In this document: one piece after another, positions 1 to 64,000 of the stretch
How the letters are laid out: each line of letters starts with the position of its first letter
Numbering within the stretch: position 1 is the stretch's first letter
Assembly (NCBI GenBank): GCA_964372875.1
Contig: CAYJTB010000004.1
Coordinates: forward strand, 4,343 to 68,342
Length of the DNA: 64,000 nt
Reading direction: 5' to 3'
DNA from: an uncultured bacterium
Lineage (GTDB): Bacteria; Omnitrophota; Omnitrophia; Omnitrophales; JACQLI01
The notes under the pieces: generated by a model
Told to the model about the DNA's origin: nothing
Databases searched by the model: none
The model's input: only the letters and a program-made list of their open reading frames with translations
Made by a program: the position numbers and the translations under genes

Positions 1-1149
1 CTGCACTCCCACCCCGAACTTTCTCTGCAGGAAGAAAAAACTTCTTTGCGAATGGCCGAAGAATTTGAAAAGCTCGGTCTGCCAGTCACTCGCAAAGTTG
101 GAGGCCACGGGGTCGTCGCTGTTTTTGAAAATGGAGGGGGACCCAAAGTGCTTTTGCGCGCAGATATGGACGCACTCCCGGTGACAGAGGCGACGGGACT
201 TCCTTATGCCAGTCAGGAAAAAAATGCGATGCATGCCTGCGGCCATGATGTCCATATGACTTGTCTGATAGGGGCGGCGCATAGGTTAAAAGAGAGGAAA
301 GATCAGTGGAAGGGCACGGTTATTTTTATCGCTCAACCTGCGGAAGAAAAAGGCCACGGAGCTTCCGCGATGATTAACGACGGTCTTTTTACGCGCTTCC
401 CCAAACCTGATTTTGCACTCGCTTTGCATGTGGATTCCCAGCTTGCCACAGGAAAAATCGGTTACCGTTCCGGCCCCGCCTTTGCCAATGTGGATTCAGT
501 GGATATCACGGTTTATGGGCGCGGCGGTCACGGCGCTTATCCTCATTTGACAGTAGACCCCGTTGTGACCGCGTCCGAAATTGTTTTGGCTCTTCAAACG
601 ATCATAAGCCGCGAGATCAAGCCTTACGAAACAGCCGTGATCACGGTCGGTTCCATTCACGGCGGCACCAAACACAATATTATTCCTAATGAAGTGAAGT
701 TGGAACTTACGGTTCGCTCTTATTCAGACGAAGTGCGAAACCAGATCCTTGCTGCGGTCGAAAGGATAACTTCCCAAATAGCCAAGGCCCACCTTGCGCC
801 GCGGGCTCCGGAGGTCCGGGTGGTGGAATCCATCCCTTCTACCTGCAATGATCCGGTTTTAACAGAAAGAATCGCGAGTGTGTTTCAGAAAAATTTTGGG
901 AAAGAAAATGTGATTGAAAAAGACCCTGAAATGGGGGGAGAAGATTTTGGACTTTTTGGCCGCCAAGGGTTCCCCTCCTTTATGTTTCGTCTGGGCTCCG
1001 TATCTCGCCAAGAGATCGAAGAAAGCAAAAAGCCGGGCGCCAAATCTCTTCCCTCCCTTCACTCTTCAGAGTATGCACCTGACGCCGTGCCCGCCATTTC
1101 CTTTGGTGTTGGGGCCATGGTGACTGCGGCCCTCGAACTTCTGAAATGA
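1..1149 (+). CDS. M20D-family amidohydrolase (hippurate hydrolase / N-acyl-amino acid amidohydrolase-like). The 5' end is truncated by the window edge.
   Basis: The reading frame is open from base 1 (LHSHPELSLQEEKTSLRMAEEF...). HACGHD and GQPAEE metal-binding motifs typical of M20 aminoacylases are present. Length is about 380 aa. Confidence 0.8.
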   Translation: MHSHPELSLQEEKTSLRMAEEFEKLGLPVTRKVGGHGVVAVFENGGGPKVLLRADMDALPVTEATGLPYASQEKNAMHACGHDVHMTCLIGAAHRLKERKDQWKGTVIFIAQPAEEKGHGASAMINDGLFTRFPKPDFALALHVDSQLATGKIGYRSGPAFANVDSVDITVYGRGGHGAYPHLTVDPVVTASEIVLALQTIISREIKPYETAVITVGSIHGGTKHNIIPNEVKLELTVRSYSDEVRNQILAAVERITSQIAKAHLAPRAPEVRVVESIPSTCNDPVLTERIASVFQKNFGKENVIEKDPEMGGEDFGLFGRQGFPSFMFRLGSVSRQEIEESKKPGAKSLPSLHSSEYAPDAVPAISFGVGAMVTAALELLK

Positions 1150-2270
1150 AAACTTACGACACAATCGTCATTGGGGCCGGAATCGCCGGGCTTTCTATTG
1201 CGAGAGAACTCGCGAAGCGCAAAGAACGTGTCCTTCTACTTGAGCGCGAAGCAAAAGGCGGGGCCGCTTCACGGGCAGCCGCGGGGATTATCGATCCTTA
1301 CACCGAGGCTCAAGAAGAAACCCCTATGTTTCGATTGGCACAGAAAGCCTTTGAATTTTATCCCTCCTTTTTGGATGAATTAGGCCCCAAGACTCAGGAC
1401 GAAGTGGAATTTAAGAAACCCGGCGTCCTTTATTTGATTTTTTCTAAAGAGGATGAAACTTTTCTACAGAACCGGTTTAAGTGGCAGGAAAAACAGGGTT
1501 TGCCCGTGGAATCACTTTCAGCCGGCGCCGTCCAAAAATTGGAGCCCGTTGTTTCAAAAAAAGCGAAAGGGGGAATTTTCTTTCCTGAAATCCAAAAACT
1601 GAACGCCGGCAAATTGACCGAGACTCTTTATAAGGCCGCCGGGTCACAAGGCGTGGAAATTCAAACCTCTGTCAAAGATATTTCTATTTGGACGGAGCAG
1701 AACAAATTAAAAGGAGTAAAGACTCCGAGTGGTCCCGCCCGGGCCAAAGCGGTTGTCATTGCTGCAGGGTCTTGGTCGGGGCTTGATTCTAAATTGGGAA
1801 TCGAAATCAAAATAAATCCCGTGCGCGGACAAATTTTGATCCTTCGCTGCCCCTCTTCGCTTTACCCTCAGCACATCCTTCATACCACACGCTATGCCTA
1901 CATTGTTCCCTGGCCCCAAAACCGCCTTCTTGTGGGTTCCACTTTGGAATCTGCGGGGTACGAAAATCGAGTTACTCCGGAAGGCAAAAAGGATATTTTG
2001 ACCCGGGCCAGCGAAATCATCGAAGAGATTCCTTCGTTTTCCATCGAAAAAGAATGGGCAGGCCTCCGGCCGCGTTCGGAGCGAGACCTTCCTTTCATCG
2101 GACCCACTAGAACCCCTGGACTTTTTTGCGCGGTGGGTTATTATCGAGCGGGAATTCTTATTGGCCCGTTCGTAGGAAAGCTTATGGCCGAAGGGATTCA
2201 TTCAGGTGAATTTTCACCTTTGCTTGAGCCGTTTTTACCGGAAGTGGAGATAAAAAATGAAACGATTTAA
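1146..2270 (+). CDS. FAD-dependent oxidoreductase of the glycine oxidase / D-amino-acid oxidase family (ThiO-like).
   Basis: N-terminal GxGxxG dinucleotide fold (TIVIGAGIAGLSIARELAKR) and AAAGII motif. It overlaps the upstream gene by ATGA. Confidence 0.7.
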   Translation: MKTYDTIVIGAGIAGLSIARELAKRKERVLLLEREAKGGAASRAAAGIIDPYTEAQEETPMFRLAQKAFEFYPSFLDELGPKTQDEVEFKKPGVLYLIFSKEDETFLQNRFKWQEKQGLPVESLSAGAVQKLEPVVSKKAKGGIFFPEIQKLNAGKLTETLYKAAGSQGVEIQTSVKDISIWTEQNKLKGVKTPSGPARAKAVVIAAGSWSGLDSKLGIEIKINPVRGQILILRCPSSLYPQHILHTTRYAYIVPWPQNRLLVGSTLESAGYENRVTPEGKKDILTRASEIIEEIPSFSIEKEWAGLRPRSERDLPFIGPTRTPGLFCAVGYYRAGILIGPFVGKLMAEGIHSGEFSPLLEPFLPEVEIKNETI

Positions 2271-2610
2271 ATCCTTAGTTTTTGTTGCGATTTTTACTTT
2301 AATGATGCCCCACCCTTTTTTTGGCCAAGTCGCGCAGGTGAAAAAACAAGAACCCTTCAGGGCCCGGGGAGCCGTCACCCAAGTGGACCCCGCCGCCAAA
2401 ACTTTTTTTCTGAAAAATGAGGGCGGACTGGAGCTTACCTATTTTGTGGATGATTCCACCGACTTTGAAGGGTCTGAATTTTTAAATCTCGAGACCGGCA
2501 GTAACGTGGAAGTCACTTACCGCTACAACGAAAACTACGAAAAAATCGCGCTCACGGTTCAAGACATCCCCGAACAAGCCAAACCGGCTTCCGGCAAGTC
2601 TCCCGCTTAA
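2257..2610 (+). CDS. Hypothetical small secreted protein.
   Basis: N-terminal signal-peptide-like hydrophobic segment. I recognise no family. Confidence 0.4.
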   Translation: MKRFKSLVFVAIFTLMMPHPFFGQVAQVKKQEPFRARGAVTQVDPAAKTFFLKNEGGLELTYFVDDSTDFEGSEFLNLETGSNVEVTYRYNENYEKIALTVQDIPEQAKPASGKSPA

Positions 2611-3368
2611 AGTTTATCCCGGAAAAATTTCGACACTTCCCACTGGATCAGGGGAACTAGGGCTAAAGAGGTGTAGTGGCCCAGCGGAAGAAACCGCGTT
2701 TTGGGTTTTCCGAGCGCTTCCCGGAAAGCCAGTCCGTAACGAAACCGGACCACGCGGTCAAAAATCCCAAGCAAGAGAAAAACATTTTCTTTGGAAAGCG
2801 AGAGAGCGGAGCGCAAGGGATCCAGAGTGATTACCTTTTCTAAATTTTTCGCGAGATCCTTTTCCAGAATCCCGGTGCCTTGAACCATGGATTTGATGTA
2901 ACTCCGCATCAGAGGATCCCGGGAACTCACCAGGATCTGAGGAAGATTTCCTCCGGCGAGCGCAAAGACATTGGCCTTAAGCCGGGCATCTTTTCCCGCC
3001 CAAAGAGAATTAACGATCGCGCCAAAGCTCATCCCAAAACTCCCTACCCGCTTGGGATCGATCTCTTTTTTTGTGAGGATGAAGTCGAGGACCTTTTTAT
3101 TCCGTTCAATGGATTCCTCAAGATAGGTTTGGATTTGCTCGAGGCCTTGGTCAGGTACAAATTCGAAAATAGGACGGTCGATAAGAGCGCAGGCGAATCC
3201 TTCGGATGCAAAAAATTGGGCGAACCATCTTTCGAAGAAAAGATCTTTCATGAAAACGAGGCGTCCCAAAATCGGTGTCAGGCAAATGAGGGGGAGGGGC
3301 CCGGGACGCTGGGGCAAAAAAAGTTCAAAAGGATAGGGTTCCTTAAATTTTGTTTTCTGAATCGCCAC
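2607..3368 (-). CDS. Alpha/beta-hydrolase fold protein.
   Basis: A GxSxG nucleophile elbow (GMSFG) and overall alpha/beta hydrolase-like composition. It converges on and overlaps the upstream plus-strand gene. Confidence 0.45.
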   Translation of the reverse strand: MAIQKTKFKEPYPFELFLPQRPGPLPLICLTPILGRLVFMKDLFFERWFAQFFASEGFACALIDRPIFEFVPDQGLEQIQTYLEESIERNKKVLDFILTKKEIDPKRVGSFGMSFGAIVNSLWAGKDARLKANVFALAGGNLPQILVSSRDPLMRSYIKSMVQGTGILEKDLAKNLEKVITLDPLRSALSLSKENVFLLLGIFDRVVRFRYGLAFREALGKPKTRFLPLGHYTSLALVPLIQWEVSKFFRDKL

Positions 3369-3406
3369 GATCTTGATATCCTATTACCCATCATGAGGGT
3401 TGGGCA

Positions 3407-3817
3407 ATGAAACTTTTAAATCTTTTGGCTCTTTTATCAAGCGGGCTGGGCCTTTGGATCGCGGCTTATTTTACGGCGGTCTCTTACCGGTGGGCGAAGC
3501 CTGACGCCAAATGGATTCCTTATTTTTGCCGGCTCAAGGAATCCACCTGCCAACAAGTTATTCATACGCCGCGGGCCAAGCTCTTGGGGATTCCCAATTC
3601 TGTATATGGAATCTTCCTTTATAGTTACCTGATTCTTTATTCTGTAGGGGTCCCCCTTCCGTGGTGGATCGCCTTGGTCGGTACCGGGCTGGCCGCGCTG
3701 CGATCCGTTTATTTGGCCTACAGTCTTCTTTTTATCACCCGGATCGCATGTCCCCTTTGTTTTACTACTCATTTGATTAATATTTTTTTCTTTATTTATC
3801 TTTGGATGAGCCGTTAA
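3407..3817 (+). CDS. VKOR (vitamin K epoxide reductase)-like membrane thiol oxidoreductase.
   Basis: A four-TM small protein with loop cysteines and a CPLC (CxxC) motif at the start of the last helix. Confidence 0.5.
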   Translation: MKLLNLLALLSSGLGLWIAAYFTAVSYRWAKPDAKWIPYFCRLKESTCQQVIHTPRAKLLGIPNSVYGIFLYSYLILYSVGVPLPWWIALVGTGLAALRSVYLAYSLLFITRIACPLCFTTHLINIFFFIYLWMSR

Positions 3818-3836
3818 TATAATGCCCTAAAAAAAA

Positions 3837-6086
3837 TTGATGACAGACATAGCAATCACAGCACAGTTTTCAAGAGGTGAAGTTATCGCGCTATGGTCGG
3901 TTCTTGGGACCGCGGTAGCGGGTCTGATTTATGCTGGATTACTCATGGGGCAGGTGCTTCGCGAAAGCTGCGGCACTCCCGAGATGCAGAAGATCAGCGC
4001 CGCCATCCGGCTGGGGGCCAATGCCTACCTCAACCGTCAGTTTCGCGCCATAACCTTTCTCATCCTTCTTCTTACCGCGGCACTTTATTTTACCGTCGGT
4101 GAAAAATATATTGCGATCGGCCGCGCCTGTGCGTTTTTGATGGGCTCGATTTTTTCCGCGACCGTAGGATTTGTGGGAATGAATCTTGCGGTCAGAGGCA
4201 ATGTCCGTGTCGCTGCAGCCGCCAACCGGGGAAGTTTTAGCCAAGCCCTTAAAATTGCTTACCGTACGGGTACCATTACAGGAATGTTAACCGATGGCCT
4301 GGGTCTTTTCGGCGGCACGGTTATTTTTATGATTTACGGTGAAAGGGCCTATGAAATACTCCTCGGGTTTGGTTTCGGCGGAACCTTGATAGCCCTTTTT
4401 ATGAGGGTAGGAGGGGGCATTTACACCAAGGCCGCGGACGTGGGCGCAGACCTTGTCGGCAAGATTGAAAAAAATATCCCTGAGGACGACCCCAGAAATG
4501 CGGCAACCATTGCTGACAATGTGGGAGACAATGTAGGTGATTGCGCCGGAATGGCCGCTGATATCTTCGAATCCTACGAAGTAACGATTGTCTCCGCCAT
4601 GATTTTGGGTTGGGCCTCTTACGGACATAAGGGCGTTATTTTTCCCTTGCTGGTTCGTGCGATCGGTGTGATTAGTTCTATCATCGGGACCTATGCTGTT
4701 CGGACATCTGAGGAAGTCCGTAATGCCATGAAGGCCATCAATCTTGGATTTATTTTGTCGGCCTTAGTTTCCATTGTCGGTTTTATTATTGTCGGTTTCT
4801 TTTATCTGCGTTTCCCGGAATCAGGGGCCCTTCCTTTTTGGCACAGCTTTGGAATTCCCGGTCTTGACCTGCGGCCGGTTTGGACTACCCTCATAGGAAT
4901 TGCACTGGCAGTGGTGATTAATCGTTTGACGGAATACTACACCGATACAGCAAAGCCTCCTGTCCAGTCCATCGCGGAGTCCTGCCAAACAGGCCACGCC
5001 ACCACCATCATTACAGGGTTTGCCGTAGGTCTTGAAAGCTCGGTCTGGGCCGTGGTCGTGATTTCAGTCTCCATTCTTTTATCAGCTTTTGTTTATCACG
5101 GAACCAACCCTACTTTTATCGCCTATGGCGTGGCGATGTCAGGAATCGGACTCCTCACACTGACCGGCAATAATATTTCCATGGACGTTTTTGGCCCGGT
5201 CGCTGACAACGCCAATGGAATCGGGGAGATGGCCCATCTGCCCAAAGCGGCGAGACAAATCCTGGCGGATCTTGACGCCGTTGGAAATACGACCAAAGCC
5301 ATCACCAAAGGAGTTGCGATCGCCTCCGCTGTGGTAGCCGCCATTTCACTTTTTAATGCCTACATTACCGACATCGGCACGCTTACCCAACAAACCTATG
5401 ATCAAGTCGCATCGCTCCTTTCTATTTCTACGCACACGGTTTTTGTGGGACTTTTGATCGGAGGAGCCATTCCCTTTTTATTCAGTTCTCTTATGGTAAA
5501 AGCCGTGGGCAGAGCCGCCTTTTTAATTGTTAAAGAAGTGAGAGAACAGCTGCAGGATCCCGAAATTTGGGAAGGAAAAAAACTTCCGGATTATGCGCGC
5601 GTGGTTTCTATCTGCACCACGGCCGCACAAAAAGAATTGATCCGTCCGGGTTTATTGGCGATTCTTGCGCCTCTTCTGATCGGGCTGCTTTTGAAAAAAG
5701 AAGCGCTCGGAGGCTTCTTAGCGGGAATGATTCTCTCAGGCCAGCTTCTGGCCGTTTTTATGGCCAATGCGGGCGGTGCTTGGGATAACGCTAAAAAATT
5801 TATCGAAGACGGAAATTTTGGCGGAAAAGGCTCGGAGGCTCACAAGGCCTCAGTCACCGGCGACACGGTAGGCGATCCTTTAAAAGACACGGCCGGCCCG
5901 GCCTTGAATCCTTTGATCAAGGTGATGAATATGGTCGCACTCCTTTCCATCCCCATTGTGGTGCGTTATGAAAATTCGCCGGTCGCTTTTTGGATATCTG
6001 CCGTCATCGGAATCTTTTTGATTGTCATTCTTGTCCGCAGTCCCAAGCCGAGCAAAGAAGAACTCGCCATTATTCAGAAGGCATAA
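3837..6086 (+). CDS. hppA: Membrane-bound proton-translocating inorganic pyrophosphatase (V-type H+-PPase).
   Basis: [25 protein letters not shown] signature, DxxxxDxxxD motifs and about 16 TM helices. The GNTTKA motif (Lys rather than Ala) indicates the K+-independent subtype. Confidence 0.92.
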
Positions 6087-6099
6087 AAACTCGTCTTTG

Positions 6100-6187
6100 G
6101 TCATCCTGAGCAGGGCGACACGTCTTCGAGTGCGGCAAAGCCGCGAGGATCTGGGATCTTTCAGCCGCTTCGTGTCTTCAGGATGAC
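6100..6187. repeat. Palindromic repeat element, copy A, with termini GTCATCCTGAGC...TCAGGATGAC, immediately downstream of hppA.
   Basis: A 10-bp terminal inverted repeat forms a long hairpin. It shares internal blocks (CAAAGsCsGCGArGAwTCT and GATCTTTCAGCC) with copy B at 19368-19434. Confidence 0.6.
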
Positions 6188-6195
6188 TCCTTGCG

Positions 6196-6984
6196 TCAGA
6201 TTGCTACAAGCTTCTTTGGAGTATTACTACGCAATGACAATTTTTTTCTTCGGACCAGCCGGTTGCGAAGGGCGGTTTCAATCATCTGCGGAAGTTTTTC
6301 AGGCTTCACATCATAGAGAAGTGAACCGCGGTCTGCCAAAGATACCTTTCCGGTTTCTTCGGAGATAATGATCGTAAGGGCATCGGTCGACTCTGAAAGC
6401 CCAAGGCCCGCGCGGTGGCGTGTGCCGAGCTCCGTAGGAAGATCAAGCCGCTTAGAGAGCGGAAAGACAGCCCCTGCAGCCGCGATCAAATCCCTTTGAA
6501 TGATTATCCCGCCGTCATGGAGTGCGCCCGGGGGAGTAAAAACGGAAAAAATCGTTTCCTTCCGGATCTTGGCTTGCAAAGGAGTCGCTGCTTTAATCCA
6601 TGATTCCAGGGGGTCTTTTCTCTCGATCGCAATCAACCCGCCTTGCTTGGCCTCGGAGAGCATGCGGCAGACCTGGACAATTTCAAAAAGCGGTCCTTTA
6701 CCATTTTGGAGAAGGGAAAGGGATCTTTTATCCCGCCCTCTATTTTCCAAAAAAAGAGAAAGCGGCTTGCCGACGAGCCAAACAAAAAGACTTATCAACA
6801 CAGCGTTTTCCAAAACGCGCAGCCAAAGGGAGGTGGACCGCCAAATCCACGGGTGGACGGCGAGTGTAAAGACGAGAAATAAAAAGAGAACGAAAAATAG
6901 AAAGCGGTCTTCTAGTTTGTGAGACCGAAAAATCCGATAGGCGATCAGACCAAGGTTTAATAGAAAAAAAGAATAAAACATCAT
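6196..6984 (-). CDS. cdaA: Diadenylate cyclase (c-di-AMP synthase), membrane-anchored CdaA type.
   Basis: Three N-terminal TM helices followed by a DAC domain with DGGIII (DGA-type) and GTRHRAG (RHR) motifs. Confidence 0.85.
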   Translation of the reverse strand: MMFYSFFLLNLGLIAYRIFRSHKLEDRFLFFVLFLFLVFTLAVHPWIWRSTSLWLRVLENAVLISLFVWLVGKPLSLFLENRGRDKRSLSLLQNGKGPLFEIVQVCRMLSEAKQGGLIAIERKDPLESWIKAATPLQAKIRKETIFSVFTPPGALHDGGIIIQRDLIAAAGAVFPLSKRLDLPTELGTRHRAGLGLSESTDALTIIISEETGKVSLADRGSLLYDVKPEKLPQMIETALRNRLVRRKKLSLRSNTPKKLVAI

Positions 6985-7004
6985 AGGGCCACCCCGTCTT
7001 AAGA

Positions 7005-7829
7005 TTATCGTCTTAAAAGAAATAATCTTTTAACCCAAGCTGAAATCAGCAATACGGCGCCGAAGGCACACACAATCGTTGCACCTGTGGGGAGGTCAAA
7101 AAAGTAAGACAGGGCAATTCCGATAAAACTGGTGACAATCCCGACGCTCCAACCCCAAAGAAGTCTGAGAGATAGGCTGTCCGTAAAAAGGATGGCGATT
7201 ACCGCTGGAACGATAAGAAAGGAAAAGACGAGCAGCACCCCCGCAATTTGAACTGAGCTTGTCACCACCAGTCCAAAGGTAAGATAAAAGACAAGATCCC
7301 AGGTTTTTACCGAGACGCCTTGCCGAAAGGCCTTTTCAGGTTGGATTGAAATCAAAAAGAAATTCCTGCGAAAGCACCAATGAAGAATTCCAACGCCGGC
7401 GTAAAGTAGGGCCATCTTCACAATGTCGTGCGCACTTACTAGAAGAATATTTCCGATGAGCATAAAACGGATGTGCTCATCACCTTCCGCAGTGCGACTC
7501 AAAATGAGAATCGCTAGGCCGGCGGAAACCGCGTAAACAATTCCAATAATGGCTTCCAAAGGAATTTTTTCTTTACGTGTCCGGGCCAGCGAAAAGAGAA
7601 CAGCGCCCAGCACGGTAGTTGCCAAAGAAGGCCAGTAAGTGCCGGGGCCGTGAAGATTCCAGCCGAAGCAAACGGCAAAGGTTGCTCCCAGGGCCGCCAT
7701 CTGGGCCAGTGCAAGGTCGACGAAGATCACTTTCCTTTCAATGACGTGAAGGCCCAAATAACCATGAATCCCCGTCAAGACCACGCAGGCAAGTAAAGGC
7801 TTCCACATGAATAAAATAAAATCGCTCAT
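7005..7829 (-). CDS. Metal (Zn/Mn) ABC transporter permease, ABC-3 family (ZnuB/TroC-like).
   Basis: About eight TM helices with ABC-3 family architecture. It overlaps the upstream substrate-binding protein gene by 4 nt. Confidence 0.8.
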   Translation of the reverse strand: MSDFILFMWKPLLACVVLTGIHGYLGLHVIERKVIFVDLALAQMAALGATFAVCFGWNLHGPGTYWPSLATTVLGAVLFSLARTRKEKIPLEAIIGIVYAVSAGLAILILSRTAEGDEHIRFMLIGNILLVSAHDIVKMALLYAGVGILHWCFRRNFFLISIQPEKAFRQGVSVKTWDLVFYLTFGLVVTSSVQIAGVLLVFSFLIVPAVIAILFTDSLSLRLLWGWSVGIVTSFIGIALSYFFDLPTGATIVCAFGAVLLISAWVKRLFLLRR

Positions 7830-8752
7830 GATTTCCCCGTTTGTTCGATACTGCGGACATTGTATTCAATCATATTGAAATAATCAGAGGCCTCCTTGGA
7901 GTTTCCCACGGATTGGGCCAAAGCGAGAACGACAGCCCCGGTTTCCTCGCCCAACCGGCTGGGGGTTTTGTTTTCTTGATAGGATTCTTTAAAAATCAAC
8001 TTTACATTTTTTTCTTTCATGAGTTTAATCAGTTTTGAAAAATGTTTGGCCGTCGGTGGAATTCCGGGTTTAGGTTCAAGATGCCCCACGGTGACTAACC
8101 CAAATCGCTGGGTGAAATAGGGCCAGCTGTTATGATAAGTCACCACGGCTTTGCCCTGAAAAGGAGCCATGCTTTTAGACCACCCCTTCATTTTTTCGTC
8201 TATTTTACGGTCAAACTCATCCGCATTTTTCTGGAAAGAATCGGCATCTTCAGGAAAAATTCTCGCCAGTCCTTCAGCCATATTACGCGCGATGATTTTT
8301 CCGTTGAGTGGATCCAACCAGTAATGGGGATTACCAAAGGCATGGATATCACCTTGGGCCCTTGACAGGCTCGTTGGGATTTCCAATAAAGAAACTCCTT
8401 TGGAGACGTCAATGGCATGGTCCCCCGTTGCCATCAAATCAAGTCGCCCCGCGGCATCCAACAAAGGATTTCGCCAAACCTCTAAATCAAGACCTGCGTG
8501 AACGAACACATCGGATTTCTTGAGTTTGACCACATCTTTAGGAATGGGTGAGACGAAGTGAATGTTCCGTTTAGGTGAGGCGATGGAATAAATCTCTGCT
8601 TTTCCGCCCGCGATATCCTTAGCGATGCTGGCGAAGGTGCTTGTGGTCGTTACAATTTTGATTTTCTCAGTTGCGGCTCCAAGTTCACTTTGGCAAAATA
8701 AAACCGCCGTGACCAGCCCTAAAAATAAAAATGTTTTTTTCATGGAAGTCAT
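7826..8752 (-). CDS. Metal (Zn/Mn) ABC transporter substrate-binding protein, cluster A-I (ZnuA/TroA-like).
   Basis: Signal peptide, TroA-like fold composition and conserved His/Asp/Glu metal ligands. No cognate ATPase gene is adjacent. Confidence 0.8.
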   Translation of the reverse strand: MTSMKKTFLFLGLVTAVLFCQSELGAATEKIKIVTTTSTFASIAKDIAGGKAEIYSIASPKRNIHFVSPIPKDVVKLKKSDVFVHAGLDLEVWRNPLLDAAGRLDLMATGDHAIDVSKGVSLLEIPTSLSRAQGDIHAFGNPHYWLDPLNGKIIARNMAEGLARIFPEDADSFQKNADEFDRKIDEKMKGWSKSMAPFQGKAVVTYHNSWPYFTQRFGLVTVGHLEPKPGIPPTAKHFSKLIKLMKEKNVKLIFKESYQENKTPSRLGEETGAVVLALAQSVGNSKEASDYFNMIEYNVRSIEQTGKS

Positions 8753-8768
8753 CTCCTTTAAAAAATTA

Positions 8769-8879
8769 TAGGGCTATGCACTTGACTCAACCATCCCCAA
8801 TATATGGTGGCGTTGATGCCGATTTCACTTCACGGATACACAACATATAGACCGAGCTTGAGTGAAGTGCATAGGCCTA
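8769..8879. promoter_or_regulatory. A 22-bp inverted repeat (TAGGGCTATGCACTTGACTCAA ... CTTGAGTGAAGTGCATAGGCCTA) with a roughly 66-bp spacer, in the intergenic region upstream of the metal-binding protein gene.
   Basis: The two arms match at 20 of 22 positions when one is reverse-complemented. It lies between the minus-strand exported-protein gene (3' end) and znuA-like gene (5' end). Confidence 0.4.
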
Positions 8880-8884
8880 AAAAA

Positions 8885-10165
8885 TTATTGAACAGGATGT
8901 TTGTGTGCGCCGATTAAAAAATCCGCCTGCAAGAAGATCAAATTATCGGTTTTTTCATCACCGCTAGCAGGCTCGAAACGTGAGTATTGAATTTTGAAAT
9001 CTGCAAACTCGCTCTGCCAAAACGTAAAGTAAGGAGAAACACCCGTACTCCTTCGGTGGTCTTTCAACACATCCAAAGGTTCCAGATAGTCAAAGCGAAC
9101 TCCCATACTGAATCTTGGTGAGAGTCTAAAATCTAACAGTGAATAAAATCCCCATGGGTTATCATTGACATGAACCCCATTGCCCCGGTTTTGGAAATAG
9201 ACCTCATTTTGCCATTTGAGCTTTCTTCCTTCAGGAAGGAACCAATCGAAGGCGGCGTCCGCGCCAAAGACTTTCACTCCATACTTATCGGAGCCCTTTG
9301 AATTAACCGTTGCAGGAACCTCATCTCCAAAGAGTGTTGTCCATCCTAATTCCAGATTTGTGTCTTTGGTAGGCTCAAAAAAAGTTTTCAGATGAGTGTT
9401 GAAAATAGGACGTCTGGAAATCCCGGAAAAACTGGGACCGTTGTTACCACGCAATACTTCTCCTGTGATTTCAATCGGAAGATCCCATGGATTGGGAAGG
9501 GTGTTTTGCAAACGCGCGCCCGATGAAGCTAACCCTTCTTCACCAAAGAAATCACGGATGACTAAAGGATAATCCGTAGTGTCAAGCGCATGAAGATGAA
9601 CGAGATTTTGTTTACCGATTTTCGATCGGAATTTTCCGATCTGTCCCGTGAACCCGAGCGGCAGACCCCAGCGTGTGTAATAGGCTTCTTCAATAGCCAC
9701 ATTTTGACTCTCAATGCTGTCGTTGAAGCTGATGATGGCGTCAAGACGAGAGTAAGGATCCACCACCTGGGCAAAATTGAGCTCGAGCTCTCTTAACGCA
9801 ATGGCATCATTTCCTTCCGCATCATTGGAGTTTTGAGTAAGTTTCGTTTGAACGGTTCCTGTTACTCCAATCTCAGGATTCAAACCTGAAGGCCCCGCAA
9901 CAGCCGGCGAACCCGCAGGCATGACCAAAAAGCTTGGTTGGGCCACGGTTTGCCCTGGCTCTTTTTGGAGCGCGGCAATTTGAATCGATTGCTGGCGGAG
10001 GACCTCATTTTGGGCGTGCAGCGAAGATTCCAGGAATTGGACAGTCCTTTTCAATTCATTCATGCTTTCTTGAATGGATTGAAGGCTGGGATCGTTGGCA
10101 TAAAGATTTCGCCAAGACCCCGAAATCATAAAAAGAGAAAACACAACAAGAGACAATCTGCGCAT
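8885..10165 (-). CDS. Exported protein, putatively an outer-membrane beta-barrel with an N-terminal coiled coil.
   Basis: A signal peptide, a coiled-coil stretch (QESMNELKRTVQFLESSLHAQNEVLRQQSIQIAALQ) and a long region of alternating aromatic/polar residues. I recognise no family. Confidence 0.4.
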   Translation of the reverse strand: MRRLSLVVFSLFMISGSWRNLYANDPSLQSIQESMNELKRTVQFLESSLHAQNEVLRQQSIQIAALQKEPGQTVAQPSFLVMPAGSPAVAGPSGLNPEIGVTGTVQTKLTQNSNDAEGNDAIALRELELNFAQVVDPYSRLDAIISFNDSIESQNVAIEEAYYTRWGLPLGFTGQIGKFRSKIGKQNLVHLHALDTTDYPLVIRDFFGEEGLASSGARLQNTLPNPWDLPIEITGEVLRGNNGPSFSGISRRPIFNTHLKTFFEPTKDTNLELGWTTLFGDEVPATVNSKGSDKYGVKVFGADAAFDWFLPEGRKLKWQNEVYFQNRGNGVHVNDNPWGFYSLLDFRLSPRFSMGVRFDYLEPLDVLKDHRRSTGVSPYFTFWQSEFADFKIQYSRFEPASGDEKTDNLIFLQADFLIGAHKHPVQ

Positions 10166-10241
10166 GGTAAGACTCCCTGCCTGCCGGTAGGCAAGCTTTT
10201 CTAGAAATTAAATTTAAGTTAACGAAACGAACAGCGAGAAC

Positions 10242-10532
10242 TTAGGAGCGAAAAGGAGGCGCGCGGCCTTGGAGATTTGAGGGGAGTAAAGCGGAGGTAA
10301 AGCGTTCGGAGAAGGCAGAAAAAAATCTGCCGGACAAAGAGAGATTGCCGATAAAGGCAACAATAATTGCCACGAAAACCGACATGATTTGCTGGACAAG
10401 CCGGCAGACGGGGCAATCGGAGTGGTGTGCATTGTCTTCGTGATGATGAAACAAAAGAAGAAAAAAACTTGCGAGGAGGAAAAAGGCGGTCAAGACTGCA
10501 AAAAGCTTTTGGTTTTCTAAAATTTTCATCAT
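10242..10532 (-). CDS. Small membrane-anchored His/Cys-rich protein (HHHEDNAHHSDCPVC), possibly metal binding.
   Basis: One TM helix followed by an HHH...HH...CPxC motif. It sits next to the exported protein and the metal ABC transporter genes. Confidence 0.3.
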   Translation of the reverse strand: MMKILENQKLFAVLTAFFLLASFFLLLFHHHEDNAHHSDCPVCRLVQQIMSVFVAIIVAFIGNLSLSGRFFSAFSERFTSALLPSNLQGRAPPFRS

Positions 10533-10541
10533 CTCATTTTT

Positions 10542-11480
10542 TTAAACCGTGACCGACTGTTTCTGGCGCGGCAAAAGATAATTCCGAACATAATCTATAA
10601 TGCCCGCTCGGGTGGTGTATTTGACCACAAACCCTATTTCACGGCGGGTGTGGGTCATGTCAGCTTGTGTGAAATTCTGGTAGAAAGCGTAAGGATTGTC
10701 AAAATAGTCCGGATCGTAATGTGTGCCCAGGGCTTCGTTGATGGCCTCAATGACTTCATTGAAGGAAGTGGCTTGGCCTGTGCCGATATTGAGAACCGCG
10801 TTTCGTTTCGCTTCAAGCGCGCGCAAGGTTCCCGCCACGGCGTCTTTAACATAAATAAAATCCCGGCGCTGTTCGCCCCATTTGAAAATGCGCGGTCGTT
10901 TGCCCGCCAACATCTGTTGCGCCAGTTGATAAATCATGCTGGCCGCTGCGCCCTTAAACCATTCCCCCGGGCCGAAAACATTAAAATAACGCACCCCGCT
11001 TATTTTTAATTTCCCTTCGTAGGTCCGGGCAAGCTGATCCATGACCCATTTTGAAAAACCGTAAACGTTATTAGGTCTGCCCGCATCTTCTTCCTTCATA
11101 GGCGCATCTTGACTTCCGTAAACGCCGGCCGAGGAGGCGTAAACAATCTGGGCATTTTTTGCGAGCGCAAGTCCGATCACATTACGGAATCCCTCGACAT
11201 TATCAAACATCATTTTCTTTTCATCTAAAATCGTAGTGTCCGTAATCGAGGCGAGATGAAAAATGGTATCCACGGGGCGGTCTTCAAAAACATCGAGCCA
11301 TTCCTTTTGAGCTACATCAAAGGCCAGCACCTCGCCTTTAAACCCTAAGAGATTTTTGAAACTGGAACCACGGAAGTCATCGACCGCTACAATGCGGGTG
11401 TCAGGATAGGAATTTTGGATTTCCAAGGCAAGGTTAGAGCCAATAAAACCGGCGCCGCCGGTGATGAGGACGTTCTTCAT
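10542..11480 (-). CDS. hldD: ADP-L-glycero-D-manno-heptose 6-epimerase.
   Basis: N-terminal ITGGAGFIGSNL Rossmann motif, YGFSKW (YxxxK) catalytic motif and a C-terminal YQNFTQADMT block matching the HldD YQAFTQADLT motif. Confidence 0.85.
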   Translation of the reverse strand: MKNVLITGGAGFIGSNLALEIQNSYPDTRIVAVDDFRGSSFKNLLGFKGEVLAFDVAQKEWLDVFEDRPVDTIFHLASITDTTILDEKKMMFDNVEGFRNVIGLALAKNAQIVYASSAGVYGSQDAPMKEEDAGRPNNVYGFSKWVMDQLARTYEGKLKISGVRYFNVFGPGEWFKGAAASMIYQLAQQMLAGKRPRIFKWGEQRRDFIYVKDAVAGTLRALEAKRNAVLNIGTGQATSFNEVIEAINEALGTHYDPDYFDNPYAFYQNFTQADMTHTRREIGFVVKYTTRAGIIDYVRNYLLPRQKQSVTV

Positions 11481-11502
11481 GGCACGGTCAAGGGGGGAGG
11501 TA

Positions 11503-12684
11503 TTAGGTAGGGACGCGATTTATCGCGCCCTGTGTGAGAAGGGCGCCGTGAATGGCGCCCCTGCGTTTTTTTGTGTTCGCAATGACACTTAGTTTTTCAA
11601 GCTGGTCGTCTTTCCATTTGAATTGGAGTCTTGGCCGGTCCTTGTAGAGCTTTTTCTGGAGGGCATAACTGGTAAGAAGAGGAAGGGAAATACTGGGTTC
11701 CACAAAGGCCATGGCGTAATTAGCCTTCTTATTTACTTTTCCCCAGGAACGGGCTTCGGAGAGCGTGCTTCCGCTAAGACCGCCCCAATGAGGGGCATCG
11801 GTCGTCACTTGGATTGCGTATTTATGACCACCGGTGTCCAGCCCAAAGATGTAGCTCATCACCACCGAGTCATTGATGTAGTTCTTAGGTACGCCGCCTG
11901 CGATATAAATCGCCGAAGTGCGTTTTGATTTCACCACGATTTGAGTGAGTTCGTAATTATCGCGGATCGAATCGATCGCAATCTTGGGCCGGCCGACTTT
12001 CCTGGCGACATAATAATGTTCGGTCAATCCGATCCCGATGGAGGAGTCATTGATTGCGGGGCAGAAAATAGGAACACCTTTTTTACGGGCAGTCACAAGA
12101 ATCGAATTTTCATCTTGGATCGTTTCGCTTAAAAGAGAAACAAATTCACGGCTTGAGTAGTTGCGGGGTTCGAGTGTATCGGCGAAACGGGCGATCGAAG
12201 TATCAAATTCTTGGAATTTTTCTTCATCGACATACGTATCATAAATCCGGTCAATCAAAAGATCGCGGAGTTGGGCATCATCGGCATCCGGGGTTCCCAT
12301 CGCATGAATGCCGCCTTTAGCCGCATAATAATCCTGATAAAGGATGGCGCCGGTGGAGACCACAACGTCGACCATATTGTAATGAATAAGATCGCGAATA
12401 ACTTTTCGGAGACCCGCGGCAATCAAGGGTCCGGCAAGGCCTAAGAGGATCGTGGGCCGCTCTTCGTCGGTGAGCATCCGGCCAAAGACCTGAGCCGCTT
12501 GGCCCAGATTGCGCGCTTGGATGGAGGCATCCGCATATTGGTCTAAAAGGCCGGCAACATTTTTAGTTTTTTCTAAATCAATTTGGCGGATAGGGGATGA
12601 AAGAAACTCGCGTTTCTTTTTTTTCATCTCAGGATCGCGGACCCGTTGAAAGCGCCAGTCGCTGTAATTTTTTGCCTGTTCCAC
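11503..12684 (-). CDS. Deoxyhypusine synthase family protein (DHS-like, possibly homospermidine-synthase-like).
   Basis: GGVPKN and APHWGGLSGSTLSEARSWGK motifs typical of the deoxyhypusine synthase fold. Confidence 0.6.
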   Translation of the reverse strand: MEQAKNYSDWRFQRVRDPEMKKKKREFLSSPIRQIDLEKTKNVAGLLDQYADASIQARNLGQAAQVFGRMLTDEERPTILLGLAGPLIAAGLRKVIRDLIHYNMVDVVVSTGAILYQDYYAAKGGIHAMGTPDADDAQLRDLLIDRIYDTYVDEEKFQEFDTSIARFADTLEPRNYSSREFVSLLSETIQDENSILVTARKKGVPIFCPAINDSSIGIGLTEHYYVARKVGRPKIAIDSIRDNYELTQIVVKSKRTSAIYIAGGVPKNYINDSVVMSYIFGLDTGGHKYAIQVTTDAPHWGGLSGSTLSEARSWGKVNKKANYAMAFVEPSISLPLLTSYALQKKLYKDRPRLQFKWKDDQLEKLSVIANTKKRRGAIHGALLTQGAINRVPT

Positions 12685-12795
12685 GCGTATATGCTACGGA
12701 AATTTTAGGAATGTGCAAGAAAAAGTAATCAATATGAGAAGGGTCCTTGCCGTAGTAGTCAAAAACCCTTAAGATTAGAAAAATTAAAAGGACAC

Positions 12796-13107
12796 GTGAA
12801 TTTTAAGAAAATCTATCTCGTCCTCATTTTAGCATCGCTATTTTTTGCTGTTTCGAGTTCTAATCTTTATGCAAATGATGGCACCAATTTCGCTTACATC
12901 GGGCGCGGTTTTTTCCGGATTCTAACGGCGGTCTTCGAGTTGCCCAAGCACGTGATAGAAAAAACCTTAACGGAACCTCTGATTGTAGGAACCGTAGACG
13001 GTGCTGTAAGCGGTACGGTTTATGCGGTCTCTGCGGTGGCAAAAGGCACACTTGATATCGCCCGAGGCGTGGCCCCTTATGCCAAATACATGGTTTTTTT
13101 CATATAA
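12796..13107 (+). CDS. Small secreted protein, one member of a paralogous pair (the other is 17795..18307).
   Basis: Signal peptide. It shares a GRGffrIlT...H..E......PIVGT..G..SG......A..G.LD core with the other protein. Confidence 0.4.
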   Translation: MNFKKIYLVLILASLFFAVSSSNLYANDGTNFAYIGRGFFRILTAVFELPKHVIEKTLTEPLIVGTVDGAVSGTVYAVSAVAKGTLDIARGVAPYAKYMVFFI

Positions 13108-13114
13108 TACAGCT

Positions 13115-13666
13115 GTGAAAAAGTGTCTGATTTTTTTAGCCGCCGTCGCTTTGGTCCTGAGTTCTTGTCACACGACGCCCTCTGTTTATAAAAAGGCGCG
13201 GCTTGATCCCCTCAACGAATGGCTTTACCGGAGTCCCCAACCTCAAGAGGAAGATTTTTCCCTCATGAAATCAAAGGGGATTCGCACGGTGGTCAATTTT
13301 CGCCAGGAAGGCGGGAAGATCGATTGGGAAAAGGAAAAGGTTGAAGCGTTGGGAATGAATTATGTCAGCCTTCCTTGGACCATCAGGAGGCCGGTTCAGC
13401 CCGAACTCCTCGATGAATTTTTTAAAGTTTTAGATGATCCGAAAAATCGTCCGGTACTTTTTCATTGTAAACACGGACGCGACCGCAGCGGCGTGATGTC
13501 GGTTCTGGCGTTGATGCACTATGAAAAAATGCCGGAAGAGGATGCCCGAAGGCTTGCCTTTAAGAAAGTCCCGCCCCATTGGCGGTATCGGCCTTTTGTG
13601 AATCAAAAGATTAAATTTTTAATCCAGTCCCGGCCGGAACGCTTCAGCGAATCCGCTTCCGGGTGA
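13115..13666 (+). CDS. Lipoprotein with protein-tyrosine / dual-specificity phosphatase fold (CX5R).
   Basis: HCKHGRDRSG P-loop. The likely start is GTG at 13115, which gives a lipobox signal peptide (MKKCLIFLAAVALVLSSC). The longer tool ORF from 13022 overlaps the upstream gene. Confidence 0.6.
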   Translation: MKKCLIFLAAVALVLSSCHTTPSVYKKARLDPLNEWLYRSPQPQEEDFSLMKSKGIRTVVNFRQEGGKIDWEKEKVEALGMNYVSLPWTIRRPVQPELLDEFFKVLDDPKNRPVLFHCKHGRDRSGVMSVLALMHYEKMPEEDARRLAFKKVPPHWRYRPFVNQKIKFLIQSRPERFSESASG

Positions 13667-14003
13667 TCAAAACCCCCACATTCCTGGAGTTTCGGATGGC
13701 GCCGGGCTTGGAGATGCGGACGGTGATTTCGGAGAGTTTAAAATTCTTCAGGCAGAGTTGGGCGATGAATTCTGCCAGCGATTCCACCAATTGAAAACGG
13801 GTTTGAGGAATTTCTTTTAGCAGAAGCTTGGCGATGGCTTTATAATTGATGGTGTTTTTAATCCGGTCACGGCGAGAAGCTTTTTTTATGTCCACGGGAA
13901 ATTCAAGGTCGATTAGAATCTTTTGTTTTACTTTTCGCTCCCAATCAAAAATACCGATGAGGCAGCGCGTTTCTAAACCTTCGATGAAGATGCGGTCTTT
14001 CAT
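13644..14003 (-). CDS. folB: Dihydroneopterin aldolase.
   Basis: Length of 119 aa and an N-terminal IFIEGLETRCLIGIFDWER block characteristic of FolB. Confidence 0.75.
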   Translation of the reverse strand: MKDRIFIEGLETRCLIGIFDWERKVKQKILIDLEFPVDIKKASRRDRIKNTINYKAIAKLLLKEIPQTRFQLVESLAEFIAQLCLKNFKLSEITVRISKPGAIRNSRNVGVLITRKRIR

Positions 14004-14029
14004 TTTTTAGACGTAATATAACATAAGAT

Positions 14030-15088
14030 ATGACACTTCAAAAATTTGCTGACTCAAAAAATGATGCACAAGAGGAACCGCCCTGTCCTTATTACGGAAG
14101 CTGCGGCGGTTGTGTGTACCAGCACCTTTCTTATGAGGAAGAGCTCCGGGTTAAAGAAAGAGATCTTACGGAACTTCTTAGCAAATTAAAAATTCCTGAA
14201 AATATTTTTTCTCCCATCGTGGCATCACCCAAGCCTTATTTTTACCGCTCACGGCTTGACCTTTCTTTTCAGAGAACCCGGCAGGGTTTTACGCTGGGTT
14301 TTATGGGAGAGGGAACAACACGTCTAGTCTCGATCGATTCTTGTGCCATCGCGCGGCCTGAGATAAGCGCTTTTCTTCCCCGGTTGCGCGAACTTGCGGC
14401 CGAAAAACTCCCCGCAAAATATAAAAGTGCGAACCTTGTCATTAAAACAGGCGAGGGCGGTTCCGTTCATTGGGGAGGAATAGGGCGCCGTTCTCTGAGA
14501 TTGACGGAACCCGATTATTTTTGGACCGAAATCGAAGGTAAAAGGATTTATTACTCACTCGATACTTTTTTCCAAGCCAATCTTGGAATCCTGCCTCTTC
14601 TTATGAAAGACCTGCGGTCATTGCTGGGACTTACCCCCGAAACTTATCTCCTTGATCTTTATTCTGGCGTCGGACTTTTTTGGACGGTGTTTGCCCCTGA
14701 AGCTAAAGGAGTTTGGGCCGTAGAAGAGAACCGGGCGGCAGTTCCGATTGCTGATCTTAACCGGAGGTATAACGGACTTGCGCAGGTAACACTTAAAGAT
14801 GCGCGAACGGAAGATTGTCTTGATGAAATTTTGTCAGGGCTTGGGGATCACCGGGTCGCGGCCATCGTCGATCCCCCCAGAAAAGGTCTCACGCCCGATG
14901 CACTTCAAAAACTTATTCAGGCCAAAAATCTGGACCCCCTCATTTATATCTCATGCAACAAGGAAGCCTTGGCCGGGGACTTAGAAGAATTTTTGAAATC
15001 GGGATGGCAGGCCGATCGGGTGATTCCTTATGATTTCTTTCCGCGGACCAAACACCTTGAGACGATCGTGAAATTAACCCATGTCTAA
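14030..15088 (+). CDS. Class I SAM-dependent RNA (uracil-5-)-methyltransferase of the RumA/TrmA family.
   Basis: An N-terminal Cys cluster (CPYYGSCGGCVYQH) for Fe-S binding, the SAM motif LDLYSGVGLF, and C-terminal catalytic Cys region. It overlaps mgtE by 8 nt. Confidence 0.7.
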   Translation: MTLQKFADSKNDAQEEPPCPYYGSCGGCVYQHLSYEEELRVKERDLTELLSKLKIPENIFSPIVASPKPYFYRSRLDLSFQRTRQGFTLGFMGEGTTRLVSIDSCAIARPEISAFLPRLRELAAEKLPAKYKSANLVIKTGEGGSVHWGGIGRRSLRLTEPDYFWTEIEGKRIYYSLDTFFQANLGILPLLMKDLRSLLGLTPETYLLDLYSGVGLFWTVFAPEAKGVWAVEENRAAVPIADLNRRYNGLAQVTLKDARTEDCLDEILSGLGDHRVAAIVDPPRKGLTPDALQKLIQAKNLDPLIYISCNKEALAGDLEEFLKSGWQADRVIPYDFFPRTKHLETIVKLTHV

Positions 15089-16388
15089 ACTTCGCGCATC
15101 CAACATTTTAGTAAAAACATTTTTTGAAAAGCACCCAGCCGAGGCGGCGCGTGCGCTTGAGGCATTACCTCAAGATGAAGCCCGGGCAATTTTGCTGGCG
15201 CTTCCCACGGAATCGGCCTGCCAGACCATTGAGTTTCTCAATCCTCACATCGCGTCTTTAATTTTTGAAGACTTAAGTCCCGAACAGGCCAAGCCTTTTT
15301 TGGAAAGAGTATCTCCCAAAAAAATGACGGATATTCTTTTAGATGTCCCGCAGGAAAAACGGTCGGAATTTCTTAAGATCATCAACTCGTCTGAAGCAAG
15401 GGTTTTGGAGGCCCTTCTCACTTATCCTCCCGAGGCCGCCGGGGGGATGATGACTCCCGGTGTCATTTCAGTACATAGTGATTTGTCCGTGAGCGAGGCC
15501 ATTCAGACGATCCGGACCACCAGCAAAAAGAAATCACTTTATTATGTTTATGTCACCGATAGTGAAAATCATCTCCAGGGGGTGTTAGGGATGCGGGACC
15601 TCATTTTATCAAGCCCTCAGACCGCCATCGAGTCCATTATGGTGAAAGATGTGGTCTCAGTCCCGGCCGACATGGACCGCGAAGAAGTCATTAAACTCGC
15701 CACCAAACACCGCTATCTTGCGATCCCGGTGGTCGATCCGGACCGCAGGCTCTTGGGTCTGATTCATTCTGAGGATTTAATTAAGGCGGCCGAGGAAGAG
15801 GCCTCTGAGGACATGCAAAAAATGTTCGGAGCAGGCGGCGATGAGGAAGCCACTTCTCCGGTTCATTTTGCGATCAGGAAAAGATTGCCTTGGCTTTATG
15901 TGAACCTTGCCACTGCCTTTCTAGCGGCCGGTGTTGTCGGGCTTTTTGAAAATACGATCGCAAAGATCACTGCGCTGGCAGTTTTTATGCCGGTGGTAGC
16001 CGGTCAGGGAGGAAACGCGGGCGCGCAAACTCTGGCGGTAGTGATTCGGGGTCTGGCCTTGGGTGAAGTCGAAAAAAGTATGGTAGCAAAGGTGATGTGG
16101 AAAGAAAGCTGGCTCGGAATCTTTAATGGAGTTTTCATTGGCATTGTGACGGCCTTAGTCGGTTATCTTTGGATAAAAAATCCCTATTTTGGATTCGTGA
16201 TCGGACTTGCCATGATCATCAATATGATTGTGGCCTGCGTGGCCGGGGCGGCAATTCCCATTCTCATGAAGGCCTCAGGCAAAGATCCCGCTCAATCTTC
16301 TTCCATTATTTTGACCACCTTCACCGACATTATCGGTTTCTTTTCCTTTCTCGGCCTCGCCACCCTCTTCAGCCGTTTTCTGATTTAA
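15081..16388 (+). CDS. mgtE: Magnesium transporter MgtE.
   Basis: An N-terminal MgtE_N domain, tandem CBS domains and a C-terminal five-TM MgtE channel domain. Confidence 0.9.
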   Translation: MSKLRASNILVKTFFEKHPAEAARALEALPQDEARAILLALPTESACQTIEFLNPHIASLIFEDLSPEQAKPFLERVSPKKMTDILLDVPQEKRSEFLKIINSSEARVLEALLTYPPEAAGGMMTPGVISVHSDLSVSEAIQTIRTTSKKKSLYYVYVTDSENHLQGVLGMRDLILSSPQTAIESIMVKDVVSVPADMDREEVIKLATKHRYLAIPVVDPDRRLLGLIHSEDLIKAAEEEASEDMQKMFGAGGDEEATSPVHFAIRKRLPWLYVNLATAFLAAGVVGLFENTIAKITALAVFMPVVAGQGGNAGAQTLAVVIRGLALGEVEKSMVAKVMWKESWLGIFNGVFIGIVTALVGYLWIKNPYFGFVIGLAMIINMIVACVAGAAIPILMKASGKDPAQSSSIILTTFTDIIGFFSFLGLATLFSRFLI

Positions 16389-16766
16389 ACTTAAGCAATT
16401 TCCATCCGCTGTAGTACACAGTCTCGTCGCCACTCGTAACGCCCCGGCGCGGCGTTCCTCGTTCGTGCGTCAGGTCTCGCTCTCCGCCAAAACGCGTGGC
16501 GGATCCCTGCCCGCTCAGCCTTCCGAACGCGCCTCGACTGGTCCTTCCGCGGATGGAGATTATTTTAATAAGCAGAATCTCCTGGCCGGAGTGGACGTTG
16601 GGCCGTCTCGGAAAAATTACCCTATGTTTTCTCACCTGTTATATGTCGGCCGAGCGCCCGATGCAGGCGGTCCCCTTCATTAATGTTTATTTTCAAGGAT
16701 CGGGACAGCCCCCTTGTGGGGCGGAGATTCTGCGCAAAAAAAGGCATTTTGATATAATGACGTTCA

Positions 16767-17123
16767 ATGCCGGCAAAACCGTCTAAGAAATTAGATACTT
16801 TTCCTAATCCAAGTTCCCATCGGGACTACGAAATTTCCTTTGAATGTCCGGAATTCACGTGCGTCTGCCCAAAAACCGGTCAGCCGGATTTTGCAACCCT
16901 CCGTATTCGTTATGTCCCAGATAAGCTTTGTGTGGAATTAAAAAGCCTCAAACTTTACCTTTGGTCTTTCCGTAACGAAGGCCATTTTCATGAAAAGGTG
17001 ACCAATCTGATCCTCGACGATTTGGTAAAAACGATCCGGCCTAGGCGGATGTCGATTGAAGGAGATTTTTATGTGCGGGGCGGGATCCACACCGTGGTTC
17101 GGGCCTCTTATGAAAAAAAGTAA
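16767..17123 (+). CDS. queF: NADPH-dependent 7-cyano-7-deazaguanine reductase (short, YkvM type).
   Basis: [25 protein letters not shown] and [18 protein letters not shown] motifs. An in-frame TGA at 16758 confirms the start. Confidence 0.85.
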
Positions 17124-17241
17124 GGCCGAGTGGTTGTCAGTTGTGGAGATACGGTCATTGATAACCGCCCTTTCACAGTGACCGGGCCTTCAATTACTTC
17201 GATCGATTCCGATACAAAGTAAAAAATTAGCGGAGATAAAA

Positions 17242-17805
17242 ATGGATGAAAAGATAATAAGGGAAGAACTCTTAAAAATTGTCAAAGAGAAGGCTTTTCA
17301 AAAAGGGGATTACACTTTATCAAGCGGAAAAAAATCCAGTTACTATTTCGATGGTAAACAAGTGACGCTTCATCCGCAAGGGATCCTTCTTCTGGGGAAG
17401 ACGATATTGGCGATGCTTCAAGGGGTTACGGCAGATGCGATAGGAGGACCCACGCTTGGGGCCGACCCCATTGCAGCGGCCGTCGCGCTTTTAAGTTCAC
17501 AGACCGGCCGGCCCTTAAAGGCCTTTATTGTCCGGAAAGAAGAGAAAAAACACGGGACTCAAAAAAGAATCGAGGGTCCCAAGCTTGAAAAGGGTGAGCG
17601 GGTAGTCGTGGTGGAGGATGTGATTACCAGCGGCAAATCAGTCATGCAAGCGATCGGTGAAATCGAAAAATTAGGCTGCCGCGTGGTGAAAATAATCTGC
17701 TTGGTAGACCGGGAAGAAGGGGCGGGCCAACTTCTCAGCCCTTACAATTTTTCCCCGATTTTTACGAAAACTGAACTAGAAACTTCCGCCCGTCTTACTT
17801 CCTGA
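17242..17805 (+). CDS. pyrE: Orotate phosphoribosyltransferase.
   Basis: PRPP-binding motif VVVVEDVITSGKS and type I PRTase fold length. Confidence 0.85.
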   Translation: MDEKIIREELLKIVKEKAFQKGDYTLSSGKKSSYYFDGKQVTLHPQGILLLGKTILAMLQGVTADAIGGPTLGADPIAAAVALLSSQTGRPLKAFIVRKEEKKHGTQKRIEGPKLEKGERVVVVEDVITSGKSVMQAIGEIEKLGCRVVKIICLVDREEGAGQLLSPYNFSPIFTKTELETSARLTS

Positions 17806-18307
17806 CGTAATCCAGCGTATCGTGTTTTGCGGGCGCGGCAGACTTTGTGTAGTCTTCCGCATGATGCGTCGCAGGAGCGGGCTCGGGTTCTGAAACAACT
17901 TGACCTGTAGTATCTTGAGGAACCGCCAATTCGCCTTCTTCAAACTCCAAACAATTGGAATAGGAACGAGCCACGGGAAAACCATTAAAGCCTGGGACCC
18001 AAAACGTAACAACGTCCAAGGCGCCTGAGGTAAGACGTAGCGCGGTGCAGCCAAGACCACTACCCACACCTGTGAGCGTACCTACAATCGGCGGCCCGAC
18101 TTTTGAACCTTCTACCGTATGAACGATGATGTCTACAAAGGAGGTAACGATATTCAAAAGACCCCGTCCTAACATCCCCCCAAATTTAGTTCCGTAAACA
18201 GGAGAATTGGCAGCGCGCCAAACATCGTCAACTGAATCTTTTGCCCAGACCGAAGGAACCAACAATAAGGAAAGAATAAGTAAAAGCGCGATCTTTTTCA
18301 TCGACAT
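17795..18307 (-). CDS. Secreted protein, paralogous to 12796..13107.
   Basis: Signal peptide MSMKKIALLLILSLLLVPSVWA. It shares a core with the other small secreted protein and has a Pro/Glu-rich acidic C-terminal tail. Confidence 0.4.
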   Translation of the reverse strand: MSMKKIALLLILSLLLVPSVWAKDSVDDVWRAANSPVYGTKFGGMLGRGLLNIVTSFVDIIVHTVEGSKVGPPIVGTLTGVGSGLGCTALRLTSGALDVVTFWVPGFNGFPVARSYSNCLEFEEGELAVPQDTTGQVVSEPEPAPATHHAEDYTKSAAPAKHDTLDYVRK

Positions 18308-18477
18308 GCTCCTTGTTTTTTAACTTGTGACAGTGACGTTAGAAAGAGTCAATAAAACCCCTTCATTATACTGAAGCTTCTTAAATTATCCATGATTTTT
18401 TAGCATGCGTTTTAGTCGATCTTTAAGGACCATTTAACCTCTCTCTATCTAGTATTAATAACAATTTATAGCAATAG

Positions 18478-18506
18478 TTGACAAATATATACTATTGTGC
18501 TATTTT
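18478..18506 (+). promoter_or_regulatory. Sigma70-like promoter (TTGACA, 17-nt spacer, TATTTT) in the AT-rich spacer ahead of the HTH and NusG-like genes.
   Basis: TTGACAaatatatactattgtgcTATTTT. The surrounding roughly 290 nt are strongly AT-rich compared with flanking DNA. Confidence 0.35.
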
Positions 18507-18595
18507 TTGCTAGGGATTTCAACAATTTGAACTCATTTGAGTCAAGTTGAGATCAATAAAGATCACGCAAGTTAGCGAAAGGAGATATATAAATC

Positions 18596-18820
18596 GTGAA
18601 CGAAGACCTAAGAGAAAATAAGAGAGCGGAATACCCTCGCCGCGAGAGAACTCAAATCATGACACCGAAAGAGGCCGCAAAGTATTTGGGGTTCCATCTT
18701 GTGACCATCTATCGGCTGCTTAAGAAAAGAGAAATTCCTGCCGTAAAGATCGGCGGTCAGTGGAGATTTAAGAAAGACGTTTTGGATGCTTGGCTTGTGG
18801 AACGGATGGGAAGAGCTTAA
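18596..18820 (+). CDS. Small helix-turn-helix DNA-binding protein of the excisionase/AlpA (HTH_17) family.
   Basis: MTPKEAAKYLGFHLVTIYRLLKKREIPAVKIGGQWRFKKDVLDAWL is a canonical HTH_17 fold. The start is GTG at 18596 (with AAGGAGA RBS) or ATG at 18659. Confidence 0.6.
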   Translation: MNEDLRENKRAEYPRRERTQIMTPKEAAKYLGFHLVTIYRLLKKREIPAVKIGGQWRFKKDVLDAWLVERMGRA

Positions 18821-18843
18821 ACCTCTCAGAGGATTACCCATCG

Positions 18844-19365
18844 ATGGTTATCGCATCAAGTTCTGTATCTTGGGATGAGTTACATTGGTATGCCCTTTAC
18901 ACAAAAAGCCGGCATGAGAAAGTAGTTGAGGAAGGGCTTCAAGGTAAAGGAATCAAGACCTTCCTTCCAACCCGGAAACTTATTCGTCATTGGACGGACC
19001 GGGTCAAGCATATCGAGGAACCCATCTTTAAGGGTTACCTTTTCGTTCAAATCCCCTTGAGAAAACAATTGGAAGTCTTGGAAACCCGCGGCTCCGTTCG
19101 TCTGATTGGGTTTAATTCTTTTCCAGTTCCTATTCCTGAAAAAGAGTTAGAGACTGTCCGAAAATTTATTCAAGAGGACATTGCAATTGATCCCTACCCT
19201 TATTTAGCGGTGGGGAATCGGGTCTATGTCCGTTCCGGCCCGTTCAAAGGGGTCGAAGGTTTTATTGTTCGTAAAGACCGGCATACGCGCCTCGTGATGT
19301 CACTGGATCTTTTATTTCAATCGATCTCTGTCGAAATCGACGAAGCGCTTGTAGAAAAAATATAG
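18844..19365 (+). CDS. NusG-family operon-specific transcription antiterminator (RfaH/UpxY/LoaP-like paralog).
   Basis: An NGN domain (WYALYTKSRHEKVVEEGL...PIFKGYLFVQ) plus a C-terminal KOW (GNRVYVRSGPFKGVEGFIVRKD). It sits immediately upstream of the long plus-strand glycan locus. Confidence 0.7.
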   Translation: MVIASSSVSWDELHWYALYTKSRHEKVVEEGLQGKGIKTFLPTRKLIRHWTDRVKHIEEPIFKGYLFVQIPLRKQLEVLETRGSVRLIGFNSFPVPIPEKELETVRKFIQEDIAIDPYPYLAVGNRVYVRSGPFKGVEGFIVRKDRHTRLVMSLDLLFQSISVEIDEALVEKI

Positions 19366-19367
19366 CC

Positions 19368-19434
19368 GTCATTCTGAGCCGCCAAAGGCGGCGAAGAATC
19401 TTAGATCTTTCAGCCCTTCGGGCTTCAAGATGAC
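19368..19434. repeat. Palindromic repeat element, copy B, with termini GTCATTCTGAGC...TCAAGATGAC and an internal GCCC-UUCG-GGGC hairpin.
   Basis: It shares termini and internal blocks with copy A (6100-6187) and begins 3 nt after the NusG-like stop codon. Confidence 0.6.
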
Positions 19435-19569
19435 AAGAATGCCCCTCGCTAAGTCCTTCTGGGACTGAGAGGGCGAAGCTGTGTAAAGCAATGAAAAATA
19501 TAAAATTAAGAATGGAAAATGAACAGCGTATGCAATTTTGCATTTTACATTTTAGATTTTGAAATTTTT

Positions 19570-21546
19570 ATGTGCGGAATCGCAGCCATATTTGCTTACC
19601 ACTACGTAGCTCCTGAGGTCAATCGGGAAGAGCTCCGGCTTATAAGAGATGCCATGGCTTCCCGGGGCCCCGACGGTGTAGGCGAGTGGTTTTCTGAAAA
19701 TGGGAAGGTCGGCTTGGGACACCGCCGGCTTTCCATTATTGATCTTTCTCCCAGAGGCGCCCAGCCGATGCAAACGGAAGACGGAAAAATTGTCGTGAGC
19801 TTCAACGGAGAAATTTATAACTATCGCGAGTTGCGTTCAGACCTCGAAAACAAAGGTCGTATTTTCAGATCGAATTCAGATACCGAAGTCCTGCTTCATC
19901 TTTATCAATTAAAAGGCCAGGCAATGGTTCACGATCTTCGGGGAATGTTTGCCTTTACATTGTGGGACGGCAGAAAAAATTCTTTGTTCCTTGCACGCGA
20001 TCCCTATGGGATCAAACCTCTTTATTATGCGGACGATGGCTGGACGGTTCGAGTTGCCTCTCAAGTCAAAGCACTGCTAAAAAGCGACAAGGTTTCAAAA
20101 TTAGCCGAGCCCGCCGGAACCGTGGGTTTTTTTCTGATGGGCAGCGTTCCCGAACCCTACACGCTTTATCAAGAAATCCGTCAAGTCCCCGCAGGGAGTT
20201 ATGTTTGGGTGGATGAGCTGGGACCGTCATCACCGAAAAGATATTTTTCGATTGCGGAGATTTTAACGTCATCGCGAGGAGGCCGTAGAGATCCCTCGCT
20301 CGTCATTGCGAGCCCGACGAAGTCGGACGAAGCAATCTCGGGCTCGGGACAGGCTCCGCAATCCGGTTCTGAGATTGCTTCGGCATCACTTGAAACACCG
20401 CCTCGCAATGACGTAAGTGTTCACTCCGCGCTTCTCGACTCCGTTCGCCATCATTTTGTTTCGGACGTTCCGGTGGGAATATTCCTTTCCGGCGGAATTG
20501 ATTCGGGATCCTTGGTATCTCTTGCAAGAGAGACCGGAATCCAAGATCTGCAAACCATGACTTTGGCATTCGAAGAATTTTACGGAGGTTCTTTGGATGA
20601 GATGCTTTGGGCAGAAACCGCCGCCCGAAAATTCGGCACCCGGCATACCTCACATACTCTTACGGAAAATGAATTCAAAAAAGAATTACCTCACTTTTTT
20701 GAATCCATGGATCAGCCGACAATTGATGGAGTGAATACTTATTTTATAAGTAAGGCCGCCCACGAATCGGGATTAAAAGTTGCTTTGTCAGGCCTTGGCG
20801 GAGATGAACTCTTTGGCGGCTACTCAACTTTTCAGGATATTCCTCGGCTGGTTGGGGCATTGGCCTTTCCCTCAAGAATTCCATTTTTGGGCGACGGTTT
20901 TCGTCATTTGTTTTCTATTCCAAGCCTACGACCAAAGTCGTTACACCCTAAATATGCGGGCCTTCTCAAATACGGTGCAAGCTATTCAAGCGCCTACTTT
21001 CTCCGACGCGGGCTTTTCATGCCGTGGGAATTAGACTCGGTGATGGGCAAAGAGATGGTTCACGAAGGATTAAACAGGCTTCAATTACTGCCGTCGATAA
21101 AAAGGACGCTTCAGCCCGAACCCAAAGATCCTTTTGCCAAAGTTGCCACCTTGGAGTCTTCCTTATATATGCGCAATCAACTGCTCCGTGATACCGATTG
21201 GGCGGGAATGGCTCACTCTTTGGAAGTGCGTACACCTTTCGTCGACTCAACGCTTCTAAAGAAACTGGTCCCTTTTTTAGTTTCTGAAAATCATCCTCAT
21301 AATGCCGGAAAAAAAATTCTCACCGGAAGTCTTAGCAATCCTTTACCCGGAGAAATTACCCGTCGTGCGAAAACAGGTTTTTCTGTCCCCGTGGAAAAAT
21401 GGTTGGAAAAAGGCGGCGAATTAGATATGTGGCAGCGAATCCCCAGCTTGCAAAGCCAAGGGACTCCGTGGGCCAGGCGGTGGGCTTATGTCGTGATGTC
21501 AACTTTCAATAATGCAGTCGTAAAAGAGGAGGCGAGTGTCACATGA
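19570..21546 (+). CDS. Asparagine synthase (glutamine-hydrolysing)-like amidotransferase, paralog 1. It contains an in-frame palindromic-element insertion.
   Basis: MCGI N-terminal nucleophile Cys, an Ntn glutaminase domain and an SDVPVGIFLSGGIDSG PP-loop. The ORF-track start at 19519 is upstream of the real MCGI start. Confidence 0.85.
   Translation: MCGIAAIFAYHYVAPEVNREELRLIRDAMASRGPDGVGEWFSENGKVGLGHRRLSIIDLSPRGAQPMQTEDGKIVVSFNGEIYNYRELRSDLENKGRIFRSNSDTEVLLHLYQLKGQAMVHDLRGMFAFTLWDGRKNSLFLARDPYGIKPLYYADDGWTVRVASQVKALLKSDKVSKLAEPAGTVGFFLMGSVPEPYTLYQEIRQVPAGSYVWVDELGPSSPKRYFSIAEILTSSRGGRRDPSLVIASPTKSDEAISGSGQAPQSGSEIASASLETPPRNDVSVHSALLDSVRHHFVSDVPVGIFLSGGIDSGSLVSLARETGIQDLQTMTLAFEEFYGGSLDEMLWAETAARKFGTRHTSHTLTENEFKKELPHFFESMDQPTIDGVNTYFISKAAHESGLKVALSGLGGDELFGGYSTFQDIPRLVGALAFPSRIPFLGDGFRHLFSIPSLRPKSLHPKYAGLLKYGASYSSAYFLRRGLFMPWELDSVMGKEMVHEGLNRLQLLPSIKRTLQPEPKDPFAKVATLESSLYMRNQLLRDTDWAGMAHSLEVRTPFVDSTLLKKLVPFLVSENHPHNAGKKILTGSLSNPLPGEITRRAKTGFSVPVEKWLEKGGELDMWQRIPSLQSQGTPWARRWAYVVMSTFNNAVVKEEASVT
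20301..20413. repeat. Palindromic repeat element, copy C (CGTCATTGCGAGC ... GCTCGCAATGACG), inserted in frame within the AsnB-like coding sequence.
   Basis: A perfect 12-bp terminal inverted repeat, a nested inner inverted repeat (GAAGCAATCTC / GAGATTGCTTC) and a CCGAC-GAA-GTCGG hairpin. It encodes a low-complexity S/A/P/G-rich linker that is absent from the paralog at 40455. Confidence 0.65.
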
Positions 21547-22565
21547 ATATTAGCTGGGAAAGATGCCGGGTGCTTGTAACAGGCGGGGCTTCATTTATTG
21601 GCTCAAGCCTTGTCAGAGAACTAGTGGTCAGGCAAGCGAAGGTGCGGGTTGTAGACAATTTAACCAGCGGAAAGTTAGGCAATATTCAAGATCTGGTCGA
21701 AGACGAGACCATCGAATTTATGCAAGGAGATCTCCTTGATAAAGAAACAGCACGTCATGCGGCCAGTGGGATGCAAGTTGTTTTTCACTTGGCTGCGGAT
21801 CACGGCGGACGCGGCTATGTGGATCTGCATCAGGTGGAATGCGCTACCAATTTAATTCTAGACGGGATTTTTTTTAAAGCTTGTTATGAGGCAGGCGTTG
21901 AAAAAGTAGTCTTCGCCTCTTCAGGCTGCGTTTACCCGAATTACAAACAAATGAATACGGCGGAAGAAATTTATCTAACCGAAAATCAAGTGGGCCCGCC
22001 TTATGACGCGGATAATATGTACGGCTGGGCGAAGCTTATGGCGGAGCTCACACTTAAGGCTTATTACCAGCAGCGAAAAATGAAATCCGCAAGCTGCCGG
22101 TTCTTTACGGTCTACGGCCCGGGAGGAGTTGAGAATCACGCGGTCATTGCAATGATCGCGCGCGCCTTTACCCGGCAGGATCCTTTCGAAGTTTGGGGCG
22201 ACGGATCGCAGATCCGCAATTGGACCTACATCGATGACATTGTGAGCGGGATGATCGCGGCGGCGGAAAAAATCGAGGACGGCACGGCGGTTAATCTCGG
22301 CACGATGGAAAGAATCCGCGTGATTGACGCCGTAAAAGAAGTCTTGCGATATACCGGCCATAAAGCTGAGATCAAATTTCGTCCTGATATGCCGACCGGG
22401 CCCCTGAACCGAGTGGCTGACAACTCGCTGGCCAAAAAATTGATGGGTTGGGAACCCAAAGTTTCATTTATGGAAGGCCTTCACCGGACGATTGATTGGT
22501 ATGTCGGCACTAAAAATCGTGAGGATGTGGAAGCGATTCTCGGCCACATGCTGACGGAGCGATAA
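21543..22565 (+). CDS. NAD-dependent sugar epimerase/dehydratase (extended SDR).
   Basis: VTGGASFIGSSL Rossmann motif and YGWAK (YxxxK) active site. Confidence 0.7.
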   Translation: MNISWERCRVLVTGGASFIGSSLVRELVVRQAKVRVVDNLTSGKLGNIQDLVEDETIEFMQGDLLDKETARHAASGMQVVFHLAADHGGRGYVDLHQVECATNLILDGIFFKACYEAGVEKVVFASSGCVYPNYKQMNTAEEIYLTENQVGPPYDADNMYGWAKLMAELTLKAYYQQRKMKSASCRFFTVYGPGGVENHAVIAMIARAFTRQDPFEVWGDGSQIRNWTYIDDIVSGMIAAAEKIEDGTAVNLGTMERIRVIDAVKEVLRYTGHKAEIKFRPDMPTGPLNRVADNSLAKKLMGWEPKVSFMEGLHRTIDWYVGTKNREDVEAILGHMLTER

Positions 22566-22570
22566 AACGG

Positions 22571-23644
22571 ATGAAAATTTTAGCCTTGGTAACGGAGGCC
22601 TATGGAGGAGCGGGAGGAATCGCCAGGTTTAATCGCGATCTTCTTAAGGCGCTGTCTCAAATCGAACCTCAGCCAGAGATCGTAATATTACCGCGCGTTC
22701 GCCCCTACGGGGCTCGCAATGACGGATTGGTAGGTAAATTAGGTTACGCTACTGCGGCCTTAAAAACATTTTGGCAACAAGGCCCTTTCGATTTAATTTT
22801 CTGCGGCCATCTTCACTTAGCGCCTTTGGCCGCGCTTCTTTCACGAATGAAGAAAACGCCGGTTTGGCTTCAAATTCACGGCATCGAGGCATGGCAGAGA
22901 CCGTCTGATCTTCTCGCCCGGGCGGCGGAGAGCTCAGATCTTGTCACTGCGGTAAGCCGCCATACCCGAAGAGAATTTTTAGAGTGGGCCTCTATCGATC
23001 CTGGGAAAGTGCGCGTTCTCCCCAATACCGTGGATGAAAATTTTACCCCCGGTCCCAAACCGGACTACCTGCTCAAGCGTTACGGATTAGAAAATAAAAA
23101 AATTCTTTTCACCCTCTCCAGGTTGTCCTCTCAAGAAAAATATAAAGGCCATGACCGGGTTATCCGTGTCCTGCCACGCCTCCTGGAAAAATTCCCCAGC
23201 CTCGTTTATACGATCGGAGGATCGGGCGATGATCAAGCCAGGCTCCAGGCGCTAGCCGGGGAGTACCGATTAAAGGATGCGGTGATGTTTCTGGGTGAAA
23301 TCAAAGAGACCGAGCTTGCCGATCATTACCGCATGGCGGATCTTTTTGTGATGCCGAGCACGGGAGAAGGATTTGGGATCGTATTTCTTGAGGCGGCCCG
23401 CTCAGGAATTCCTGTTGTCGCTGCCGGGGCGGGAGGAGCTTTCGATGCCCTGCTGGAAGGAAAGATCGGGCGCTTGGTGAATCCGGATGATGCTGATGCG
23501 CTGGCGCAAGCCATTGAAGAAACTTTAGCTTCCCGTACCCATTCCCCCAAACTTGTTCAGCGATTTTCTTCCGCCAACTTTCACCAGTTGGTTGAAACTT
23601 TGATGAATGACCGGCTTGTTTTGACGGGTGTTGAAAATGGTTAG
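22571..23644 (+). CDS. Glycosyltransferase family 4.
   Basis: C-terminal EGFGIVFLEAARSGIPVVA (E-x7-E) GT-B motif. Confidence 0.75.
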   Translation: MKILALVTEAYGGAGGIARFNRDLLKALSQIEPQPEIVILPRVRPYGARNDGLVGKLGYATAALKTFWQQGPFDLIFCGHLHLAPLAALLSRMKKTPVWLQIHGIEAWQRPSDLLARAAESSDLVTAVSRHTRREFLEWASIDPGKVRVLPNTVDENFTPGPKPDYLLKRYGLENKKILFTLSRLSSQEKYKGHDRVIRVLPRLLEKFPSLVYTIGGSGDDQARLQALAGEYRLKDAVMFLGEIKETELADHYRMADLFVMPSTGEGFGIVFLEAARSGIPVVAAGAGGAFDALLEGKIGRLVNPDDADALAQAIEETLASRTHSPKLVQRFSSANFHQLVETLMNDRLVLTGVENG

Positions 23645-24506
23645 CCTGGAACGAATTAAAAACGCAATCCGGAACCGGTATTTTTCAGAAAACCGGGTTG
23701 TCGTCATTGAACCGGCAAAAGGCTGGCGGATGTTGGACTTCAGAGAACTCTGGGCTTATCGGGAACTGTTTGGGGTATTGGCATTAAGAGACATCAAAAT
23801 CCGCTATAAGCAAACGGTCCTGGGTTGCGCCTGGGCCGTCATTCAACCGGTGATGGGAATGGTGGTGTTTTCTGTTATTTTCGGACATTGGGCCAAGATA
23901 CCCTCAGACGGTTACCCGTACCCAATTTTTGTTTATGCCGGACTTCTCCCTTGGAATTTTTTTGCGGCCACTCTGGCCGCAGCGGGAAATTCCGTGGTGA
24001 GTTCCTCCAATCTTATCACTAAAGTTTATTTCCCTCGCCTGATCGTTCCCATGGCTTCTTTAGGGACACCTCTTGTGGACTTTTTCATTTCCTCGTTTGT
24101 CATGCTGTCGCTCATGATATATTTCAAAGTCGGATTGCATATCAACCTTCTCGCGATTCCATTTTTGATTCTCGCCGTTATTTTTACCGCGCTCGGCGTG
24201 GGGACTTTGCTTTCGGCTTTAGTCGTTGCGTACCGCGACTTCCGATTCGTGATCCCCTTTCTTTTGCAAGTCTGGATGTATGCGACGCCCGTGATTTTTC
24301 CGATCGGGCTTGTGCCGAGCCAATGGCGGTGGGCGCTTTATCTCAATCCGATGGCCGGCATCATCGATGGGTTCAGGTCTGCATTTTTGGGAAAACCTTT
24401 TAATCTCGATGTCCTTGGGCTTTCCTTTTGTGCGGGCATCGTCATGTTTATTATTGGGGTAGCTTATTTCGAAAAAGTCGAGCGCCGTTTCGCGGATGTA
24501 ATTTGA
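23628..24506 (+). CDS. wzm: ABC-2 type polysaccharide export permease (Wzm/KpsM/TagG-like).
   Basis: Six TM helices and an ABC-2 permease signature. The cognate ATPase lies about 3.9 kb downstream, beyond an accessory insertion. Confidence 0.8.
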   Translation: MLKMVSLERIKNAIRNRYFSENRVVVIEPAKGWRMLDFRELWAYRELFGVLALRDIKIRYKQTVLGCAWAVIQPVMGMVVFSVIFGHWAKIPSDGYPYPIFVYAGLLPWNFFAATLAAAGNSVVSSSNLITKVYFPRLIVPMASLGTPLVDFFISSFVMLSLMIYFKVGLHINLLAIPFLILAVIFTALGVGTLLSALVVAYRDFRFVIPFLLQVWMYATPVIFPIGLVPSQWRWALYLNPMAGIIDGFRSAFLGKPFNLDVLGLSFCAGIVMFIIGVAYFEKVERRFADVI

Positions 24507-24507
24507 T
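24454..24507. repeat. A 54-bp perfect direct repeat, copy 1, covering the 3' end of wzm. Copy 2 is at 26077-26130.
   Basis: Exact identity (TTGGGGTAGCTTATTTCGAAAAAGTCGAGCGCCGTTTCGCGGATGTAATTTGAT) at both positions. Confidence 0.85.
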
Positions 24508-24544
24508 ACCCGCCAACGGTCACCGAAGAAAGCTGCTCTTTTGG

Positions 24545-25699
24545 GTGGAGAACTACCACAGTTTTTATGATCAATACCTCCAAGCGCATCCTGAATTAGA
24601 AAAAGAATCCTTTGAAGGGATCAGCCGGAAACTCTATGAACAAATGTTTTATCAAGCGGATAGTTACGCTTACGCCGCTCGCGAGCTCGGGTATGACGCC
24701 GGGCAAGTGATTCCCACATGCCGCTCCCTTCAGGAGCGATGGGGAGCCGAACACGGAATGTCGTTCCCCCCTCGCTGGTTGAGCTCGAGACCCTGGCGCT
24801 GGTGGTGGACACGGATCGCTGGAAAACCGCACCCCAAGGAGTCGTTCTATGAAAAAATTCTATTGAAACAACTCGAGGAATTTCGTCCCGATCTTCTCTA
24901 TATTTTCACCGGGGCGCCGATAACGTCCTCACTCCTTGCAAGGGCCCGAGAATTCTGCAGCCGCATTGTCATTCAGTGGACCTGTCTCATTGACCCGAGC
25001 CATCCTTTTCATTTGTACGACGAAGTGGTTTCGTGTGCACGAAATTTTGTCGAAGACTTTCGCAGCATGGAAGTTCCCGCGGCCTTCTGTCCCCACGCTT
25101 TTGACGAAAGGGTGCTGAATAAAATTCGAATACCTGCAAACAAAGAAGGAGCGGTGTTTGTAGGAAGCCTATCCGCACTGCACCGGCACCGGATTGAAAT
25201 TCTCGACCAACTTTCGAGGCAAATGGATTTTGACTTCTACGGCATGGGGGTCGAGTGCCTCCTCAAAGATTCGCCGTTGAGGAAATATTACCGGGGCCCG
25301 GTCTTCGGGCTTCCGATGTATGAGGTTTTCTCCCGCTGCCGGGTTGTAATCCATGCTTCAGGAGACGCCACCCTGCCCGCTGCCGGAGCCAAGAGACTTT
25401 TTGAAGCAACCGGAGCCGGCGCCTTTCTTCTGACCGAGGACCAGCTGGGGCTTGGAGAGTTCTTTGAAGTTGGAAAAGAAGTTGAGACCTTTTCAAGCGT
25501 GGAGGAATGCGCCGAAAAAGTTCGATATTTTCTATCACATGATTCAGCCAGAGAAGCAATCGCTAAAGCGGGTCAGACGCGGACACTTCGCGATCATACG
25601 TTTCGGGTTCGGATGCCGAAACTCATGGAGATTCTGGAGAATGTCATCGAAGGTAAGGGAGCTCGGGAGACCGTTGCAAGAAGAGCGAAACTCGTTTGA
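24545..25699 (+). CDS. CgeB-family (DUF3880 / Glyco_trans_1_2) glycosyltransferase-like protein. The start is uncertain and the gene may be 5'-truncated at the repeat junction.
   Basis: The C-terminal region (RYFLSHDSAREAIAKAGQTRTLRDHTFRVRMP) resembles CgeB-type GT domains and is paralogous to 52332..53360. No canonical start follows wzm in frame, and GTG at 24545 is the first candidate. Confidence 0.45.
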   Translation: MENYHSFYDQYLQAHPELEKESFEGISRKLYEQMFYQADSYAYAARELGYDAGQVIPTCRSLQERWGAEHGMSFPPRWLSSRPWRWWWTRIAGKPHPKESFYEKILLKQLEEFRPDLLYIFTGAPITSSLLARAREFCSRIVIQWTCLIDPSHPFHLYDEVVSCARNFVEDFRSMEVPAAFCPHAFDERVLNKIRIPANKEGAVFVGSLSALHRHRIEILDQLSRQMDFDFYGMGVECLLKDSPLRKYYRGPVFGLPMYEVFSRCRVVIHASGDATLPAAGAKRLFEATGAGAFLLTEDQLGLGEFFEVGKEVETFSSVEECAEKVRYFLSHDSAREAIAKAGQTRTLRDHTFRVRMPKLMEILENVIEGKGARETVARRAKLV

Positions 25700-26085
25700 G
25701 TGGATTAACGGTGAAAAAGAAATCGACAGGCCGTGAACAAGCTCAGGGATTCAACTTCTTCAAAAAAGCGGGGCCTTCTTCATCCTCCTGGGAGAATCAA
25801 GTTCGCAGCCTCTGGAGGGAGTATCTCGTTGAGACGTTGGGGAGACCCGAGGAGAATGCCCGCGAGAGGATCGAGCAAGAGATTTCAGCTTCTATCTATC
25901 ACGAACTTCTCTCCGGATTGGAAACGGCGGGATGGAAATTTGAGGGAAGCGTGGCCATTGACATCGGCTGCGGCACGGGCGGCCTTGTGGGTGAACTCGT
26001 AAAACGATCGGCCCATGCGGTGGGAATCGAACCCGGCACGGCTTGGCGCGAAGCGCCGAGCCAACGGCTGTTATCCTTGGGGTAG
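25696..26085 (+). pseudogene. 3'-truncated class I SAM-dependent methyltransferase fragment.
   Basis: Only motif I (IDIGCGTGGLVGELV) and motif post-I are present. The ORF runs into direct-repeat copy 2 and stops after 129 aa. Confidence 0.5.
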
Positions 26086-26130
26086 CTTATTTCGAAAAAG
26101 TCGAGCGCCGTTTCGCGGATGTAATTTGAT
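26077..26130. repeat. A 54-bp perfect direct repeat, copy 2, duplicating the wzm 3' end.
   Basis: Identical to 24454-24507. Confidence 0.85.
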
Positions 26131-26214
26131 GAATGTTGGATGGTTGAGGGGTTGGGTCGTTGAACCGGGGGAAATTAGGACAGGCGGAGATAATCCCGGA
26201 TGTAGCGGACGATC

Positions 26215-26679
26215 TCAATTTGAACCATGGCCGGAAGGGGTTCCCAGATTTTTCAAATACCGGGTCAAATAAAATTGCTGAATGCGTCTGAGAGGGGCCG
26301 TATCTTGATAACGACGAAAAGTATCAACAAAGACCTGCTGTTCCAGGAGAGAATCGCGGCAGTAGACGAGGATGCCCTGCGTGAAAGTTTGATATTGAAG
26401 AAGAGGCGGTGCTTGGTTGAGGAGGACCAAATCGATCCGATTACTTTGAAAAGCACTCATGAGGCAGCCTGTGAGATGAGCTTCGTAGCCGTAAGGATAT
26501 TTTTTCTCTCCGGCTTTTTCCTCATTAATAAAGACACCCATGTCAATATCGCTGAGGGGTGTTGTCCGGCCTTGGACAGAGGATCCGAAGAGGTAGGCGA
26601 ACGAGACCTCCTCCCGCTTTTCACAGAAGGCGACAAGCTTTTGTTTGAGTGTTTCAAGATCCAAAATCATAGCAGGCAA
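26215..26679 (-). CDS. Nucleotidyltransferase-domain protein (MNT / Pol-beta superfamily), solitary.
   Basis: LFGSSVQGRTTPLSDIDMGVF (GS...DxD) minimal nucleotidyltransferase motif. It lies on the opposite strand to the surrounding locus and has no adjacent HEPN partner. Confidence 0.65.
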   Translation of the reverse strand: MPAMILDLETLKQKLVAFCEKREEVSFAYLFGSSVQGRTTPLSDIDMGVFINEEKAGEKKYPYGYEAHLTGCLMSAFQSNRIDLVLLNQAPPLLQYQTFTQGILVYCRDSLLEQQVFVDTFRRYQDTAPLRRIQQFYLTRYLKNLGTPSGHGSN

Positions 26680-26780
26680 AGCTTAGACGAGCGGACCCGT
26701 TTTGTCAATTTGTTGAATCGTGGATCGTTGAAGTGGTTGAGCGGCCATCGCAACAGGCCTTGAAATTATATTTCAATATG

Positions 26781-26796
26781 TTATCATAAATGATAA
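26781..26796. promoter_or_regulatory. Perfect inverted repeat TTATCATaaATGATAA about 10 nt upstream of the abiEi start. It is a candidate autoregulatory operator.
   Basis: Two 7-bp palindromic arms with a 2-nt spacer. AbiEi antitoxins are known to bind inverted repeats in their own promoters. Confidence 0.4.
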
Positions 26797-26805
26797 TTAA
26801 ACAAA

Positions 26806-27444
26806 ATGAAATTTATAGAGTTCGTACAGGCCTTTGGGAGACTCCCCCTCATTGAAACAGAAAATCTGTTGGCAGGAGCCGCCGATAGCGCCGCGATTAA
26901 AGTGCAACTCAGCCGTTGGACAAGAAGTGGAAAAATTATTCAGCTCAAAAGGGGCGTCTATCTTTTGGCCGAGTCCTATCGCCGGGTGGAGCCTTACGAA
27001 CCTTTTATCGCATCCATTTTGAAAAAGCCGTCTTATCTGAGCCTTGAAAAAGCCCTTGAGCATCATCATTTAATTCCGGAAAGTGTGCCCGTCTATACCT
27101 CGGTGACCCCCAAAGGGCCAGCGAGATTTATTTCCGAACTAGGCAGTTTTAATTATCGGCACATCCAGCCTTCTCTTTTCTGGGGATACGAATCAGTCAC
27201 CGTTCGCCGCCAAACAGCCTTTATCGCTACTCCGGAGAAAGCTCTCTTAGATTTGATCTATCTCAAAGCAGGAGAAATTTCCGGGGATTACTTGGAAGAA
27301 ATGAGGCTGGAGAACCTTCAAGCCCTCCGGCCTACCCGAGTTTTGGCGCATGCCGCGCGCTTTAACATGCCCCGTATGGCGCGCGCAGCCCGAGTGCTCA
27401 CCGCTTTTATCCGCTCACGCCGCCGGGAGGAAAAAACGCTTTGA
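26806..27444 (+). CDS. abiEi: Type IV toxin-antitoxin / abortive-infection antitoxin AbiEi-family protein.
   Basis: An N-terminal wHTH and an AbiEi_4-like domain (KRGVYLL...KALLDLIYL). It is followed by an AbiEii-family nucleotidyltransferase gene. Confidence 0.65.
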   Translation: MKFIEFVQAFGRLPLIETENLLAGAADSAAIKVQLSRWTRSGKIIQLKRGVYLLAESYRRVEPYEPFIASILKKPSYLSLEKALEHHHLIPESVPVYTSVTPKGPARFISELGSFNYRHIQPSLFWGYESVTVRRQTAFIATPEKALLDLIYLKAGEISGDYLEEMRLENLQALRPTRVLAHAARFNMPRMARAARVLTAFIRSRRREEKTL

Positions 27445-27463
27445 TCCCATCACCTCCATTGCA

Positions 27464-27500
27464 AAAGGATGCCAATAAAGATCAGGAGCATCCTTTTGAA
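27464..27500 (+). terminator. Hairpin (GGATGC-loop-GCATCC, extendable to AAAGGATGC/GCATCCTTT) followed by TTTTG, between abiEi and abiEii. It could be an intrinsic terminator or attenuator.
   Basis: A stem of 6-9 bp, a 15-nt loop and a U-run. It sits in the 105-nt gap between genes that are normally tightly coupled. Confidence 0.3.
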
Positions 27501-27549
27501 ACCCTGTGGGTTTCCTCGATGCGAGGCATCGAAGAATGGAGATGATGGG

Positions 27550-28359
27550 ATGAAAGATTACGTTCTCGAGCTCGCTCGGTCCCAAAAAGATTCAAATGCC
27601 AAACTGAACACGATGCGCGAATACCTTCAGGCTTACATTTTAAAAATCTTGCACGGGCAGGGTTTTTTTCGGACGAATGCCTTTGTGGGAGGCACAGCCT
27701 TGAGATTTCTCCATGGCTTGCCCCGTTTTTCAGAAGACTTGGATTTTTCGAAGGAGAAGCAACCCGCCGATTCTTTCGAAGCATTTTTAAAAAAACTTAA
27801 GCGCGAATTGGAGCTAGCCGGCTACGAAATCTCCATTTCCTGCCGAGATCAAAAAACCGTGCAAAAGGCATCGGTCAAATTTGAGGCCCTCCTGCACGAA
27901 GCCGGGCTTTCGCCTCTTCCGGGACAAAAATTGGCCGTCAAACTCGAGATCGATACCCATCCTCCTGAAGGAGCCGGCTTAAAAACAGAAATTGTTAACA
28001 AATATTTCCCAATCGCCTTCCTCTCGTATGACCTGCCATCCCTTTTTGCCGGAAAATTGACGGCGCTTTTTTTAAGAAGGTACACCAAGGGCCGGGATCT
28101 TTTTGATTTGGGGTGGTATCTATCCCGTTGGAGAGGGCTGGTTCCCAACCTAGCGCTTTTGCGGAACGGACTCGAACAGGCTTCTTGGCGGGGACCGCTT
28201 CCGACAGAATCAACTTGGCGGGATCCAGTTTACGGTTTCGTTGAGAAAATCGATTGGGAACGAGTTAGAGAAGACGTCCAAAATTTCCTGGAGAACCCCT
28301 CTGATTTGGATGTTTTTACCAAAGACAACGTACTTGGGCTCGTTAAGGAAAAGCGTTGA
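27550..28359 (+). CDS. abiEii: AbiEii/AbiGii-family nucleotidyltransferase toxin (DUF1814).
   Basis: TMREYLQAYILKIL...FVGGTALRFLHGLPRFSEDLDFS is the AbiEii NTase motif (GG...SxDxD). The start is taken at MKDYVLE. Confidence 0.7.
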   Translation: MKDYVLELARSQKDSNAKLNTMREYLQAYILKILHGQGFFRTNAFVGGTALRFLHGLPRFSEDLDFSKEKQPADSFEAFLKKLKRELELAGYEISISCRDQKTVQKASVKFEALLHEAGLSPLPGQKLAVKLEIDTHPPEGAGLKTEIVNKYFPIAFLSYDLPSLFAGKLTALFLRRYTKGRDLFDLGWYLSRWRGLVPNLALLRNGLEQASWRGPLPTESTWRDPVYGFVEKIDWERVREDVQNFLENPSDLDVFTKDNVLGLVKEKR

Positions 28360-28363
28360 GTTG

Positions 28364-29641
28364 ATGGACGTCATCAAAGTCGAAAGTCTTTCCAAGCAGT
28401 ATACGATCGGGGCATCGCAAAAATACCACAGCTTTCGGGAAATGCTGGCGGAGCAATTCAAAGCGCCGCTTCGTTGGATCAAGCATCGGGGGCAGCGTCG
28501 AGGGAACCAACAAAAGATTTGGGCTTTGAAGGACGTTTCCTTCGAAGTCCAACAAGGGGAAGTTGTCGGCGTAATTGGCCGGAACGGCTCCGGGAAAAGC
28601 ACGCTTCTCAAGATTCTTTCCCGGATTACAGATCCCACAAGGGGCCGTGCTGAAATCCACGGCCGGGTGGCAAGTCTCTTGGAAGTCGGAACAGGTTTTC
28701 ACCCTGAGCTTACAGGAAGAGAAAATATTTATCTGAACGGAACCATCCTTGGAATGAGACGGTGGGAGATCACGAAAAAGTTCGACGAGATCGTGGCCTT
28801 CGCCGAGATCGAAAAATTCATCGATACTCCCGTGAAGCGCTACTCGAGCGGCATGTACGTGCGTTTAGCGTTCGCCGTCGCGGCTCATCTCGAGCCAGAA
28901 ATTTTAATTGTCGATGAAGTTCTTGCGGTGGGGGATGTTGCGTTTCAAAAAAAATGTCTGGGGAAAATGGGTGATGTAGCCAAGCAGGGTAGGACGGTGC
29001 TTTTTGTTAGCCACAATATGGATGCCATTATTACCTTGTGTCAACGAGCCATTCTTTTAGTAGATGGCCATATTGGAATGGAAGGCGTTGTTGATAAAAC
29101 AGTGACGCATTTTTTGTCCCTCCTTCGTATGCAACGAAGCCAAATCCGCGGGGAAGTATCACTTACTGATCACCCCGGCCGCTTAAAAAAAACAGAACAA
29201 TTGGTTCGAATTACATACTGCAAAATATCGGATCACTTTGGTAAGCCGGAAACATTTTTTAAATCAGGAGAAGAAATTCAGATTGTCGTTGGCTATGAAA
29301 GTAAGGCTACAAAAGGAAATTTGCCCCTAGCGTTTTTTGTTATTTTCAATGACATGATGGGAAGGCGTATTTTTTGTTGTTCGAACGAATTCGTGCAGCG
29401 TTCTTTTAACACCTTGCATCCAAAAGGGGAGGTTAAGTGTGTGATTCCCAAGCTCCCTCTTGCGCCCGGCAATTACACTATTACTATTTCATGTAAGGTG
29501 GGGCCGACTTGGTCCGATGGAGTCTACGAAGCTGTGGAAGTGGAAGTGCTCAGCGGAGATTTCTTTGGAACAGGGTATTCCCCTCAAAGGGAATTTGGTA
29601 GTTCTTTGGTTCAACACCACTGGCTTCCAAATTCAAAATGA
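28364..29641 (+). CDS. wzt: Polysaccharide ABC exporter ATP-binding protein (Wzt/KpsT/TagH-like) with a C-terminal glycan-binding extension.
   Basis: Walker A GRNGSGKST, ABC signature YSSGMYVRL and Walker B ILIVDEVLAVGD. An extra roughly 190 aa of beta-rich C-terminus is typical of O-PS-terminus-binding Wzt domains. Confidence 0.85.
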   Translation: MDVIKVESLSKQYTIGASQKYHSFREMLAEQFKAPLRWIKHRGQRRGNQQKIWALKDVSFEVQQGEVVGVIGRNGSGKSTLLKILSRITDPTRGRAEIHGRVASLLEVGTGFHPELTGRENIYLNGTILGMRRWEITKKFDEIVAFAEIEKFIDTPVKRYSSGMYVRLAFAVAAHLEPEILIVDEVLAVGDVAFQKKCLGKMGDVAKQGRTVLFVSHNMDAIITLCQRAILLVDGHIGMEGVVDKTVTHFLSLLRMQRSQIRGEVSLTDHPGRLKKTEQLVRITYCKISDHFGKPETFFKSGEEIQIVVGYESKATKGNLPLAFFVIFNDMMGRRIFCCSNEFVQRSFNTLHPKGEVKCVIPKLPLAPGNYTITISCKVGPTWSDGVYEAVEVEVLSGDFFGTGYSPQREFGSSLVQHHWLPNSK

Positions 29642-30705
29642 AAAAGAAAGTTTTAATCACAGGCAGTAGTGGGCTCATAGGTTCCGAAGCCGTGACTTTC
29701 TTCGATGAACGTGGCTGGGAAGTCCACGGCATTGATAACAATATGCGGGGAAAGTTTTTTCCGAAGGATGGAGACACTACTTGGAATTTTGAACGTTTAA
29801 AATCAATAACGCGGCATTTCAATCACTATCCTCTGGATATCCGAAACCGGGATGCGATATTGAAATTCGTTCAAGAAAATAGACCCAACCTCGTGATCCA
29901 TTGCGCCGCGCAGCCTTCTCACGATTTGGCCAAAGATATCCCTTTTGATGACTTCGAGATTAATGCCGGGGGGACTCTCAATCTTCTGGAAGCAGTTCGT
30001 CATTATGCCACAGAATCCCCTTTTATTTTCATGAGTACCAATAAGGTTTATGGGGATGCCCCGAATGATTTATCTCTTACAGAGCTCCAAACACGATACG
30101 ACTATGCGGACCAAAAATATTATAAAGGTATCAATGAAACGTGCCGGATTGATGCTTCGACGCACAGCCTTTTCGGGGCCTCCAAATTGGCGGCAGATAT
30201 TATGGTCCAAGAATACGGTCGGTATTTTGGAATTCCTACCGTTTGTTTTCGCGGTTCCTGTCTTACGGGGCCCAATCATTCAGGGGCTGAGATGCATGGA
30301 TTTTTAGCCTATCTGGCTCGCTGTGTCAGGGAAGGCAGGGCGTATCGCATCTACGGGTATAAGGGAAAACAGGTGCGGGACAACATTCATTCTTTGGATG
30401 TTTGCCGGGCCTTCATGGCTTTTTATGAAAACCCACGCATTGCCGCCGTGTACAATTTGGGAGGAGGTCGCGCCAATAGCGTATCCGTGATTGAAGCCAT
30501 TGGCTGTTTTGAAAATCTCATGGGAAAGAAACTTGAAACCGAATATGTGGCAGAAGCCAGAAAAGGCGACCATATTTGTTATATTACCGACATGGGCCGA
30601 TTTAAATCCGATTATCCTACCTGGGAAATCGCCCGCTCACTAGATAACATCTTTTTAGAGCTGGTTCAAAATGTGCACACGGGCAGTCGCACGGGCCGAG
30701 GGTAA
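29638..30705 (+). CDS. NAD-dependent epimerase/dehydratase, CDP-paratose 2-epimerase (Tyv/RfbE)-like.
   Basis: ITGSSGLIGS Rossmann motif. The FEINAGGTLNLLEAVRHY block matches the CDP-tyvelose epimerase FEINVGGTLNLLEAVRQY block. YxxxK is present. Confidence 0.6.
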   Translation: MKKKVLITGSSGLIGSEAVTFFDERGWEVHGIDNNMRGKFFPKDGDTTWNFERLKSITRHFNHYPLDIRNRDAILKFVQENRPNLVIHCAAQPSHDLAKDIPFDDFEINAGGTLNLLEAVRHYATESPFIFMSTNKVYGDAPNDLSLTELQTRYDYADQKYYKGINETCRIDASTHSLFGASKLAADIMVQEYGRYFGIPTVCFRGSCLTGPNHSGAEMHGFLAYLARCVREGRAYRIYGYKGKQVRDNIHSLDVCRAFMAFYENPRIAAVYNLGGGRANSVSVIEAIGCFENLMGKKLETEYVAEARKGDHICYITDMGRFKSDYPTWEIARSLDNIFLELVQNVHTGSRTGRG

Positions 30706-30708
30706 CCG

Positions 30709-32022
30709 ATGCGCGTTATGGCCTTTAACCCTATCCGAGTTGTTCACCTAAGCACCACCGATGGTCCTGGAGGTGCAGCTCGCGCCGCGATGCGTCTACA
30801 TTCAGGGCTTCGCCGATTAGGGACTGAATCTCAGATGTTGGTAACGGAGAAGAAGACTTCCGACCCCCACGTAAGGACCATCCCTCTTAGTTCGAATTTG
30901 ACGAGTAGGTTAAAGAGGTTTGTCCTACGGAGAGAGCTGGAGTGGGACTTTCGTCCCTACCAGAGAAAGCGTCCCGAAGATTCGCCAGCCTTTGATCAAG
31001 AACGGAGTGTCTACGGGGAAGCCGTCATTCAGGAGATCTCTTCTCCGGATATTGTCAATCTCCACTGGGTTCCCCGCTTCCTCGATTATTCCTCCTTTTT
31101 CTCAACGTTCCCCAGCCGGATCCCCATCGTGTGGACCTTGCATGACATGGGTCCCTTCACAGGCGGATGTCGCTATGACCAAGAATGTGGAAAGTGGCAA
31201 GATCAATGCGGGGCCTGTCCACAACTCAGCTCGAGCAACTCGAACGATCTCTCCCACAAGATTTGGAAGAGGAAATCAAAGATTTTCTCAAGGCTCGGGA
31301 AAGAAGATCTCTGCGTTGTGGCCAACAGTTTTTGGCTGGCGGGGCAAGCCGGGAAAAGCCCCCTGTTTTCAAAGTTTGAAATTCGTACGATTCATTATGG
31401 TTTGGACACGAATGTCTTTACGCCCCAAAAGCACCGTCTTCTAAGGTCAACCCTCAATATTCCCGATGAAACATTCGTCATCCTTTTCGTTTCCGCATCG
31501 CTCGACTTTCCCAGAAAAGGGTTTTCGCTATTAAGAGATTCGTTGGTTCATCCGCATAAGGAAGGATTTTTGCTTTTGCTTGTCGGTAGCGGTAATCCTG
31601 CCGGCGTGGAGAAGATTCCTCATCGATCCTTAGGTTACGTGCAGGACGATTTTTTGCTTTCCTTGGCCTATAACGCGGCGGATATTTCCGTGGTTCCTTC
31701 ATTACAAGAAGCATTTGGGCAAACTGCGCTCGAGTCATTGGCTTGCGGAGTCCCCGTTGTTGGCTTCGAAACGGGAGGGATTCCGGATATGGTCGTCCCT
31801 GGGTCAACGGGACTCTTGGCAAACAAAGGAGACGCTTCCGACCTGGGCCGGAAAATCAAATGGATGATGGAGCACCCGGAAGAGCGAAAACGGATGGGAG
31901 TTCAGGCGAGAAAGATGGTGGAAGAAAAATTTTCGCTCGAGGTTCAGGCAAGAAACTACAAGGCACTTTATGAAGAGTTGCTGGAACGAAAGGCAGAACC
32001 TTGCATATCGCGTTCATCGTAG
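30709..32022 (+). CDS. Glycosyltransferase family 4.
   Basis: GT-B fold with a C-terminal EAFGQTALESLACGVPVVG E-x7-E motif. Confidence 0.7.
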   Translation: MRVMAFNPIRVVHLSTTDGPGGAARAAMRLHSGLRRLGTESQMLVTEKKTSDPHVRTIPLSSNLTSRLKRFVLRRELEWDFRPYQRKRPEDSPAFDQERSVYGEAVIQEISSPDIVNLHWVPRFLDYSSFFSTFPSRIPIVWTLHDMGPFTGGCRYDQECGKWQDQCGACPQLSSSNSNDLSHKIWKRKSKIFSRLGKEDLCVVANSFWLAGQAGKSPLFSKFEIRTIHYGLDTNVFTPQKHRLLRSTLNIPDETFVILFVSASLDFPRKGFSLLRDSLVHPHKEGFLLLLVGSGNPAGVEKIPHRSLGYVQDDFLLSLAYNAADISVVPSLQEAFGQTALESLACGVPVVGFETGGIPDMVVPGSTGLLANKGDASDLGRKIKWMMEHPEERKRMGVQARKMVEEKFSLEVQARNYKALYEELLERKAEPCISRSS

Positions 32023-33326
32023 AGAATATTCCCAATCCATCGACGGGCGGAGGCGCCATTACGGGTTGGTCCCTTATCCAGGCTTTTCTCGAGCATGGAC
32101 ATCGTTTGACAGCGATTCCCTTGATCCCAGCCTCAGATTTGGAAGAAGCCGAAACAAAAAAACGTCTTGAGGCTTTGCGAATAACGGGGGCCGGTGTCAT
32201 CCCTTTTCCCGTTCATCTTTCTGGGACTTCAAGAAATCATCAAAACTCGTGGCAGAGAAAACTCATGTCGCTTTACCACACATTTTTTCCAAGAATTTCT
32301 GATTATTACCCTTGGGCCTCGCTGGCCCCCGAAATGAAAATCGTCCTTCGCCAGATCCAACCCGATGCAATCTTAACTTATCATTGGCCGCCAACCGCCT
32401 CCCTGGCCGGGATCACAGACATCGCGCCGAGGATGGCGACAATAGGAGATCTTGATTTTTTAGTCGGCCGTTATCGGAATCAAATTGAGCAGTCTTTCAG
32501 AAAAGTTCGGGGAAATAAAATCCCTCTCTGGCGGCAAGTCTATCACTCGCTTAGGGGCCTTGTTTCTTATCTCCAACAGTCTCGAATCATGATTCAGCTC
32601 CTGCGTGAATATGACAACGTGGGATCTTTCTCCTCTCATCACGCTGAATGGATACGGCGGAGGGGACTTTCTCATTGTCATTATCTTCATACCCCCGTTC
32701 CTGACGGAGGAGGAGCCCGTTGGTATGATCGACGGAAGGCGAAAGGCCGCCAAAACAAGCTTGTAATCTTGATGATCGGTCACCTCGGTGGAACGGCGAC
32801 TCTATCGGGGCTCTATTTGTTTGTAAAGAAAACACTTCCTAGCTTGGAGAAAAAATTGGGAACCGGTGGGTTTGAAGTCCGCATAGTGGGCGGAGAAACT
32901 TTGCCTCCTGATTTGTTTCAAATGTTGAATCGTCCCTCAGTCCAATTTCTGGGTCATAAGGAGCATCCGGATGATGAGTTTCTCTCGGCGGATATTTTGC
33001 TTGTTCCGACACCCATTAAATTAGGAAATCGGGTACGAATTGTTGTCGGATGGTCCTTCGGCTGTTGTGTGGTTGCGCATCGGGCCAATGCGTTTGGAAT
33101 TCCGGAGATGATCCATGGAGAAAATGCATTGCTTGCGGAGGATGGAAATGACCTTGCAAAGTCGGTCCTGCGTGCGTTGGGGGATCTTTCTTTACGGGAG
33201 AAACTAGGCAAAGCGGGCCGCCAAACCTATGAAAAATATTTTAGCCCTTCGGCCGCGGGCGGCAGGATTGTTGAAGAATTGGAAAATATTTCAAGCGCTC
33301 AAACTGAAAAGGCGATGACCCTTTGA
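32001..33326 (+). CDS. Glycosyltransferase, GT-B fold (GT4-like).
   Basis: An N-terminal Rossmann-like domain (MHIAFIVENIP..GGG) and a C-terminal nucleotide-sugar-binding domain (ILLVPTPIKLGNRVRIVVGWSFGCCVVAH). Confidence 0.6.
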   Translation: MHIAFIVENIPNPSTGGGAITGWSLIQAFLEHGHRLTAIPLIPASDLEEAETKKRLEALRITGAGVIPFPVHLSGTSRNHQNSWQRKLMSLYHTFFPRISDYYPWASLAPEMKIVLRQIQPDAILTYHWPPTASLAGITDIAPRMATIGDLDFLVGRYRNQIEQSFRKVRGNKIPLWRQVYHSLRGLVSYLQQSRIMIQLLREYDNVGSFSSHHAEWIRRRGLSHCHYLHTPVPDGGGARWYDRRKAKGRQNKLVILMIGHLGGTATLSGLYLFVKKTLPSLEKKLGTGGFEVRIVGGETLPPDLFQMLNRPSVQFLGHKEHPDDEFLSADILLVPTPIKLGNRVRIVVGWSFGCCVVAHRANAFGIPEMIHGENALLAEDGNDLAKSVLRALGDLSLREKLGKAGRQTYEKYFSPSAAGGRIVEELENISSAQTEKAMTL

Positions 33327-34300
33327 GAAAAAAAAGAATTCTTGTAACCGGGGGCGCCGGATTCATAGGCAGTCACATGGTTGACCGCCTGATCAAAGAG
33401 GGTCATGAAGTCGTTGTGATCGATAATGAATCAACAGGCGTCCAAGAAAATGTGAATCCTTCCGCTGATTACATTCGAGGTGATGTGACGAGCATCAACG
33501 ACCTCGACAAGGTATTTAGAAAAAAATTAGACCTCGTTTTTCATATTGCGGGACAAGCTTCAATCGTCCAATCCTTTATTGAACCGGAACGCGATCTCTC
33601 AGTCAATGTGATGGGCACAATCAATGTAGTCAAAAAGTGCGTGGAATATCAAGTTCCCAGATTGCTTTACGCCAGCTCCATGATGATTTACGGAATTTCT
33701 AAAGCGGCGTTAGTTTCTGAAGCTGAACCCTGCGTTCCCAATTCCTATTATGGAATTACCAAATATGCGGCGGAACGTTATGTTCACGTCAGTTCAGAAC
33801 GACCCGATCTGGATTTTAAACTTCATGTTACCTCCTTCCGGATGTTCAATGTCTACGGTGAGCGGCAGAGTTTGAACAATCCTTACCAAGGGGTATTGGC
33901 GATTTTTATTGGAAATATTCTGCGTAACGAACCGATCACAATTTATTCCGATGGTAATCAATCAAGAGACTTTGTACATATCAGGGATGTGGTGGAGGCG
34001 TGGATCCAAGCGATCGATTGCCCCGCAACGCATGGACTCGTCATCAATTTGGGGACGGGAAATTCATGTTCCGTCAACCGGCTGGCCGATTTAACACTCG
34101 CAGCTTTGGGCAGGTCCCGAAAGGATTATCCGATTCTTTCCGGAGCGGAGCGTCCGGGCGATCAGCGCTCTATAACAGCCGACATTAGCCGGGCCCGCAC
34201 AATTTTAAAATGGAATCCAAAAGTTTCACTCGACGAAGGGATGAAATCAACCATTCATTGGGCAGCCTCACATAACCGGTCCATTCAGGCGAAACGATAA
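33323..34300 (+). CDS. NAD-dependent sugar epimerase/dehydratase (extended SDR).
   Basis: VTGGAGFIGSHMV Rossmann motif and YGITKYAAERY (YxxxK). Confidence 0.75.
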   Translation: MRKKRILVTGGAGFIGSHMVDRLIKEGHEVVVIDNESTGVQENVNPSADYIRGDVTSINDLDKVFRKKLDLVFHIAGQASIVQSFIEPERDLSVNVMGTINVVKKCVEYQVPRLLYASSMMIYGISKAALVSEAEPCVPNSYYGITKYAAERYVHVSSERPDLDFKLHVTSFRMFNVYGERQSLNNPYQGVLAIFIGNILRNEPITIYSDGNQSRDFVHIRDVVEAWIQAIDCPATHGLVINLGTGNSCSVNRLADLTLAALGRSRKDYPILSGAERPGDQRSITADISRARTILKWNPKVSLDEGMKSTIHWAASHNRSIQAKR

Positions 34301-34317
34301 AACAGAGCGTTTAACAA

Positions 34318-35049
34318 ATGTCAAAGATGGTAAACGTTCTTATATCCCGTTTATTTAAGCAAAATCCGCAGGCCGTATTTGAGGCGCTCGGGCCGTTGTT
34401 AAATCGAAATCCGAATCTGGATAACATGCCTTTCGACTTTTCTCCGGGCAGCGACCTTCAGTTTGAGCATCTTGCAGGATTATTTGCGGACACTTCCCTC
34501 AACCATGGTGTGATTTCGATGACCATTCGGCAGGCCGCTTATCTTTTTGGACTTATTCGTCAAATCAAAGCTCGCAAAATCATTGAAATTGGGCGCTACA
34601 AAGGAGGCTCTACGCTGCTAATGGCGGCGGCAATGGGAAAAGAGGGAGAGCTCTGGTCGATTGATTGCGGCGAAAAAAAGGCTCGTCTTTATCAAAAAAC
34701 CACATCGCGATCTTTCGACGAGCAGCTTACGGATTTAAGTCAGCGTCTGGGGCTTAAAATTCACATCATTGCAGGCGATTCTCGAACCGTGGAAATTGAA
34801 ACAGGAGAAGTCGATCTGGTGTTGATTGACGGCGATCACAGTTATGAAGGAGCAAAGAATGATTTTGAACGATTCGGCACACGTGTGCGCCAAGGAGGTG
34901 CTTTATTGTTTGATGATGCATTCGATGAAACGCTTTCCAAAACGCATTCTGAGACAGTCGGTCGTCTCGTGGGAGAAATCCTCGCTCGTGGCGATTTTAA
35001 GTTGATCAAAACCGTCCATCGTATGGCGCATTTGCAAAGGATAAAGTAA
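34318..35049 (+). CDS. Class I SAM-dependent O-methyltransferase (CmcI / Methyltransf_24-like).
   Basis: IIEIGRYKGGST (motif I) and VDLVLIDGDHSYEGAKNDFE, typical of the CmcI/macrocin-OMT-like family. Confidence 0.65.
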   Translation: MSKMVNVLISRLFKQNPQAVFEALGPLLNRNPNLDNMPFDFSPGSDLQFEHLAGLFADTSLNHGVISMTIRQAAYLFGLIRQIKARKIIEIGRYKGGSTLLMAAAMGKEGELWSIDCGEKKARLYQKTTSRSFDEQLTDLSQRLGLKIHIIAGDSRTVEIETGEVDLVLIDGDHSYEGAKNDFERFGTRVRQGGALLFDDAFDETLSKTHSETVGRLVGEILARGDFKLIKTVHRMAHLQRIK

Positions 35050-35062
35050 ACCAAAAATAGCG

Positions 35063-35878
35063 ATGAGCACCCTTCTGGAACAGGACACCCAACAACTTAA
35101 GACCAAGATTATCATGTGGGCGCATGAAATTGAAACCTGGAACATCGAATGGCGCACAGGAATTTATCCGGGAGAAATGGCAGCATTTCTTGGGATGTGC
35201 GATTTATATAAAATTCGCTCCATCATCGAATCAGGACGCGGGGAAGATGCTTACTCAACCTATGTTCTTGGTGAATATGCTGAAAGAGCCGGTATCGAGG
35301 TTGTTTCGGCGGACTATCAACCCATCGAAGAGAAAAAAGCTTTGGGGGCGCTCAGGCGTTACCGCCATTTGAATTTTCTGGCAGGAGACATTTTCAATCT
35401 TTTCCCCTCCGCCATCAAAAATCTTCAACCTCCGGTAGCGTTATTACTGGATGGTCCTAAGTTTCAACTTGCCAATCGACTTTCCTTTGTGGCCAGCATG
35501 ATGTTTGATATCCAGGTGTTAGCCCACCATAACTGTTTTTTATCCTCCGTTTGGGGTCAGGAATTCTCGGGCCTATTTCCCGGCGCTTTTCACTATGAAG
35601 AACTGAATTTATCAGTGATGCCTGAGTGGCAAGGATTTAAGCGATGGGAATTCGATTGGACCCATGGCTATGAACAGTTTGACAAAGAACACAACGTCAT
35701 GGGACGTTCTCTTAAGGCTTCATCTTTAGCGTTGGCCCACATTCCACAGAAACGGTCGCTCGGATCTGTCATTCGATTTCAGCGAAGATTGTTAAACCTA
35801 AATCATCTAAAACTTTGGACAAAATGGTTCATTCTCAATAGAGATCCTGCGGCACCAAGCCGCATAGGTAAAAAATGA
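35063..35878 (+). CDS. Hypothetical protein, possibly a divergent CmcI-like methyltransferase paralog.
   Basis: IIESGRGEDAYSTYVLG and VALLLDGPKFQ blocks weakly parallel motif I and the LIDGDH block of the preceding methyltransferase. Confidence 0.3.
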   Translation: MSTLLEQDTQQLKTKIIMWAHEIETWNIEWRTGIYPGEMAAFLGMCDLYKIRSIIESGRGEDAYSTYVLGEYAERAGIEVVSADYQPIEEKKALGALRRYRHLNFLAGDIFNLFPSAIKNLQPPVALLLDGPKFQLANRLSFVASMMFDIQVLAHHNCFLSSVWGQEFSGLFPGAFHYEELNLSVMPEWQGFKRWEFDWTHGYEQFDKEHNVMGRSLKASSLALAHIPQKRSLGSVIRFQRRLLNLNHLKLWTKWFILNRDPAAPSRIGKK

Positions 35879-36879
35879 ACACTACGATTATTGCTGAAGT
35901 TGGTTCTGTTCATGATGGGAGTCTTGGCATTGCCGGGCGCCTTATCGATGTCGCTAGCGAATGCGGTGTCGATACGGTTAAATTCCAAACTCATGTTGCG
36001 TCGGCCGAGACTTTGAAAAATGCACCGACACCCCCTTATTTCAATAACGAATCTCGATACCAATACTTTGAACGGACTTCGTTTCAACGGGATGGCTGGC
36101 TAACCCTCAAAATGCATTGTGAAAAAAACGGGGTTGAATTTCTTTCTTCGCCTTTTTGTGTCGAAGCCGTCGAACTCTTAGAGAAGCTCGGCGTGAAACG
36201 CTACAAAGTTCCTTCAGGCGAGGTCACTAATTTAATTCTATTGGAGGAGATTGCCAAACTCGGTAAGCCTATCCTTTTATCTTCCGGGATGAGTTCATGG
36301 TCCGAGTTGGACGAAGCAGTCAACACAGTTTTATCTCATCATAATCATCTCACCATTCTTCAGTGCACTTCGGCTTACCCTTGTCCTTATGAGCAAGTGG
36401 GTTTAAACGTTTTATTGGAGATGAAAGACCGCTACAAACTTCCTGTGGGACTTTCCGATCACACCTTGACCAATTACGCTGCATTTGCAGCCGTAACGCT
36501 AGGGGCGGTCGTGATTGAGAAACATTTTACTCTGAGCCGTCAGATGTATGGCAGCGATGCGAAGCATTCTCTAGAACCGCCAGAGTTTACCGAACTCGTC
36601 CAAGGAATCCGAGCTATCGAGACGATCCTGGCGCATCCCGTTGATAAAAATGATGTAAAACCATTCCAAGCGATGAAGGAGATTTTCGAAAAAAGTTTAG
36701 TTTCATTAGTTGATATTCCTGCAGGAGCGGTAATCACCAAAGAGATGATCGGCTTGAAGAAGCCGGGAAGCGGTTTGCCCGCGCGGCGGCATCAAGATAT
36801 TCTCGGACACCGGGCCGCTTGTCACATTCGTGCCAATCAAACAATTTCAGAAAAGGACATTGACTGGAAAAATGCGTAA
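35875..36879 (+). CDS. neuB: Nonulosonic acid (N-acetylneuraminate / legionaminate / pseudaminate-type) synthase.
   Basis: A NeuB TIM-barrel N-terminus (IIAEVGSVHDGSLGIAGRLIDVA...KFQTH) and a C-terminal SAF antifreeze-like domain. Confidence 0.85.
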   Translation: MNTTIIAEVGSVHDGSLGIAGRLIDVASECGVDTVKFQTHVASAETLKNAPTPPYFNNESRYQYFERTSFQRDGWLTLKMHCEKNGVEFLSSPFCVEAVELLEKLGVKRYKVPSGEVTNLILLEEIAKLGKPILLSSGMSSWSELDEAVNTVLSHHNHLTILQCTSAYPCPYEQVGLNVLLEMKDRYKLPVGLSDHTLTNYAAFAAVTLGAVVIEKHFTLSRQMYGSDAKHSLEPPEFTELVQGIRAIETILAHPVDKNDVKPFQAMKEIFEKSLVSLVDIPAGAVITKEMIGLKKPGSGLPARRHQDILGHRAACHIRANQTISEKDIDWKNA

Positions 36880-38026
36880 GGTCTGTGTCGTCATCGGCTC
36901 TCGAGCCAATTACAGCAGCATTAAATCCGCAATGCGTGCGATTCAGAAGCATCCGAATTTAGAATTACAAGTCGTTGTAGGCGCATCCGCGCTTTTGGAC
37001 CGCTTCGGCTCAGTTGCGGATCTCATCGAAGCGGACGGTTTCAAGCCGGCCGCCAAGGTGCATATGATTATTGAAGGAGAAACTCCTTTAACGATGGCGA
37101 AGTCTACGGGTCTGGGTTTATTAGAACTGCCCACTATTTTTGAACATCTCAAACCAGACATTGTGATTACCGTAGGCGACCGCTTCGAAACGATGGCTAC
37201 AGCGGTCGCCAGTGCCTATATGAATATTTCATTAGCGCACACGATGGGCGGAGAAATCACCGGTTCTATCGATGAAAGCATCCGCCACGCCATCACAAAA
37301 CTTGCCCACATCCATTTTCCAGCCAGTCCCCAGGCTGCGGAGCGAATTATTCGGATGGGTGAAGATCCCTCAAAGGTGCATATGGTGGGTTGTCCGCGGA
37401 TTGATTTGGCATCAGAAATTGCGGGAAAAAATGGACAATTACCCGAGCGCGAAAGGTTGGAATATGAAGGAGTCGGCGGTCGTATTGATTTGGATCGGCC
37501 GTTTCTTTTGGTGAGCCAGCATCCGGTAACAACGGAATACGGCAATGGGGAATTCCAAATAACGGAGACGCTCGCGGCTCTTCAAGAACTAAAAATGCCG
37601 GTGATTATGCTTTGGCCGAATGCGGATGCCGGCTCAGAAGATATTTCGCGAGGAATGCGCAAATTTCGCGAACATTCTTCCCATGAATACGTCCGTTTTT
37701 ATAAAAACTTTTCTACGGAAACCTTTCTGCGGCTCATGATTCGTTGTGCCTGTATGGTGGGAAACTCCAGCGCCGCGATTCGAGAGGGAGCTTTTTTAGG
37801 TGTTCCTGCGGTGAACATCGGGACACGTCAAAGGGGAAGAGAAAGAGGTAAAAACGTTATTGATGTTGATTGTGACCAGGGAGAAATCAGGCAGGCAATC
37901 GAAAAACAGTTGGGCAATGGGCGCTACTCCAAAGAATATATTTATGGAGATGGACACGCCGGAGAAAAAATCGCGGATGTTTTAGCTAAGTGTTCTATCC
38001 AAATTCAGAAGCGGATTGTCTATTGA
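36872..38026 (+). CDS. neuC: UDP-N-acetylglucosamine 2-epimerase (hydrolysing), NeuC-type.
   Basis: VVIGSRANYSSIKSAMRAIQKHP...HMIIEGETP is a NeuC/UDP-GlcNAc 2-epimerase fold. The start is at MRKVCVV. Confidence 0.8.
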   Translation: MRKVCVVIGSRANYSSIKSAMRAIQKHPNLELQVVVGASALLDRFGSVADLIEADGFKPAAKVHMIIEGETPLTMAKSTGLGLLELPTIFEHLKPDIVITVGDRFETMATAVASAYMNISLAHTMGGEITGSIDESIRHAITKLAHIHFPASPQAAERIIRMGEDPSKVHMVGCPRIDLASEIAGKNGQLPERERLEYEGVGGRIDLDRPFLLVSQHPVTTEYGNGEFQITETLAALQELKMPVIMLWPNADAGSEDISRGMRKFREHSSHEYVRFYKNFSTETFLRLMIRCACMVGNSSAAIREGAFLGVPAVNIGTRQRGRERGKNVIDVDCDQGEIRQAIEKQLGNGRYSKEYIYGDGHAGEKIADVLAKCSIQIQKRIVY

Positions 38027-38045
38027 ATAGATTCAGGAGGTCTTA

Positions 38046-38762
38046 CTGGAAATTCTAGGTATTATTCCGGCACGCGGCGGATCCAAGGGGATTCCGAAGA
38101 AAAATATTTCTCCTTTGGCCGGAAAACCGCTTCTGTCTTATACCTGCGAAGCGGCTCTGGCAAGCAAAAGACTTACGCGCGTCGTCTTAAGCACAGAAGA
38201 CCCGGCTATCGCCGAAATCGGTAAACAATGGGGAGTTGAAATTCCCTTTTTTCGCCCAGCGGCACTCGCCAAAGACGAAACCCCAAGTTTGGATGTCGTT
38301 CAACACGTCTTAAGAAAACTTCAGGAAAATGAATGCTATCAGCCGACCGTAATCGTGTTGCTTCAACCTACTTCCCCGCTTCGTCGGCCGGAACATATTG
38401 ATCAAGCGGTAGACATCCTATTAGAAACAAGGGCGGATTCTGTCGTCAGCGTCATGGAAGTTCCTCATCAATTTAGTCCGGTTTCCTTAATGGAGTTAAA
38501 AAATGAAAAGCTCGTTTCCCTGCAAGAAGGGGGATTGCCTATTTTAAGACGTCAGGATAAGCCCCGGCTTTACGCGCGGAACGGTCCGGCGGTTCTAGCG
38601 GTTCGAACACAAGTCATCATGGAAGGCAATAATCTCTATGGCAAGGATTGCCGTCCTTTCGTCATGGATCCTTTGGACTCCATTGATATTGATGGTCCGG
38701 CGGACATTGAAATTGCGGAGTTTCTTTTGCTTAAGCGTCAACATGGTTCTCACCTTCACTAA
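38046..38762 (+). CDS. neuA: Acylneuraminate cytidylyltransferase (CMP-nonulosonic acid synthetase). It has a non-canonical start codon.
   Basis: ILGIIPARGGSKGIPKKNISPLAGKPLLSYT is the NeuA N-terminal signature and lies upstream of the tool's TTG start. There is no in-frame ATG/GTG/TTG between the stop at 38028 and this motif. AGGAGG at 38035-38040 precedes a CTG at 38046. Confidence 0.7.
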   Translation: MEILGIIPARGGSKGIPKKNISPLAGKPLLSYTCEAALASKRLTRVVLSTEDPAIAEIGKQWGVEIPFFRPAALAKDETPSLDVVQHVLRKLQENECYQPTVIVLLQPTSPLRRPEHIDQAVDILLETRADSVVSVMEVPHQFSPVSLMELKNEKLVSLQEGGLPILRRQDKPRLYARNGPAVLAVRTQVIMEGNNLYGKDCRPFVMDPLDSIDIDGPADIEIAEFLLLKRQHGSHLH

Positions 38763-38787
38763 CGGAAAGTTAAAGAATCTTTTAAAA

Positions 38788-40470
38788 ATGTCATTACGGA
38801 AAATCTGGCGCTATCTTCGCAGGCCCCAAACGATTTTCCATGATATGGATTTAAGCCGGGACTTTTATGAGTTCAAGCAGAAATATAACTTCCTTTCCGA
38901 TCCCGCTGCATCTTCTGCTCCCGGGAAGAAAGTTTTGATTGTCAGCCTGACCGATTGGATCGCCCAAATCAAAATGGAGGGGATGTTGGCCAAGGCGCTT
39001 CAGATAAAAGGTTTTACCCCTGTGATTGTGACCAACCGCTCATGTCAGCGAGCTATCAAATATTTTCGAGTTTTTGGGTATAACGAATTTATTTTCTTCG
39101 ACGAGTTGCTCGCCGCCACTTTCAAAGAATCTCTTTTGAAAGAGACGCAGGCACTTCTTTCGACTAATCCTTCATTTAAGTCACTTTGCGATTTCAAGTA
39201 CCGCGGCGTGGATACAGGCCGGCATGTTTTATCGGCGATCACACGTTCCCTTCGCCACGGGAGCATTGAATTTTCTAATCCTCAGGTAAAGGAGCTGCTA
39301 ACAGAATGCCTGCCTCGGTCGATGCAAGCGGTTTTGGCAGCCGAACTTCTTTTCGACAAAGTAGAACCGGCAATAACTCTTTTTTTAGAAAAAGGTTACA
39401 CGCCTTACGGGGAAATTTTTGATGTGTCGGTCAATCGGGGCGTGGACACCATCCAATTTATGCGTTCCCATCGCTCCGATGCTCTTGCTCTTAAACGTTA
39501 CCATCGGGGAAATCGCCACCTCCACCCGTTTTCTTTATCCGAAGAGACTTGGAAGCAGGTTAAGGAAATGCCATGGACGGAACTTTGCGAGCAAGAATTA
39601 ATGAAAGAACTCAAAGGACGTTATGAAAACGGCACTTGGTTTAACCGTAAGTACCTTCAAGTAGGGAAAAAAATAAAGAGCTCAGCGGAGGTGCGAAGCC
39701 AGCTGGGCCTTGATCCGCATAAAAAAACAGCCGTCATTTTTTCTCACGTTCTTTGGGATGCCACTTTTTTTTACGGGGAGAGCTTGTTTAATGATTATGA
39801 AGAATGGCTAGTGGAGACCGTAAAGGTTGCAAGCGAGAATGCAGCCGTCAATTGGATCATTAAACTCCATCCTGACTACGTGTGGAAAATGAAACAGATG
39901 GGCAGTAGCGCGAAGCCCCGGGATTTGTTAGCTCTCCAAGCAGGCATTGGCGAGCTTCCGCCGCACATTCATATCGTTGAACCCGACACGGATATCAGTA
40001 CTTATTCCCTTTTTGAAGTAACGGATTATTGTTTGACCGTACGCGGCACCATTGGCATTGAGATGCCTTGTTTTGGCATCCCAGTTTTTACTGCGGGAAC
40101 CGGGCGTTATTCCGGCCTGGGATTTACGATTGATTCACAGAGCCGAGAAGAATACCTCTCTCGCATCGAACATATTCTAGATTTTCCCCGCTTGAATCCA
40201 GAACAAACCTTATTGGCCAAGAAACACGCGTATGCACTCTTTAAACTTCGCCCCTGCCCATTCAAGACCTTTGAAATGGTTCAAATGCCTCTGAATCGTT
40301 TGGGGCATCCCCTGGACCATAATGTCGTTATCCGTGCAAAACGCATCAAAGAAATCTCTCAAGCTGCCGACATGAACACGTTTGCAGAATGGATCACCGA
40401 TTCTCACAACGTAGATTTTTTGATGCCTTTTCAAAAGAAAGAAAAGACAAGCCAATGTGTGGGATCGTAG
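38788..40470 (+). CDS. Hypothetical 560-aa protein, candidate capsule-biosynthesis/glycosyltransferase family (KpsC/KpsS-like?).
   Basis: It is a large soluble protein inside the glycan locus between neuA and asnB-like paralog 2. Any resemblance to Capsule_synth proteins is weak and unverified. Confidence 0.3.
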   Translation: MSLRKIWRYLRRPQTIFHDMDLSRDFYEFKQKYNFLSDPAASSAPGKKVLIVSLTDWIAQIKMEGMLAKALQIKGFTPVIVTNRSCQRAIKYFRVFGYNEFIFFDELLAATFKESLLKETQALLSTNPSFKSLCDFKYRGVDTGRHVLSAITRSLRHGSIEFSNPQVKELLTECLPRSMQAVLAAELLFDKVEPAITLFLEKGYTPYGEIFDVSVNRGVDTIQFMRSHRSDALALKRYHRGNRHLHPFSLSEETWKQVKEMPWTELCEQELMKELKGRYENGTWFNRKYLQVGKKIKSSAEVRSQLGLDPHKKTAVIFSHVLWDATFFYGESLFNDYEEWLVETVKVASENAAVNWIIKLHPDYVWKMKQMGSSAKPRDLLALQAGIGELPPHIHIVEPDTDISTYSLFEVTDYCLTVRGTIGIEMPCFGIPVFTAGTGRYSGLGFTIDSQSREEYLSRIEHILDFPRLNPEQTLLAKKHAYALFKLRPCPFKTFEMVQMPLNRLGHPLDHNVVIRAKRIKEISQAADMNTFAEWITDSHNVDFLMPFQKKEKTSQCVGS

Positions 40471-42317
40471 GTATTGTAGGTAAGCAGGATCCTTCGTGGA
40501 TCTCTCAGATGAATGCTTTTCAAATTCATCGAGGTCCGGATAGTTTCGGAGAATACCGCAATCCTAATCATGACGTTTCCCTGGCGATGCGGCGTCTCGC
40601 CATCCTGGATCTTGAGGGTGGCGACCAGCCGATGAGCAATGAAGATGAAACCCTCTGGATTGTCTATAACGGTGAAATTTACAATGCGCCGGAACTCCGC
40701 GCTCGCTTGGAAGCCCGCGGCCGGCATTTCAAAACTAGAAATTCCGACACCGAAGTTTTACTTCATCTCTATGAAGATAAAAAAGAAGATATGGTTCATG
40801 ATCTGAATGGAATGTTTTCTTTTGTCATTTATGACAAATCCCGCCGCCTGCTCTTTGGTGCGAGAGATCGGTTCGGCATCAAACCCTTTTATTATCTGCA
40901 GCATTCCGGTTGGTTCAGTTTTGCATCCGAGTTAAAAGCTTTTTTCCCCCTTCCCTTTTTTCAACGAGAAATAGACCCGGCAAGCGTTTTCCATTTCATG
41001 AGCCTTTTATATGTGCCGGGTGAGTCATCGATTTTTCGGGACGTCAAGCGCCTTCTCCCTGCCCATCAATTTAACTATAAGTTGGACACAAAAGAATTAT
41101 CCATTTCGCCTTACTGGGATCTGCAGCCCGGACGGACAGAGCAGAGATCCGAAGAAGAATGGTGCGAACTCATACGGACGGAACTTCAACAAGCGGTTAA
41201 ACGATGGATGCAAAGTGATGTTCCGCTAGGTTTTTCTCTTTCCGGAGGTGTCGATTCGTCCACTCTCGCGGCGCTAGCGGCCGAGTCAGGGCATTCCAAC
41301 ATCAAAACCTACTCGTTAGGATTTTCAAAATCAGAAGAACAAACATGGAGCGAATTACCCCTTTCAAGAATCGTGGCCCAGCATTACGGGACGGACCATC
41401 ACGAATTGGTCTTGGATGAGGAAACCCTCCTTCGGGATTTGCTGCACATGGTTTGGTTTTTGGATGAACCCTATGGAGGCGGGCTTCCTTCTTGGTACAT
41501 CTATAAATTTATGCGCGAAGAGGTAACTGTGGGAGTAACGGGTACGGGAGGCGATGAACTTTTCGGTAACTACGGGAAATTTCTCTGCTATGAAAACAGC
41601 CTTCTTCGAGCTCGATTCGAAACCGCGGTTTCGAAATTTATCAATCGGCCCCTTCTCGATCGTTACTTTCGTACTTGGTACTATATGACCGACGAAATCA
41701 AACGACAAATTTTGTTTCCTGGAAATAAAACTTACGCTTTCGACACCCCTTCCTTGCTTGAGGGAATTTACCGGCGTTCCGGAGCGCACAATATCCGGGA
41801 TGCGATCGCCTACGTCGACATTAAAACGCAATTGGTAGACGAATTTCTGTTCATGACCGATAGATTTTCAATGGCCCATTCTTTGGAAGCTAGAGTTCCT
41901 TTTCTTGATCACAAGTTTGCGGAGCTGATTTTTCGAATACCCGCGTCGGTGAGGACGCATCGCAATGATCCGAAATATCTCCTTAAAAAAGCCATGAAAG
42001 ATTTGCTGCCCCAAGAAATCACCCACGCCCCAAAGCGAGGCTTTACTATTCCAAATTGTATGTGGCTTCGGGGCCGCTTGGCTGCACTAGCGAAACAGCT
42101 TTTAGATCCGGAGCGCCTCGCAAGACAAGGCATTTTTCACCGTCAGTTTTATGATCAATTTGTCGAACCTCATCTGGACGGCCGGGCGGATCATACCTGG
42201 AAAGTCTGGCCGGCTTTAATGTTTCAATTATGGCACCTGGTATTTATAGAAGAAAAAGGGGATCACGCGCCTTCTTTTTCTTCGCAAGATATCGTTGGCA
42301 AAAAACGCACCTCTTGA
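40455..42317 (+). CDS. Asparagine synthase (glutamine-hydrolysing)-like amidotransferase, paralog 2.
   Basis: MCGIVGIVG N-terminus, an SDVPLGFSLSGGVDSS PP-loop and about 620 aa. It overlaps the upstream ORF by 16 nt. Confidence 0.85.
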   Translation: MCGIVGIVGKQDPSWISQMNAFQIHRGPDSFGEYRNPNHDVSLAMRRLAILDLEGGDQPMSNEDETLWIVYNGEIYNAPELRARLEARGRHFKTRNSDTEVLLHLYEDKKEDMVHDLNGMFSFVIYDKSRRLLFGARDRFGIKPFYYLQHSGWFSFASELKAFFPLPFFQREIDPASVFHFMSLLYVPGESSIFRDVKRLLPAHQFNYKLDTKELSISPYWDLQPGRTEQRSEEEWCELIRTELQQAVKRWMQSDVPLGFSLSGGVDSSTLAALAAESGHSNIKTYSLGFSKSEEQTWSELPLSRIVAQHYGTDHHELVLDEETLLRDLLHMVWFLDEPYGGGLPSWYIYKFMREEVTVGVTGTGGDELFGNYGKFLCYENSLLRARFETAVSKFINRPLLDRYFRTWYYMTDEIKRQILFPGNKTYAFDTPSLLEGIYRRSGAHNIRDAIAYVDIKTQLVDEFLFMTDRFSMAHSLEARVPFLDHKFAELIFRIPASVRTHRNDPKYLLKKAMKDLLPQEITHAPKRGFTIPNCMWLRGRLAALAKQLLDPERLARQGIFHRQFYDQFVEPHLDGRADHTWKVWPALMFQLWHLVFIEEKGDHAPSFSSQDIVGKKRTS

Positions 42318-43072
42318 AACTTTACACCTTCTACACGTCTTCTCATCGAGTTCTAAAAGATGAATGGTTCCTTCCCGGATTGCAGGATGCCTATACGTTG
42401 AAAATTATCGAATGCAACCAAGATTGCCCCACCGGAGAATTTAGAAGCCAGGGGTGGAGCGCCACCATGCTTCGAAAATGCGATTTGATTCTCGAAGCCA
42501 TAGAAGAAAACCAGGGTGAAATCTTTATTTATTCTGATACCGACGTCCAATTTTTTAGACCTACAGAGAGCGCCATTCTTAAGTTAATGTGGGGAAAAGA
42601 TATTATTTTTCAACGTGATACTCCGAATGGAAAATTATGTTGTGGTTTTTTAGCGTGCCGAGCCAATCAGAAGACATTCAAATTATGGCAGGATGCCAAA
42701 CAAATAGTCTCAAAACAATCGGATCAGGATAAAGGAGATCAAGAGATTATCAATTCATTGCTGCTGAATAACAAAATTTCTGGATTGACACAACGAATAG
42801 GAGCCCGACTTGTGAGAATTTTTAAAAAAAAAGATCCATGGTTGGCTCACCGCTTATTTCCTCCCCAGAATAAATATGGAATCAAATGGGGCTATTTACC
42901 CGTGGAATTTTTTGGAGCGGGGACTTTGACCGGAAGACAGTGGGAACCGGGAATGTATCTGGAAATCCCAAGAAATATTATTCTTCATCACGCAAATTGG
43001 ACGGTAGGTCTAGAAAATAAAATCGCACAGCTTAAATTTGTGCGCGATGTCGTAGAAAGCAGGACTCTATGA
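42314..43072 (+). CDS. Hypothetical protein, possibly a GT-A-like nucleotide-diphospho-sugar transferase.
   Basis: A DXD-like motif (IYSDTDVQF). The TTG start overlaps the asnB-like stop (cTTGAa). Confidence 0.35.
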   Translation: MKLYTFYTSSHRVLKDEWFLPGLQDAYTLKIIECNQDCPTGEFRSQGWSATMLRKCDLILEAIEENQGEIFIYSDTDVQFFRPTESAILKLMWGKDIIFQRDTPNGKLCCGFLACRANQKTFKLWQDAKQIVSKQSDQDKGDQEIINSLLLNNKISGLTQRIGARLVRIFKKKDPWLAHRLFPPQNKYGIKWGYLPVEFFGAGTLTGRQWEPGMYLEIPRNIILHHANWTVGLENKIAQLKFVRDVVESRTL

Positions 43073-44013
43073 CGCATTGTCCAAGACTCGATGAATTGCC
43101 TTCGCCTCCTGCTGGGAAAACCGGCTGGCCCTGGACAGAAGAAAGCCCGCAACATTCGAATACCGCACCTGGCATCGAACCTTGGCCTCGCATCAGTATC
43201 GTAACCCCTTCTTACAATCAAGGAAAATTTATCGAAGAAACCATCCGCTCTGTCCTTCTCCAGGGTTATCCCAATTTGGAGTATTTTGTTATTGACGGTG
43301 GTAGCACAGACAATTCTATAGAGATTATCAGAAAATATGAGAAATGGCTGACTTACTGGGTGAGCGAGCCAGATAGGGGACAAGCCCATGCTGTTAATAA
43401 GGGATTGGAACGCGCTACCAGCGAAATAGCAGCCTATCTCAATAGCGACGATGTCTATCTTAGAGGATGCTTATCCCATGTCGGAGGAGCTTATCTCAAG
43501 ACCCGCTTTGATGTTCTGGTCGGCCGAAGGTGGTTGCCTCGAAAAAGTCTTTTTCTCCTCCGAAAGGGATGGTGGGAGACACAAATGAAGTCTTTCGTCT
43601 ACCCGTTTATTTTTACGAACGCCGGTCCATATGAACTTCCTCAGGAATGTATTTTTTGGAGCCATAAACAGTTTGGTAAAGCCAGATTCAATGAGGACTA
43701 TCATTGCTGTCTTGACGTCTGGTGGTTCTCTCACATTTACTCGGGAGCTCTTGTGGTGCATACGACAAAACAGTTGGGTTTTTTTAGAGATTACCCAGAA
43801 AATAAATCCAATCGGCTTAAAGAGCGGGTGAGGAAGGAAGCGCAAATGCTCAAGTTAGAAATGAAACCCTTCGAAGCTCGTATGACGGACGAAGCTAAAA
43901 AGGAAATTCTGTCCTCTTTTTATCGCGCGTCCTTCAAAACGCTTTTTCAACGCTTGTTAATACTGCATAATGAATTCTTCTTCCAGTACCAGCACCCAAA
44001 ATATTTGGATTAA
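43069..44013 (+). CDS. Glycosyltransferase family 2.
   Basis: ISIVTPSYNQGKFIEETIRSVLLQ and DGGSTD motifs typical of GT2. Confidence 0.75.
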   Translation: MTHCPRLDELPSPPAGKTGWPWTEESPQHSNTAPGIEPWPRISIVTPSYNQGKFIEETIRSVLLQGYPNLEYFVIDGGSTDNSIEIIRKYEKWLTYWVSEPDRGQAHAVNKGLERATSEIAAYLNSDDVYLRGCLSHVGGAYLKTRFDVLVGRRWLPRKSLFLLRKGWWETQMKSFVYPFIFTNAGPYELPQECIFWSHKQFGKARFNEDYHCCLDVWWFSHIYSGALVVHTTKQLGFFRDYPENKSNRLKERVRKEAQMLKLEMKPFEARMTDEAKKEILSSFYRASFKTLFQRLLILHNEFFFQYQHPKYLD

Positions 44014-44019
44014 CGGAAG

Positions 44020-44175
44020 GTTACTATCATTAAAATTATCCAAGTCCCATTTTGTTTTTATCCCGACGCGGTCGGGGGAACGGAAGTTTATGCCGAAGCG
44101 CTCGCTAAAAATTTGAAAAAGCTGAGCATAGAATCCGTAGTTTGCGAGCCTGCGGAGAGAGAAGAAGTGATATAA
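44020..44175 (+). pseudogene. Orphan 5' fragment of a GT4 gene (about 50 codons), duplicating the start of the GT4 gene at 44934.
   Basis: It translates to IIKIIQVPFCFYPDAVGGTEVYAEALAKNLKKLSIESVVCEPAERE, against the intact gene's FKTLQVPFCFYPDAVGGTEVYVEALAQGLKKFGVESVICAPAEKE. The first roughly 70 nt are near-identical and similarity then decays. Confidence 0.6.
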
Positions 44176-44200
44176 TGCCGCCAAAAGGGAAGAGAAACTC

Positions 44201-44536
44201 ATGAACATTCAAGAAACTCCCAACCAAAAAGTCATTCTCGATATCGTCGATAGAATCAAAAAAAACTACCGTCCTCAAAAAATCATTCTTTTCGGTTCCT
44301 ACGCTTACGGCCAGCCTCATCGGGATAGCGATATTGATTTGATGGTCGTTAAAGAAACTTCCGAAAGACCCATCGATCGGAGAGTGAATGTTAGCCGGAT
44401 TGTTTCGGATCCAAAGCGGCTTGTCCCATTCGGGGTGATCGTATTGACTCCTCAGGAGCTTTCCGATCGGCTTAATCGGGGAGATCAATTTATTGCTGAG
44501 ATTATAAAAAATGGCAGAATCTTGTATGAAGGGTAA
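44201..44536 (+). CDS. Minimal nucleotidyltransferase (MNT), the antitoxin-like partner of a HEPN protein.
   Basis: ILFGSYAYGQPHRDSDIDLMVV (GS...DxD). Confidence 0.75.
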   Translation: MNIQETPNQKVILDIVDRIKKNYRPQKIILFGSYAYGQPHRDSDIDLMVVKETSERPIDRRVNVSRIVSDPKRLVPFGVIVLTPQELSDRLNRGDQFIAEIIKNGRILYEG

Positions 44537-44921
44537 AGAATCCAATTATCCTTCGGACTGGTTCCGGCTCGGCGACAAAGAACTTATCCGCGCAAGAAAT
44601 CTTCTAAAACTGGATGACCTGGACGGAGCCGCTTTCAACCTTCAGCAGGCTTTGGAAAAATATCTCAAAGGCTATCTGCTCTCAAAGGGATGGGCGCTTC
44701 GCCGGATTCATGATTTGGACACTCTTTTGAACGAGACCGTTCAGCATGATGCCTCCTTTGAGAAATTTCGGGAAGCCTGTCTAAAAATTACTCAATATTA
44801 CATCGAAGATCGTTATCCTTTCACGGGGAATTCCGAGTTAACCAAGACAGAAATCGAGGATTCTCTTGAAACTTCAGAACAATTGATAAAAAAAATTCGC
44901 CGGTCATTTGATTTGATCTAG
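44511..44921 (+). CDS. HEPN-domain protein, the toxin-like partner of the MNT.
   Basis: Alpha-helical, with the Rx4-6H motif (RRIHDL). It overlaps the MNT gene by 26 nt. Confidence 0.7.
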   Translation: MAESCMKGKESNYPSDWFRLGDKELIRARNLLKLDDLDGAAFNLQQALEKYLKGYLLSKGWALRRIHDLDTLLNETVQHDASFEKFREACLKITQYYIEDRYPFTGNSELTKTEIEDSLETSEQLIKKIRRSFDLI

Positions 44922-44933
44922 TCACTTCTTCTT

Positions 44934-46310
44934 TTGTTCAAAACTCTCCAAGTCCCATTTTGTTTTTACCCCGACGCGGTCGGGGGAACGGAAGTTTATG
45001 TTGAAGCACTCGCTCAAGGTTTAAAAAAATTTGGAGTGGAGTCCGTGATATGCGCGCCGGCTGAAAAGGAGAGCGCCTATTCTCACAAAGGTCTCAAGGT
45101 TCGGCGCTTTGCTGTTCCTTCTGCGGTAAGTGATCTTCGGGAGCTTTACGGTGAAGGGAATTTCGAAGCAGCCCGGGCATTCTCCAAGATTTTGGATGAG
45201 GAAAAACCGGACCTTGTTCATCTTCACGCCTTCACGCGCGGCGTTTCTCTTCGTTTGGTACGCGAAGCAAAATCCAGAGGAATTCCTATTATCTTTACAT
45301 ATCACACGCCGACCGTGAGTTGCCAGCGGGGAACCTTGGTGCGTTGGGGTAAAGAAATCTGTGACGGCGTTCTTCGGCAGCGTCTCTGTTCTCAATGCAC
45401 GCTTCATGGCTTGGGAATGAATCGATTGGCTGCTCAAGCAATAGGAAGTCTTCCGTCCGTCGTCGGCCGGCTCATGGGACGAATGGGTCTCGCTGGAGGA
45501 GCTTGGACGGCCCTCCGAATGTCAGAACTTGTCAGACTCCGCCACCAAACACTTCATCGGTTTCTAGGAGAAGTTGACTCCATTGTTGCAACAGCTTATT
45601 GGGTCAGGGATCTTCTGGTTCGGAATCACGTATCCCCTCACAAGATCGCCGTCTCTCGGTATGGATTGTGTCAACCCTCCGCGCTCTCTACGAACTGCTC
45701 AAAATCGGAAGTCACGAGCTCACGACTAAGATTAAAAGTTGCTTTTATGGGTCGCATGGATAAGACCAAAGGACTTCATATTTTGATTCAGGCTGTGAAA
45801 TCGTCTCTTCGCCTTTCCGTCACCTTGGATCTTTATGGGGTTGCGCAAGGAGAATTCGGCCATGGCTATGAACGGGAGATGCATGCTTTGGCCGGAGAGG
45901 ATAGACGAATCACTTTCCATCCCTCCCTCCATGGCGAAGAAATTATATCTACATTGAAAAATTTCGATGTCCTCGCCGTCCCCTCTCAATGGTTGGAGAC
46001 AGGACCTATGGTGGTTCTGGAGGCATTCGCAGCTGGAATTCCCGTCGTGGGGTCGAATTTAGGCGGGATTTCAGAATTTGTTAAACATGAAACCAACGGC
46101 CTTTTGGTGGAAGAATTTCGATCAGCAAAAACATGGGCCGAATCCTTTCAGCGGCTTGTTGACAGCCCGGATTTGGTGGCCCGTTTGTCACGTGGGATAA
46201 AAGCTCCGAGAACCGTAGAAGAAATTGCCCAAGATATAATGTCTTTATATGAAACCCAACTTAGAAACAAAAACCCAAAGATTAAAGCCGCCCATGATGC
46301 CGACACTTAG
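44934..46310 (+). CDS. Glycosyltransferase family 4.
   Basis: GT-B fold with a C-terminal motif (ETGPMVVLEAFAAGIPVVGS). Confidence 0.75.
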   Translation: MFKTLQVPFCFYPDAVGGTEVYVEALAQGLKKFGVESVICAPAEKESAYSHKGLKVRRFAVPSAVSDLRELYGEGNFEAARAFSKILDEEKPDLVHLHAFTRGVSLRLVREAKSRGIPIIFTYHTPTVSCQRGTLVRWGKEICDGVLRQRLCSQCTLHGLGMNRLAAQAIGSLPSVVGRLMGRMGLAGGAWTALRMSELVRLRHQTLHRFLGEVDSIVATAYWVRDLLVRNHVSPHKIAVSRYGLCQPSALSTNCSKSEVTSSRLRLKVAFMGRMDKTKGLHILIQAVKSSLRLSVTLDLYGVAQGEFGHGYEREMHALAGEDRRITFHPSLHGEEIISTLKNFDVLAVPSQWLETGPMVVLEAFAAGIPVVGSNLGGISEFVKHETNGLLVEEFRSAKTWAESFQRLVDSPDLVARLSRGIKAPRTVEEIAQDIMSLYETQLRNKNPKIKAAHDADT

Positions 46311-47141
46311 ACAGGCTATCCGTAAGGCATGTCGTTACTTCGAAGAGATGAGGTTTATTTTCAGGTTTGGTGCCAATCAAAAGATTACGTGGTCCTTGCT
46401 TATCGCCATGACTCAGTTTCACCTGCGGAACCACTTTGGCCGGACAAAAAAGAACCAAAAGGAAGCCACGAAGCGTTACTGCCTTAAGTTAATGAACCGA
46501 ACCATTGATGTCTGGTTTCGTACTTATGCGGGCGATCTCTTCGTCTTGAACGAAGTATTTTTAGATCAATGCTATCGATTGCCGAAATTCCTGGATTGTT
46601 CTTTTCGGAATATCATCGATCTCGGAGCCAATGTAGGTTTGACCACACTCTATTTCAGCCAGTATTTTCCAAAAGCTAATTTTGTCTGCATTGAACCAAA
46701 CCCGGAAAACTTTCTCCTCCTTAAAAGAAATCTTTCATCTCTGAGAGTCACCCTCATTGAAGAGCTGTCAATTCTCATTCTGGAGAAGCTTGGTTTGACG
46801 ATTCGAAGCCGAGTTGGGGCGGATGCCTCACCACCATGCGCCCTTCGGGGAAGGAGATCAGAACTTATTCAATGGACCAAATCATGCAAGAATGCGGTTT
46901 GGAATCGACCGATCTTCTCAAGGTAGATATCGAGGGAGCAGAAAAACAGGTGTTTGACGGTGTCAAAGCATGGCTTAACGTCGTTAAAATGATCATCATT
47001 GAACTACATGGAAGCTATCCCCTTGCCGATTTCGAAAAAGAGGTATCAAAGAGTGGATTTCGGGTATTACCTCCAAATTCAGAATACAGAAACAAAATGG
47101 TTATGGCCCTATCACCTACCGCAATCTCGAAAGAATTTTGA
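46249..47141 (+). pseudogene. FkbM-family methyltransferase split by a frameshift into two ORFs (46249..46926 and 46836..47141).
   Basis: The N-terminal part carries IIDLGANVGLTTLYF (the FkbM SAM motif). The C-terminal part (LLKVDIEGAEKQVFDG...ELHG) is in a different frame. Confidence 0.5.
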
Positions 47142-47144
47142 ATT

Positions 47145-48296
47145 TTGAATAAGGTTATCTACATACAGTATACCAATCCAGCCGGATACCCTTCGCTGGA
47201 ACACAGCTCCCGGATTCTGGCGGACCGCGGCTGGCAGGTACGCTTCTTAGGCACGGGTGCCTTTGGCGCGAATAGATTGCAATTTCAGGAACATCCCAGG
47301 ATTTCGGTCAAACTTCTTCCCTTCTGCCGCGAAGGATGGAAACAAAAACTTCACTATCTCTGGTTTTGTGTCTGGACGATTACTTGGTTTCTATTCTGGC
47401 GCCCCCAATGGATCTACGCTTCGGACCTTTGGTCATGCCCCCTTGCTTGGTTCCTGAGCCTCCTAGGAGCACGAATCATTTATCACGAACATGATTCACC
47501 CGGAAGTTCTGGCGGAAGATTATGGTTTAACCTATGTCATTGGTGTCGGAGAAAAATCGCTCGTCAAGCCAATGTAGTCGTCATTCCAAGTAAAGAACGA
47601 GCGGACAGATTTTTAAATGATACTCAGACTCATCGTATGATCCATTGCATTTGGAACTGCCCAAGCAAAAGAGAAATGTCCACCTTGCGTCAATCTCTCG
47701 CCAAAGAAAATGGCGATCCCACCCTCAAAATTTATTATCACGGGAGTCTCAATCCTTATCTGCTTCCGTTAACGTTGCTAAAGGCGCTTGCATTGCTGGA
47801 GGGGCAGGTTCGGTTATTGGCTATCGGTTACGAAACAGTCGGTTCTCAAGGTTATCGAAATATTTTTGAACAAAGAGCCAAGGAAATAGGTGTAAAAAAA
47901 TATGTATCTCTCTTTCCGCCGAAGCCTCGGTCCGAGTTGTTTCATTTAGCGGCACAATGTGAAGTAGGACTGGCTCTCTTTCCGATGCACTCGGACGATT
48001 TCAATTTTCAACACATGGTAGGGGCTTCCAACAAACCTTTCGATTACCTAGCGAACGGCCTCGCCGTTTTGGTTTCTGATCTGCAAGATTGGAAGGAGAT
48101 GTATGTGGAGCCGGGGTATGGATTGGCTTGTGACCCCAGTGACCCCCAAAGTATTGCTGCCCGTCTTCAGTGGTTTTTAGACCACCGTGAAGAAACGCAA
48201 TCTATGGGCGAGCGCGGCCGGCAGCGGATTTTATCCGAGTGGAATTATGAACGGCAGTTTGCGCCGGTTTTGAAACAGCTACTGGTCCACCGATAA
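47145..48296 (+). CDS. Glycosyltransferase family 4.
   Basis: GT-B fold with N-terminal WQVRFLG and a C-terminal nucleotide-sugar-binding domain. Confidence 0.7.
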   Translation: MNKVIYIQYTNPAGYPSLEHSSRILADRGWQVRFLGTGAFGANRLQFQEHPRISVKLLPFCREGWKQKLHYLWFCVWTITWFLFWRPQWIYASDLWSCPLAWFLSLLGARIIYHEHDSPGSSGGRLWFNLCHWCRRKIARQANVVVIPSKERADRFLNDTQTHRMIHCIWNCPSKREMSTLRQSLAKENGDPTLKIYYHGSLNPYLLPLTLLKALALLEGQVRLLAIGYETVGSQGYRNIFEQRAKEIGVKKYVSLFPPKPRSELFHLAAQCEVGLALFPMHSDDFNFQHMVGASNKPFDYLANGLAVLVSDLQDWKEMYVEPGYGLACDPSDPQSIAARLQWFLDHREETQSMGERGRQRILSEWNYERQFAPVLKQLLVHR

Positions 48297-48321
48297 ATCA
48301 TAGGGAGTTCAGATATGAGGG

Positions 48322-49617
48322 CTAAAGAAGATAGTACCAGGCGGGGATCATCCGGATTTTCCCGGAAATCTGGTAGCGATCCTTTGAAACCAGGATTTTT
48401 GATTTGCTCTTTAGAGAAGTCTTCTGAAAAGCTTCCATTTCCCGCGGTGGAATCGAATCCGTATAGCAAGTCTGGACCAAATGAGTCCCCTGTTTAAGAA
48501 AAGCGAAATCAATCTCGGGATCTTCGGTGTACCCCAGCCCCTTTTCATCCTTGAGGGCCTGGAAAACCAGGTTTTCAATCAGGAAGCCGCTGTCCCGGTC
48601 GACATTCCATGCCGCCGCATTTCGCAGACCGATATCAGCGACATAAATCTTCTTGCGAATCGTTTCTCTAAGTCTGGGTTTGAGGGAAAAGGAAAAGGGA
48701 GGAAGAAAGGAAAAAAGACCCGACCTTTCAAAGTAAGTCAGATATTCTTTCAAGGTATCGACGGCGATGTTCAAGGTGCCGGCGAGGGAGCGATAGCTCA
48801 GGGCTCTTCCCATGTTCGAGATCAAATATAAGGCCAGGGCTTCCAGTTTAAGGGGTTGTCTAATTTCGTACCTTCTAATCAGGTCACGGTAGAGAATGTC
48901 TTGGAAATATTGTCGAAGCAGGTCTTCCTTTAAGGCGGGGTCCTTGGTGAGAACGATACCTGGAAACCCTCCCTCCTTGAGGTATTTCTCGAAATAATGT
49001 CTCAACTCCGCTCTTTGATCGATCAGGGCTTCGTAAGAGCCCCTCTCGGGCACTCTGCCCGTCTTAAAGAGGAGATACTCCCGGAAATCAAGGGGTTTGA
49101 TTTCGAAGGAAAGATTTCTTCCCGTGAGGAGGGTGGCCAGCTCAGTGGATTGCACCGCAGAAGAGGAGCCTGTCAGGATCATTTGAAGCGGCCGCTTCTG
49201 TTCATAAACTTTATTTACCCATTTTTCCCAACCCTTTACCTCCTGGATTTCATCCAGGAAGAGAAACATCTCCCCCTTGGGATTCGTGATTTTCTGGAAG
49301 GTCTCAAGGAGTTGGTCGAGAAACGAAGACCGGTCCATTTCGGGAACGAACAAATTGTTTTCGAAATTGACGAAGGCGACGTTCTGCGGAGGGACATGAT
49401 GGTTCAAAAGATGTTGAATCAGTTGGTAGAGAAGGGTGCTTTTTCCGGAACGCCTGACGCCATAGAGGATTTTCACCTCTCTGACGGAGAAGGACTTGTA
49501 AATCTTGGAGATGTATTCCTCTCGCAGGATTCCCACGTGGGTTTTGAACTCTTTTCCGTGCCACCAGGGATTGGCTTGATGGAGAGACTCCTCGATGGCG
49601 GGATTCATGTCAACCAT
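48322..49617 (-). CDS. AAA+ ATPase with a C-terminal DUF4143 domain.
   Basis: Walker A GVRRSGKST, Walker B FLFLDEIQ and a DUF4143-like C-terminal region. It is on the opposite strand to the surrounding glycosyltransferase genes. Confidence 0.7.
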   Translation of the reverse strand: MVDMNPAIEESLHQANPWWHGKEFKTHVGILREEYISKIYKSFSVREVKILYGVRRSGKSTLLYQLIQHLLNHHVPPQNVAFVNFENNLFVPEMDRSSFLDQLLETFQKITNPKGEMFLFLDEIQEVKGWEKWVNKVYEQKRPLQMILTGSSSAVQSTELATLLTGRNLSFEIKPLDFREYLLFKTGRVPERGSYEALIDQRAELRHYFEKYLKEGGFPGIVLTKDPALKEDLLRQYFQDILYRDLIRRYEIRQPLKLEALALYLISNMGRALSYRSLAGTLNIAVDTLKEYLTYFERSGLFSFLPPFSFSLKPRLRETIRKKIYVADIGLRNAAAWNVDRDSGFLIENLVFQALKDEKGLGYTEDPEIDFAFLKQGTHLVQTCYTDSIPPREMEAFQKTSLKSKSKILVSKDRYQISGKIRMIPAWYYLL

Positions 49618-49775
49618 AACCTACAATATACAAATTTTTTGTCAAGTATAATCGACAGAAAAGGGTGCCCCAGGCAAGCCCGGGGGAACCGGAGCAGTAC
49701 CTGCCCGAGGTTCCATGCCCTGGGCAGGTGGCCGAGCGAAGCGAGGTCCCTTGACATATTAACCCTAGCTCTCCT

Positions 49776-49866
49776 TGGCGAAGGCGAGGGAGGTCGCCAA
49801 CGGATCCTGGGCGAATGGAATTATGAACGGCAGTTTGCGCCGGTATTGGAGTTATTAAATGGTTAA
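49776..49866 (+). pseudogene. Orphan 3' fragment duplicating the end of the GT4 gene 47145..48296.
   Basis: It translates to GEGEGGRQRILGEWNYERQFAPVLELLNG* against the intact GERGRQRILSEWNYERQFAPVLKQLLVHR*. There is a 29-nt identical core, and its stop overlaps the next gene's ATG. Confidence 0.6.
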
Positions 49867-51130
49867 ATTCGAAAAAGTAACCGAGCAGTTTGCTGACTTT
49901 ACAAGGAGTCTCCTTGGCAGACGATTAGCTTGTCTACTCGTAAACACGACGGCTTTTATAGGACTTACACTTATGACATTCATAAGTCGAAGGCTCGTTT
50001 ATGATGAGCCGGCACATCTCGAATGTGTAGGAAGCTTATCGAAGCTCGGATTTTCGATTGCCTTTTTAAGAAATTCGTCAGTGGCCCCAGGTCCTCTTTT
50101 CTGTATCATCCACTATTTCTTGCAGCCACTGACTCATTTGCAACTTCCGTTTCTAAGATTAGTGAATATCTTCCTCCTAGGTCTTCTCATATTTGCTCTG
50201 GTGTTTTTGTTCCGGATCAAAAAAACTAAAAACAATGAAATTTTGTCGGCCTTCAGTATTTTGGGAGCGCCTATGACAATGGTGATTAGCGGGATGACGT
50301 TAACAGAGATTCCCGCAATGGTTTTCTTCTATAGCGGGCTTTTACTTCTCCTATTAAGCATTCAATCCGAAGATTATTCCAATTTTTTTAGATTCGTCTG
50401 CGCCTTGAGCGGCGGCCTAGCAATCGCGCTATCAGTTTATGGGCGCCAAACGTTTTTCGCGGCTCTTTTAGCTCTGCCGTTACTCGCAATTTATAAATGG
50501 AAATTTAAAAATTTAATTTTAATATGTCTTTGCGCAGCCCTCGTTCCTTCACTGGTCTTATTCTCTATTTGGGGGGGGAGTGCCCCTCCCCTCGTTTCTC
50601 ACATTTCGAATGGATTCTCAGTCACGAATCTATTTTTGTCCTTTTCTTATGCAGGGGTAGTAATGATGATTTTCTCACCGGCTTGGTTCAGCCTTGGCGG
50701 ATCTCTCAACCTGAAAGTATTCTTTCTCATCTTGATTGGCAATTGTTTCACAGGATTTTTCGATTTTAAACCCGGTCTTTCGATGGCTTATAAAATTTTT
50801 CCTGAATCATTAATTTGGATCTACTGGCGCATGGCATCAAGTGCGTTTATCGCCTGCGGCATTCTCTTTTTAGTTTCTATCGTAAAGAACATAAAAGAGA
50901 ATTTGAGCGACGGAATGTTTGTCTTCTTTTGTGTCACGCTTTGTTTGATTTTAGGTACTTCCGGCAAAATCACTGCCCAATATTCGAGTCGATATCTGGC
51001 TACCGCCATTCCTCTTCTTGTTTTGGTTGGGGACAATTATAGTTCGGAGTCATATTGGAAAGCGCTAAGAATGGGCCTTGGGAGCATAATCGGCATCTTA
51101 ATTCTAGCCACCTATCTAAAGTTGCTGTAG
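49859..51130 (+). CDS. GT-C family membrane glycosyltransferase (ArnT/PMT-like, PF13231-type).
   Basis: About 11 TM helices and an LVYDEPAH motif resembling the GT-C DE(x)RYAE periplasmic loop motif. Confidence 0.5.
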   Translation: MVKFEKVTEQFADFTRSLLGRRLACLLVNTTAFIGLTLMTFISRRLVYDEPAHLECVGSLSKLGFSIAFLRNSSVAPGPLFCIIHYFLQPLTHLQLPFLRLVNIFLLGLLIFALVFLFRIKKTKNNEILSAFSILGAPMTMVISGMTLTEIPAMVFFYSGLLLLLLSIQSEDYSNFFRFVCALSGGLAIALSVYGRQTFFAALLALPLLAIYKWKFKNLILICLCAALVPSLVLFSIWGGSAPPLVSHISNGFSVTNLFLSFSYAGVVMMIFSPAWFSLGGSLNLKVFFLILIGNCFTGFFDFKPGLSMAYKIFPESLIWIYWRMASSAFIACGILFLVSIVKNIKENLSDGMFVFFCVTLCLILGTSGKITAQYSSRYLATAIPLLVLVGDNYSSESYWKALRMGLGSIIGILILATYLKLL

Positions 51131-51151
51131 ATGATCGCAGGAATGAGTTAA

Positions 51152-52342
51152 ATGGAAAGCCTCCTTGTCGTCGAGACTCACCCTATCCAATACCATGCAC
51201 CGGTATATCGGGTATTGCAGCAACAATTTGGGATTCCCGTAACGGCGATTTACGGTTCAGACTTCAGCATTGTGGGTTATAGAGATAGAGAATTTAATGC
51301 AGACTTTGCCTGGGATACGGATCTCTTATCCGGCTACACCTCCATTTTTTTATCCCATGTGGCTCGAGGCGGGGCTGCTTCGATGGAAAAGGTATCTGCC
51401 CACGGTCTCAGAAAGCATCTTCTGGATTTAAATCCCCAAGCTATTTTGATCGTGGGGTACCATTCTTTTTTCCACCAGGCAGCCTTCCATCATTCTCGGA
51501 AACTTGGATGTCCCATTCTTTTCCGTGGCGATACGGCAGACCATGCGGTGAAGCGGGGACTGATCAAAACATGGTTAAGGGACCGCACCCTGAAGTGGTT
51601 TTACTCAAAATGCGAGAGGTTGCTTTATATCAGTCAGCGTTCGTTTGAGCATTTCAGGCGTCTAGGCTGTCCTGAAGAAAAGCTGATTTTCTCTCCTTAC
51701 TGTGTGGACATATCTTCTTTTAGATGCGTCGAAAAAGACAGAGAAGAGCTGCGTCCTCTTGTACGGAAACAACTAGGAATTGATGAAACAGAACTGGCGA
51801 TTCTATTTTCGGGAAAACTGATTCCAAGAAAAGGGCCCGACCTTCTCATAGAAGCCGTCAAAAATCTTCCTCCAAAACTCCGCGAGAAAACCGTTTTGAT
51901 TTTTATGGGAGATGGAAAACTCAGAAGGCAACTTGAGCAACTTTCTTCAGGGTTTCCCGCCAAGAACATACATTTCATCGGTTTTCAGAACCAAACAACC
52001 CTGAGCCCCTATTATCATGCTGCTGATTTGTTTGTTCTTCCAAGTCGTTCCGAAGTGTGGGGTGTCGTGGTTAACGAGGCATTGCACCACGGTCTTCCTT
52101 GTGTAGTTTCACAGGGAGTGGGAGCGGCTCCGGATCTTATTGAGCCGGGCGTGACAGGTGAAATTTTTGAAACTAATTCTCCGGAAAGTCTTGCGCTGGC
52201 CTTACAGCGAGCATTGCATTTAGCGGGGCGGCTTGAAATTCGTCAGAAATGCCGGCAGAAAATGGAAGGATATACCATTCATAAAGCAGCGGAAGGAATT
52301 GCCAGGGCCTTTCACGAAGTTGTGGGAGTCCATGCCGGATAA
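51152..52342 (+). CDS. Glycosyltransferase family 4.
   Basis: EVWGVVVNEALHHGLPCVVS E-x7-E motif. Confidence 0.75.
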   Translation: MESLLVVETHPIQYHAPVYRVLQQQFGIPVTAIYGSDFSIVGYRDREFNADFAWDTDLLSGYTSIFLSHVARGGAASMEKVSAHGLRKHLLDLNPQAILIVGYHSFFHQAAFHHSRKLGCPILFRGDTADHAVKRGLIKTWLRDRTLKWFYSKCERLLYISQRSFEHFRRLGCPEEKLIFSPYCVDISSFRCVEKDREELRPLVRKQLGIDETELAILFSGKLIPRKGPDLLIEAVKNLPPKLREKTVLIFMGDGKLRRQLEQLSSGFPAKNIHFIGFQNQTTLSPYYHAADLFVLPSRSEVWGVVVNEALHHGLPCVVSQGVGAAPDLIEPGVTGEIFETNSPESLALALQRALHLAGRLEIRQKCRQKMEGYTIHKAAEGIARAFHEVVGVHAG

Positions 52343-53360
52343 GCTTTTATTAGTTGGAAATGCCGGAGAAACCCACATCGGATCAAATTTACTTTATGCA
52401 GCTAAAGAATTAGGGCTCGATATCCAATTCCTAGATGTCAGAGAAGCTTACAAGGGTCCGGCGTGGCGGCGTAAAATTAATTGGTGGCTTCTTGAGCATC
52501 GGCCTTCATTGTTAAAAGAATTCAGCCAGAGAATTAAAAGCGCGTGTCAGACATTTCAACCCCGCTGGATGCTTTCGATCGGCATTGCCCCCGTGAATAA
52601 GGAAGCGCTTGAGGAGATTGGCAAACTAGGCACTCAGCGTTTGAATTACCTCACAGACGATCCGTGGAATGCGGCCCACAAGGCCGGTTGGTTTCTGAAG
52701 GCACTGCCACTTTATGATCATATTTTTTCCGTCCGTCGGTCAAATTTATCAGATTTGGATAAAGCCGGATGTAGCCGGGTTTCCTATCTTCCTTTCGCTT
52801 ATGCCCCCGAACTTCATTTCCCCGAATCTCCTGAAACGACAGAGGAAAAAGCACGGTTTGATTGCGACATCGTTTTTGTCGGCGGCGCGGACCGAGACCG
52901 CATCCCTTATATTAAGACCTTGGTTCAAGCAGGCTTTAAAGTTCATCTTTATGGAGGCTATTGGGATCGATATCCAAAAATGAAATCCTGTTACCGGGGC
53001 TATGCGGACCCTCAAACTTTTCGAAAAGCCATCGGCGGCGCAAAAGTTTCACTTTGCCTTGTCCGGCACGCCAATCGGGACGGAAATTCAATGCGCACAT
53101 TTGAGATTCCCGCGATCGGTGGTTGCATGCTGACGGAAGATACCGAGGAACACCGTGAAATTTTTGGAGAAGACGGCAAAGCCGTCGTTTATTTCAAAAC
53201 GATTCCTGAAATGATAGAAAAACTAAAGTATCTTTTGTGTCACCAGGAAGAAACCCAGAGATTAAAAATAGCTGCTTACCGGTTGATCATTCATGGAAAG
53301 AATGCTTACAAGGATCGCCTCGGGACAATGCTCCAATTTAAGGAAACAAAGAATGGATGA
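52332..53360 (+). CDS. CgeB-family (DUF3880 / Glyco_trans_1_2) glycosyltransferase-like protein.
   Basis: It is paralogous to the C-terminal region of 24545..25699 (VFVGGADRDRIPYIKTL...IPAIGGCMLTED...ETQRLKIAAYRLI). Confidence 0.55.
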   Translation: MPDKLLLVGNAGETHIGSNLLYAAKELGLDIQFLDVREAYKGPAWRRKINWWLLEHRPSLLKEFSQRIKSACQTFQPRWMLSIGIAPVNKEALEEIGKLGTQRLNYLTDDPWNAAHKAGWFLKALPLYDHIFSVRRSNLSDLDKAGCSRVSYLPFAYAPELHFPESPETTEEKARFDCDIVFVGGADRDRIPYIKTLVQAGFKVHLYGGYWDRYPKMKSCYRGYADPQTFRKAIGGAKVSLCLVRHANRDGNSMRTFEIPAIGGCMLTEDTEEHREIFGEDGKAVVYFKTIPEMIEKLKYLLCHQEETQRLKIAAYRLIIHGKNAYKDRLGTMLQFKETKNG

Positions 53361-54330
53361 GTGGTTAAAACAGCATCTGATTTGCCCTCGGGACGATCAA
53401 CGTCTTCAACGGGAGGAAGAAACATTAATTTGTGCTTTGGGGCATACTTATCCGTGCATTGACGGAATCCCCGTGATGTTGTTAAATGAAATTCTTCCAA
53501 CTCATGCGGCTTGTTCCAGAAGTATCCAACAGGCCTATTCTGAAAGTTATATCGCCTCATCTAATAGGGTAAAGCAGGAATCTAGCACCATAGACTCTTT
53601 TGTCCAAAAGGAAATTTCAGCCACTAACGGTCTCATGTACAAACATCTCATCGGAAATTTACCCCGTTATCCCATTCCTGAATTTTCTCTGAAGCCTGAG
53701 ACGGATGAAAATTATCTTTTAGATATTGGATGTAACTGGGGGAGGTGGAGTATCGCAGCGTCTCGAAAGGGTTTTAAAGTGGTAGGAATTGACCCGTCGC
53801 TTGAGGCAATTATGGCTGCGCGCCGTGTGGCAAACCAATTGAATACACATGCCGCATTTGTTGTGGCGGATGGAAGACACATCCCTTTTTCAAGGTGTAG
53901 CTTTGACACGGTTTTTTCATACAGCGTCTTACAGCATTTTTCGGAGCGTGATGTCGAAGCTGTTTTAACTAGAGTTGCTCAAGTTTTAAAACCGGGCGGT
54001 ACGTCTTTGATCCAAATGGCAAATATGTTTGGAGTAAGAAGCCTTTACCATCAGATAAGGCGAGGTTTTAAAAAACCCACAAACTTTCAAGTAAGATATC
54101 GTCGCCCATCTCAATTGAAAAATGCATTCGAAAAATTCATAGGGCCGTCCCGTGTATTTGTAGACGGTTTCTTTGCCCTCAACCCGCAGGAGAGCGATTT
54201 GGATCTGTTACCGCTCCGTTACCAAATTGTTATTAAACTATCTAATGCGTTGCGACGATTTAGCGAGAAAGTTCATGGGGTAGGGTATTTGGCAGATAGT
54301 CTTTACATTCAATCCAAGAAAAATTCATGA
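53353..54330 (+). CDS. Class I SAM-dependent methyltransferase with an N-terminal Trm112-like zinc-ribbon.
   Basis: An N-terminal CPxD...C..C ribbon followed by LLDIGCNWGRWS (motif I) and DTVFSYSVLQHF (motif II region). Confidence 0.65.
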   Translation: MDEWLKQHLICPRDDQRLQREEETLICALGHTYPCIDGIPVMLLNEILPTHAACSRSIQQAYSESYIASSNRVKQESSTIDSFVQKEISATNGLMYKHLIGNLPRYPIPEFSLKPETDENYLLDIGCNWGRWSIAASRKGFKVVGIDPSLEAIMAARRVANQLNTHAAFVVADGRHIPFSRCSFDTVFSYSVLQHFSERDVEAVLTRVAQVLKPGGTSLIQMANMFGVRSLYHQIRRGFKKPTNFQVRYRRPSQLKNAFEKFIGPSRVFVDGFFALNPQESDLDLLPLRYQIVIKLSNALRRFSEKVHGVGYLADSLYIQSKKNS

Positions 54331-55511
54331 AAATTGCCATCGTTGTTCATGGCCGGTTCCATGCTTTTGATTTGGCGAGAGAACTTCTGAAAAGAGGACA
54401 CGAGGTCACGCTCTTTACCAATTATCCCAAATGGGCAGTTGAAACATTCGGGATCCCCAAAAAACATGTAAGGAGCTTTTGGATTCATGGAATTTTATCC
54501 CGGCTATTCGAATTACTTCACAAGACTATGTTTTTTCCATTCCCTGAGGCGCAGCTTCATACACTCTTCGGTCGCTGGACCGCAAGACAGATTCGGGCGG
54601 AACGTTGGGATGTGGTTCATTGTTGGAGCGGGATCTCGGAGGAGAGCAGGAAGGATAAGATGCGAGGAGGGGAACTAAAATTATTGATGCGAGGATCGGC
54701 CCACATCAGAACCCAAGCTTGCATTCTGGAAGAAGAGGAAAAACGGATCGGAAGAAAGATTGAAAAGCCAAGCAAGTGGATTATTGCACGGGAAGAAAGA
54801 GAATATTCCTTGGCCGACAACATTGTTGTGCTCTCGAGCTTTGCTTACCAAAGTTTTATTAACGAGGGAGTTCCGAAAGAAAAATTAAGGCTCCTTCCTT
54901 TAGGCGCTAGGATTGAACATTTCCGTCCGTCATCAGAAGTAATCGAGATCCGGACACGCCGCATTCTCTCTGGAGAACCGCTAAGGGTTCTTTATGTAGG
55001 CACTCTTTCTTATCAAAAAGGACTGTGGGATATGATGTCGATTTTTCGAAGGTTGGGCACTGCAAAATTTCAATTCCGTTTGGTGGGACCTCAAGCTCCC
55101 GAAACCAAACAGAGCTTAAGGGAGGTTCAAGCCTTGGCTGAGCTTGTTTCAAAAACGCCGCAAGCAAAACTTCCTCAACATTACCAGTGGGGCGATTTAT
55201 TTATTTTTCCTACCATTCAAGACGGTTTCGCAGTGGTTCTGGCTCAAGCAAAAGCCGCGTGTCTGCCTATTCTTACGACCACAAATTGCGCAGGTCCCGA
55301 TTTGATTTCAGAAGGAGAAACAGGTTGGATTCTTCCTATTCGTAACCCAAAAGGATTTATTGACCGGCTACAGTGGTGTGACGAGCATCGGAAGGAATTG
55401 GCGGAGATGGTGAAGAAAATTTATGATAAATTTCAGCCGCGCGATTGGTCAGACGTTGCCCGGGATTTTGAACAGATCTGTAAAGAGAGCTTAGAAAACA
55501 ATGGAACCTGA
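54327..55511 (+). CDS. Glycosyltransferase family 4.
   Basis: GT-B fold with a C-terminal QDGFAVVLAQAKAACLPILTT motif. Confidence 0.7.
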   Translation: MKIAIVVHGRFHAFDLARELLKRGHEVTLFTNYPKWAVETFGIPKKHVRSFWIHGILSRLFELLHKTMFFPFPEAQLHTLFGRWTARQIRAERWDVVHCWSGISEESRKDKMRGGELKLLMRGSAHIRTQACILEEEEKRIGRKIEKPSKWIIAREEREYSLADNIVVLSSFAYQSFINEGVPKEKLRLLPLGARIEHFRPSSEVIEIRTRRILSGEPLRVLYVGTLSYQKGLWDMMSIFRRLGTAKFQFRLVGPQAPETKQSLREVQALAELVSKTPQAKLPQHYQWGDLFIFPTIQDGFAVVLAQAKAACLPILTTTNCAGPDLISEGETGWILPIRNPKGFIDRLQWCDEHRKELAEMVKKIYDKFQPRDWSDVARDFEQICKESLENNGT

Positions 55512-56868
55512 AAAAGAACTCATTTTATGGCTTAAGCTTTGGATGGCTGTCATTGCGTTACTTGTTTTGATTCGTTCGAGAAGAAAAGCAGCGGGCAGCG
55601 GGCTCGTACTTGCCTATTTGATGAACTTTTCCCTTCTTCACTGGTTCGGAGCCTTTGTTTATATTCTGCCTTGGTACGATTATAAATGGAACGCCTTGTG
55701 GAATCGTGGCTTTACAATTGATTGGGTGGTGGATGGGCTCAAGCTGTCCGCTTATGGTGTCATTGCCTTTGTTATTGGAAGTCTTTTTCTTTCGCCCTTT
55801 GCAACGGCAGGAATCCGTTCCCATCGCCAAAAAGAAGATCAGACGCCCGACCCCCGCCTCCCCAAAGCCCAAATAAAGATTGGTTTTCTGTGTTATTTTA
55901 TTCTTTCCCCTATCTTGGGAAAGATTCCAAGCATGAGTTCTGTTCTCTCGAGCGGATTGAGTTTAATGGTAACTGGACTAGGTTTAAGTTTGTGGAGTGC
56001 ATGGACAAACGGAAACCGCCGGGCCTTTCGTAAGACGCTTACATTAGGTTTTTTGGGTTTGCCGCTCTTTACTTTGATGGGACAAGGTTTTATGAGTTTC
56101 GGTACCACCGCCGTTTTGGCTTTGGCCGCATTTGTAGTGAGTTTCTATCGTCCGCGCTGGAAGGTATTTATTTTTGGAATTTTGTTCGTGTACGCAGGTC
56201 TGTCTTCCTATGTGACCTACATGAGAGATCGCGGTGCAATTCGACAAGTGATTTGGGAAAAGGCGTCTTTTTCCGAGAAATTCCGTCAGCTTCACCTTAC
56301 CGCCAGCACTTTCGAATGGCTTGATCTGCATAAGCAAACTCATCTTATGAGAATTGATTCCAGATTAAACCAAAATCTGCTTGTGGGTGCGGCCGTGGAG
56401 CATCTCTCTGAAACACACAATTATGCGACGGGTGAAACCCTTTGGCAGGCTGTAGTTGCTTTGGTTCCGAGATTTATTTGGCGGGACAAGCCGAAGTTTG
56501 CCGGAAGCGGTGGTCTTGTCTCCCGTTTTACGGGATTAAAATTCGCAGAAGGAACGAGTGTAGGAATCGGTCAGGTCATGGAACTTTATGTGAACTTTGG
56601 TACCACCGGCGTCATCCTGGGCTTTTTGTCTCTTGGTGTGATTCTGTCAGTCTTTGATGCGATGACCCACGAGTGTCTTTTGCGAGGAGACTGGCAGGGA
56701 TTTACCCTTTGGTTTCTTCCGGGGTTGTGTTTGATGGAAATACTCGGTTCCTTCGCAGGAATTACAGCTAGCATGGCAGGTGCTGTCGTCATGGCGCATT
56801 GGGTGAACCGGTGGCTGCATCGATTCAAAGCAAAGAAAAACTCTCCAACAAAATGGGGAGAGGTTTAA
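55501..56868 (+). CDS. Polytopic membrane protein, O-antigen ligase/polymerase-like.
   Basis: Ten to twelve TM helices with a large loop. There is no enzymatic motif I can verify. Confidence 0.35.
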   Translation: MEPEKELILWLKLWMAVIALLVLIRSRRKAAGSGLVLAYLMNFSLLHWFGAFVYILPWYDYKWNALWNRGFTIDWVVDGLKLSAYGVIAFVIGSLFLSPFATAGIRSHRQKEDQTPDPRLPKAQIKIGFLCYFILSPILGKIPSMSSVLSSGLSLMVTGLGLSLWSAWTNGNRRAFRKTLTLGFLGLPLFTLMGQGFMSFGTTAVLALAAFVVSFYRPRWKVFIFGILFVYAGLSSYVTYMRDRGAIRQVIWEKASFSEKFRQLHLTASTFEWLDLHKQTHLMRIDSRLNQNLLVGAAVEHLSETHNYATGETLWQAVVALVPRFIWRDKPKFAGSGGLVSRFTGLKFAEGTSVGIGQVMELYVNFGTTGVILGFLSLGVILSVFDAMTHECLLRGDWQGFTLWFLPGLCLMEILGSFAGITASMAGAVVMAHWVNRWLHRFKAKKNSPTKWGEV

Positions 56869-56876
56869 GGTATTCC

Positions 56877-58079
56877 ATGAAAGTACTTCACGTTATTCCG
56901 GCAGTGGCGGCTTCCTACGGAGGACCGAGTCAGGCGATTATAGAAATCTGCCATGCCTCCCAAAAGGCGGGTATCACGGTAGAAATCGCGACAACAAATG
57001 CCGACGGAAAAGGAAAGCCTAAGATCTCCAACGAGATCTTCCTCCACAAAAATATTCCAACCCATTTCTTTCCCAGGACCTTCAACTCTGAATACAAATT
57101 TTCATGGCGTATGACGAAATGGTTAGAAAAAAACGTTAGAAAATTCGACCTTCTTCATATCCACTCTATTTTTTGCTATTCCACCACCATCGCAGCCCAT
57201 TTCGCCGGAAAATTTAATGTGCCCTATATTATTCGCCCCGCCGGAGTCCTCGACCCTTGGCCCATGAGGCAGCATCGGCTGAAAAAACAGTTTTACTTGG
57301 ATTGGCTGGAACGCAGCAACCTAAACCACGCCGCCGCCATTCACTGCACCTCGGAAAAAGAGAGAGAGTCAGTGGTCCGGTTTGGTTTTGAAGCGCAGCC
57401 GGTCGTTCTTTCTTTGAGCCTTGAGATCGACGAAAAATTTAGAAATCTCGAAAAGGGCCTGTTCCGGAAAAGACACTCCAAATTCGGAAATAAAAAACTG
57501 ATTGTTTTCTTATCGCGGATTCATAAGAAGAAGGGAATTGAACTTCTGATTGATTCATTGTCTCGCATTCGAGGCTCGCTGCCGGATTTCCTTCTGGTGA
57601 TTGCAGGGAACGGAAGGGATCATTACGAAAGGCTTATCAAGAAAAAAATAAAAGAATCCAAGTTGGAAGCCCAAACGTTTTTCACGGGATTTCTGCAAGA
57701 TACGGCAAAATACCAGCTTTTGAAAGATGCCGATCTTTTCGTCCTTCCTTCTTATCAGGAAAATTTCGGTTTTTCCGTAATTGAAGCAATGCAAATGGGG
57801 GTGCCGGTGATTGTTTCTTGCCACGTAGATATTTCAAAAGAAATAGAATCTTTTAAGGCCGGCCGAGCTATCCCTTGCGATGCCGGCACGCTCGGCCAGA
57901 CGATCCATGATTTGCTTAAGGATGACTCAGAAAGATGCCAAATGGGGGAAAATGCAAAACGGCTCGTGGCGGAAAAATTCGGTCGGGAAAAGATGACCGA
58001 AGGTCTCCTTCTTTTATATCAGTCAATTCTCGAAAAAAGAAAACCCGCTCTGTGCGCACCCTCTCAACCATTGTCCTGA
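56877..58079 (+). CDS. Glycosyltransferase family 4.
   Basis: An N-terminal GGP motif (YGGPSQ) and a C-terminal ENFGFSVIEAMQMGVPVIVS. Confidence 0.75.
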   Translation: MKVLHVIPAVAASYGGPSQAIIEICHASQKAGITVEIATTNADGKGKPKISNEIFLHKNIPTHFFPRTFNSEYKFSWRMTKWLEKNVRKFDLLHIHSIFCYSTTIAAHFAGKFNVPYIIRPAGVLDPWPMRQHRLKKQFYLDWLERSNLNHAAAIHCTSEKERESVVRFGFEAQPVVLSLSLEIDEKFRNLEKGLFRKRHSKFGNKKLIVFLSRIHKKKGIELLIDSLSRIRGSLPDFLLVIAGNGRDHYERLIKKKIKESKLEAQTFFTGFLQDTAKYQLLKDADLFVLPSYQENFGFSVIEAMQMGVPVIVSCHVDISKEIESFKAGRAIPCDAGTLGQTIHDLLKDDSERCQMGENAKRLVAEKFGREKMTEGLLLLYQSILEKRKPALCAPSQPLS

Positions 58080-58903
58080 CTTATAACGAAGAGAAGAATC
58101 TCGAAACCTGTTTGAGAAGTCTTCAATCTTTGGATGCAGAGGTCTTCATTGTTGACTCAGGCAGTAGTGACCGAACCCTTGAAATCGCGAGCCGCTACAC
58201 GGAAAAAATTTATACCCACCCTTTCGAAACCCATGCCAAACAATGGAATTGGGCGTTTCAAAATCTTCCTCTCTCGGGCGATTGGATTTTAGCTTTGGAT
58301 GCCGATCAAAGGTTGACTCCCGAACTTCAAGAGGAAATTCAACAAGATGTTTTAAGGGGCGCTCCCTCTCAAATCGGCGGTTTCTATATCAAGCGCCGCC
58401 AAATTTTTCGAAATCGCTGGATCCGTCACGGGAGCTATTATCCTAAATACCTTCTCAAATTATTTCGCAAAGGAGAAGGCCATTCTGATGAAAATGAATT
58501 ATTGGATTTTCGGTTTTATGTGCGCAGAAAAACAACTAAACTTCGATGCGACTTAATTGAGGACAACCAAAAAGACAACGACCTTAACATTTGGATGGCT
58601 AAACACATCCGCTTTGCCGAGATTCAGGCGCGTGAAGAATTCTTACGCCGGAAAAATGGGATAGCCTGGAGTATCAAACCCGCTTTTATGGGGTCACCCG
58701 ATCAAAGAACCTTACTGCTTAAGGGCCTTTGGCACCGGCTGCCCCTTTATGTGAGGCCTTTTCTATATTTTTTTTACCGTTATTTTCTAAGGTTCGGATT
58801 CCTCGACGGCAAAGAAGGTTTTATTTTCCATTTCTTGCAAGGATTGTGGTATCGACTACTCATAGATATTCATCTGGATGAATTGAGGAAAAAAAACGAA
58901 TGA
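58052..58903 (+). CDS. Glycosyltransferase family 2.
   Basis: A GTG start giving (M)RTLSTIVLTYNEEKNL and a DSGSSD motif. It overlaps the upstream GT4 gene by 28 nt. Confidence 0.65.
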   Translation: MRTLSTIVLTYNEEKNLETCLRSLQSLDAEVFIVDSGSSDRTLEIASRYTEKIYTHPFETHAKQWNWAFQNLPLSGDWILALDADQRLTPELQEEIQQDVLRGAPSQIGGFYIKRRQIFRNRWIRHGSYYPKYLLKLFRKGEGHSDENELLDFRFYVRRKTTKLRCDLIEDNQKDNDLNIWMAKHIRFAEIQAREEFLRRKNGIAWSIKPAFMGSPDQRTLLLKGLWHRLPLYVRPFLYFFYRYFLRFGFLDGKEGFIFHFLQGLWYRLLIDIHLDELRKKNE

Positions 58904-58970
58904 TCATCCTCGGAATCAACGCCTATCACGGCGATGCAGCGATAATTCCGAAGAGTGGTTATTGACGTTT
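58902..58970 (+). pseudogene. Orphan 5' fragment (22 codons) duplicating the start of the carbamoyltransferase gene at 59555.
   Basis: MIILGINAYHGDAAIIPKSGY* against the intact MIILGINAYHGDASAALIVDG. Its ATG overlaps the GT2 stop (aATGAtc) as an operon-coupled start would. Confidence 0.6.
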
Positions 58971-59237
58971 GAGAAATCGCTCGATTTCGTCATGATTTCC
59001 ATACAAGGCAAGGTAATAATCAATGCCGATCTTCTTCATGATGATCCGATTCTTAAGGTCTACGCGAATCTCAAATTTATCCATGGCTAATTTCTTAAAG
59101 CCGAGTCCCGCGTTCATTTCTCCCGTTCGAATGAAGTGATCGAACGCCAAGAGAGATTTTTCTACAGATCGAGCTTCTTGACCTCTCAGTTTTTGAATCT
59201 GTTTGAGGAAGGTGGGAAGATAAAAAACGCGGCTCAC
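58959..59237 (-). CDS. RelE/ParE-family type II toxin-like protein.
   Basis: A roughly 92-aa basic protein with a FEIRV...IIM..IG..YYLALYG.H pattern. It is translationally coupled to the upstream AbrB/MazE-like gene. Confidence 0.5.
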   Translation of the reverse strand: MSRVFYLPTFLKQIQKLRGQEARSVEKSLLAFDHFIRTGEMNAGLGFKKLAMDKFEIRVDLKNRIIMKKIGIDYYLALYGNHDEIERFLKRQ

Positions 59238-59491
59238 GAACGCTTGAAAAGCTGCCGAACTTGCTCAGTCCCCCGAACGGGAACTGCCTGGTCTTTTTCT
59301 TGCGCTACAATGTGGTCAAGTCCCTCCAACGCCGTCTTTGAATAAAGAGGTTCCGGGGTAATGGGGATGATATGAATAATATTGTGGTCGACAACCACTT
59401 GGACGTAGCGCTCTGGGCCGAAGTTCACTTTCTCTGCAACTTCTTTAGGGATATTGAGTTGATTCCGACCATTGATTCGGGTAATGTTCAT
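59234..59491 (-). CDS. AbrB/MazE/SpoVT-family antitoxin-like DNA-binding protein.
   Basis: MNITRINGRNQLNIPKEVAEKVNF is a swapped-hairpin beta-barrel motif. The start is taken at the internal Met (59491). Confidence 0.5.
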   Translation of the reverse strand: MNITRINGRNQLNIPKEVAEKVNFGPERYVQVVVDHNIIHIIPITPEPLYSKTALEGLDHIVAQEKDQAVPVRGTEQVRQLFKRS

Positions 59492-59554
59492 CTTGGTCTC
59501 CTTGAGTAAAGGTAGCATAAGTACGTAATAAATGCAAATACTTATTAGATATCA

Positions 59555-61315
59555 ATGATTATCCTCGGAATTAATGCGTATCACGGTGATGCATCGGCGG
59601 CGCTCATTGTCGACGGAAAGCTCGTCTGTGCGATTGAGGAAGAGCGGCTTAATAGGATCAAACATTCGGCGGGGCTTCCAAGCCAAGCCGCGCGTGAAGT
59701 CTTGGCTCAAGCCGGAATTTCTGCTGATGATATTAACTTCATTTCTACTTCAAGAAATCCGGCCGCGAATCTTTTTCCTAAACTCGGGTTTATTTTAAAG
59801 ACGAAACCCCCGGTTTCATTTTTAAAGGATCGTCTTAGCGTTGCAGCTCATTCCAGAAATTTTCTGGGAAATCCGGCTGTCCTTTTAGAAGAAAATAAGA
59901 CTTTGAAGACAAAAGGCATCGCGGTCGAACATCATCTCTCGCACGCGGCAAGCGCCTTTTACCCGTCCGGCTTCGAGCGCGCGGCACTTCTTACGGTTGA
60001 CGGTTTCGGCGATTTCTCAAGCACGATGTTTGGCGAGGGAGTCGGAAACCGCATCAAAGTATTAAAACGCGTCCTTTTTCCGCATTCCTTAGGCGTCCTT
60101 TACACCGCCGCGACACAATTTTTAGGGTTTCCTAAATACGGTGATGAATATAAGGTGATGGGGCTTGCAGGCTTCGGTGAGCCTAGATTTTTAAAAGAAT
60201 TTCGCGAGATGATCCATTTAGAATCCGACGGGACCTTTAAATTAAATCCCGGCTATTTTCTTCATCCCAAAGGGCAATCGGATATGACGTGGTCGGAAGG
60301 GGAACCCATCTTAGGATCTCTTTATTCCGAAAAATGGATTTCCATTTTTGGTCCCCCGCGCCACCCCGAAGAAAAATTAAGCCGGAGAGACAAAGATATC
60401 GCTGCTTCAACGCAAGCTATTTTTGAAGAAGTCTATTTCCATCTGATGAATCATCTCTATGAAAAAACAAAACTTGAAAATCTTTGCCTTGCAGGCGGAT
60501 GTGCGATGAACAGTCTCGCCAATGGAAAGATTTTTGATAAAACTTCTTTCAGGAAAGTTTACATCCAGGCCGCTGCAGGTGATGCCGGCACGGCCATCGG
60601 GAGTGCATTTTATGTAGCGCATCACCGGTTAAACCAGCCGCGCAATTTTGTGATGGATCACGCCTATTGGGGACCTGAATTTTCAAAAAGTCAGGTCGAG
60701 CAGGAATTGAAATTAAAAAGAGAAGAACTCAAAAAAACGGGATGTGATATCCGCGAACTGGATGAAAATTTACTCTACCGAGAAACTGCAAAAGTTATTG
60801 CCGGCGGAAAAATCGTAGGATGGTTTCAAGGCAAGATGGAATGGGGAGCTCGCGCGCTTGGAAACCGAAGTATTCTCGTGGATCCGCGCCATCCAGGAAT
60901 GAAAGATATTCTTAATCAAAGAATCAAGCACCGGGAAGGATTTCGTCCCTTTGCCCCCTCTGTTTTAGAAGAGAAGGCAAGCGAGTGGTTTGAAATGAAA
61001 ACCGGATCCTCGCCTTTTATGAATCTTGTTTTTCCAGTCCTGCCGGAAAAAAAAGAAAGAATTCCTGCAGTCACGCATGTAGACGGAACGGCAAGAATTC
61101 ATACGGTCACAGAAAAGACCAACGCCTCTTATGCTCGCTTGATCCGCGAGTTTGAAAAATTAACGGGCGTTCCTATGCTTTTAAACACCTCTTTTAATGA
61201 AAATGAGCCTATTGTTTGCTTACCCCGCGAGGCCCTTGAATGTTTTTTGAGGACGCAAATGGATGTCCTCGTACTGGGCCCTTATTTTATTGAGAAGAGA
61301 AGCACATCAACCTAA
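59555..61315 (+). CDS. Carbamoyltransferase of the NodU/CmcH family.
   Basis: ILGINAYHGDASAAL N-terminus, an HHLSHAASAF motif and a C-terminal YrdC-like/Kae1-like domain organisation. About 586 aa. Confidence 0.85.
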   Translation: MIILGINAYHGDASAALIVDGKLVCAIEEERLNRIKHSAGLPSQAAREVLAQAGISADDINFISTSRNPAANLFPKLGFILKTKPPVSFLKDRLSVAAHSRNFLGNPAVLLEENKTLKTKGIAVEHHLSHAASAFYPSGFERAALLTVDGFGDFSSTMFGEGVGNRIKVLKRVLFPHSLGVLYTAATQFLGFPKYGDEYKVMGLAGFGEPRFLKEFREMIHLESDGTFKLNPGYFLHPKGQSDMTWSEGEPILGSLYSEKWISIFGPPRHPEEKLSRRDKDIAASTQAIFEEVYFHLMNHLYEKTKLENLCLAGGCAMNSLANGKIFDKTSFRKVYIQAAAGDAGTAIGSAFYVAHHRLNQPRNFVMDHAYWGPEFSKSQVEQELKLKREELKKTGCDIRELDENLLYRETAKVIAGGKIVGWFQGKMEWGARALGNRSILVDPRHPGMKDILNQRIKHREGFRPFAPSVLEEKASEWFEMKTGSSPFMNLVFPVLPEKKERIPAVTHVDGTARIHTVTEKTNASYARLIREFEKLTGVPMLLNTSFNENEPIVCLPREALECFLRTQMDVLVLGPYFIEKRSTST

Positions 61316-61377
61316 AACCTCGAATCCTGATCCTTGACCGGTTTTTTTTCCCCGACGAGCAGGCCACTTCGATTTAT

Positions 61378-62562
61378 TTGAAAGAACTCACCGAAGGCCT
61401 TGCGGATAAATTTGATTTTGAGATTTTATGCGGACCCCCGCTCGTTGTTACAGGAAAAACAGATGTCCCCTCACCCTTCCCTCTCCCCGCTGGGGAGAGG
61501 GTTGGGGTGAGGGGCGTGAAAGTTCATCAAGTCCCAACCCTCAAACTCCCTAAACAAATTTTATTTGCAAGGGTTTTCAATGATTTAAGTTTTCTTATTT
61601 TTGCATTCTTACGCGGACTTTTCATTGCTACACCCGATCTCGTAGTTTCCCAGACTTCTCCACCAGGGATATGGTGGGTTGCTTGCGCCTTGAGCTTTTG
61701 GTACGGAAGAAAATGGATTCATATTTCTAAAGATACTTTCCCTGAAAATTTAAGAGTTCTTGCCCGGGGAAAATACGGGAAACTTTTTTCTGTCTTAGAA
61801 CATTTCAATAAACTGGTTCTTGACCAGGCAGAAAAAATTCTTGTCATCGGGGATGATATGAAAGAAATTTTCTTAGCCAAAGGGTTCCCCTCTAAAAAAA
61901 TTATCAGAACCTCAGATTGGGTAGATTTGAATTTCATCCACCCCATGCCTAAGAAGAATCCGTTTAGTAAGAAATACGGGCTTGATCAAAAATTTGTAGT
62001 CCTTTACGCGGGCAATTTCGGAAGGATTTACAATTTCGAGGATCTTTTCGCAGTTGCAGGAAAATTTTTGTCTAGCTCCGATGTTTTGTTTGTTTTAGTG
62101 GGCGAAGGGGCTATGAAAAAAGAACTGCAGAAGGAAGCCGAATTTCGCGAACTCCATAATGTCCGGTTCTTTCCTTTTGAAGAACGCTCCAAACTTTCTG
62201 AGGTCTTGGCAGCCGCGGATATCAGTATAATTTTACTCGCAAAGGGAATGGAAGGACTTTCTATGCCCAGCAAAATCTATTCAATTTTGGCAAGCGGGCG
62301 TCCGATTATAGCTTGCGTGGAGCCCGAAAGCGATATTGCCAAAATGGTTCAAGAATCCAACGCCGGCTTTGTGGTCTCTCCCGGTCAGCCCGAAGAGTTT
62401 GAGCACTCCATCAAGAACTTTCTTGAAAACAGGGAACTCCTTCAAAAAGCGGGACTCAATGCACGTCAGTTTGTTGAACAAAAGGATTTCCAGTCAAGAG
62501 CCCTCCAGGATTATGAGCGTGTTTTCCGCGAAGTCTTGGAGGGTCATACGCTCTTAAAGTAA
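61378..62562 (+). CDS. Glycosyltransferase family 4 (WcaI-like). Homology extends upstream of the annotated start without a canonical start codon.
   Basis: C-terminal GT-B motifs. The in-frame upstream sequence ILILDRFFFPDEQATSIYLKEL resembles a WcaI-type N-terminus, but only ATC/CTG/TTG candidates follow the stop at 61291. Confidence 0.65.
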   Translation: MKELTEGLADKFDFEILCGPPLVVTGKTDVPSPFPLPAGERVGVRGVKVHQVPTLKLPKQILFARVFNDLSFLIFAFLRGLFIATPDLVVSQTSPPGIWWVACALSFWYGRKWIHISKDTFPENLRVLARGKYGKLFSVLEHFNKLVLDQAEKILVIGDDMKEIFLAKGFPSKKIIRTSDWVDLNFIHPMPKKNPFSKKYGLDQKFVVLYAGNFGRIYNFEDLFAVAGKFLSSSDVLFVLVGEGAMKKELQKEAEFRELHNVRFFPFEERSKLSEVLAAADISIILLAKGMEGLSMPSKIYSILASGRPIIACVEPESDIAKMVQESNAGFVVSPGQPEEFEHSIKNFLENRELLQKAGLNARQFVEQKDFQSRALQDYERVFREVLEGHTLLK

Positions 62563-62565
62563 GTC

Positions 62566-63900
62566 ATGCAGATCTCAAAGCGAAGTCTTCTTCTGGTCAT
62601 TTTTGATCTTCTCTCAATTGTCGTTGCCTATCTCTTTGGTTGTTTGCTTCAGCTCGGATTTCAAAATCTACGGTCGGCCTACTCACCTTTTCTTTACCTC
62701 GCCCTTTTTCTTTTCCCCGTTCTTTTTTTTATTTTCGACCTTTATTACCCGTTTAAATATTTCAAGACGGTTCAAGTCTTTATCGAAGTGGTCTTTAGCG
62801 TTTCCCTTGGCATGATCGCTTGCGCCGCCTTGAGCTATATGGACCGGTCATTTACCCTGCCCCGCTTCGTTTTCCTTTACACAACCCTTTTACTTGTGCC
62901 CCTCATTTTAGTAAGCCGCGCAATTTATGATGGAATGTTCCGTGCAAAATTTTTTAATCGGCGGGTTTTGATTTTCGGAACAGGGACACTCGCTTCGGAA
63001 ATTGCGAAGGCAATTCAAGGAACTCCTCATTCGGGAATTGAGATCATCGGGTTTGTCTATGGAAGTACCAAGGTTGCGTCAAATTCAAAGAATGAAATTC
63101 CCATTTTAGGATCGGGCGGAGAACTCCCTTCCTTTATTGAAAAATTTAAAATTCACTACGTTATTCTTGCTTTGGAATCGGGAGAAGAGGCCTCGCAAGG
63201 AAAAGAGCTTTCCATGCTTGTAAAACACCGCAGCGCTGCGGTGATAAGCGCACTTTACCTCTTCGAAAAACTCGAAGGTCTCATCCCTTTCAAATTCTTC
63301 GATAGCTATTACTTATTGGAACTGGCCTCCCGTGTTAAAACGCGGACCTACCTTCGCTTCAAACGTTTTACCGATCTTTTTTTCGCTGCGCTTCTTCTTA
63401 TTATTTTGTCTCCCGTTTTTCTTGTGACAGTTCTCATCTTGAGTTTCCAAGGTGCAGGCAATATTTTTTTCATTCAGGAAAGGATCGGCAAAGACAGAAA
63501 ACCATTTCAATTGATCAAATTCAGGTCGATGATTGAAATTAAAAGGGGAAAGCAAACCATTACAAGCTTCGGAAAATGGATGCGCAGATACCGGATTGAC
63601 GAGATGCCCCAGCTTATCAATGTGTTAAAAGGGGATATGAGTTTGATTGGGCCAAGACCCGAGATTCCTTATTTTGTGAAACGCTCGCTGAAGCGCATTC
63701 CTTTTTATGACGTGGTATTTTCCGTCAAGCCGGGGCTGACAGGGTGGGCGCAGGTCAAATTTGGCTACACGACTTCAGTGAAAGATTATGACCGGAAACT
63801 TTGTTACAATTTATATTATCTAAAAAATATTTCTGCCACACTTGATCTTGTCATACTTCTCAAAACCATCCGAGTCGTTCTCTTGGGCGCCGGGAAGTAA
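62566..63900 (+). CDS. Polyprenyl-phosphate sugar phosphotransferase (bacterial sugar transferase, WbaP/WcaJ-like).
   Basis: N-terminal TM helices and a C-terminal PF02397 domain (KRFTDLFFAALLLIILSPVFL...KFRSM...DEMPQLINVLKGDMSLIGPRP). Confidence 0.85.
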   Translation: MQISKRSLLLVIFDLLSIVVAYLFGCLLQLGFQNLRSAYSPFLYLALFLFPVLFFIFDLYYPFKYFKTVQVFIEVVFSVSLGMIACAALSYMDRSFTLPRFVFLYTTLLLVPLILVSRAIYDGMFRAKFFNRRVLIFGTGTLASEIAKAIQGTPHSGIEIIGFVYGSTKVASNSKNEIPILGSGGELPSFIEKFKIHYVILALESGEEASQGKELSMLVKHRSAAVISALYLFEKLEGLIPFKFFDSYYLLELASRVKTRTYLRFKRFTDLFFAALLLIILSPVFLVTVLILSFQGAGNIFFIQERIGKDRKPFQLIKFRSMIEIKRGKQTITSFGKWMRRYRIDEMPQLINVLKGDMSLIGPRPEIPYFVKRSLKRIPFYDVVFSVKPGLTGWAQVKFGYTTSVKDYDRKLCYNLYYLKNISATLDLVILLKTIRVVLLGAGK

Positions 63901-63948
63901 GTCAAAGGTTATGCCGGGATTAGCCGAAAAATAAGCATCATCAAAACT

Positions 63949-64000
63949 ATGAAAAAAGCCTTAATTACGGGTATTACAGGGCAGGATGGATCTTATCTGG
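63949..64000 (+). CDS. gmd: GDP-mannose 4,6-dehydratase (5' end only). It continues beyond the window.
   Basis: The MKKALITGITGQDGSYL N-terminal signature. Confidence 0.65.
   Translation, partial: MKKALITGITGQDGSYL

What the first reader, a model, noticed from the sequence alone, without database searches (positions are those of the whole stretch)
24454..28363. A 3.9-kb accessory block (truncated GT and MTase, solitary MNT, AbiEi/AbiEii) inserted between wzm and wzt, bounded by a perfect 54-bp duplication of the wzm 3' end
Wzm and Wzt are normally adjacent and co-transcribed. Here wzm ends at 24506, and the identical 54-nt sequence TTGGGGTAGCTTATTTCGAAAAAGTCGAGCGCCGTTTCGCGGATGTAATTTGAT recurs at 26077-26130. 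Between the two copies lie a CgeB-like GT lacking a canonical start and a SAM-MTase truncated after motif I. After copy 2 come a reverse-strand MNT, then abiEi with a palindromic operator, a hairpin, and abiEii. Perfect identity of the repeat implies a recent event, such as site-specific or homology-mediated insertion, or a duplication. The truncated genes look like captured fragments of a different glycan locus.
Basis: seen in the sequence. Interest (0 to 1): 0.7.

Follow-up and report, generated by a model that had tools for sequence, protein, structure and literature searches.

The report
Recombination scar in a glycan-export operon
A perfect 54-base copy of the end of the wzm gene marks the spot where a sugar-transferase gene and half a methyltransferase gene were spliced into a site between two glycan-export genes that already held toxin-antitoxin cassettes; it is a real and instructive recombination footprint, but not a new kind of system.

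Summary
The 54-nt perfect direct repeat (24454-24507 and 26077-26130) is real. An independent k=31 assembly of run ERR3478686 also contains both of its unusual junctions.

The repeat brackets only 1,569 bp, not the whole 3.9-kb block. Those 1,569 bp hold a full-length CgeB-like glycosyltransferase, which has a TTG or GTG start and is not truncated. They also hold the first ~40% of a ~300-aa SAM methyltransferase.

The rest of the block is older. Relatives L085 (Wzm 93% identical) and L089-L091 (52%) carry an MntA-HepT module between wzm and wzt. In this window HepT has lost 123 codons in frame, so MntA is an orphan. AbiEi/AbiEii is intact.

In 67 other wzm-wzt loci the two genes are usually adjacent. 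Eight of the ten long gaps hold TA-like cassettes. Four loci with stacked cassettes carry diverged duplicates of wzt 5' ends, and L020 also has a wzm 3'-end copy.

Best explanation (confidence about 0.55): a donor allele reading wzm-GT-MT recombined homologously in wzm and illegitimately inside MT, joining 54 nt upstream of the recipient's wzm stop. A single crossover of a circularised fragment would give the same product. This is "cassette stacking", analogous to type VI secretion (T6SS) immunity-gene and Rhs orphan-gene arrays.

The result is a new variant of a known kind and of moderate interest.

The parts
23628..24506 (+). wzm, the ABC-2 permease of the glycan exporter. Its last 51 nt plus the stop codon form repeat copy 1.
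   Evidence: Pfam ABC2_membrane, 1.1e-22. It is 93% identical in protein to L085 Wzm. Nucleotide identity to L085 is mosaic, with a breakpoint near 24322.
24454..24507 (+). Repeat R, copy 1: the native 3' end of wzm, its TGA and one T.
   Evidence: Exact 54-nt match, two copies in the window, none in shuffles.
24503..25699 (+). Full-length CgeB-like glycosyltransferase. The probable start is TTG 24503, overlapping the wzm stop as TTGA. The alternative start is GTG 24545.
   Evidence: Pfam Glyco_trans_1_2, 2e-29. End-to-end alignment with 12 homologues; their first Met aligns with 'RRKLLF'. P0001 is the 384-aa NCBI gene call. GT-then-MTase fusion proteins exist (P0027, P0060).
25696..26076 (+). 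MT': the N-terminal ~40% of a ~300-aa Class I SAM methyltransferase. It has a TTG start overlapping the GT stop (TTGA). The reading frame ends at a TAG 9 nt inside R copy 2.
   Evidence: Weak Methyltransf_23 hit to profile positions 14-53 of 164. Homologues P0128-P0137 are 281-317 aa and match only over their first ~110 residues.
26077..26130 (+). Repeat R, copy 2: an ectopic copy of the wzm 3' end. Its left edge (26076|26077) is the illegitimate joint. Its right edge continues into the ancestral sequence downstream of wzm.
   Evidence: Logan contig L075 (run ERR3478686) equals 24478-26106, which is the unique 1,569 bp plus exactly 30 nt of R on each side. L086 and L087 stop 30 nt into copy 2, and L088 stops exactly at its left edge.
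26135..26166 (+). Four tandem 8-nt units: GTTGGATG GTTGAGGG GTTGGGTC GTTGAACC. A looser array of the same unit lies at 26708-26744, so the two arrays flank the MntA cassette.
   Evidence: The pattern is found only here in the window; 0.15 matches expected. Equivalent arrays flank MntA-HepT in L085, at 9918-9975 and 10866-10907.
26175..26228 (-). HepT remnant of 17 codons (MVQIEIVRYIRDYLRLS*). It results from an in-frame 369-nt (123-codon) deletion between two TCCGC microhomologies.
   Evidence: L085 9931-10466 matches window 26740-26205, and L085 10831-10866 matches window 26209-26174. Sequences were read. The intact L085 HepT scores 117.9 bits against NCBIfam HepT_toxin (cut-off 60).
26215..26679 (-). 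MntA, the nucleotidyltransferase antitoxin of a type VII TA pair. It is now an orphan.
   Evidence: NCBIfam MntA_antitoxin, 81.4 bits (cut-off 60). Pfam Polbeta, 1.2e-19. It is 86% identical to P0166 of L085 and 55% identical to P0169 of L089-L091.
26760..26796 (+). abiE promoter TTGAAA-16-TATCAT, overlapped by two palindromes: TTGAAAT/ATTTCAA and TTATCAT/ATGATAA.
26806..27444 (+). abiEi, the antitoxin and repressor of a type IV TA / abortive-infection pair.
   Evidence: PADLOC AbiEi, 2.4e-53, full length. The Pfam AbiEi_4 hit is weak.
27439..27556 (+). Structured abiEi-abiEii spacer. A 22-nt closing stem pairs the abiEi stop region with the abiEii Shine-Dalgarno sequence and ATG 27550. It encloses three hairpins.
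   Evidence: Inverted repeat I2. RNA fold -63.5 kcal/mol, z = -6.4.
27550..28359 (+). abiEii, the nucleotidyltransferase toxin. The longest ORF starts at 27469.
   Evidence: Pfam AbiEii, 6.8e-25. PADLOC AbiEii, 2e-64, full length.
28364..29641 (+). wzt, the ABC ATPase with a C-terminal glycan-binding domain. Homology to L085 resumes exactly at its ATG.
   Evidence: Pfam ABC_tran + Wzt_C. blastn: L085 9073-9678 matches window 28969-28364.

Best explanation
The region is a layered cassette stack at the wzm|wzt junction. The 54-bp repeat is the scar of its most recent layer.

Ancestral state in this clade: wzm, then HepT and MntA on the opposite strand, then further cassettes, then wzt.

Proposed event: DNA from a closely related donor entered the cell. 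In the donor, a CgeB-like GT and a SAM-MTase follow wzm directly, with translationally coupled TTGA overlaps. The incoming DNA paired homologously within wzm. Its other end lay inside the MT gene. That end was joined illegitimately to the recipient 54 nt upstream of the recipient's own wzm stop, probably at a microhomology of up to 6 nt (TTGGGG).

Product: wzm-R-GT-MT'|R-(delta-HepT)-MntA-AbiEi/AbiEii-wzt. The new cassette sits next to wzm and the older cassettes are pushed downstream. An equivalent route is a single crossover through R by a circularised R-GT-MT' fragment.

Shown directly:
- the repeat and both of its junctions;
- that the GT is intact and the MT is truncated;
- that MntA-HepT between wzm and wzt is ancestral;
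- the HepT deletion;
- analogous duplicates in other loci.

Inferred: the existence of the donor allele, the direction of the event and the microhomology.

Likely consequences (inferred):
- GT can be translated by coupling to wzm.
- MT' is a dead fragment.
- MntA is an orphan antitoxin.
- AbiE is an intact, autoregulated module whose transcript probably runs into wzt, because its stop codon is 4 nt before the wzt ATG.
- The two R copies could recombine and delete the 1,623-bp unit.
For: 1. The repeat is exact and not due to chance.
2. Both non-canonical junctions (R>GT and MT'>R) exist as 31-mers in raw reads. Logan contig L075 is the unique 1,569 bp plus exactly k-1 = 30 nt of R on each side. 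L086, L087 and L088, from three runs, break inside or at the edge of R.
3. MT' stops about 40% of the way into a ~300-aa family, exactly at R. At that position 4 of 6 homologues have Gly, and one has Leu-Gly, where the window reads L-G from TTGGGG. This is consistent with a microhomology joint.
4. R ends one base after the wzm stop. This is expected if both 'wzm>GT' and 'wzm>HepT side' are native gene boundaries of two alleles.
5. The GT is complete and depends on a TTG inside R that overlaps the wzm stop. MT' starts the same way, and TTGA overlaps occur elsewhere in the operon (33323/33326). GT-then-MTase is also a natural pairing, seen as fusion proteins P0027 and P0060.
6. The wzm-HepT-MntA-wzt order is present and intact in L085 and in L089-L091. 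The R>octamer>HepT side is therefore ancestral and GT-MT' is the addition.
7. Cassette turnover and crossovers inside wzm are visible. The window and L085 share wzm and MntA at ~90% nucleotide identity but carry different AbiE pairs, and L085 has an extra cassette encoding a 23S rRNA intervening-sequence protein (Pfam 23S_rRNA_IVP, here 'IVP'). wzm identity to L085 changes from 95-99% to 71-85% at about 24322.
8. The same footprint occurs elsewhere in older form. L020 reads wzm-TA-wzt5'(97 nt, 85%)-wzm3'(78 nt, 76%)-...-wzt. L007, L011 and L022 have wzt 5' fragments between stacked TA cassettes.
9. Published precedents exist. HFIR-type displacement has been proposed for T6SS immunity arrays and Rhs orphan arrays (PMC5361080). 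Single crossover of circular molecules produced duplications of 109-950 bp in E. coli (PMC3240628).
Against: - No donor allele (wzm directly followed by this GT and a full-length MT) was found. None of the 71 GTDB wzm loci has a CgeB-like GT within 10 kb. No protein at least 90% identical to the window's proteins exists in the 15-billion-sequence collection.
- The microhomology is inferred from protein homologues, not from a donor sequence.
- Identity of the two R copies requires the donor and recipient to be near-identical over these 54 nt. That would equally fit an event within one genome.
- L085 stacks three cassettes without any wzm or wzt duplicates, so stacking does not always leave such scars.
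- Read-level confirmation of the order wzm-R-GT...MT'-R-MntA was not possible.
- A repeat length of 54 equals k-1 for the common assembly setting k = 55.
Confidence: 0.55

Rival explanations
1. Replication template switching within one genome (microhomology-mediated break-induced replication, or fork stalling and template switching). A fork copying the region switched templates and copied GT-MT' from another place in the same genome. It then re-primed 54 nt upstream of the wzm stop and so duplicated R. No second strain is needed.
For: - The two R copies are 100% identical, which is automatic if both derive from one genome.
- This lineage does make microhomology-mediated rearrangements: the HepT deletion lies between two TCCGC repeats.
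- Base composition and GC3 of GT-MT' (0.52-0.55 and 0.54-0.60) are close to those of the neighbouring genes.
Against: - The left junction would then also be illegitimate. Yet it falls exactly at the wzm stop and supplies the GT with a coupled TTG start and a complete N-terminus. That would be an unlikely coincidence.
- No second copy of the GT or the MT exists in the 64-kb window. The rest of the genome could not be searched.
Confidence: 0.15
2. Assembly or population artefact. The true molecules are wzm-R-MntA... plus a separate circular or tandemly amplified R-GT-MT' unit, or a mixture of strains. The contig threads them together through the shared 54-mer.
For: - A k=31 graph is identical for both topologies, and the Logan contigs break at R.
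- The repeat length of 54 is k-1 for k = 55.
- L076 ends in mid-wzm at 24172 without any repeat there, which hints at strain variation.
- L088 runs through the whole of R from the MntA side.
Against: - The MT'>R junction is real in reads whatever the topology, so a recombination event happened in any case.
- One linear haplotype explains all the k-mers most simply.
- A repeat shorter than k is resolved by actual reads in k = 55 assemblers (general knowledge of de Bruijn graph assembly, not tested here).
- A 1.6-kb circle with no replication or recombination gene is implausible.
Confidence: 0.1
3. Site-specific integration of a small mobile element that uses the wzm 3' end as its attachment site, in the way prophages and islands duplicate the 3' ends of tRNA or protein genes.
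For: - Direct repeats made of a gene's 3' end that keep the target gene intact are the classic attL/attR picture (general knowledge).
- The repeat contains a TTTCGAAA palindrome (read from the sequence).
Against: - Pfam scans of 50 of the window's 59 ORFs of at least 150 aa found no integrase, transposase or recombinase.
- The segment between the repeats carries only a GT and a broken MT.
- One 'element end' is a truncated gene.
- There are no terminal inverted repeats.
Confidence: 0.05
4. One reading: the whole 3.9-kb block (GT, MT', MNT, AbiE) is one recent accessory insertion between wzm and wzt, bounded by the repeat.
For: wzm and wzt are adjacent in most loci. All the intervening genes are accessory.
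Against: - The second repeat copy lies inside the block, not at its end.
- MntA(-HepT) lies between wzm and wzt in relatives whose Wzm is 52% and 93% identical.
- Its nucleotide identity to L085 (89%) equals that of wzm (90%), so it is as old as the flanks.
Confidence: 0.03

Closest known systems
Orphan immunity-gene arrays in Vibrio cholerae T6SS clusters, and Rhs/CDI orphan 3' arrays. Proposed mechanism: homology-facilitated illegitimate recombination (Kirchberger et al. 2017, PMC5361080).
   Same: - A conserved upstream anchor gene.
- New modules are added next to the anchor and older ones are displaced downstream.
- Truncated gene fragments are left between the modules.
- No dedicated recombinase is involved.
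   Different: - Here the anchor is a glycan-export permease gene.
- The modules are TA/Abi cassettes and a glycan-enzyme pair, not effector-immunity pairs.
- The scar is a duplication of the anchor's own 3' end.
Homology-facilitated illegitimate recombination (HFIR) in natural transformation (de Vries & Wackernagel 2002; Prudhomme et al. 2002; Meier & Wackernagel 2003, all as cited in PMC5361080), and single-crossover integration of circular molecules that duplicates the homologous segment (PMC3240628).
   Same: - One homologous side and one non-homologous joint.
- Foreign DNA is truncated at the joint.
- In the single-crossover route, the short homologous segment ends up duplicated on both sides of the insert.
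   Different: - Those are laboratory events. Here the event is inferred from one natural sequence.
- The homology available for a single crossover would be only 54 bp.
- Competence and the uptake route of this organism are unknown.
Integration of prophages and genomic islands into the 3' ends of tRNA or protein genes, with att duplication (own knowledge).
   Same: Direct repeats made of the target gene's 3' end; the target gene stays intact.
   Different: No integrase is present. The insert has one broken end. The repeat is not shared with any detectable mobile element.
Type IV TA / abortive-infection system AbiE (AbiEi/AbiEii; Dy et al. 2014 and Hampton et al. 2018, own knowledge).
   Same: - An AbiEi-AbiEii bicistron.
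- Full-length matches to the PADLOC models.
- Inverted repeats in the promoter.
   Different: - It is embedded in a glycan-export operon directly upstream of wzt.
- The inter-cistronic spacer is unusually long (~105 nt) and highly structured, and it occludes the abiEii start.
Type VII TA MntA-HepT (HEPN/MNT; Shewanella SO_3165/SO_3166, PMC4621449).
   Same: MntA scores above the NCBIfam cut-off. Relatives carry the canonical overlapping mntA-hepT pair.
   Different: In this window the toxin gene has been deleted in frame down to 17 codons. This is an orphan antitoxin, not a TA system.

Membership tests
Wzm/Wzt ABC-transporter-dependent glycan export locus | An ABC-2 permease, plus an ATPase with the Wzt C-terminal carbohydrate-binding domain. 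| tested here: met
   ABC2_membrane 1.1e-22; ABC_tran 7e-23 plus Wzt_C 3.4e-11.
Wzm/Wzt ABC-transporter-dependent glycan export locus | wzm and wzt are adjacent or overlapping. | tested here: not met
   There are 3,857 bp between the wzm stop and the wzt ATG. The gap is 100 bp or less in 52 of 67 comparison loci.
Type IV TA / AbiE | Full-length AbiEi and AbiEii (DUF1814 nucleotidyltransferase), in that order. | tested here: met
   PADLOC AbiEi 2.4e-53 (residues 1-199 of 212). PADLOC AbiEii 2e-64 (residues 12-266 of 269). Pfam AbiEii 6.8e-25.
Type IV TA / AbiE | Operator inverted repeats in the promoter, bound by AbiEi. | tested here: inconclusive
   Two perfect 7-nt-arm palindromes overlap the -35 and -10 elements. 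Binding cannot be tested with these tools.
Type IV TA / AbiE | Toxicity, and an abortive-infection phenotype. | not testable with these tools
   Requires an experiment.
Type VII TA MntA-HepT | An MntA nucleotidyltransferase antitoxin. | tested here: met
   NCBIfam NF047752, 81.4 bits, cut-off 60.
Type VII TA MntA-HepT | A cognate HepT (HEPN, Rx4-6H) toxin gene downstream. | tested here: not met
   Only a 17-codon remnant remains. 369 nt, including the RNRLVH motif, are deleted relative to L085.
Homologous + illegitimate recombination scar (HFIR or single-crossover type) | A joint between unrelated sequences that truncates a gene, next to a segment identical to resident DNA. | tested here: met
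   MT' is fused at 26076|26077 to a perfect copy of the wzm 3' end.
Homologous + illegitimate recombination scar (HFIR or single-crossover type) | Short microhomology at the illegitimate joint. | tested here: inconclusive
   The donor sequence is unknown. Homologues suggest the MT may have encoded (L)G at TTGGGG.
Homologous + illegitimate recombination scar (HFIR or single-crossover type) | An identifiable donor allele (wzm followed by GT and a full-length MT). | tested here: not met
   Not found in 71 GTDB loci, 5 JGI loci or the protein collections.
Site-specific integrative element | An integrase or recombinase gene, with att repeats at both element ends. | tested here: not met
   No recombinase domain was found in the 50 of the window's 59 ORFs of at least 150 aa that were scanned. 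The insert ends in a broken gene.
IS or transposon with target-site duplication | A transposase, terminal inverted repeats and a short target-site duplication. | tested here: not met
   There is no transposase and there are no terminal inverted repeats. 54 bp is far longer than known target-site duplications (own knowledge).
CgeB-like glycosyltransferase (Glyco_trans_1_2) | A full-length protein with conserved N- and C-terminal halves. | tested here: met
   28 invariant columns across 13 sequences. Homologues cover 90-97% of the query.
Class I SAM methyltransferase | A complete Rossmann-fold methyltransferase domain (motifs I to VI). | tested here: not met
   Only motif I (DIGCGTGG) and post-I (GIEP) are present. 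About 175 residues are missing compared with P0128-P0137.

The most novel reading that the evidence does not exclude
The boundary between wzm and wzt may be a conserved docking site for toxin-antitoxin and abortive-infection cassettes across phyla. Cassettes from at least eight families are found there. An MntA-HepT module has stayed there across lineages whose Wzm proteins are only 52% identical. Octamer arrays flank that module, and gene-end duplications recur between stacked cassettes. Together these could reflect either a dedicated capture mechanism that needs no recombinase, or a functional link between these modules and export of the phage-receptor glycan, for example AbiE-driven transcription of wzt.
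Probability: 0.15. Interest if true: 0.65.

Novelty: new variant of a known kind. Interest (0 to 1): 0.4.

Why it matters
O-antigen and capsule loci are among the most variable parts of bacterial genomes, and they set phage and immune specificity. This window catches a very recent step of that variation. One exact junction shows how a new glycan-enzyme cassette was stacked onto older selfish cassettes inside an essential export operon, without any mobile-element machinery.

The comparison loci suggest this is not a one-off. The wzm|wzt boundary repeatedly hosts TA and Abi cassettes and keeps the scars. If that holds up, it gives a simple, testable model for how defence or addiction modules and glycan genes become interleaved: one-sided homologous recombination between alleles. 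It would also provide a marker (duplicated gene ends) for dating such events.

Tried and rejected
- Exact-protein look-ups of Wzm with two alternative starts and of the NCBI GT call found nothing on record. The source is only known to be a 77,020-bp NCBI contig.
- The GTDB genome scan with Wzm found no relative above 53% identity and no locus with the same gene content. An 'empty site' comparison with a close strain was therefore impossible.
- A degenerate-pattern scan of JGI metagenomes found five loci at 64% Wzm identity, all with plain wzm-wzt adjacency.
- A word-based homologue search with MT' found only the fragment itself. The exhaustive HMMER search was needed to find full-length relatives.
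- MT' shows no significant similarity to the MTase next to a GT homologue in L083, or to the MT domain of the fusion protein P0027.
- The genomic contexts of GT homologues P0002 and P0004 were uninformative.
- Base composition and GC3 do not mark any part of the block as foreign.
- I considered whether the 43 nt to the right of copy 2 is a relic of L085's abiEi 3' end. The local alignment score (25) is within the range of shuffled controls (mean 22, maximum 31), so I rejected this. The octamer array is the real feature there.
- The 6-bp TTGATG found at both ends of the MntA-AbiE part (26126-31 and 28361-66), and the TGATG stop/start overlap resembling L077, were noted but are too short to carry weight.
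- Rfam and tRNA scans of the window found nothing.
- Literature searches found no description of TA cassettes between wzm and wzt.

Full report
**Observation**

The 54-nt sequence TTGGGGTAGCTTATTTCGAAAAAGTCGAGCGCCGTTTCGCGGATGTAATTTGAT occurs exactly twice in the window, at 24454-24507 and 26077-26130. None is expected by chance. The bases flanking the two copies differ (A/A versus C/G), so the exact repeat is 54 nt. Four of the six bases further upstream also match. Copy 1 is the last 51 nt of wzm (23628-24506, ABC2_membrane) plus its TGA and one T.

- a CgeB-like GT (Glyco_trans_1_2);
- a fragment with SAM-MTase motif I;
- a reverse-strand nucleotidyltransferase;
- AbiEi and AbiEii (PADLOC 2.4e-53 and 2e-64, both full length);
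- wzt (28364-29641, ABC_tran + Wzt_C).

Pfam scans of 50 of the window's 59 ORFs of at least 150 aa found no recombinase or transposase. The region sits in a long plus-strand glycan operon that opens with a NusG paralogue.

**Corrections to the description**

1. The GT is not truncated. It aligns from end to end with 12 homologues of 363-395 aa, and their initiator Met aligns with 'RRKLLF' of the window protein. No ATG is present. An in-frame TTG at 24503 overlaps the wzm stop as TTGA. MT' starts in the same way on the GT stop, and another TTGA overlap occurs at 33323/33326. The NCBI annotation uses GTG 24545 (P0001).
2. MT' is truly truncated. An exhaustive HMMER search found relatives of 281-317 aa that match only over their first ~110 residues. 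Pfam finds complete methyltransferase domains in those relatives.
3. The repeat brackets only the 1,569 bp of GT + MT' (24508-26076), not the whole 3.9 kb.

**Is the repeat an artefact?**

An independent k=31 assembly (Logan) of run ERR3478686 contains a 1,629-bp contig, L075, equal to window 24478-26106. That is the unique 1,569 bp plus exactly 30 (k-1) nt of R at each end.
- 31-mers spanning both R>GT and MT'>R therefore exist in raw reads, and R is a branching node in that graph.
- Contigs from three runs approach copy 2 from the MntA side. L086 and L087 stop 30 nt into it, and L088 stops exactly at its left edge.
- The MT'|R fusion is therefore real.
- A k=31 graph cannot show the linear order. 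The graph for wzm-R-GT-MT'-R-MntA is the same as for wzm-R-MntA plus a circle.
- The length of 54 equals k-1 for k = 55. Read-spanning evidence is still needed.

**Comparison with other loci**

In 67 GTDB loci that hold both genes, the wzm-wzt gap is 100 bp or less in 52, 100-300 bp in 5, and more than 300 bp in 10. Five JGI loci with 64% Wzm identity are also adjacent. The ten long gaps contain:
- cassettes encoding a 23S rRNA intervening-sequence protein (Pfam 23S_rRNA_IVP, 'IVP' below; L032, L041, L070);
- MNT/HEPN (L030);
- DUF4258/DUF2283 (L020, L022);
- PIN/Phd, UPF0175/DUF3368 and HicB-like genes (L007);
- UPF0175/DUF3368, HicA, PD-(D/E)XK and DUF7718 genes (L011);
- in two cases a non-TA gene: a Branch-family GT (L056) and a BNR-repeat protein (L006).

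Where several cassettes are stacked, fragments of the flanking genes lie between them:
- L007 has three or four copies of the wzt 5' end (119-nt blocks, 72-92% identical).
- L022 has a 233-nt wzt 5' duplicate (88%).
- L020 reads wzm-TA-wzt5'(97 nt, 85%)-wzm3'(78 nt, 76%)-...-wzt.

L020 is thus an older, diverged example of the same footprint as this window: a duplicated wzm 3' end.

**The key relative, L085**

The MntA homologue P0166 (86% identical) led to L085, a 14.9-kb Logan contig. Against the window it shows:

| Gene | Identity |
|---|---|
| Wzm | 93% protein, 90% nucleotide |
| MntA | 89% nucleotide |
| wzt 5' end | 79% nucleotide |
| AbiE pair | 27-31% protein |
| CgeB-like GT | 30% protein |

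Its gene order is wzm, AbiEii, AbiEi, then intact HepT and MntA on the opposite strand, then the IVP gene, then wzt. Homology to the window resumes exactly at the wzt ATG.

More distant loci L089-L091 (Wzm 52%, MntA 55%, HepT 69% identical to L085's HepT) read wzm, then HepT and MntA on the opposite strand, then wzt. Only one base separates the convergent wzm and HepT stop codons.

An MntA-HepT module between wzm and wzt is therefore ancestral to this clade. The sequence to the right of R copy 2 is the native continuation of wzm. GT-MT' plus one copy of R is the derived addition.

**HepT loss**

The window retains the first 8 and last 9 codons of HepT (26228-26175, MVQIEIVR|YIRDYLRLS*). Relative to L085, 369 nt (123 codons, including the RNRLVH HEPN motif) are missing between two TCCGC microhomologies. 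MntA scores above the NCBIfam cut-off, as does L085's HepT. The 'solitary MNT' is an orphan antitoxin left after the toxin gene was deleted.

**Mechanism**

Only one junction is clearly illegitimate: MT'|R at 26076|26077. R ends one base after the wzm stop. That is expected if 'wzm>GT' and 'wzm>HepT side' are both native gene boundaries of two alleles that share wzm.

The simplest history is as follows. A fragment from a closely related donor allele (wzm-GT-MT...) recombined homologously within wzm. Its other end, inside MT, joined the recipient 54 nt upstream of the recipient's wzm stop. The equivalent alternative is that a circularised R-GT-MT' fragment integrated by a single crossover through R.
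- In four of six MT homologues a Gly sits exactly where the window reads L-G from the TTGGGG of R, and in one it is Leu-Gly.
- Crossovers inside wzm have occurred in this clade. Identity to L085 is 95-99% from 23850 to 24321 and then drops to 71-85% up to the stop.
- The topology (new cassette next to the anchor gene, older ones pushed downstream, gene fragments left between) matches the model proposed for V. cholerae T6SS immunity arrays and Rhs orphan arrays (PMC5361080).
- Single-crossover integration that produces 109-950-bp duplications has been seen experimentally in E. coli (PMC3240628).

Weaknesses of this explanation:
- No donor allele was found.
- No protein at least 90% identical to the window's proteins exists in the collections searched.
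- The perfect identity of the two copies fits a template switch within one genome equally well.

**Function (inferred)**

- GT may be expressed by translational coupling to wzm.
- MT' is a dead fragment.
- AbiE looks intact. Its promoter TTGAAA-16-TATCAT is overlapped by two palindromes.
- The 105-nt spacer between the two abiE cistrons folds strongly (-63.5 kcal/mol, z = -6.4). It pairs the abiEi stop region with the abiEii Shine-Dalgarno sequence and ATG 27550, which suggests coupling by ribosome-mediated unfolding.
- The abiEii stop is 4 nt before the wzt ATG, so wzt is probably co-transcribed with abiE.
- The two R copies could recombine and remove the 1,623-bp unit.

**Verdict**

This is a real feature with a well-supported anatomy and a plausible, conventional mechanism. 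It is a new variant of a known kind of recombination footprint. The more interesting lead is the recurrent occupation of the wzm|wzt junction by TA and Abi cassettes, and the long-term residence of MntA-HepT there. I found no description of this in the literature searched.

Noticed in passing
window 26135-26166 and 26708-26744; L085 9918-9975 and 10866-10907: The MntA-(HepT) cassette is flanked on both sides by short arrays of an ~8-nt unit, GTTGRRNN on the window's plus strand. The left array is four strict units and is unique in the window (0.15 matches expected). The same arrangement is conserved in L085. The function is unknown; the arrays could be an operator or the cassette ends.
   Followed up: partly
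window 27439-27556: The abiEi-abiEii spacer folds into a four-way structure (-63.5 kcal/mol, z = -6.4). Its 22-nt closing stem pairs the abiEi stop region with the abiEii Shine-Dalgarno sequence and ATG 27550. This looks like a translational-coupling switch. No Rfam family matches it.
   Followed up: partly
L007 10807-16345; L011 3374-11463; L020 10813-12149; L022 6379-8291; L030, L032, L041, L070: In unrelated phyla (mostly Chloroflexota), the wzm-wzt gap holds TA-like cassettes: PIN/Phd, UPF0175/DUF3368, DUF4258/DUF2283, MNT/HEPN, HicA/HicB and genes for 23S rRNA intervening-sequence proteins (Pfam 23S_rRNA_IVP). Stacked cassettes are separated by diverged copies of the wzt 5' end, and in L020 also by a copy of the wzm 3' end.
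   Followed up: partly
L085 9931-10866; L090 2047-2920; L089 3623-4493: An intact mntA-hepT pair lies between wzm and wzt, convergent with wzm, in lineages whose Wzm is 93% and 52% identical to the window's. In L090 one base separates the two stop codons. This is a long-lived association of a type VII TA module with a glycan exporter.
   Followed up: partly
window 23450-24506 versus L085: Nucleotide identity of wzm to L085 is mosaic: 80-90% at 23450-23850, 95-99% at 23850-24321, and 71-85% from 24322 to the stop. This indicates a recombination breakpoint about 185 nt before the wzm stop.
   Followed up: partly
proteins P0027 (604 aa) and P0060 (635 aa): Natural fusion proteins have a CgeB-like GT at the N-terminus followed by a SAM-MTase domain, the same order as the GT then MT' genes in the window. 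This suggests the two act together as one glycan-modifying module.
   Followed up: partly
window 48322-49617 (minus strand): An AAA_14/DUF4143 ATPase gene lies on the opposite strand inside the otherwise plus-strand glycan operon. It is overlapped by a 289-aa plus-strand ORF (48997-49866). It may be another inserted selfish or defence gene.
   Followed up: no
window 18200-19365: A NusG/KOW paralogue (18790-19365) opens the glycan operon. It is preceded by a low-GC stretch (0.35-0.39 at 18200-18800). It is likely an operon-specific antiterminator with its loading region.
   Followed up: no
window 53293-54330: An intact 345-aa Methyltransf_25/11 protein is distantly related (28%) to the full-length relatives of MT'. 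It is not the source of the fragment, but it is a possible functional substitute.
   Followed up: no
window 35875-40470: NeuB, a UDP-GlcNAc 2-epimerase and a short (215-aa) cytidylyltransferase indicate a nonulosonic-acid branch of the locus. The cytidylyltransferase match starts at profile position 22. A 610-aa ORF with no Pfam match overlaps its end.
   Followed up: no
Logan contig L076, equal to window 19720-24172: This contig ends in the middle of wzm, where the window has no repeat. That may reflect strain variation in the sample from 24172 onwards.
   Followed up: no

Follow-up and report, generated by a model that had tools for sequence, protein, structure and literature searches.

The closest known counterparts of the locus described here are homology-facilitated illegitimate recombination (HFIR) and terminal displacement as it occurs in Rhs, CDI and T6SS systems. 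Integrative islands and CIMEs, for example the dusA-specific islands, take over the terminus of a tRNA or protein gene, and they need a tyrosine or serine integrase together with a fixed att core. Integrons accumulate small cassettes in arrays, promoter-bearing or promoterless and often TA pairs, and integron TA modules may stabilise their neighbours. For O-antigen clusters, we know of no description of a regular pattern in which a duplicated gene terminus brackets a cassette. Gene remnants do occur in these clusters at recombination junctions (Reeves et al. 2013, PMC3715488). HFIR is described by de Vries & Wackernagel (2002), Prudhomme et al. (2002) and Meier & Wackernagel (2003), as cited in PMC5361080, and also in E. 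coli conjugation (PMC3240628). The Rhs, CDI and T6SS loci are known for terminal displacement and the orphan arrays that result from it (Jackson et al. 2009; Poole et al. 2011; Kirchberger et al. 2017, PMC5361080), and the last of these papers draws the comparison with integrons.

The locus lies in a 64-kb stretch of DNA (the window; coordinates throughout are positions in it), for which an earlier note had claimed that short, imperfect copies of gene termini flank four inserted blocks in a cell-surface glycan gene cluster. These copies are real: the four, here R1-R4, are the strongest direct repeats of the whole window at 118, 100, 66 and 52 bits, and repeats in the shuffled window peak at 36.5 bits (20 shuffles), so that the duplications are genuine and far above chance. 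In R1, the functional 3' end of wzm (24448-24507) matches an orphan at 26071-26130 in 58 of 60 bases, with a longest exact run of 54 nt. R2 pairs an orphan (44032-44156) with the 5' end of a GT4 glycosyltransferase gene (44940-45064) over 125 nt at 80.8% identity, and stretches to about 141 nt at 75%. R3 pairs the 3' end of a GT4 gene (48207-48272) with an orphan (49783-49848) over 66 nt at 81.8% identity, the stop codon being reached in both copies, and R4 an orphan (58899-58941) with a carbamoyltransferase 5' end (59554-59596) over 43 nt at 86%. Exact runs measure 29-54 nt in R1-R3, and none in R4 exceeds 11 nt. At the cassette edges, neither inverted repeats nor significant structure were found. 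The fragment length of 40-90 nt given earlier fails for R2 (125-141 nt), and the earlier observation as a whole is partly confirmed. The region around R1 contains:

23628..24506, + strand: wzm, ABC-2 permease (Pfam ABC2_membrane); its last 59 nt are the functional R1 copy
24500..25699, + strand: R1 cargo, glycosyltransferase Glyco_trans_1_2 (Pfam, translation)
25696..26070, + strand: R1 cargo, SAM methyltransferase reduced to an N-terminal stump (Pfam Methyltransf_23 matches residues 76-114 only)
26071..26130, + strand: R1 orphan, last 19 codons and stop of wzm (pairwise identity, tblastn)
26215..26679, - strand: solitary MntA-like nucleotidyltransferase (Pfam Polbeta, NCBIfam MntA)
26806-27444, + strand: AbiEi (PADLOC, 179 bits)
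27469-28359, + strand: AbiEii (PADLOC, 215 bits)
28364..29641, + strand: wzt, ABC ATPase with Wzt_C domain (Pfam; start from sequence)

The probable TTG start of the glycosyltransferase overlaps the wzm stop as TTGA. The methyltransferase stump matches a 345-aa paralogue over residues 104-169 of the latter, stops just past motif I and adjoins the wzm orphan directly; this junction is an illegitimate join at which the methyltransferase gene was cut in half. R1 brackets the glycosyltransferase and the truncated methyltransferase, and not the AbiE/MNT block as had been proposed. AbiEi and AbiEii follow the wzm orphan on its right and precede wzt, with no terminus duplication of their own, the nucleotidyltransferase has no HEPN partner and sits outside the repeat, and no wzt or wzm fragments bracketing the AbiE block were found. 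The statement that every accessory cassette is bracketed therefore does not survive, since this block is unbracketed and the R1 cargo consists of glycan genes. TA/defence cargo is found in three of the four window repeats (MNT/HEPN, DUF4143 ATPase and RelE-like/AbrB), which are arranged as follows:

43069..44013, + strand: GT2 glycosyltransferase, native upstream neighbour of the R2 orphan (Pfam, sequence)
44026..44166, + strand: R2 orphan, first ~47 codons of GT4, in frame and stop-terminated
44201-44536, + strand: R2 cargo, MNT (Pfam; PADLOC PDC-S09)
44511-44921, + strand: R2 cargo, HEPN (Pfam)
44934..46310, + strand: GT4 glycosyltransferase (Pfam); 5' end 44934-45074 is the functional R2 copy
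47145..48296, + strand: GT4 glycosyltransferase (Pfam); 3' end 48207-48296 is the functional R3 copy
48322..49617, - strand: R3 cargo, AAA_14 + DUF4143 ATPase (Pfam; PADLOC, 324 bits)
49783..49866, + strand: R3 orphan, last 27 codons and stop of GT4 (sequence comparison)
57935..58903, + strand: GT2 glycosyltransferase (Pfam); true start probably GTG near 58052
58899..58941, + strand: R4 orphan, first 14 codons of carbamoyltransferase (sequence comparison)
58959-59237, - strand: R4 cargo, RelE/ParE-like ORF of 92 aa
59234-59518, - strand: R4 cargo, AbrB/MazE-type antitoxin
59555..61315, + strand: carbamoyltransferase (Pfam); 5' end 59554-59596 is the functional R4 copy

The orphans retain native operon junctions. 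The R2 orphan follows its GT2 neighbour after 12 nt, the stop of the R3 orphan overlaps the ATG of the following gene (49859), and the ATG of the R4 orphan overlaps the GT2 stop (ATGA); in the cassette-free syntenic loci L081 and L082, the corresponding genes abut by 3-4 nt or overlap. The R3 ATPase, a PADLOC defence candidate (PDC-S01), has an upstream region of 165 nt (49618-49782). The two R4 cargo ORFs overlap by 4 nt, and their designation as a RelE/AbrB pair needs softening: the RelE-like ORF has no match in any HMM library searched, and the AbrB match is weak.

Two Logan assemblies made independently from the same strain, L083 (99.98% identical) and L084 (100%), contain R4 in full, the orphan of R3 and, together with the cassette, the functional R3 end. 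The R2 architecture is present in L122, about 92% identical, whose contig starts and ends within the shared stretch. Its orphan has a frameshift. Just past the conserved stretch, this orphan bears functional-allele bases, a sign of gene conversion between the copies. L125 (~92%) and L126/L127 (~80%) share the R4 architecture with the same orphan/cassette junction. An assembly artefact from mixed strains might be suspected from the metagenome-type contig that is our source and from Logan contigs ending near the repeats, but k-mer artefacts give exact overlaps whereas the repeats are 81-86% identical, and the junctions recur in five independent assemblies (four other samples). Since same-strain and relative assemblies both reproduce the repeats, they are not assembly artefacts, and we give this explanation practically no chance. 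L125 and L126 also carry a DUF4143 cassette that is 95.4% identical between them, while its flanks match at 80-82%. On the right, the tract of high identity stops at the carbamoyltransferase ATG, and the cassette sits exactly at this ATG with AATGA on both sides; window positions 59551-59558 are its empty site. The difference between cassette and flank identity argues that cassettes are horizontally exchanged. For the four window events, no donor or empty site was found, and neither a homologous crossover nor microhomology at illegitimate joins was visible.

In three other phyla, carbamoyltransferase genes have the same architecture at the 5' end, and elsewhere in glycan loci it surrounds DUF4143 ATPases. 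DUF4143 cassettes are flanked by repeats of at least 50 bits at 6 of 26 distinct loci, compared to 0 of 75 control genes. One locus, L026, has an 85-nt orphan with a cargo of GT2, radical SAM and DUF218, L079 has two stacked orphans, L089 has a GT2 3' end in three copies with MNT and DUF4143 cargo, and the terminus-duplicate pattern is also present in L069, L085 and L101. In favour of the earlier note, DUF4143 cassettes and at least one MNT cassette (L089) are bracketed in this way in glycan loci of other organisms. However, the same scars hold ordinary glycan genes in L026, L069 and L079, so the process is one of general recombination in glycan operons, and the notion of a mechanism dedicated to TA/defence cassettes has to be abandoned.

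We consider it probable that recombination by "terminus displacement" left the four repeats as scars. The process would be of a known kind, here in a setting that recurs unusually often; a published proposal applies the same model to T6SS immunity arrays and Rhs loci (PMC5361080). An incoming piece of DNA from a diverged relative would carry a cassette directly adjoining a conserved glycan gene. On one side there would be homologous recombination inside that gene, and on the other an illegitimate join to its resident counterpart, a few dozen bases into it. The resident terminus would remain as a short orphan in its native operon junction, and the interrupted gene would stay whole because the incoming DNA supplies its terminus. 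Later, gene conversion centred on the most conserved motif could pass sequence between the copies, and the arrangement could be inherited as a whole or transferred by ordinary recombination. The scars comprise the repeats, the native junctions and, at one junction, a truncated gene, from which we infer one homologous and one illegitimate end. TA/defence cargo might be over-represented because repeat-flanked inserts tend to be lost by inter-repeat recombination, a loss that addictive modules resist. Capture of a cassette with a gene terminus from another lineage, as proposed earlier, is supported by the native junctions, the R2 profile score, the third-position bias and the cut methyltransferase, and the earlier interpretation as a whole is partly supported.

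The differences between the copies bear directly on their origin. Against an HMM of the GT4 N-terminus, the R2 orphan peptide scores 64.8 bits and the live copy 67.2 bits; in two sets of 1000 neutral-decay simulations, one set per substitution level, none reached 64.8 bits, and stop codons were present in 52-71% of the runs. The R2 orphan diverged while still part of a working gene, and a family-quality peptide despite 25% nucleotide divergence is incompatible with in-place decay. Differences between copies are distributed 12/5/27 over the codon positions, a third-position excess (p=1.3e-4), while those in other loci are mixed (15/6/14). The identity said to fall off from the junction is significantly uneven only in R2 (p=0.005) and R3 (p=0.016), not in R4, and in R1 the differences are at the edge only. 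The high-identity stretches coincide with the family-conserved motifs GGTEVY and EWNYE, whose nucleotide conservation persists even among homologues that are 58% identical in protein. That the two copies stem from different lineages is strongly supported for R2 and suggestive for R3 and R4; the R1 copies are nearly identical and therefore uninformative. Base composition does not mark the cassettes as foreign. Alternatively, a break-repair or template-switch insertion could have copied 40-140 nt of the target in place and left the untranslated copy to decay. The near-identity of R1, the frameshift in the L122 orphan and the decayed look of the L079 orphans, with mostly non-synonymous change, would all be expected, and synonymous/non-synonymous counts alone (R3 p=0.05, R4 p=0.17; model of in-place duplication with half live-copy synonymous changes) do not reject this half-and-half model. 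Yet the R2 simulations, the third-position bias and the strongly non-uniform identity of R2 and R3 oppose it, and target duplications so variable in length fit no known insertion process, which makes in-place duplication quite unlikely.

It is also conceivable, though unlikely, that the cassettes are mobile without a recombinase, looping out by host recombination between the flanking repeats and re-entering, by a Campbell-type single crossover that regenerates them, any genome endowed with the matching conserved gene terminus, which each cassette would bring along as a portable homology arm. The repeats are short, always contain the gene's most conserved motif and include the long exact runs of R1-R3; R3 is divergent, identical and again divergent, as from a crossover inside the conserved stretch, and both L122 contig ends fall within the shared stretch. 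The bracketing of DUF4143 genes (6/26 loci versus 0/75 controls) and the cassette that is 95% identical between lineages with ~80% identical flanks fit as well. However, circular forms were not observed, the conserved stretches can also be put down to gene conversion and to conservation of the motif at codon level, the exact run in R4 (at most 11 nt) is too short for efficient RecA-mediated crossover, the gene truncated at the R1 junction points to an illegitimate join, and the origin of the first duplication is left unaccounted for. The exact cores of 29-54 nt in R1-R3, and an outcome like that of islands replacing a tRNA or protein gene end, could instead reflect CIME-like relics of site-specific integration, with the repeats as attL and attR and an integrase lost or acting in trans. 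This is very improbable given four unrelated targets in one operon, at 5' and 3' ends alike, allele-like substitutions between repeat copies, cassette edges devoid of inverted repeats or significant structure, and the R4 core of at most 11 nt. As the earlier note had stated, no integrase or transposase is present in any of the window ORFs scanned; its analogy to tRNA-3'-end replacement accordingly holds for the outcome and not for the mechanism. For R3 only, a putative nuclease could cut cassette-free alleles and homing-like repair copy the cassette, as DUF4143 has been placed in the PD-(D/E)XK superfamily (PMC3424549). Repeat-bracketing is enriched around DUF4143 genes, and the L125/L126 cassette combines exact ATG placement, AATGA on both sides and 95% identity across diverged lineages. 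Nevertheless, we give homing very little credence, since duplications are no product of it, the other three blocks have the same architecture without a nuclease candidate, and the PADLOC entry denotes a defence candidate rather than a mobile element. Terminus displacement remains our preferred reading.

Like integron arrays, the locus accumulates small cassettes, promoter-bearing or promoterless and often TA pairs, and its TA modules too may stabilise their neighbours, but it does so without attC-like palindromes or IntI, and its repeats are coding sequence of the neighbouring genes. As in islands and CIMEs, a gene-terminus direct repeat brackets the insert and the interrupted gene is intact, whereas here there is no integrase, the targets vary and the repeats show allele-like differences. 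Glycan gene fragments mark past polysaccharide-locus rearrangements in O-antigen clusters too, but in most published cases deletion has left pieces of wzy or IS (PMC3715488). HFIR and our proposal share an end anchored by homology, another joined without it, and capture of foreign DNA without its own recombinase, here with a gene truncated at R1. HFIR is experimental and yields mostly insertion-deletions, while the process here is read from scars alone, and the illegitimate join would lie inside the donor-supplied segment, leaving a duplicated terminus. Nor would simple HFIR lead one to expect that every orphan is short (4-141 nt) and includes the conserved motif. At Rhs, CDI and T6SS loci, as here, the incoming module brings a new conserved gene part, the old terminus is kept as an orphan, and repeated rounds stack orphans (here L079, L089 and L125/L126). 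What is displaced at those loci is a variable toxin tip together with the immunity gene, serving a competitive function, whereas here it is a 4-141-nt stub from the 5' or 3' end of a biosynthetic gene, and the cargo consists of TA/defence cassettes or glycan genes.

A single long plus-strand polysaccharide operon spans about 18.8 kb to past 63.9 kb of the window. It starts with a NusG-like gene, and Pfam scans place downstream AsnB-type amidotransferases, epimerases, many GT2 and GT4 glycosyltransferases, wzm, wzt, NeuB, methyltransferases, a Wzy-like protein, and a carbamoyltransferase. Four non-glycan blocks are embedded in this operon:

26.2-28.4 kb: MntA-like gene (minus strand) and AbiEi/AbiEii
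44.2-44.9 kb: MNT/HEPN pair
48.3-49.6 kb, minus strand: AAA_14 + DUF4143 ATPase
58.96-59.52 kb, minus strand: RelE-like/AbrB pair

Searches for type II/IV/VII toxin-antitoxin (TA) and defence partners matched profiles for AbiEi/AbiEii, MNT with HEPN, and DUF4143 (= PDC-S01); PADLOC recognised AbiEi and AbiEii, filing the ATPase as candidate PDC-S01 and the MNT genes as PDC-S09. The 92-aa ‘RelE’ ORF matched nothing in any profile library searched, and we take it, by eye, to resemble the RelE/ParE family; the AbrB profile score lies below its cut-off. Elsewhere in the operon, an FkbM-type methyltransferase at 46249-47141 occupies two ORFs, 46249-46926 and 46836-47141, that overlap and lie in different frames; the split probably reflects either pseudogene formation by frameshift or an error in sequencing.

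The best four direct repeats across the whole 64 kb (118, 100, 66, and 52 bits, compared with at most 36.5 bits in 20 shuffles) are termini of glycan genes, each present as a live copy within a whole gene and as a stranded orphan:

R1: live wzm 3' end 24448-24507, orphan 26071-26130; brackets a glycosyltransferase and a methyltransferase start
R2: orphan GT4 5' end 44026-44166, live 44934-45074; brackets MNT/HEPN
R3: live GT4 3' end 48207-48296, orphan 49783-49866; brackets the DUF4143 ATPase
R4: orphan carbamoyltransferase 5' end 58899-58941, live 59554-59596; brackets RelE-like/AbrB

These repeats vary in length (43-141 nt), are 75-97% identical, and contain longest exact runs of 54, 31, 29, and 11 nt in R1 to R4, respectively. 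Similarity in R2-R4 stops abruptly at the repeat edge, and neither the cassettes nor the crossover points stand out in GC and GC3 profiles. An earlier note had described all four accessory cassettes as bracketed by duplicated gene ends. This holds for MNT/HEPN, DUF4143, and RelE-like/AbrB; the AbiE/MNT block lies outside the R1 repeat, to the right of its orphan, and neither a wzt nor a wzm fragment was found beside that block. What R1 does bracket is a glycosyltransferase translationally coupled to wzm via TTGA, followed by a methyltransferase cut down to its first ~125 codons: it ends right after motif I and precisely at the orphan start. The MntA-like gene at 26215-26679 lacks a HEPN partner; the site expected for it, downstream on the minus strand, holds the R1 orphan and the truncated methyltransferase, and the R1 event may have deleted the toxin gene. 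The fifth-best direct repeat (19873-19956 and 40740-40823; 86 nt, 73% identical) is ordinary paralogy, lying inside the paralogous AsnB-type amidotransferase genes 19519-21546 and 40389-42317.

The duplications are genuine, as their junctions recur in independent assemblies, and assembly error is not supported as their source. Logan supplies two assemblies, built from other runs, that match window 49728-61513 at 99.98% and 46872-49459 at 100%; between them they include R4, the R3 orphan, and the live R3 end with its cassette. The window lineage and its ~92% relative occur in samples ERR3478686, ERR4904390, and SRR22387937. A 909-nt contig from another sample (L122), 91.9% identical to window 44077-44987, carries the R2 orphan, MNT/HEPN, and the GT4 start; R2 is older than a split of about 8%. 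The R4 orphan, the RelE-like/AbrB pair, and the carbamoyltransferase are all present in L125 (about 92% in the carbamoyltransferase) and in L126/L127 (about 80%; these two are independent assemblies of groundwater data). The orphan/cassette junction sequence is identical between these contigs and the window, which indicates that R4 arose in a single old event and was inherited by lineages now about 20% apart. These relatives were reached solely via the short cassette proteins. Exact-protein look-ups of two window proteins returned no match; the best GT4 homologue reaches 61% identity, and the best carbamoyltransferase among species representatives 56%. A further contig listed with the DUF4143 cluster, L128, was discarded since its DNA is unrelated.

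Which copy is native can be read from the flanks. The outer side of every orphan is an operon-style junction: the R4 orphan ATG is overlapped by the GT2 stop (ATGA), the R3 orphan stop overlaps the ATG of the next gene, and the R2 orphan begins 12 nt after GT2 with GGAAGG upstream. The live copies adjoin the cassettes. In two distant, cassette-free syntenic loci (L081 and L082; GT4 58% identical) the same gene pairs lie 3-4 nt apart or overlap, and the inserts are foreign to the operon, being missing from these otherwise syntenic loci. The GT2 ORF listed from 57935 overlaps the upstream GT4 3' end in another frame (57935-58079); comparison with L125 suggests that its true start is a GTG near 58052.

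The earlier note had further proposed that each cassette arrived together with a gene terminus from another lineage, and the divergence between copies bears this out most clearly for R2. Differences between copies number 12, 5, and 27 at first, second, and third codon positions (p=1.3e-4); of the changed codons, 21 are synonymous and 14 non-synonymous. Against an HMM of 118 GT4 N-termini from which the orphan was left out, the R2 orphan peptide scores 64.8 bits and the live copy 67.2. Simulated neutral decay at 35 or 17 substitutions averaged 24 and 45 bits, 52-71% of the simulations gained stop codons, and 0 of 1000 reached 64.8 bits at either level, which argues strongly that the R2 orphan diverged within a working gene of another lineage. 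The synonymous excess in R3 and R4 is suggestive of copies from different lineages; a conservative half-and-half model is not rejected there on counts alone (p=0.05 and 0.17). The R1 copies are near-identical and thus uninformative on lineage origin.

Identity along the duplicated fragments, said to decay away from the junction, is indeed uneven in R2 (3 mismatches in the first 61 nt versus 21 in the other 64, p=0.005) and R3 (11 versus 1, p=0.016); the same test found no unevenness in R4. However, breakpoints drawn from these gradients need caution, because the stretches of high identity correspond to the GGTEVY and EWNYE motifs, which even L081 and L082 conserve at nucleotide level, and because the copies exchange sequence by gene conversion. 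The latter is indicated by the L122 orphan: just beyond the GGTEVY stretch it reads GTTGAGGCACTCGCT, as the live allele does, and the window orphan reads GCCGAAGCGCTCGCT. The L122 orphan is frameshifted, as expected of a dead fragment.

L125 and L126 carry an extra 1.28-kb DUF4143 cassette precisely at the carbamoyltransferase ATG, the boundaries reading GATATCAATGA/CCCTG...AAGAAATGA/TTATCC:

L125, reverse-complemented, 2477-3757: extra DUF4143 cassette, AATGA on either side
L126, reverse-complemented, 2181-3460: extra DUF4143 cassette, AATGA on either side

The window represents the empty site, uninterrupted and with one AATGA (59551-59558), and the L125 junction shows AATGA microhomology. 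Identity between L125 and L126 is 95.4% in the cassette, 82.3% in the TA segment to its left, and 79.9% in the carbamoyltransferase to its right; the high-identity tract ends on the right at the cassette/ATG boundary and fades on the left within AbrB. These contrasts are direct evidence of recent horizontal movement of the cassette into a conserved gene start, leaving only a 4-5-nt stub. L125 (reverse-complemented, 150-912) also has an additional methyltransferase gene between GT4 and GT2 relative to the window, preceded by a 46-nt internal GT2 fragment (KYARFAKFQTKEEML), a further recombination remnant. L125 1-139 (reverse-complemented) is the upstream GT4 3' end and not a GT2 5' orphan.

Similar scars occur in other genomes. 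Among 80 loci fetched around carbamoyltransferase homologues, three more have an orphaned carbamoyltransferase 5' end upstream of inserted cargo, and a survey of 37 metagenomic loci with homologues of the ATPase (26 distinct and usable) found direct repeats of at least 50 bits bracketing the DUF4143 gene in 6/26, compared with 0/75 for the carbamoyltransferase control (Fisher p=2e-4). Loci from both surveys are:

L026 (Nitrospirae): 85-nt orphan, 97.6% identical; cargo GT2 + radical SAM + DUF218
L079 (Chloroflexota): stacked orphans, 111 + 49 nt; cargo a methyltransferase, then a DUF5674 pair
L069 (Nostoc): 31-nt decayed orphan; cargo an acyltransferase
L085/L087: epimerase 3' end, 98 nt, duplicated around two DUF4143 genes, beside rmlA
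L089: GT2 3' end/next-gene start junction in three copies; cargo an MNT pair, then a DUF4143 gene
L101: membrane protein 5' end, 37 nt
L109: DUF4143 + PhyH + FkbM block ahead of wzt

Orphans are stacked in L079 (two), in L089 (three copies), and in L125/L126 (orphan plus ATGA stub). Based on these surveys, the bracketing architecture is widespread, frequently in glycan loci, with both defence-type and ordinary glycan genes as cargo. The suggestion that the process specifically shuffles TA and defence cassettes is therefore too narrow: DUF4143 cargo recurs in other genomes, with MNT cargo in L089, but so does ordinary glycan cargo (L026, L069, L079).

Other repeats met in these surveys are of different kinds. 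Those in L009 and L018 were rejected as gene termini, being low-complexity or REP-like. In L018 (5339-13507), repeats of 25-180 nt are numerous among small TA-like ORFs (DUF4258/MqsA-like) beside a Y1 (IS200-like) transposase, and are probably REP-type elements with no relation to terminus duplication. In L094 (890-5230) and L110 (1571-6787), small-ORF cassettes, a DUF4143 ATPase among them, form arrays with an intergenic repeat of 31-66 nt between cassettes. This repeat is neither a gene terminus nor attC-like; its core is GGGGTCAGGGCTACAC in L094, where the repeat ends in TTGACA, and GGAATCAGGTTCACATC in L110. In L013, a 31-35-nt repeat (3570-3648 and 5855-5889) lies immediately before the carbamoyltransferase start and recurs upstream of the next-but-one gene; it may represent a regulatory or ribosome-binding region common to both.

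The scars are most simply accounted for by recombination that joined one end by homology and the other illegitimately. On this account the illegitimate join landed within a stretch also supplied by the donor, so that the gene stayed whole and the resident terminus was orphaned. Signs of an illegitimate join are the cut after motif I of the R1 methyltransferase and the abrupt end of homology in R2-R4. Because the operon is compact, joins further out would wreck a neighbouring gene, which would account for the range of events observed, and short, diverged repeats would persist because recombination between long or identical ones would remove the insert. Cargo that is addictive should be less prone to such loss, which would enrich TA and defence cassettes without a dedicated mechanism. 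In the chief rival reading, also compatible with these data, recombination acts on the short terminus itself, the cassette looping out and re-entering by a single crossover. Extended further, TA and defence-candidate cassettes, notably the DUF4143 ATPase (PDC-S01) and MNT/HEPN, would form a recombinase-free mobile class spreading between the polysaccharide operons of distant bacteria, with the conserved terminus as a portable homology arm, host recombination looping the repeat-flanked unit out and back in, and the PD-(D/E)XK-type ATPase domain perhaps promoting its own insertion; we consider this extension unlikely.

A site-specific integrative element (island or CIME) is not supported: the ORFs scanned in the 64-kb window include no transposase, integrase, or recombinase, in agreement with the earlier note. 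As for an att core common to both repeats, the exact run of R4 (11 nt) is too short for one, and the runs of R1-R3 coincide with conserved motifs. Transposon target-site duplication is not supported, given the varying length and identity of the repeats as well as the missing transposase. Nor are integron cassettes, since the cassette boundaries have no inverted repeats, the R3 spacer fold has a z-score of -1.4, and Rfam gave no match; the motif GGCCGAGCGAAGCGAGGTCCC occurs once in the window. A diversity-generating retroelement (TR/VR), which would require adenine-specific changes, is rejected: mismatches occur at all four bases, and no reverse transcriptase was found.

Few parts of bacterial genomes vary as much as surface-polysaccharide loci, and there is little documentation of how new genes enter tight operons without breaking them; the scars provide a readable record. 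Insertions can survive when a replacement terminus comes with the incoming DNA, and conserved gene ends serve as landing pads, the carbamoyltransferase 5' end having been used in at least seven lineages from several phyla. Defence-candidate and addiction cassettes repeatedly settle in glycan operons, where they could make linked alleles harder to replace. The scar pattern can be searched computationally in any genome, so that homology-anchored illegitimate capture becomes countable.

A literature search combining homology-facilitated illegitimate recombination (HFIR) with toxin-antitoxin returned nothing relevant, and the papers returned for TA pairs with flanking direct repeats do not deal with this architecture in their titles and abstracts. 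Processes of this kind are already known: HFIR has been described experimentally and is the basis of the displacement model (PMC3240628), and the same model was put forward for T6SS immunity arrays and Rhs C-terminal displacement (PMC5361080). Two aspects are new. One is where the scars sit: at the ends of ordinary glycan genes, whose conserved motifs serve repeatedly as landing pads in different phyla. The other is DUF4143 as a recurring cargo, joined in L089 by MNT cargo.

What the first reader, a model, noticed from the sequence alone, without database searches (positions are those of the whole stretch)
44020..44934. MNT/HEPN pair inserted at the 5' end of a GT4 gene, leaving an orphan duplicate of the gene's first 50 codons
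The region 44038-44100 is nearly identical to 44945-45007 (QVPFCFYPDAVGGTEVY...). After that the similarity decays, and the fragment terminates at about 44175. The MNT (44201..44536) and HEPN (44511..44921) genes lie between the fragment and the intact GT4 gene. The arrangement suggests the cassette arrived together with an alternative 5' end of the glycosyltransferase gene and displaced the resident one.
Basis: seen in the sequence. Interest (0 to 1): 0.65.

Follow-up and report, generated by a model that had tools for sequence, protein, structure and literature searches.

The report
Toxin-antitoxin cassette bracketed by duplicated gene start
A small two-gene toxin-antitoxin-type cassette sits inside the start of a sugar-transferase gene and is bracketed by two versions of that gene's first ~46 codons that come from different lineages; this is a recombination footprint already described for restriction-modification genes, and relatives of this cassette show it repeatedly.

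Summary
A 125-nt direct repeat (44032-44156 / 44940-45064, 81% identical) brackets a 783-bp MNT-HEPN cassette in a polysaccharide gene cluster of a Candidatus Omnitrophota genome. The arrangement is not an assembly chimera. Two independent read sets rebuild it at 100% identity, and a 93%-identical relative (L087) has the same layout with a frameshifted upstream copy, so that copy is a pseudogene.

The two copies are a mosaic. A 53-nt core is 52/53 identical. The first five codons (9/15) and the next 24 codons (47/72) differ mainly at third codon positions, so the two ends diverged as working genes in different lineages. The orphan keeps the native ribosome-binding site and start position. The intact gene starts at a TTG 12 nt after the HEPN stop.

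Of 56 related metagenomic cassettes, 11 are flanked by duplicated ends of host genes (carB, a response regulator, grpE), against about 1% of controls. The closest known phenomenon is "insertion with long target duplication", described for restriction-modification systems. I rate this a new member of a known kind, of moderate interest.

The parts
43069..44013 (+). Upstream family-2 glycosyltransferase gene (314 aa). Its stop TAA is at 44011-44013, in the same frame as the orphan fragment.
   Evidence: Pfam PF00535, E 7e-26. The identical protein lies on Logan contigs L001 and L003.
44015..44020 (+). GGAAGG Shine-Dalgarno-like sequence, 8 nt before the orphan's ATT at 44029. This is the native translation-start context of the GT4 gene.
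   Evidence: Read from the sequence. In the syntenic loci L005 and L006 the GT4 gene starts 4-5 nt after the upstream gene.
44026..44175 (+). Orphan GT4 5' fragment (a pseudogene). Codons 1-5 are 44026-44040 (IIKII, with ATT where homologs have ATG). The conserved core is 44041-44091. The divergent part is 44092-44163. A short out-of-homology tail and the stop TAA run to 44173-44175.
   Evidence: An hmmsearch with the GT4 profile scores it 2.8e-18. L087 has a +1 frameshift and a 3-nt deletion in this fragment.
44164..44200 (+). Left end of the cassette: the leader of MNT, including a purine-rich AAAAGGGAAGAG stretch. It is 36/37 identical in L087, more conserved than either coding gene.
44201..44536 (+). 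MNT gene, a minimal nucleotidyltransferase of 111 aa and the putative antitoxin. It carries the GS-x10-DxD motif (FGSYAYGQPHRDSDID).
   Evidence: Pfam PF18765/PF01909. NCBIfam MntA scores 34.9 bits, below its cutoff of 60. Nearest solved relatives are MntA-type proteins. Window vs L087: 21 differences, 14 at third positions.
44526..44921 (+). HEPN gene (131 aa as called in public assemblies; a longer ORF starts at 44511), the putative toxin. It overlaps the MNT gene by 11 nt.
   Evidence: Pfam PF05168, E 2e-24. 162 homologs at E<=1e-5, with H62 and R96-Y97-P98 invariant across 39 aligned sequences. Nearest solved structure is TT1696, 1UFB. Window vs L087: 34 differences, 21 at third positions.
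44922..44933 (+). 12-nt spacer TCACTTCTTCTT between the HEPN stop and the GT4 TTG start. It has no Shine-Dalgarno sequence.
44934..46310 (+). Intact family-4 glycosyltransferase gene (458 aa, TTG start). Its first ~46 codons (44934-45071) are the second copy of the repeat.
   Evidence: Pfam. It is identical to P0001 on a 77-kb NCBI contig; the nearest homolog is 61% identical.

Best explanation
**What it is.** A 783-bp MNT-HEPN (toxin-antitoxin-type) two-gene cassette lies inside the 5' end of a GT4 glycosyltransferase gene in a polysaccharide operon of an Omnitrophota bacterium. It has no recombinase gene and no terminal inverted repeats.

**How it most likely got there (inferred).** It entered by recombination with foreign DNA in which the cassette sat directly upstream of a diverged homolog of the same gene.
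- The conserved stretch encoding QVPFCFYPDAVGGTEVY gave the homology.
- The other joint was illegitimate. Equivalently, a circular copy carrying the cassette plus a GT4 5' piece integrated by a single crossover.
- The result is two copies of the gene start from two lineages. The upstream copy keeps the native ribosome-binding site and start position but is dead. The downstream copy heads the working gene.
- The 53-nt near-identical core is the crossover tract, has since been kept alike by gene conversion between the copies, or both.

**Consequences (inferred).**
- The cassette is transcribed as part of the operon.
- GT4 translation now depends on a TTG start 12 nt after the HEPN stop, so it is probably coupled to HEPN translation.
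- Recombination between the two copies could remove the cassette and rebuild one gene. An addictive toxin-antitoxin pair would penalise that loss.

**Shown here:** the anatomy, its presence in independent data, the decay of the orphan, the two-lineage signature, and the recurrence in related cassettes.

**Inferred:** the recombination mechanism, the direction of transfer, translational coupling, and toxin-antitoxin activity.
For: **1. The arrangement is real and old.**
- Logan contigs from ERR4904391 (L001, spanning GT2, fragment, MNT, HEPN and the second core) and from ERR3478686 (L002, L003) are 100% identical to the window. They break exactly at the shared 31-mer.
- L087 from SRR22387937 is 93% identical and has the same fragment, MNT, HEPN and GT4-start layout.

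**2. The orphan is decaying while the cassette is under selection.**
- The fragment in L087 has a +1 frameshift, a 3-nt deletion and about 15% substitutions.
- MNT differs by 6.2% and HEPN by 8.6%, with 14/21 and 21/34 differences at third positions.

**3. The copies are a mosaic**.
- Codons 1-5: 9/15 identical.
- Core: 50/51 identical.
- Next 24 codons: 47/72 identical.
- No pair of homologs with similarly diverged neighbouring sequence has a core identity above 45/51.

**4. The differences look like those between two working genes.**
- By codon position they are 6:4:15 (binomial p=0.0056), with 9 synonymous-only codons.
- Differences shared by both orphan copies are 5:1:9. Changes after the split are 1:4:3.
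- In the 72-nt region, fragment, intact gene and the nearest homolog L004 are roughly equidistant: 53/72, 53/72 and 47/72.

**5. Gene conversion is supported.**
- L087's orphan carries the intact-copy bases GTTGA.GCA just right of the core, where the window's orphan has GCCGAAGCG.
- One core difference is observed against about 4.8 expected since the split (p about 0.05).

**6. The layout recurs.**
- 11 of 56 metagenomic relatives of the cassette are flanked by direct repeats of 33-176 nt, against 5 of 473 control draws (Fisher p=2e-8).
- The repeats are host-gene ends: carB 5' (L096, L100), response-regulator 5' (L145, L146) and grpE 3' (L116).
- Their differences are 7:4:34 by codon position.
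- In all five 5'-end cases the intact gene's start lies 2-12 nt after the HEPN stop.
- Cassettes at the same target gene have different left junctions. Some clade members (L101, L112, L130) have the cassette upstream of the gene with no orphan detected.

**7. No mobility machinery was found.**
- No transposase or integrase ORF, inverted repeats or attC-like structure lies in or at the ends of the insert.

**8. The window holds two more gene-end duplications bracketing inserted genes**.
Against: - No empty site from a close relative was found, so the insertion itself is inferred from distant synteny only (L005 and L006, 58% identical GT4).
- None of the 80 related HEPN loci lies next to this GT4 family, so no donor arrangement was seen.
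- A single crossover between genes that are about 65% identical elsewhere needs an unusually similar core. The core identity may therefore owe everything to later conversion and say nothing about how the cassette entered.
- The codon-position tests rest on 25 differences in the window.
- In metagenome contigs, strain switching by the assembler could create part of the allele mosaic. The window itself has independent support.
- The link from the second core into the rest of GT4 is seen only in the NCBI contig.
- Toxin-antitoxin activity is untested, and the HEPN protein lacks an evident Rx4-6H motif.
Confidence: 0.55

Rival explanations
1. In-place 'insertion with long target duplication'. The cassette entered at codon ~46 with a duplication of about 130 bp of the target, for example by widely staggered breaks and fill-in or by template switching. 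The upstream copy then decayed, and gene conversion kept the core alike.
For: - This is how such brackets are described for restriction-modification systems (PMC2853133).
- Several related cassettes have 96-100% identical flanking repeats: L105, L116, L129, L136, L146.
- The orphan is demonstrably decaying.
Against: - Neutral decay of one copy predicts differences of about 1:1:1.7 across codon positions. Observed are 6:4:15 in the window and 7:4:34 in four other loci; pooled, this rejects the prediction at p=2e-4.
- Differences older than the window/L087 split are 5:1:9.
- The first five codons differ at 6 of 15 bases while the adjoining 51 nt differ at one.
- The fragment is as close to the foreign homolog L004 as the intact copy is.
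Confidence: 0.17
2. In-place duplication followed by allelic replacement. The bracket began as an exact duplication. Later homologous recombination swapped the body of the working GT4 gene, from the core onwards, for a diverged allele, as often happens in polysaccharide loci.
For: - It explains the synonymous-biased differences downstream of the core and the sharp breakpoint at 44092/45000.
- Polysaccharide clusters here are visibly mosaic.
Against: - It cannot explain why codons 1-5 of the intact copy, which lie between the cassette and the core, also differ from the orphan at 6 of 15 bases while encoding a genuine GT4 N-terminus (MFKTL; compare P0027, MKTLQVPF). A cassette-free donor has no homology to the left of the start codon.
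Confidence: 0.13
3. The fragment is retained because it is useful. It supplies the operon's ribosome-binding site and a short leader ORF whose translation ends just before MNT, so it drives or regulates cassette expression.
For: - GGAAGG lies 8 nt before the orphan's start position.
- The orphan ORF stops 25 nt before the MNT ATG in the window, and in L087 at a TGA overlapping that ATG.
- In L146 the 11-codon orphan is fused in frame to MNT.
- The leader at 44164-44200 is 36/37 conserved.
Against: - The peptide is not conserved: L087 has a frameshift and a 3-nt deletion.
- The start position holds ATT or ATC, not a standard start codon.
- The fragment evolves faster than the cassette genes.
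- This reading concerns retention, not origin, and is compatible with the best explanation.
Confidence: 0.1
4. Assembly chimera, or the leftover of a deleted neighbouring GT4 paralog unrelated to the cassette.
For: - The two copies share a 31-mer that breaks de Bruijn-graph contigs.
- Tandem GT4 paralogs exist in such clusters; for example another GT4 gene lies at 47145-48296.
Against: - Both cassette junctions are reproduced at 100% identity in two other read sets, and at 93% in a third sample.
- The same bracket occurs around related cassettes at carB, a response-regulator gene and grpE, where tandem paralogs are implausible.
Confidence: 0.05

Closest known systems
Insertion with long target duplication of restriction-modification gene complexes (Nobusato et al. 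2000, Gene 259:99; Furuta et al. 2010, NAR, PMC2853133)
   Same: - A small addiction-type gene unit with no transposase or integrase is bracketed by direct repeats much longer than transposon target duplications.
- The repeats often span the start or stop of the neighbouring gene, so that gene stays intact.
- The mechanism is unknown.
- A life cycle using the repeats for amplification and release was proposed for those systems.
   Different: - The cargo is an MNT-HEPN pair, not a restriction-modification system. The idea that the cargo's own DNA breakage drives insertion therefore cannot apply.
- The published repeats are near-identical to each other and to the empty target (for example 44-47 of 46-47 bp). 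Here only a 53-nt core is identical, and the rest differs like two functional alleles.
- No paper in the searched library links this mode to toxin-antitoxin cassettes.
Integrative elements that carry a replacement gene end (prophage e14 and phage 21 in icd; tRNA-targeting islands). This comparison rests on my own knowledge, not on a paper read here.
   Same: - The element brings its own copy of the target gene's end.
- After integration the gene stays intact, and a displaced, slightly different end is left as an orphan on the other side.
- Identity is highest at the crossover core.
   Different: - Those elements encode a site-specific integrase and are many kilobases long.
- This insert is 783 bp with only MNT and HEPN.
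- It targets the 5' end rather than the 3' end.
MNT-HEPN modules (Makarova et al. 2009, PMC2701414; HepT/MntA type VII toxin-antitoxin, Yao et al. 2020, PMC7641770)
   Same: - Two small overlapping genes.
- A minimal nucleotidyltransferase with the GS...DxD motif, plus a HEPN-domain protein.
- Patchy distribution and recent insertions into operons were noted by Makarova et al..
   Different: - The characterised systems use DUF86-type HepT toxins. This HEPN protein is PF05168-type and lacks an evident Rx4-6H motif.
- The MNT protein scores below the NCBIfam MntA cutoff.
- Makarova et al. do not mention flanking repeats.
Homology-facilitated illegitimate recombination in natural transformation (de Vries and Wackernagel 2002; from my own knowledge)
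   Same: One homologous anchor plus one illegitimate joint brings in foreign DNA without any element-encoded recombinase.
   Different: As far as I recall, it is usually described with deletion of recipient DNA rather than duplication. It was not tested here.

Membership tests
MNT-HEPN toxin-antitoxin module | Two adjacent, co-oriented small genes, typically overlapping | tested here: met
   MNT 44201-44536 and HEPN 44526-44921 overlap by 11 nt. An MNT-like ORF was found upstream of HEPN in 68 of 80 related loci.
MNT-HEPN toxin-antitoxin module | Minimal nucleotidyltransferase with the G[GS]-x9-13-DxD motif | tested here: met
   FGSYAYGQPHRDSDID is present. Pfam PF18765 E 6e-12 and PF01909 E 8e-11.
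MNT-HEPN toxin-antitoxin module | HEPN domain carrying the Rx4-6H RNase motif | tested here: inconclusive
   The HEPN domain is clear (PF05168, E 2e-24). No Rx4-6H motif is visible. The residues invariant across 39 homologs are H62 (in RRIHDL) and R96-Y97-P98.
Type VII HepT/MntA (NCBIfam equivalog) | Score above the curated cutoff of NF047752 (MntA) | tested here: not met
   34.9 bits against a cutoff of 60. The HEPN protein has no NCBIfam or PADLOC hit.
MNT-HEPN toxin-antitoxin module | Toxicity of HEPN, neutralised by MNT | not testable with these tools
   Only indirect evidence: both genes show third-position-biased divergence between the window and L087.
Insertion with long target duplication | The insert is flanked by direct repeats longer than 30 bp | tested here: met
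   125 nt, 44032-44156 / 44940-45064.
Insertion with long target duplication | No transposase, integrase or terminal inverted repeats in the insert | tested here: met
   Only MNT and HEPN lie in 44164-44933. No inverted repeats at the ends.
Insertion with long target duplication | An empty site with one repeat copy in a related genome | tested here: inconclusive
   The nearest relative, L087, also carries the insert. Distant syntenic loci L005 and L006 have the upstream gene abutting GT4 with no insert. The source species is not among the 185,579 representative genomes.
Insertion with long target duplication | The two repeat copies are near-identical duplicates of the target | tested here: not met
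   Only the 53-nt core is near-identical. The rest is 60-65% identical with differences shaped by selection.
Integron gene cassette | An attC recombination site at the cassette end and an integron integrase nearby | tested here: not met
   No attC-like inverted repeat occurs between 44100 and 45000. The flanking repeats are coding sequence of the GT4 gene. No integrase ORF lies among the neighbouring genes that were scanned.
Insertion sequence, MITE or transposon | Terminal inverted repeats with a short (2-15 bp) target duplication | tested here: not met

The most novel reading that the evidence does not exclude
MNT-HEPN pairs, and perhaps other small defence or addiction cassettes, form a class of recombinase-less mobile cassettes. 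They travel with a piece of a conserved host gene end as their homology arm. The proposed cycle:
- The cassette sits 2-12 nt upstream of, or just after, a conserved gene.
- It is picked up together with that gene end.
- It integrates into a new genome through host homologous recombination at the conserved stretch.
- It leaves a two-allele bracket that can also excise it cleanly.

The window's locus would be one footprint of this cycle. The 20% of related cassettes with such brackets would be others.
Probability: 0.3. Interest if true: 0.75.

Novelty: new member of a known kind. Interest (0 to 1): 0.55.

Why it matters
How toxin-antitoxin cassettes move between chromosomes without any mobility genes is a long-standing loose end. 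Brackets made of long duplicated gene ends have been described for restriction-modification systems, where the cargo's own DNA cutting was suspected to be the cause.

The same bracket around an RNase/nucleotidyltransferase-type cassette, with the two copies looking like alleles from different lineages, points instead to the host's homologous recombination acting on conserved gene ends. That would be a general route, and it is directly testable by transformation with circular or linear DNA and by PCR for excised circles.

Locally, it also means that expression of a polysaccharide glycosyltransferase has become tied to a selfish cassette. The cassette could in turn stabilise this variable surface-polysaccharide locus.

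Tried and rejected
- **Exact look-up of the 458-aa GT4 protein in the contig index:** nothing found. The protein is in the protein collection, on the 77-kb NCBI contig only.
- **Base composition across 40-49 kb:** the cassette (about 44% GC) does not stand out.
- **Promoter and terminator scan of 43000-46500:** counts at chance level.
- **Rfam scan of 43500-45500:** no RNA family. No tRNA genes in the window.
- **Is the cassette habitually linked to this GT4 family?** No. None of 80 related HEPN loci has the family next to it.
- **Search of 72,556 plasmids for the HEPN protein,** to obtain finished-sequence examples: no match at E 1e-8.
- **Representative genomes:** the source species is absent and the best GT4 match is 55-56% identical, so no sister-strain empty site was obtained.
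- **Is this window unusually rich in short-range direct repeats?** No. It has 3 per 64 kb, against 15 per 692 kb in other GT4 loci.
- **A first control script timed out** and was rerun.
- **In one search the reading frame used for L100 was wrong.** After correction its counts are 1:1:8.
- **Literature:** searches combining toxin-antitoxin with flanking repeats or target duplication found nothing specific.
- **Considered and rejected:** integron cassette, insertion sequence or MITE, and prophage or island with an integrase.
Full report
**1. What is in the sequence**

The region lies in a long same-strand polysaccharide gene cluster. The cluster includes asparagine synthase-like genes, a nucleotide-sugar transferase, GT2, GT4, FkbM methyltransferase genes, and wzm/wzt ABC transporter genes. 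All named relatives of the window's H+-pyrophosphatase, at 74-86% identity, come from Candidatus Omnitrophota. The source is therefore an Omnitrophota genome, held as a 77-kb NCBI contig.

The local order is:
- GT2 gene, 43069-44013
- orphan GT4 5' fragment, 44026-44175
- MNT gene, 44201-44536
- HEPN gene, 44526-44921
- intact GT4 gene, 44934-46310

**2. Checking the observation**

The repeat finder gives one 125-nt direct repeat, 44032-44156 vs 44940-45064, at 81% identity.
- The alignment shows 52/53 identity at 44040-44092 vs 44948-45000, including an exact 31-mer.
- Identity then drops to 47/72.
- The fragment is in frame with the GT2 stop and reads IIKIIQVPFCFYPDAVGGTEVYAEALAKNLKKLSIESVVCEPAEREEVI*, stopping at 44173-44175.
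- The family's normal N-terminus is MK[VI]I[QH][VI]PFCFYPD. The fragment therefore holds the true gene start, with ATT where homologs have ATG. A GGAAGG ribosome-binding sequence lies 8 nt upstream, and the start sits 15 nt after the GT2 stop.
- In the syntenic loci L005 and L006 the GT4 gene starts 4-5 nt after the upstream gene.
- The intact gene begins MFKTLQVPF... from a TTG 12 nt after the HEPN stop, with no ribosome-binding sequence.

Motif conservation does not explain the core identity. Among 1653 pairs of homologous 5' ends, the 54 pairs that are equally diverged in the following 72 nt reach at most 45/51 in the core. The observed value is 50/51.

**3. Not an artefact, and not recent**

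- Logan assemblies of two other runs rebuild the region at 100% identity. L001 spans GT2, the fragment, MNT, HEPN and the second core. L002 and L003 break exactly at the shared 31-mer, as a real repeat would make them do.
- A third sample holds a 93%-identical relative, L087, with the same layout.
- In L087 the fragment carries a +1 frameshift, a 3-nt deletion and about 15% substitutions. MNT and HEPN differ by 6.2% and 8.6%, mostly at third positions.
- The fragment is therefore a decaying pseudogene and not a conserved small ORF. The cassette genes are under purifying selection, and the arrangement predates the split of the two lineages.
- The 37-nt MNT leader is 36/37 conserved.

**4. Two lineages, not one duplicated sequence**

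- Outside the core the copies differ at 6 of 15 bases in codons 1-5 and at 25 of 72 bases in codons 23-46.
- The 25 differences fall 6:4:15 by codon position (p=0.0056), and 9 codons differ only synonymously.
- Using L087 to date the changes, differences shared by both orphan copies are 5:1:9, the pattern of genes diverging under selection. Changes since the split are 1:4:3 plus indels, the pattern of neutral decay.
- In the 72-nt region the fragment, the intact gene and the nearest homolog (L004, 61% protein identity) are about equidistant, at 53, 53 and 47 of 72.
- The intact copy's first five codons (MFKTL) are a genuine family variant; compare P0027, MKTLQVPF. They sit between the cassette and the core, so a later allele swap from a cassette-free donor cannot account for them.
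- This favours the reading that the cassette is linked to a foreign gene start.

**5. The core**

- L087's orphan has the intact-copy bases GTTGA.GCA immediately right of the core, where the window's orphan has GCCGAAGCG.
- The window's two cores differ at one site, where about 4.8 differences would be expected since the split (p about 0.05).
- I read the core as a tract kept alike by gene conversion, possibly seeded by the original crossover.

**6. The same bracket around relatives of the cassette**

- HEPN homologs are common in metagenomes: 162 at E<=1e-5, the closest outside this lineage about 70% identical.
- Of 56 related loci with an MNT gene and usable flanks, 11 have a direct repeat of 33-176 nt (86-100% identical). 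One copy lies just upstream of MNT and the other just after HEPN.
- Random 780-nt pseudo-cassettes gave comparable hits in 5 of 473 draws (Fisher p=2e-8).
- The repeats are ends of host genes: the carB start (L096, L100), a response-regulator start (L145, L146), the grpE end (L116), a redoxin-like end (L129), and some non-coding stretches.
- L145 is a clear parallel. The order is histidine kinase, orphan regulator start in the native position, MNT, HEPN, and intact regulator starting 5 nt after the HEPN stop.
- In all five 5'-end cases the gap between the HEPN stop and the host start codon is 2-12 nt.
- Differences between the two copies in four coding cases total 7:4:34 by codon position. This rejects both an even spread and the 1:1:1.7 expected if one copy decays neutrally.
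- Cassettes cluster by target gene. There is a carB clade (L096, L099, L100, L101, L112) and a regulator clade (L145, L146, L130, L125, L167).
- Left junctions differ within clades, and three members (L101, L112, L130) show no orphan. That fits repeated integrations anchored on the same conserved gene. Trimming by deletion is not excluded.
- Caveat: strain switching in metagenome assembly could produce part of these mosaics.

**7. The mode is not limited to this cassette**

- A Pedosphaera MAG (L041) has an orphan start of the same GT4 family (about 57 codons, about 88-90% identical). It is followed by a remnant of the upstream GT2 gene's 3' end and a different FkbM methyltransferase gene, and then the intact GT4.
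- The window itself holds two more brackets.
  - 48207-48272 / 49783-49848 duplicates the 3' end of the second GT4 gene around a minus-strand AAA_14/DUF4143 gene, a PADLOC PDC-S01 candidate defence gene. It again has an identical core and largely synonymous differences.
  - 24448-24507 / 26071-26130 duplicates the wzm 3' end around a glycosyltransferase-like gene plus a 129-aa ORF.
- An AbiEi/AbiEii pair also separates wzm from wzt.
- Such repeats are not rare in polysaccharide loci generally: 15 per 692 kb.

**8. Comparison with what is known**

[quoted passage not shown] Those units have long, variable direct repeats and no mobility genes, and the repeats often span a neighbour's start or stop. 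The mechanism is unknown, and the cargo's DNA breakage was suspected (PMC2853133).
- Makarova et al. noted recent MNT-HEPN insertions into operons but no repeats (PMC2701414).
- No paper in the searched library ties this mode to toxin-antitoxin cassettes.
- The present case matches the known kind in its anatomy. It differs in cargo and in the two-allele make-up of the repeats.
- As a toxin-antitoxin module, the pair meets the architectural and domain criteria. The HEPN protein has no evident Rx4-6H motif, the MNT protein is below the curated MntA cutoff, and the nearest solved structures are distant. Its activity is therefore inferred.

**9. Verdict**

- The feature is a new member of a known kind of rearrangement.
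- The recurrent two-allele bracket around MNT-HEPN cassettes is worth a systematic follow-up.

Noticed in passing
window 48207-48272 and 49783-49848 (insert 48322-49617, minus strand): The 3' end of the second GT4 gene (47145-48296) is duplicated (66 nt, 82%) on either side of a minus-strand AAA_14/DUF4143 ATPase gene, which matches the PADLOC candidate defence family PDC-S01 (E 2e-97). The orphan encodes ...GGRQRILGEWNYERQFAPVLELLNG* with its own stop. It has a roughly 32-nt identical core and largely synonymous differences elsewhere, the same signature as the main finding.
   Followed up: partly
window 24448-24507 and 26071-26130: A 60-nt direct repeat (97%) of the 3' end of the wzm ABC-2 permease gene (23628-24506) brackets an insert. 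The insert holds a Glyco_trans_1_2-domain gene (24428-25699) and a 129-aa ORF with no family match.
   Followed up: partly
window 26806-28359: An AbiEi/AbiEii type IV toxin-antitoxin (abortive-infection) pair lies between wzm and wzt, which are normally adjacent. This polysaccharide cluster therefore carries three inserted defence or addiction units.
   Followed up: partly
window 46249-47141: The FkbM-type methyltransferase gene downstream of GT4 is split into two overlapping ORFs (46249-46926 and 46836-47141). Only the second matches Methyltransf_21. The syntenic L005 has one 268-aa gene here. This is probably a frameshift, either a pseudogene or a sequencing error.
   Followed up: no
L041 2747-4170 (Pedosphaera sp. 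MAG JAYTIO010000489.1): The same GT4 family has an orphan 5' fragment (about 57 codons, 88% identical over 165 nt). It is followed by a remnant of the upstream GT2 gene's 3' end and a second FkbM gene (29% identical to the first), and then the intact GT4. This is a cassette-style insertion with both flanking gene ends duplicated and no toxin-antitoxin cargo.
   Followed up: partly
L096, L100, L145, L146, L116, L129, L105, L118, L090, L163, L136 (metagenome contigs): Eleven of 56 relatives of the MNT-HEPN cassette are flanked by direct repeats of 33-176 nt made of host-gene ends (carB, response regulator, grpE and others). The intact gene's start lies 2-12 nt after the HEPN stop. L156 also shows a flanking repeat in a self-comparison.
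   Followed up: yes
window 44164-44200 vs L087 86-122: The 37-nt leader upstream of MNT is 36/37 identical between two lineages whose cassette genes differ by 6-9%. This suggests a constrained regulatory or translation-start element.
   Followed up: no
L058 6199-8563; also L057, L059, L061, L021: GT4 loci of Binatus and deltaproteobacterial MAGs carry long direct repeats (about 180-330 nt, 85-98%). In L058 there are three copies spaced about 1.1 kb apart, downstream of the GT4 gene. They may be tandem paralogs or further cassette brackets.
   Followed up: no
L004 1612-2763: The closest GT4 homolog (P0002, 61% identical) is also followed by an AAA_14/DUF4143 gene, on the same strand. That gene family may therefore recur next to this glycosyltransferase family.
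   Followed up: no
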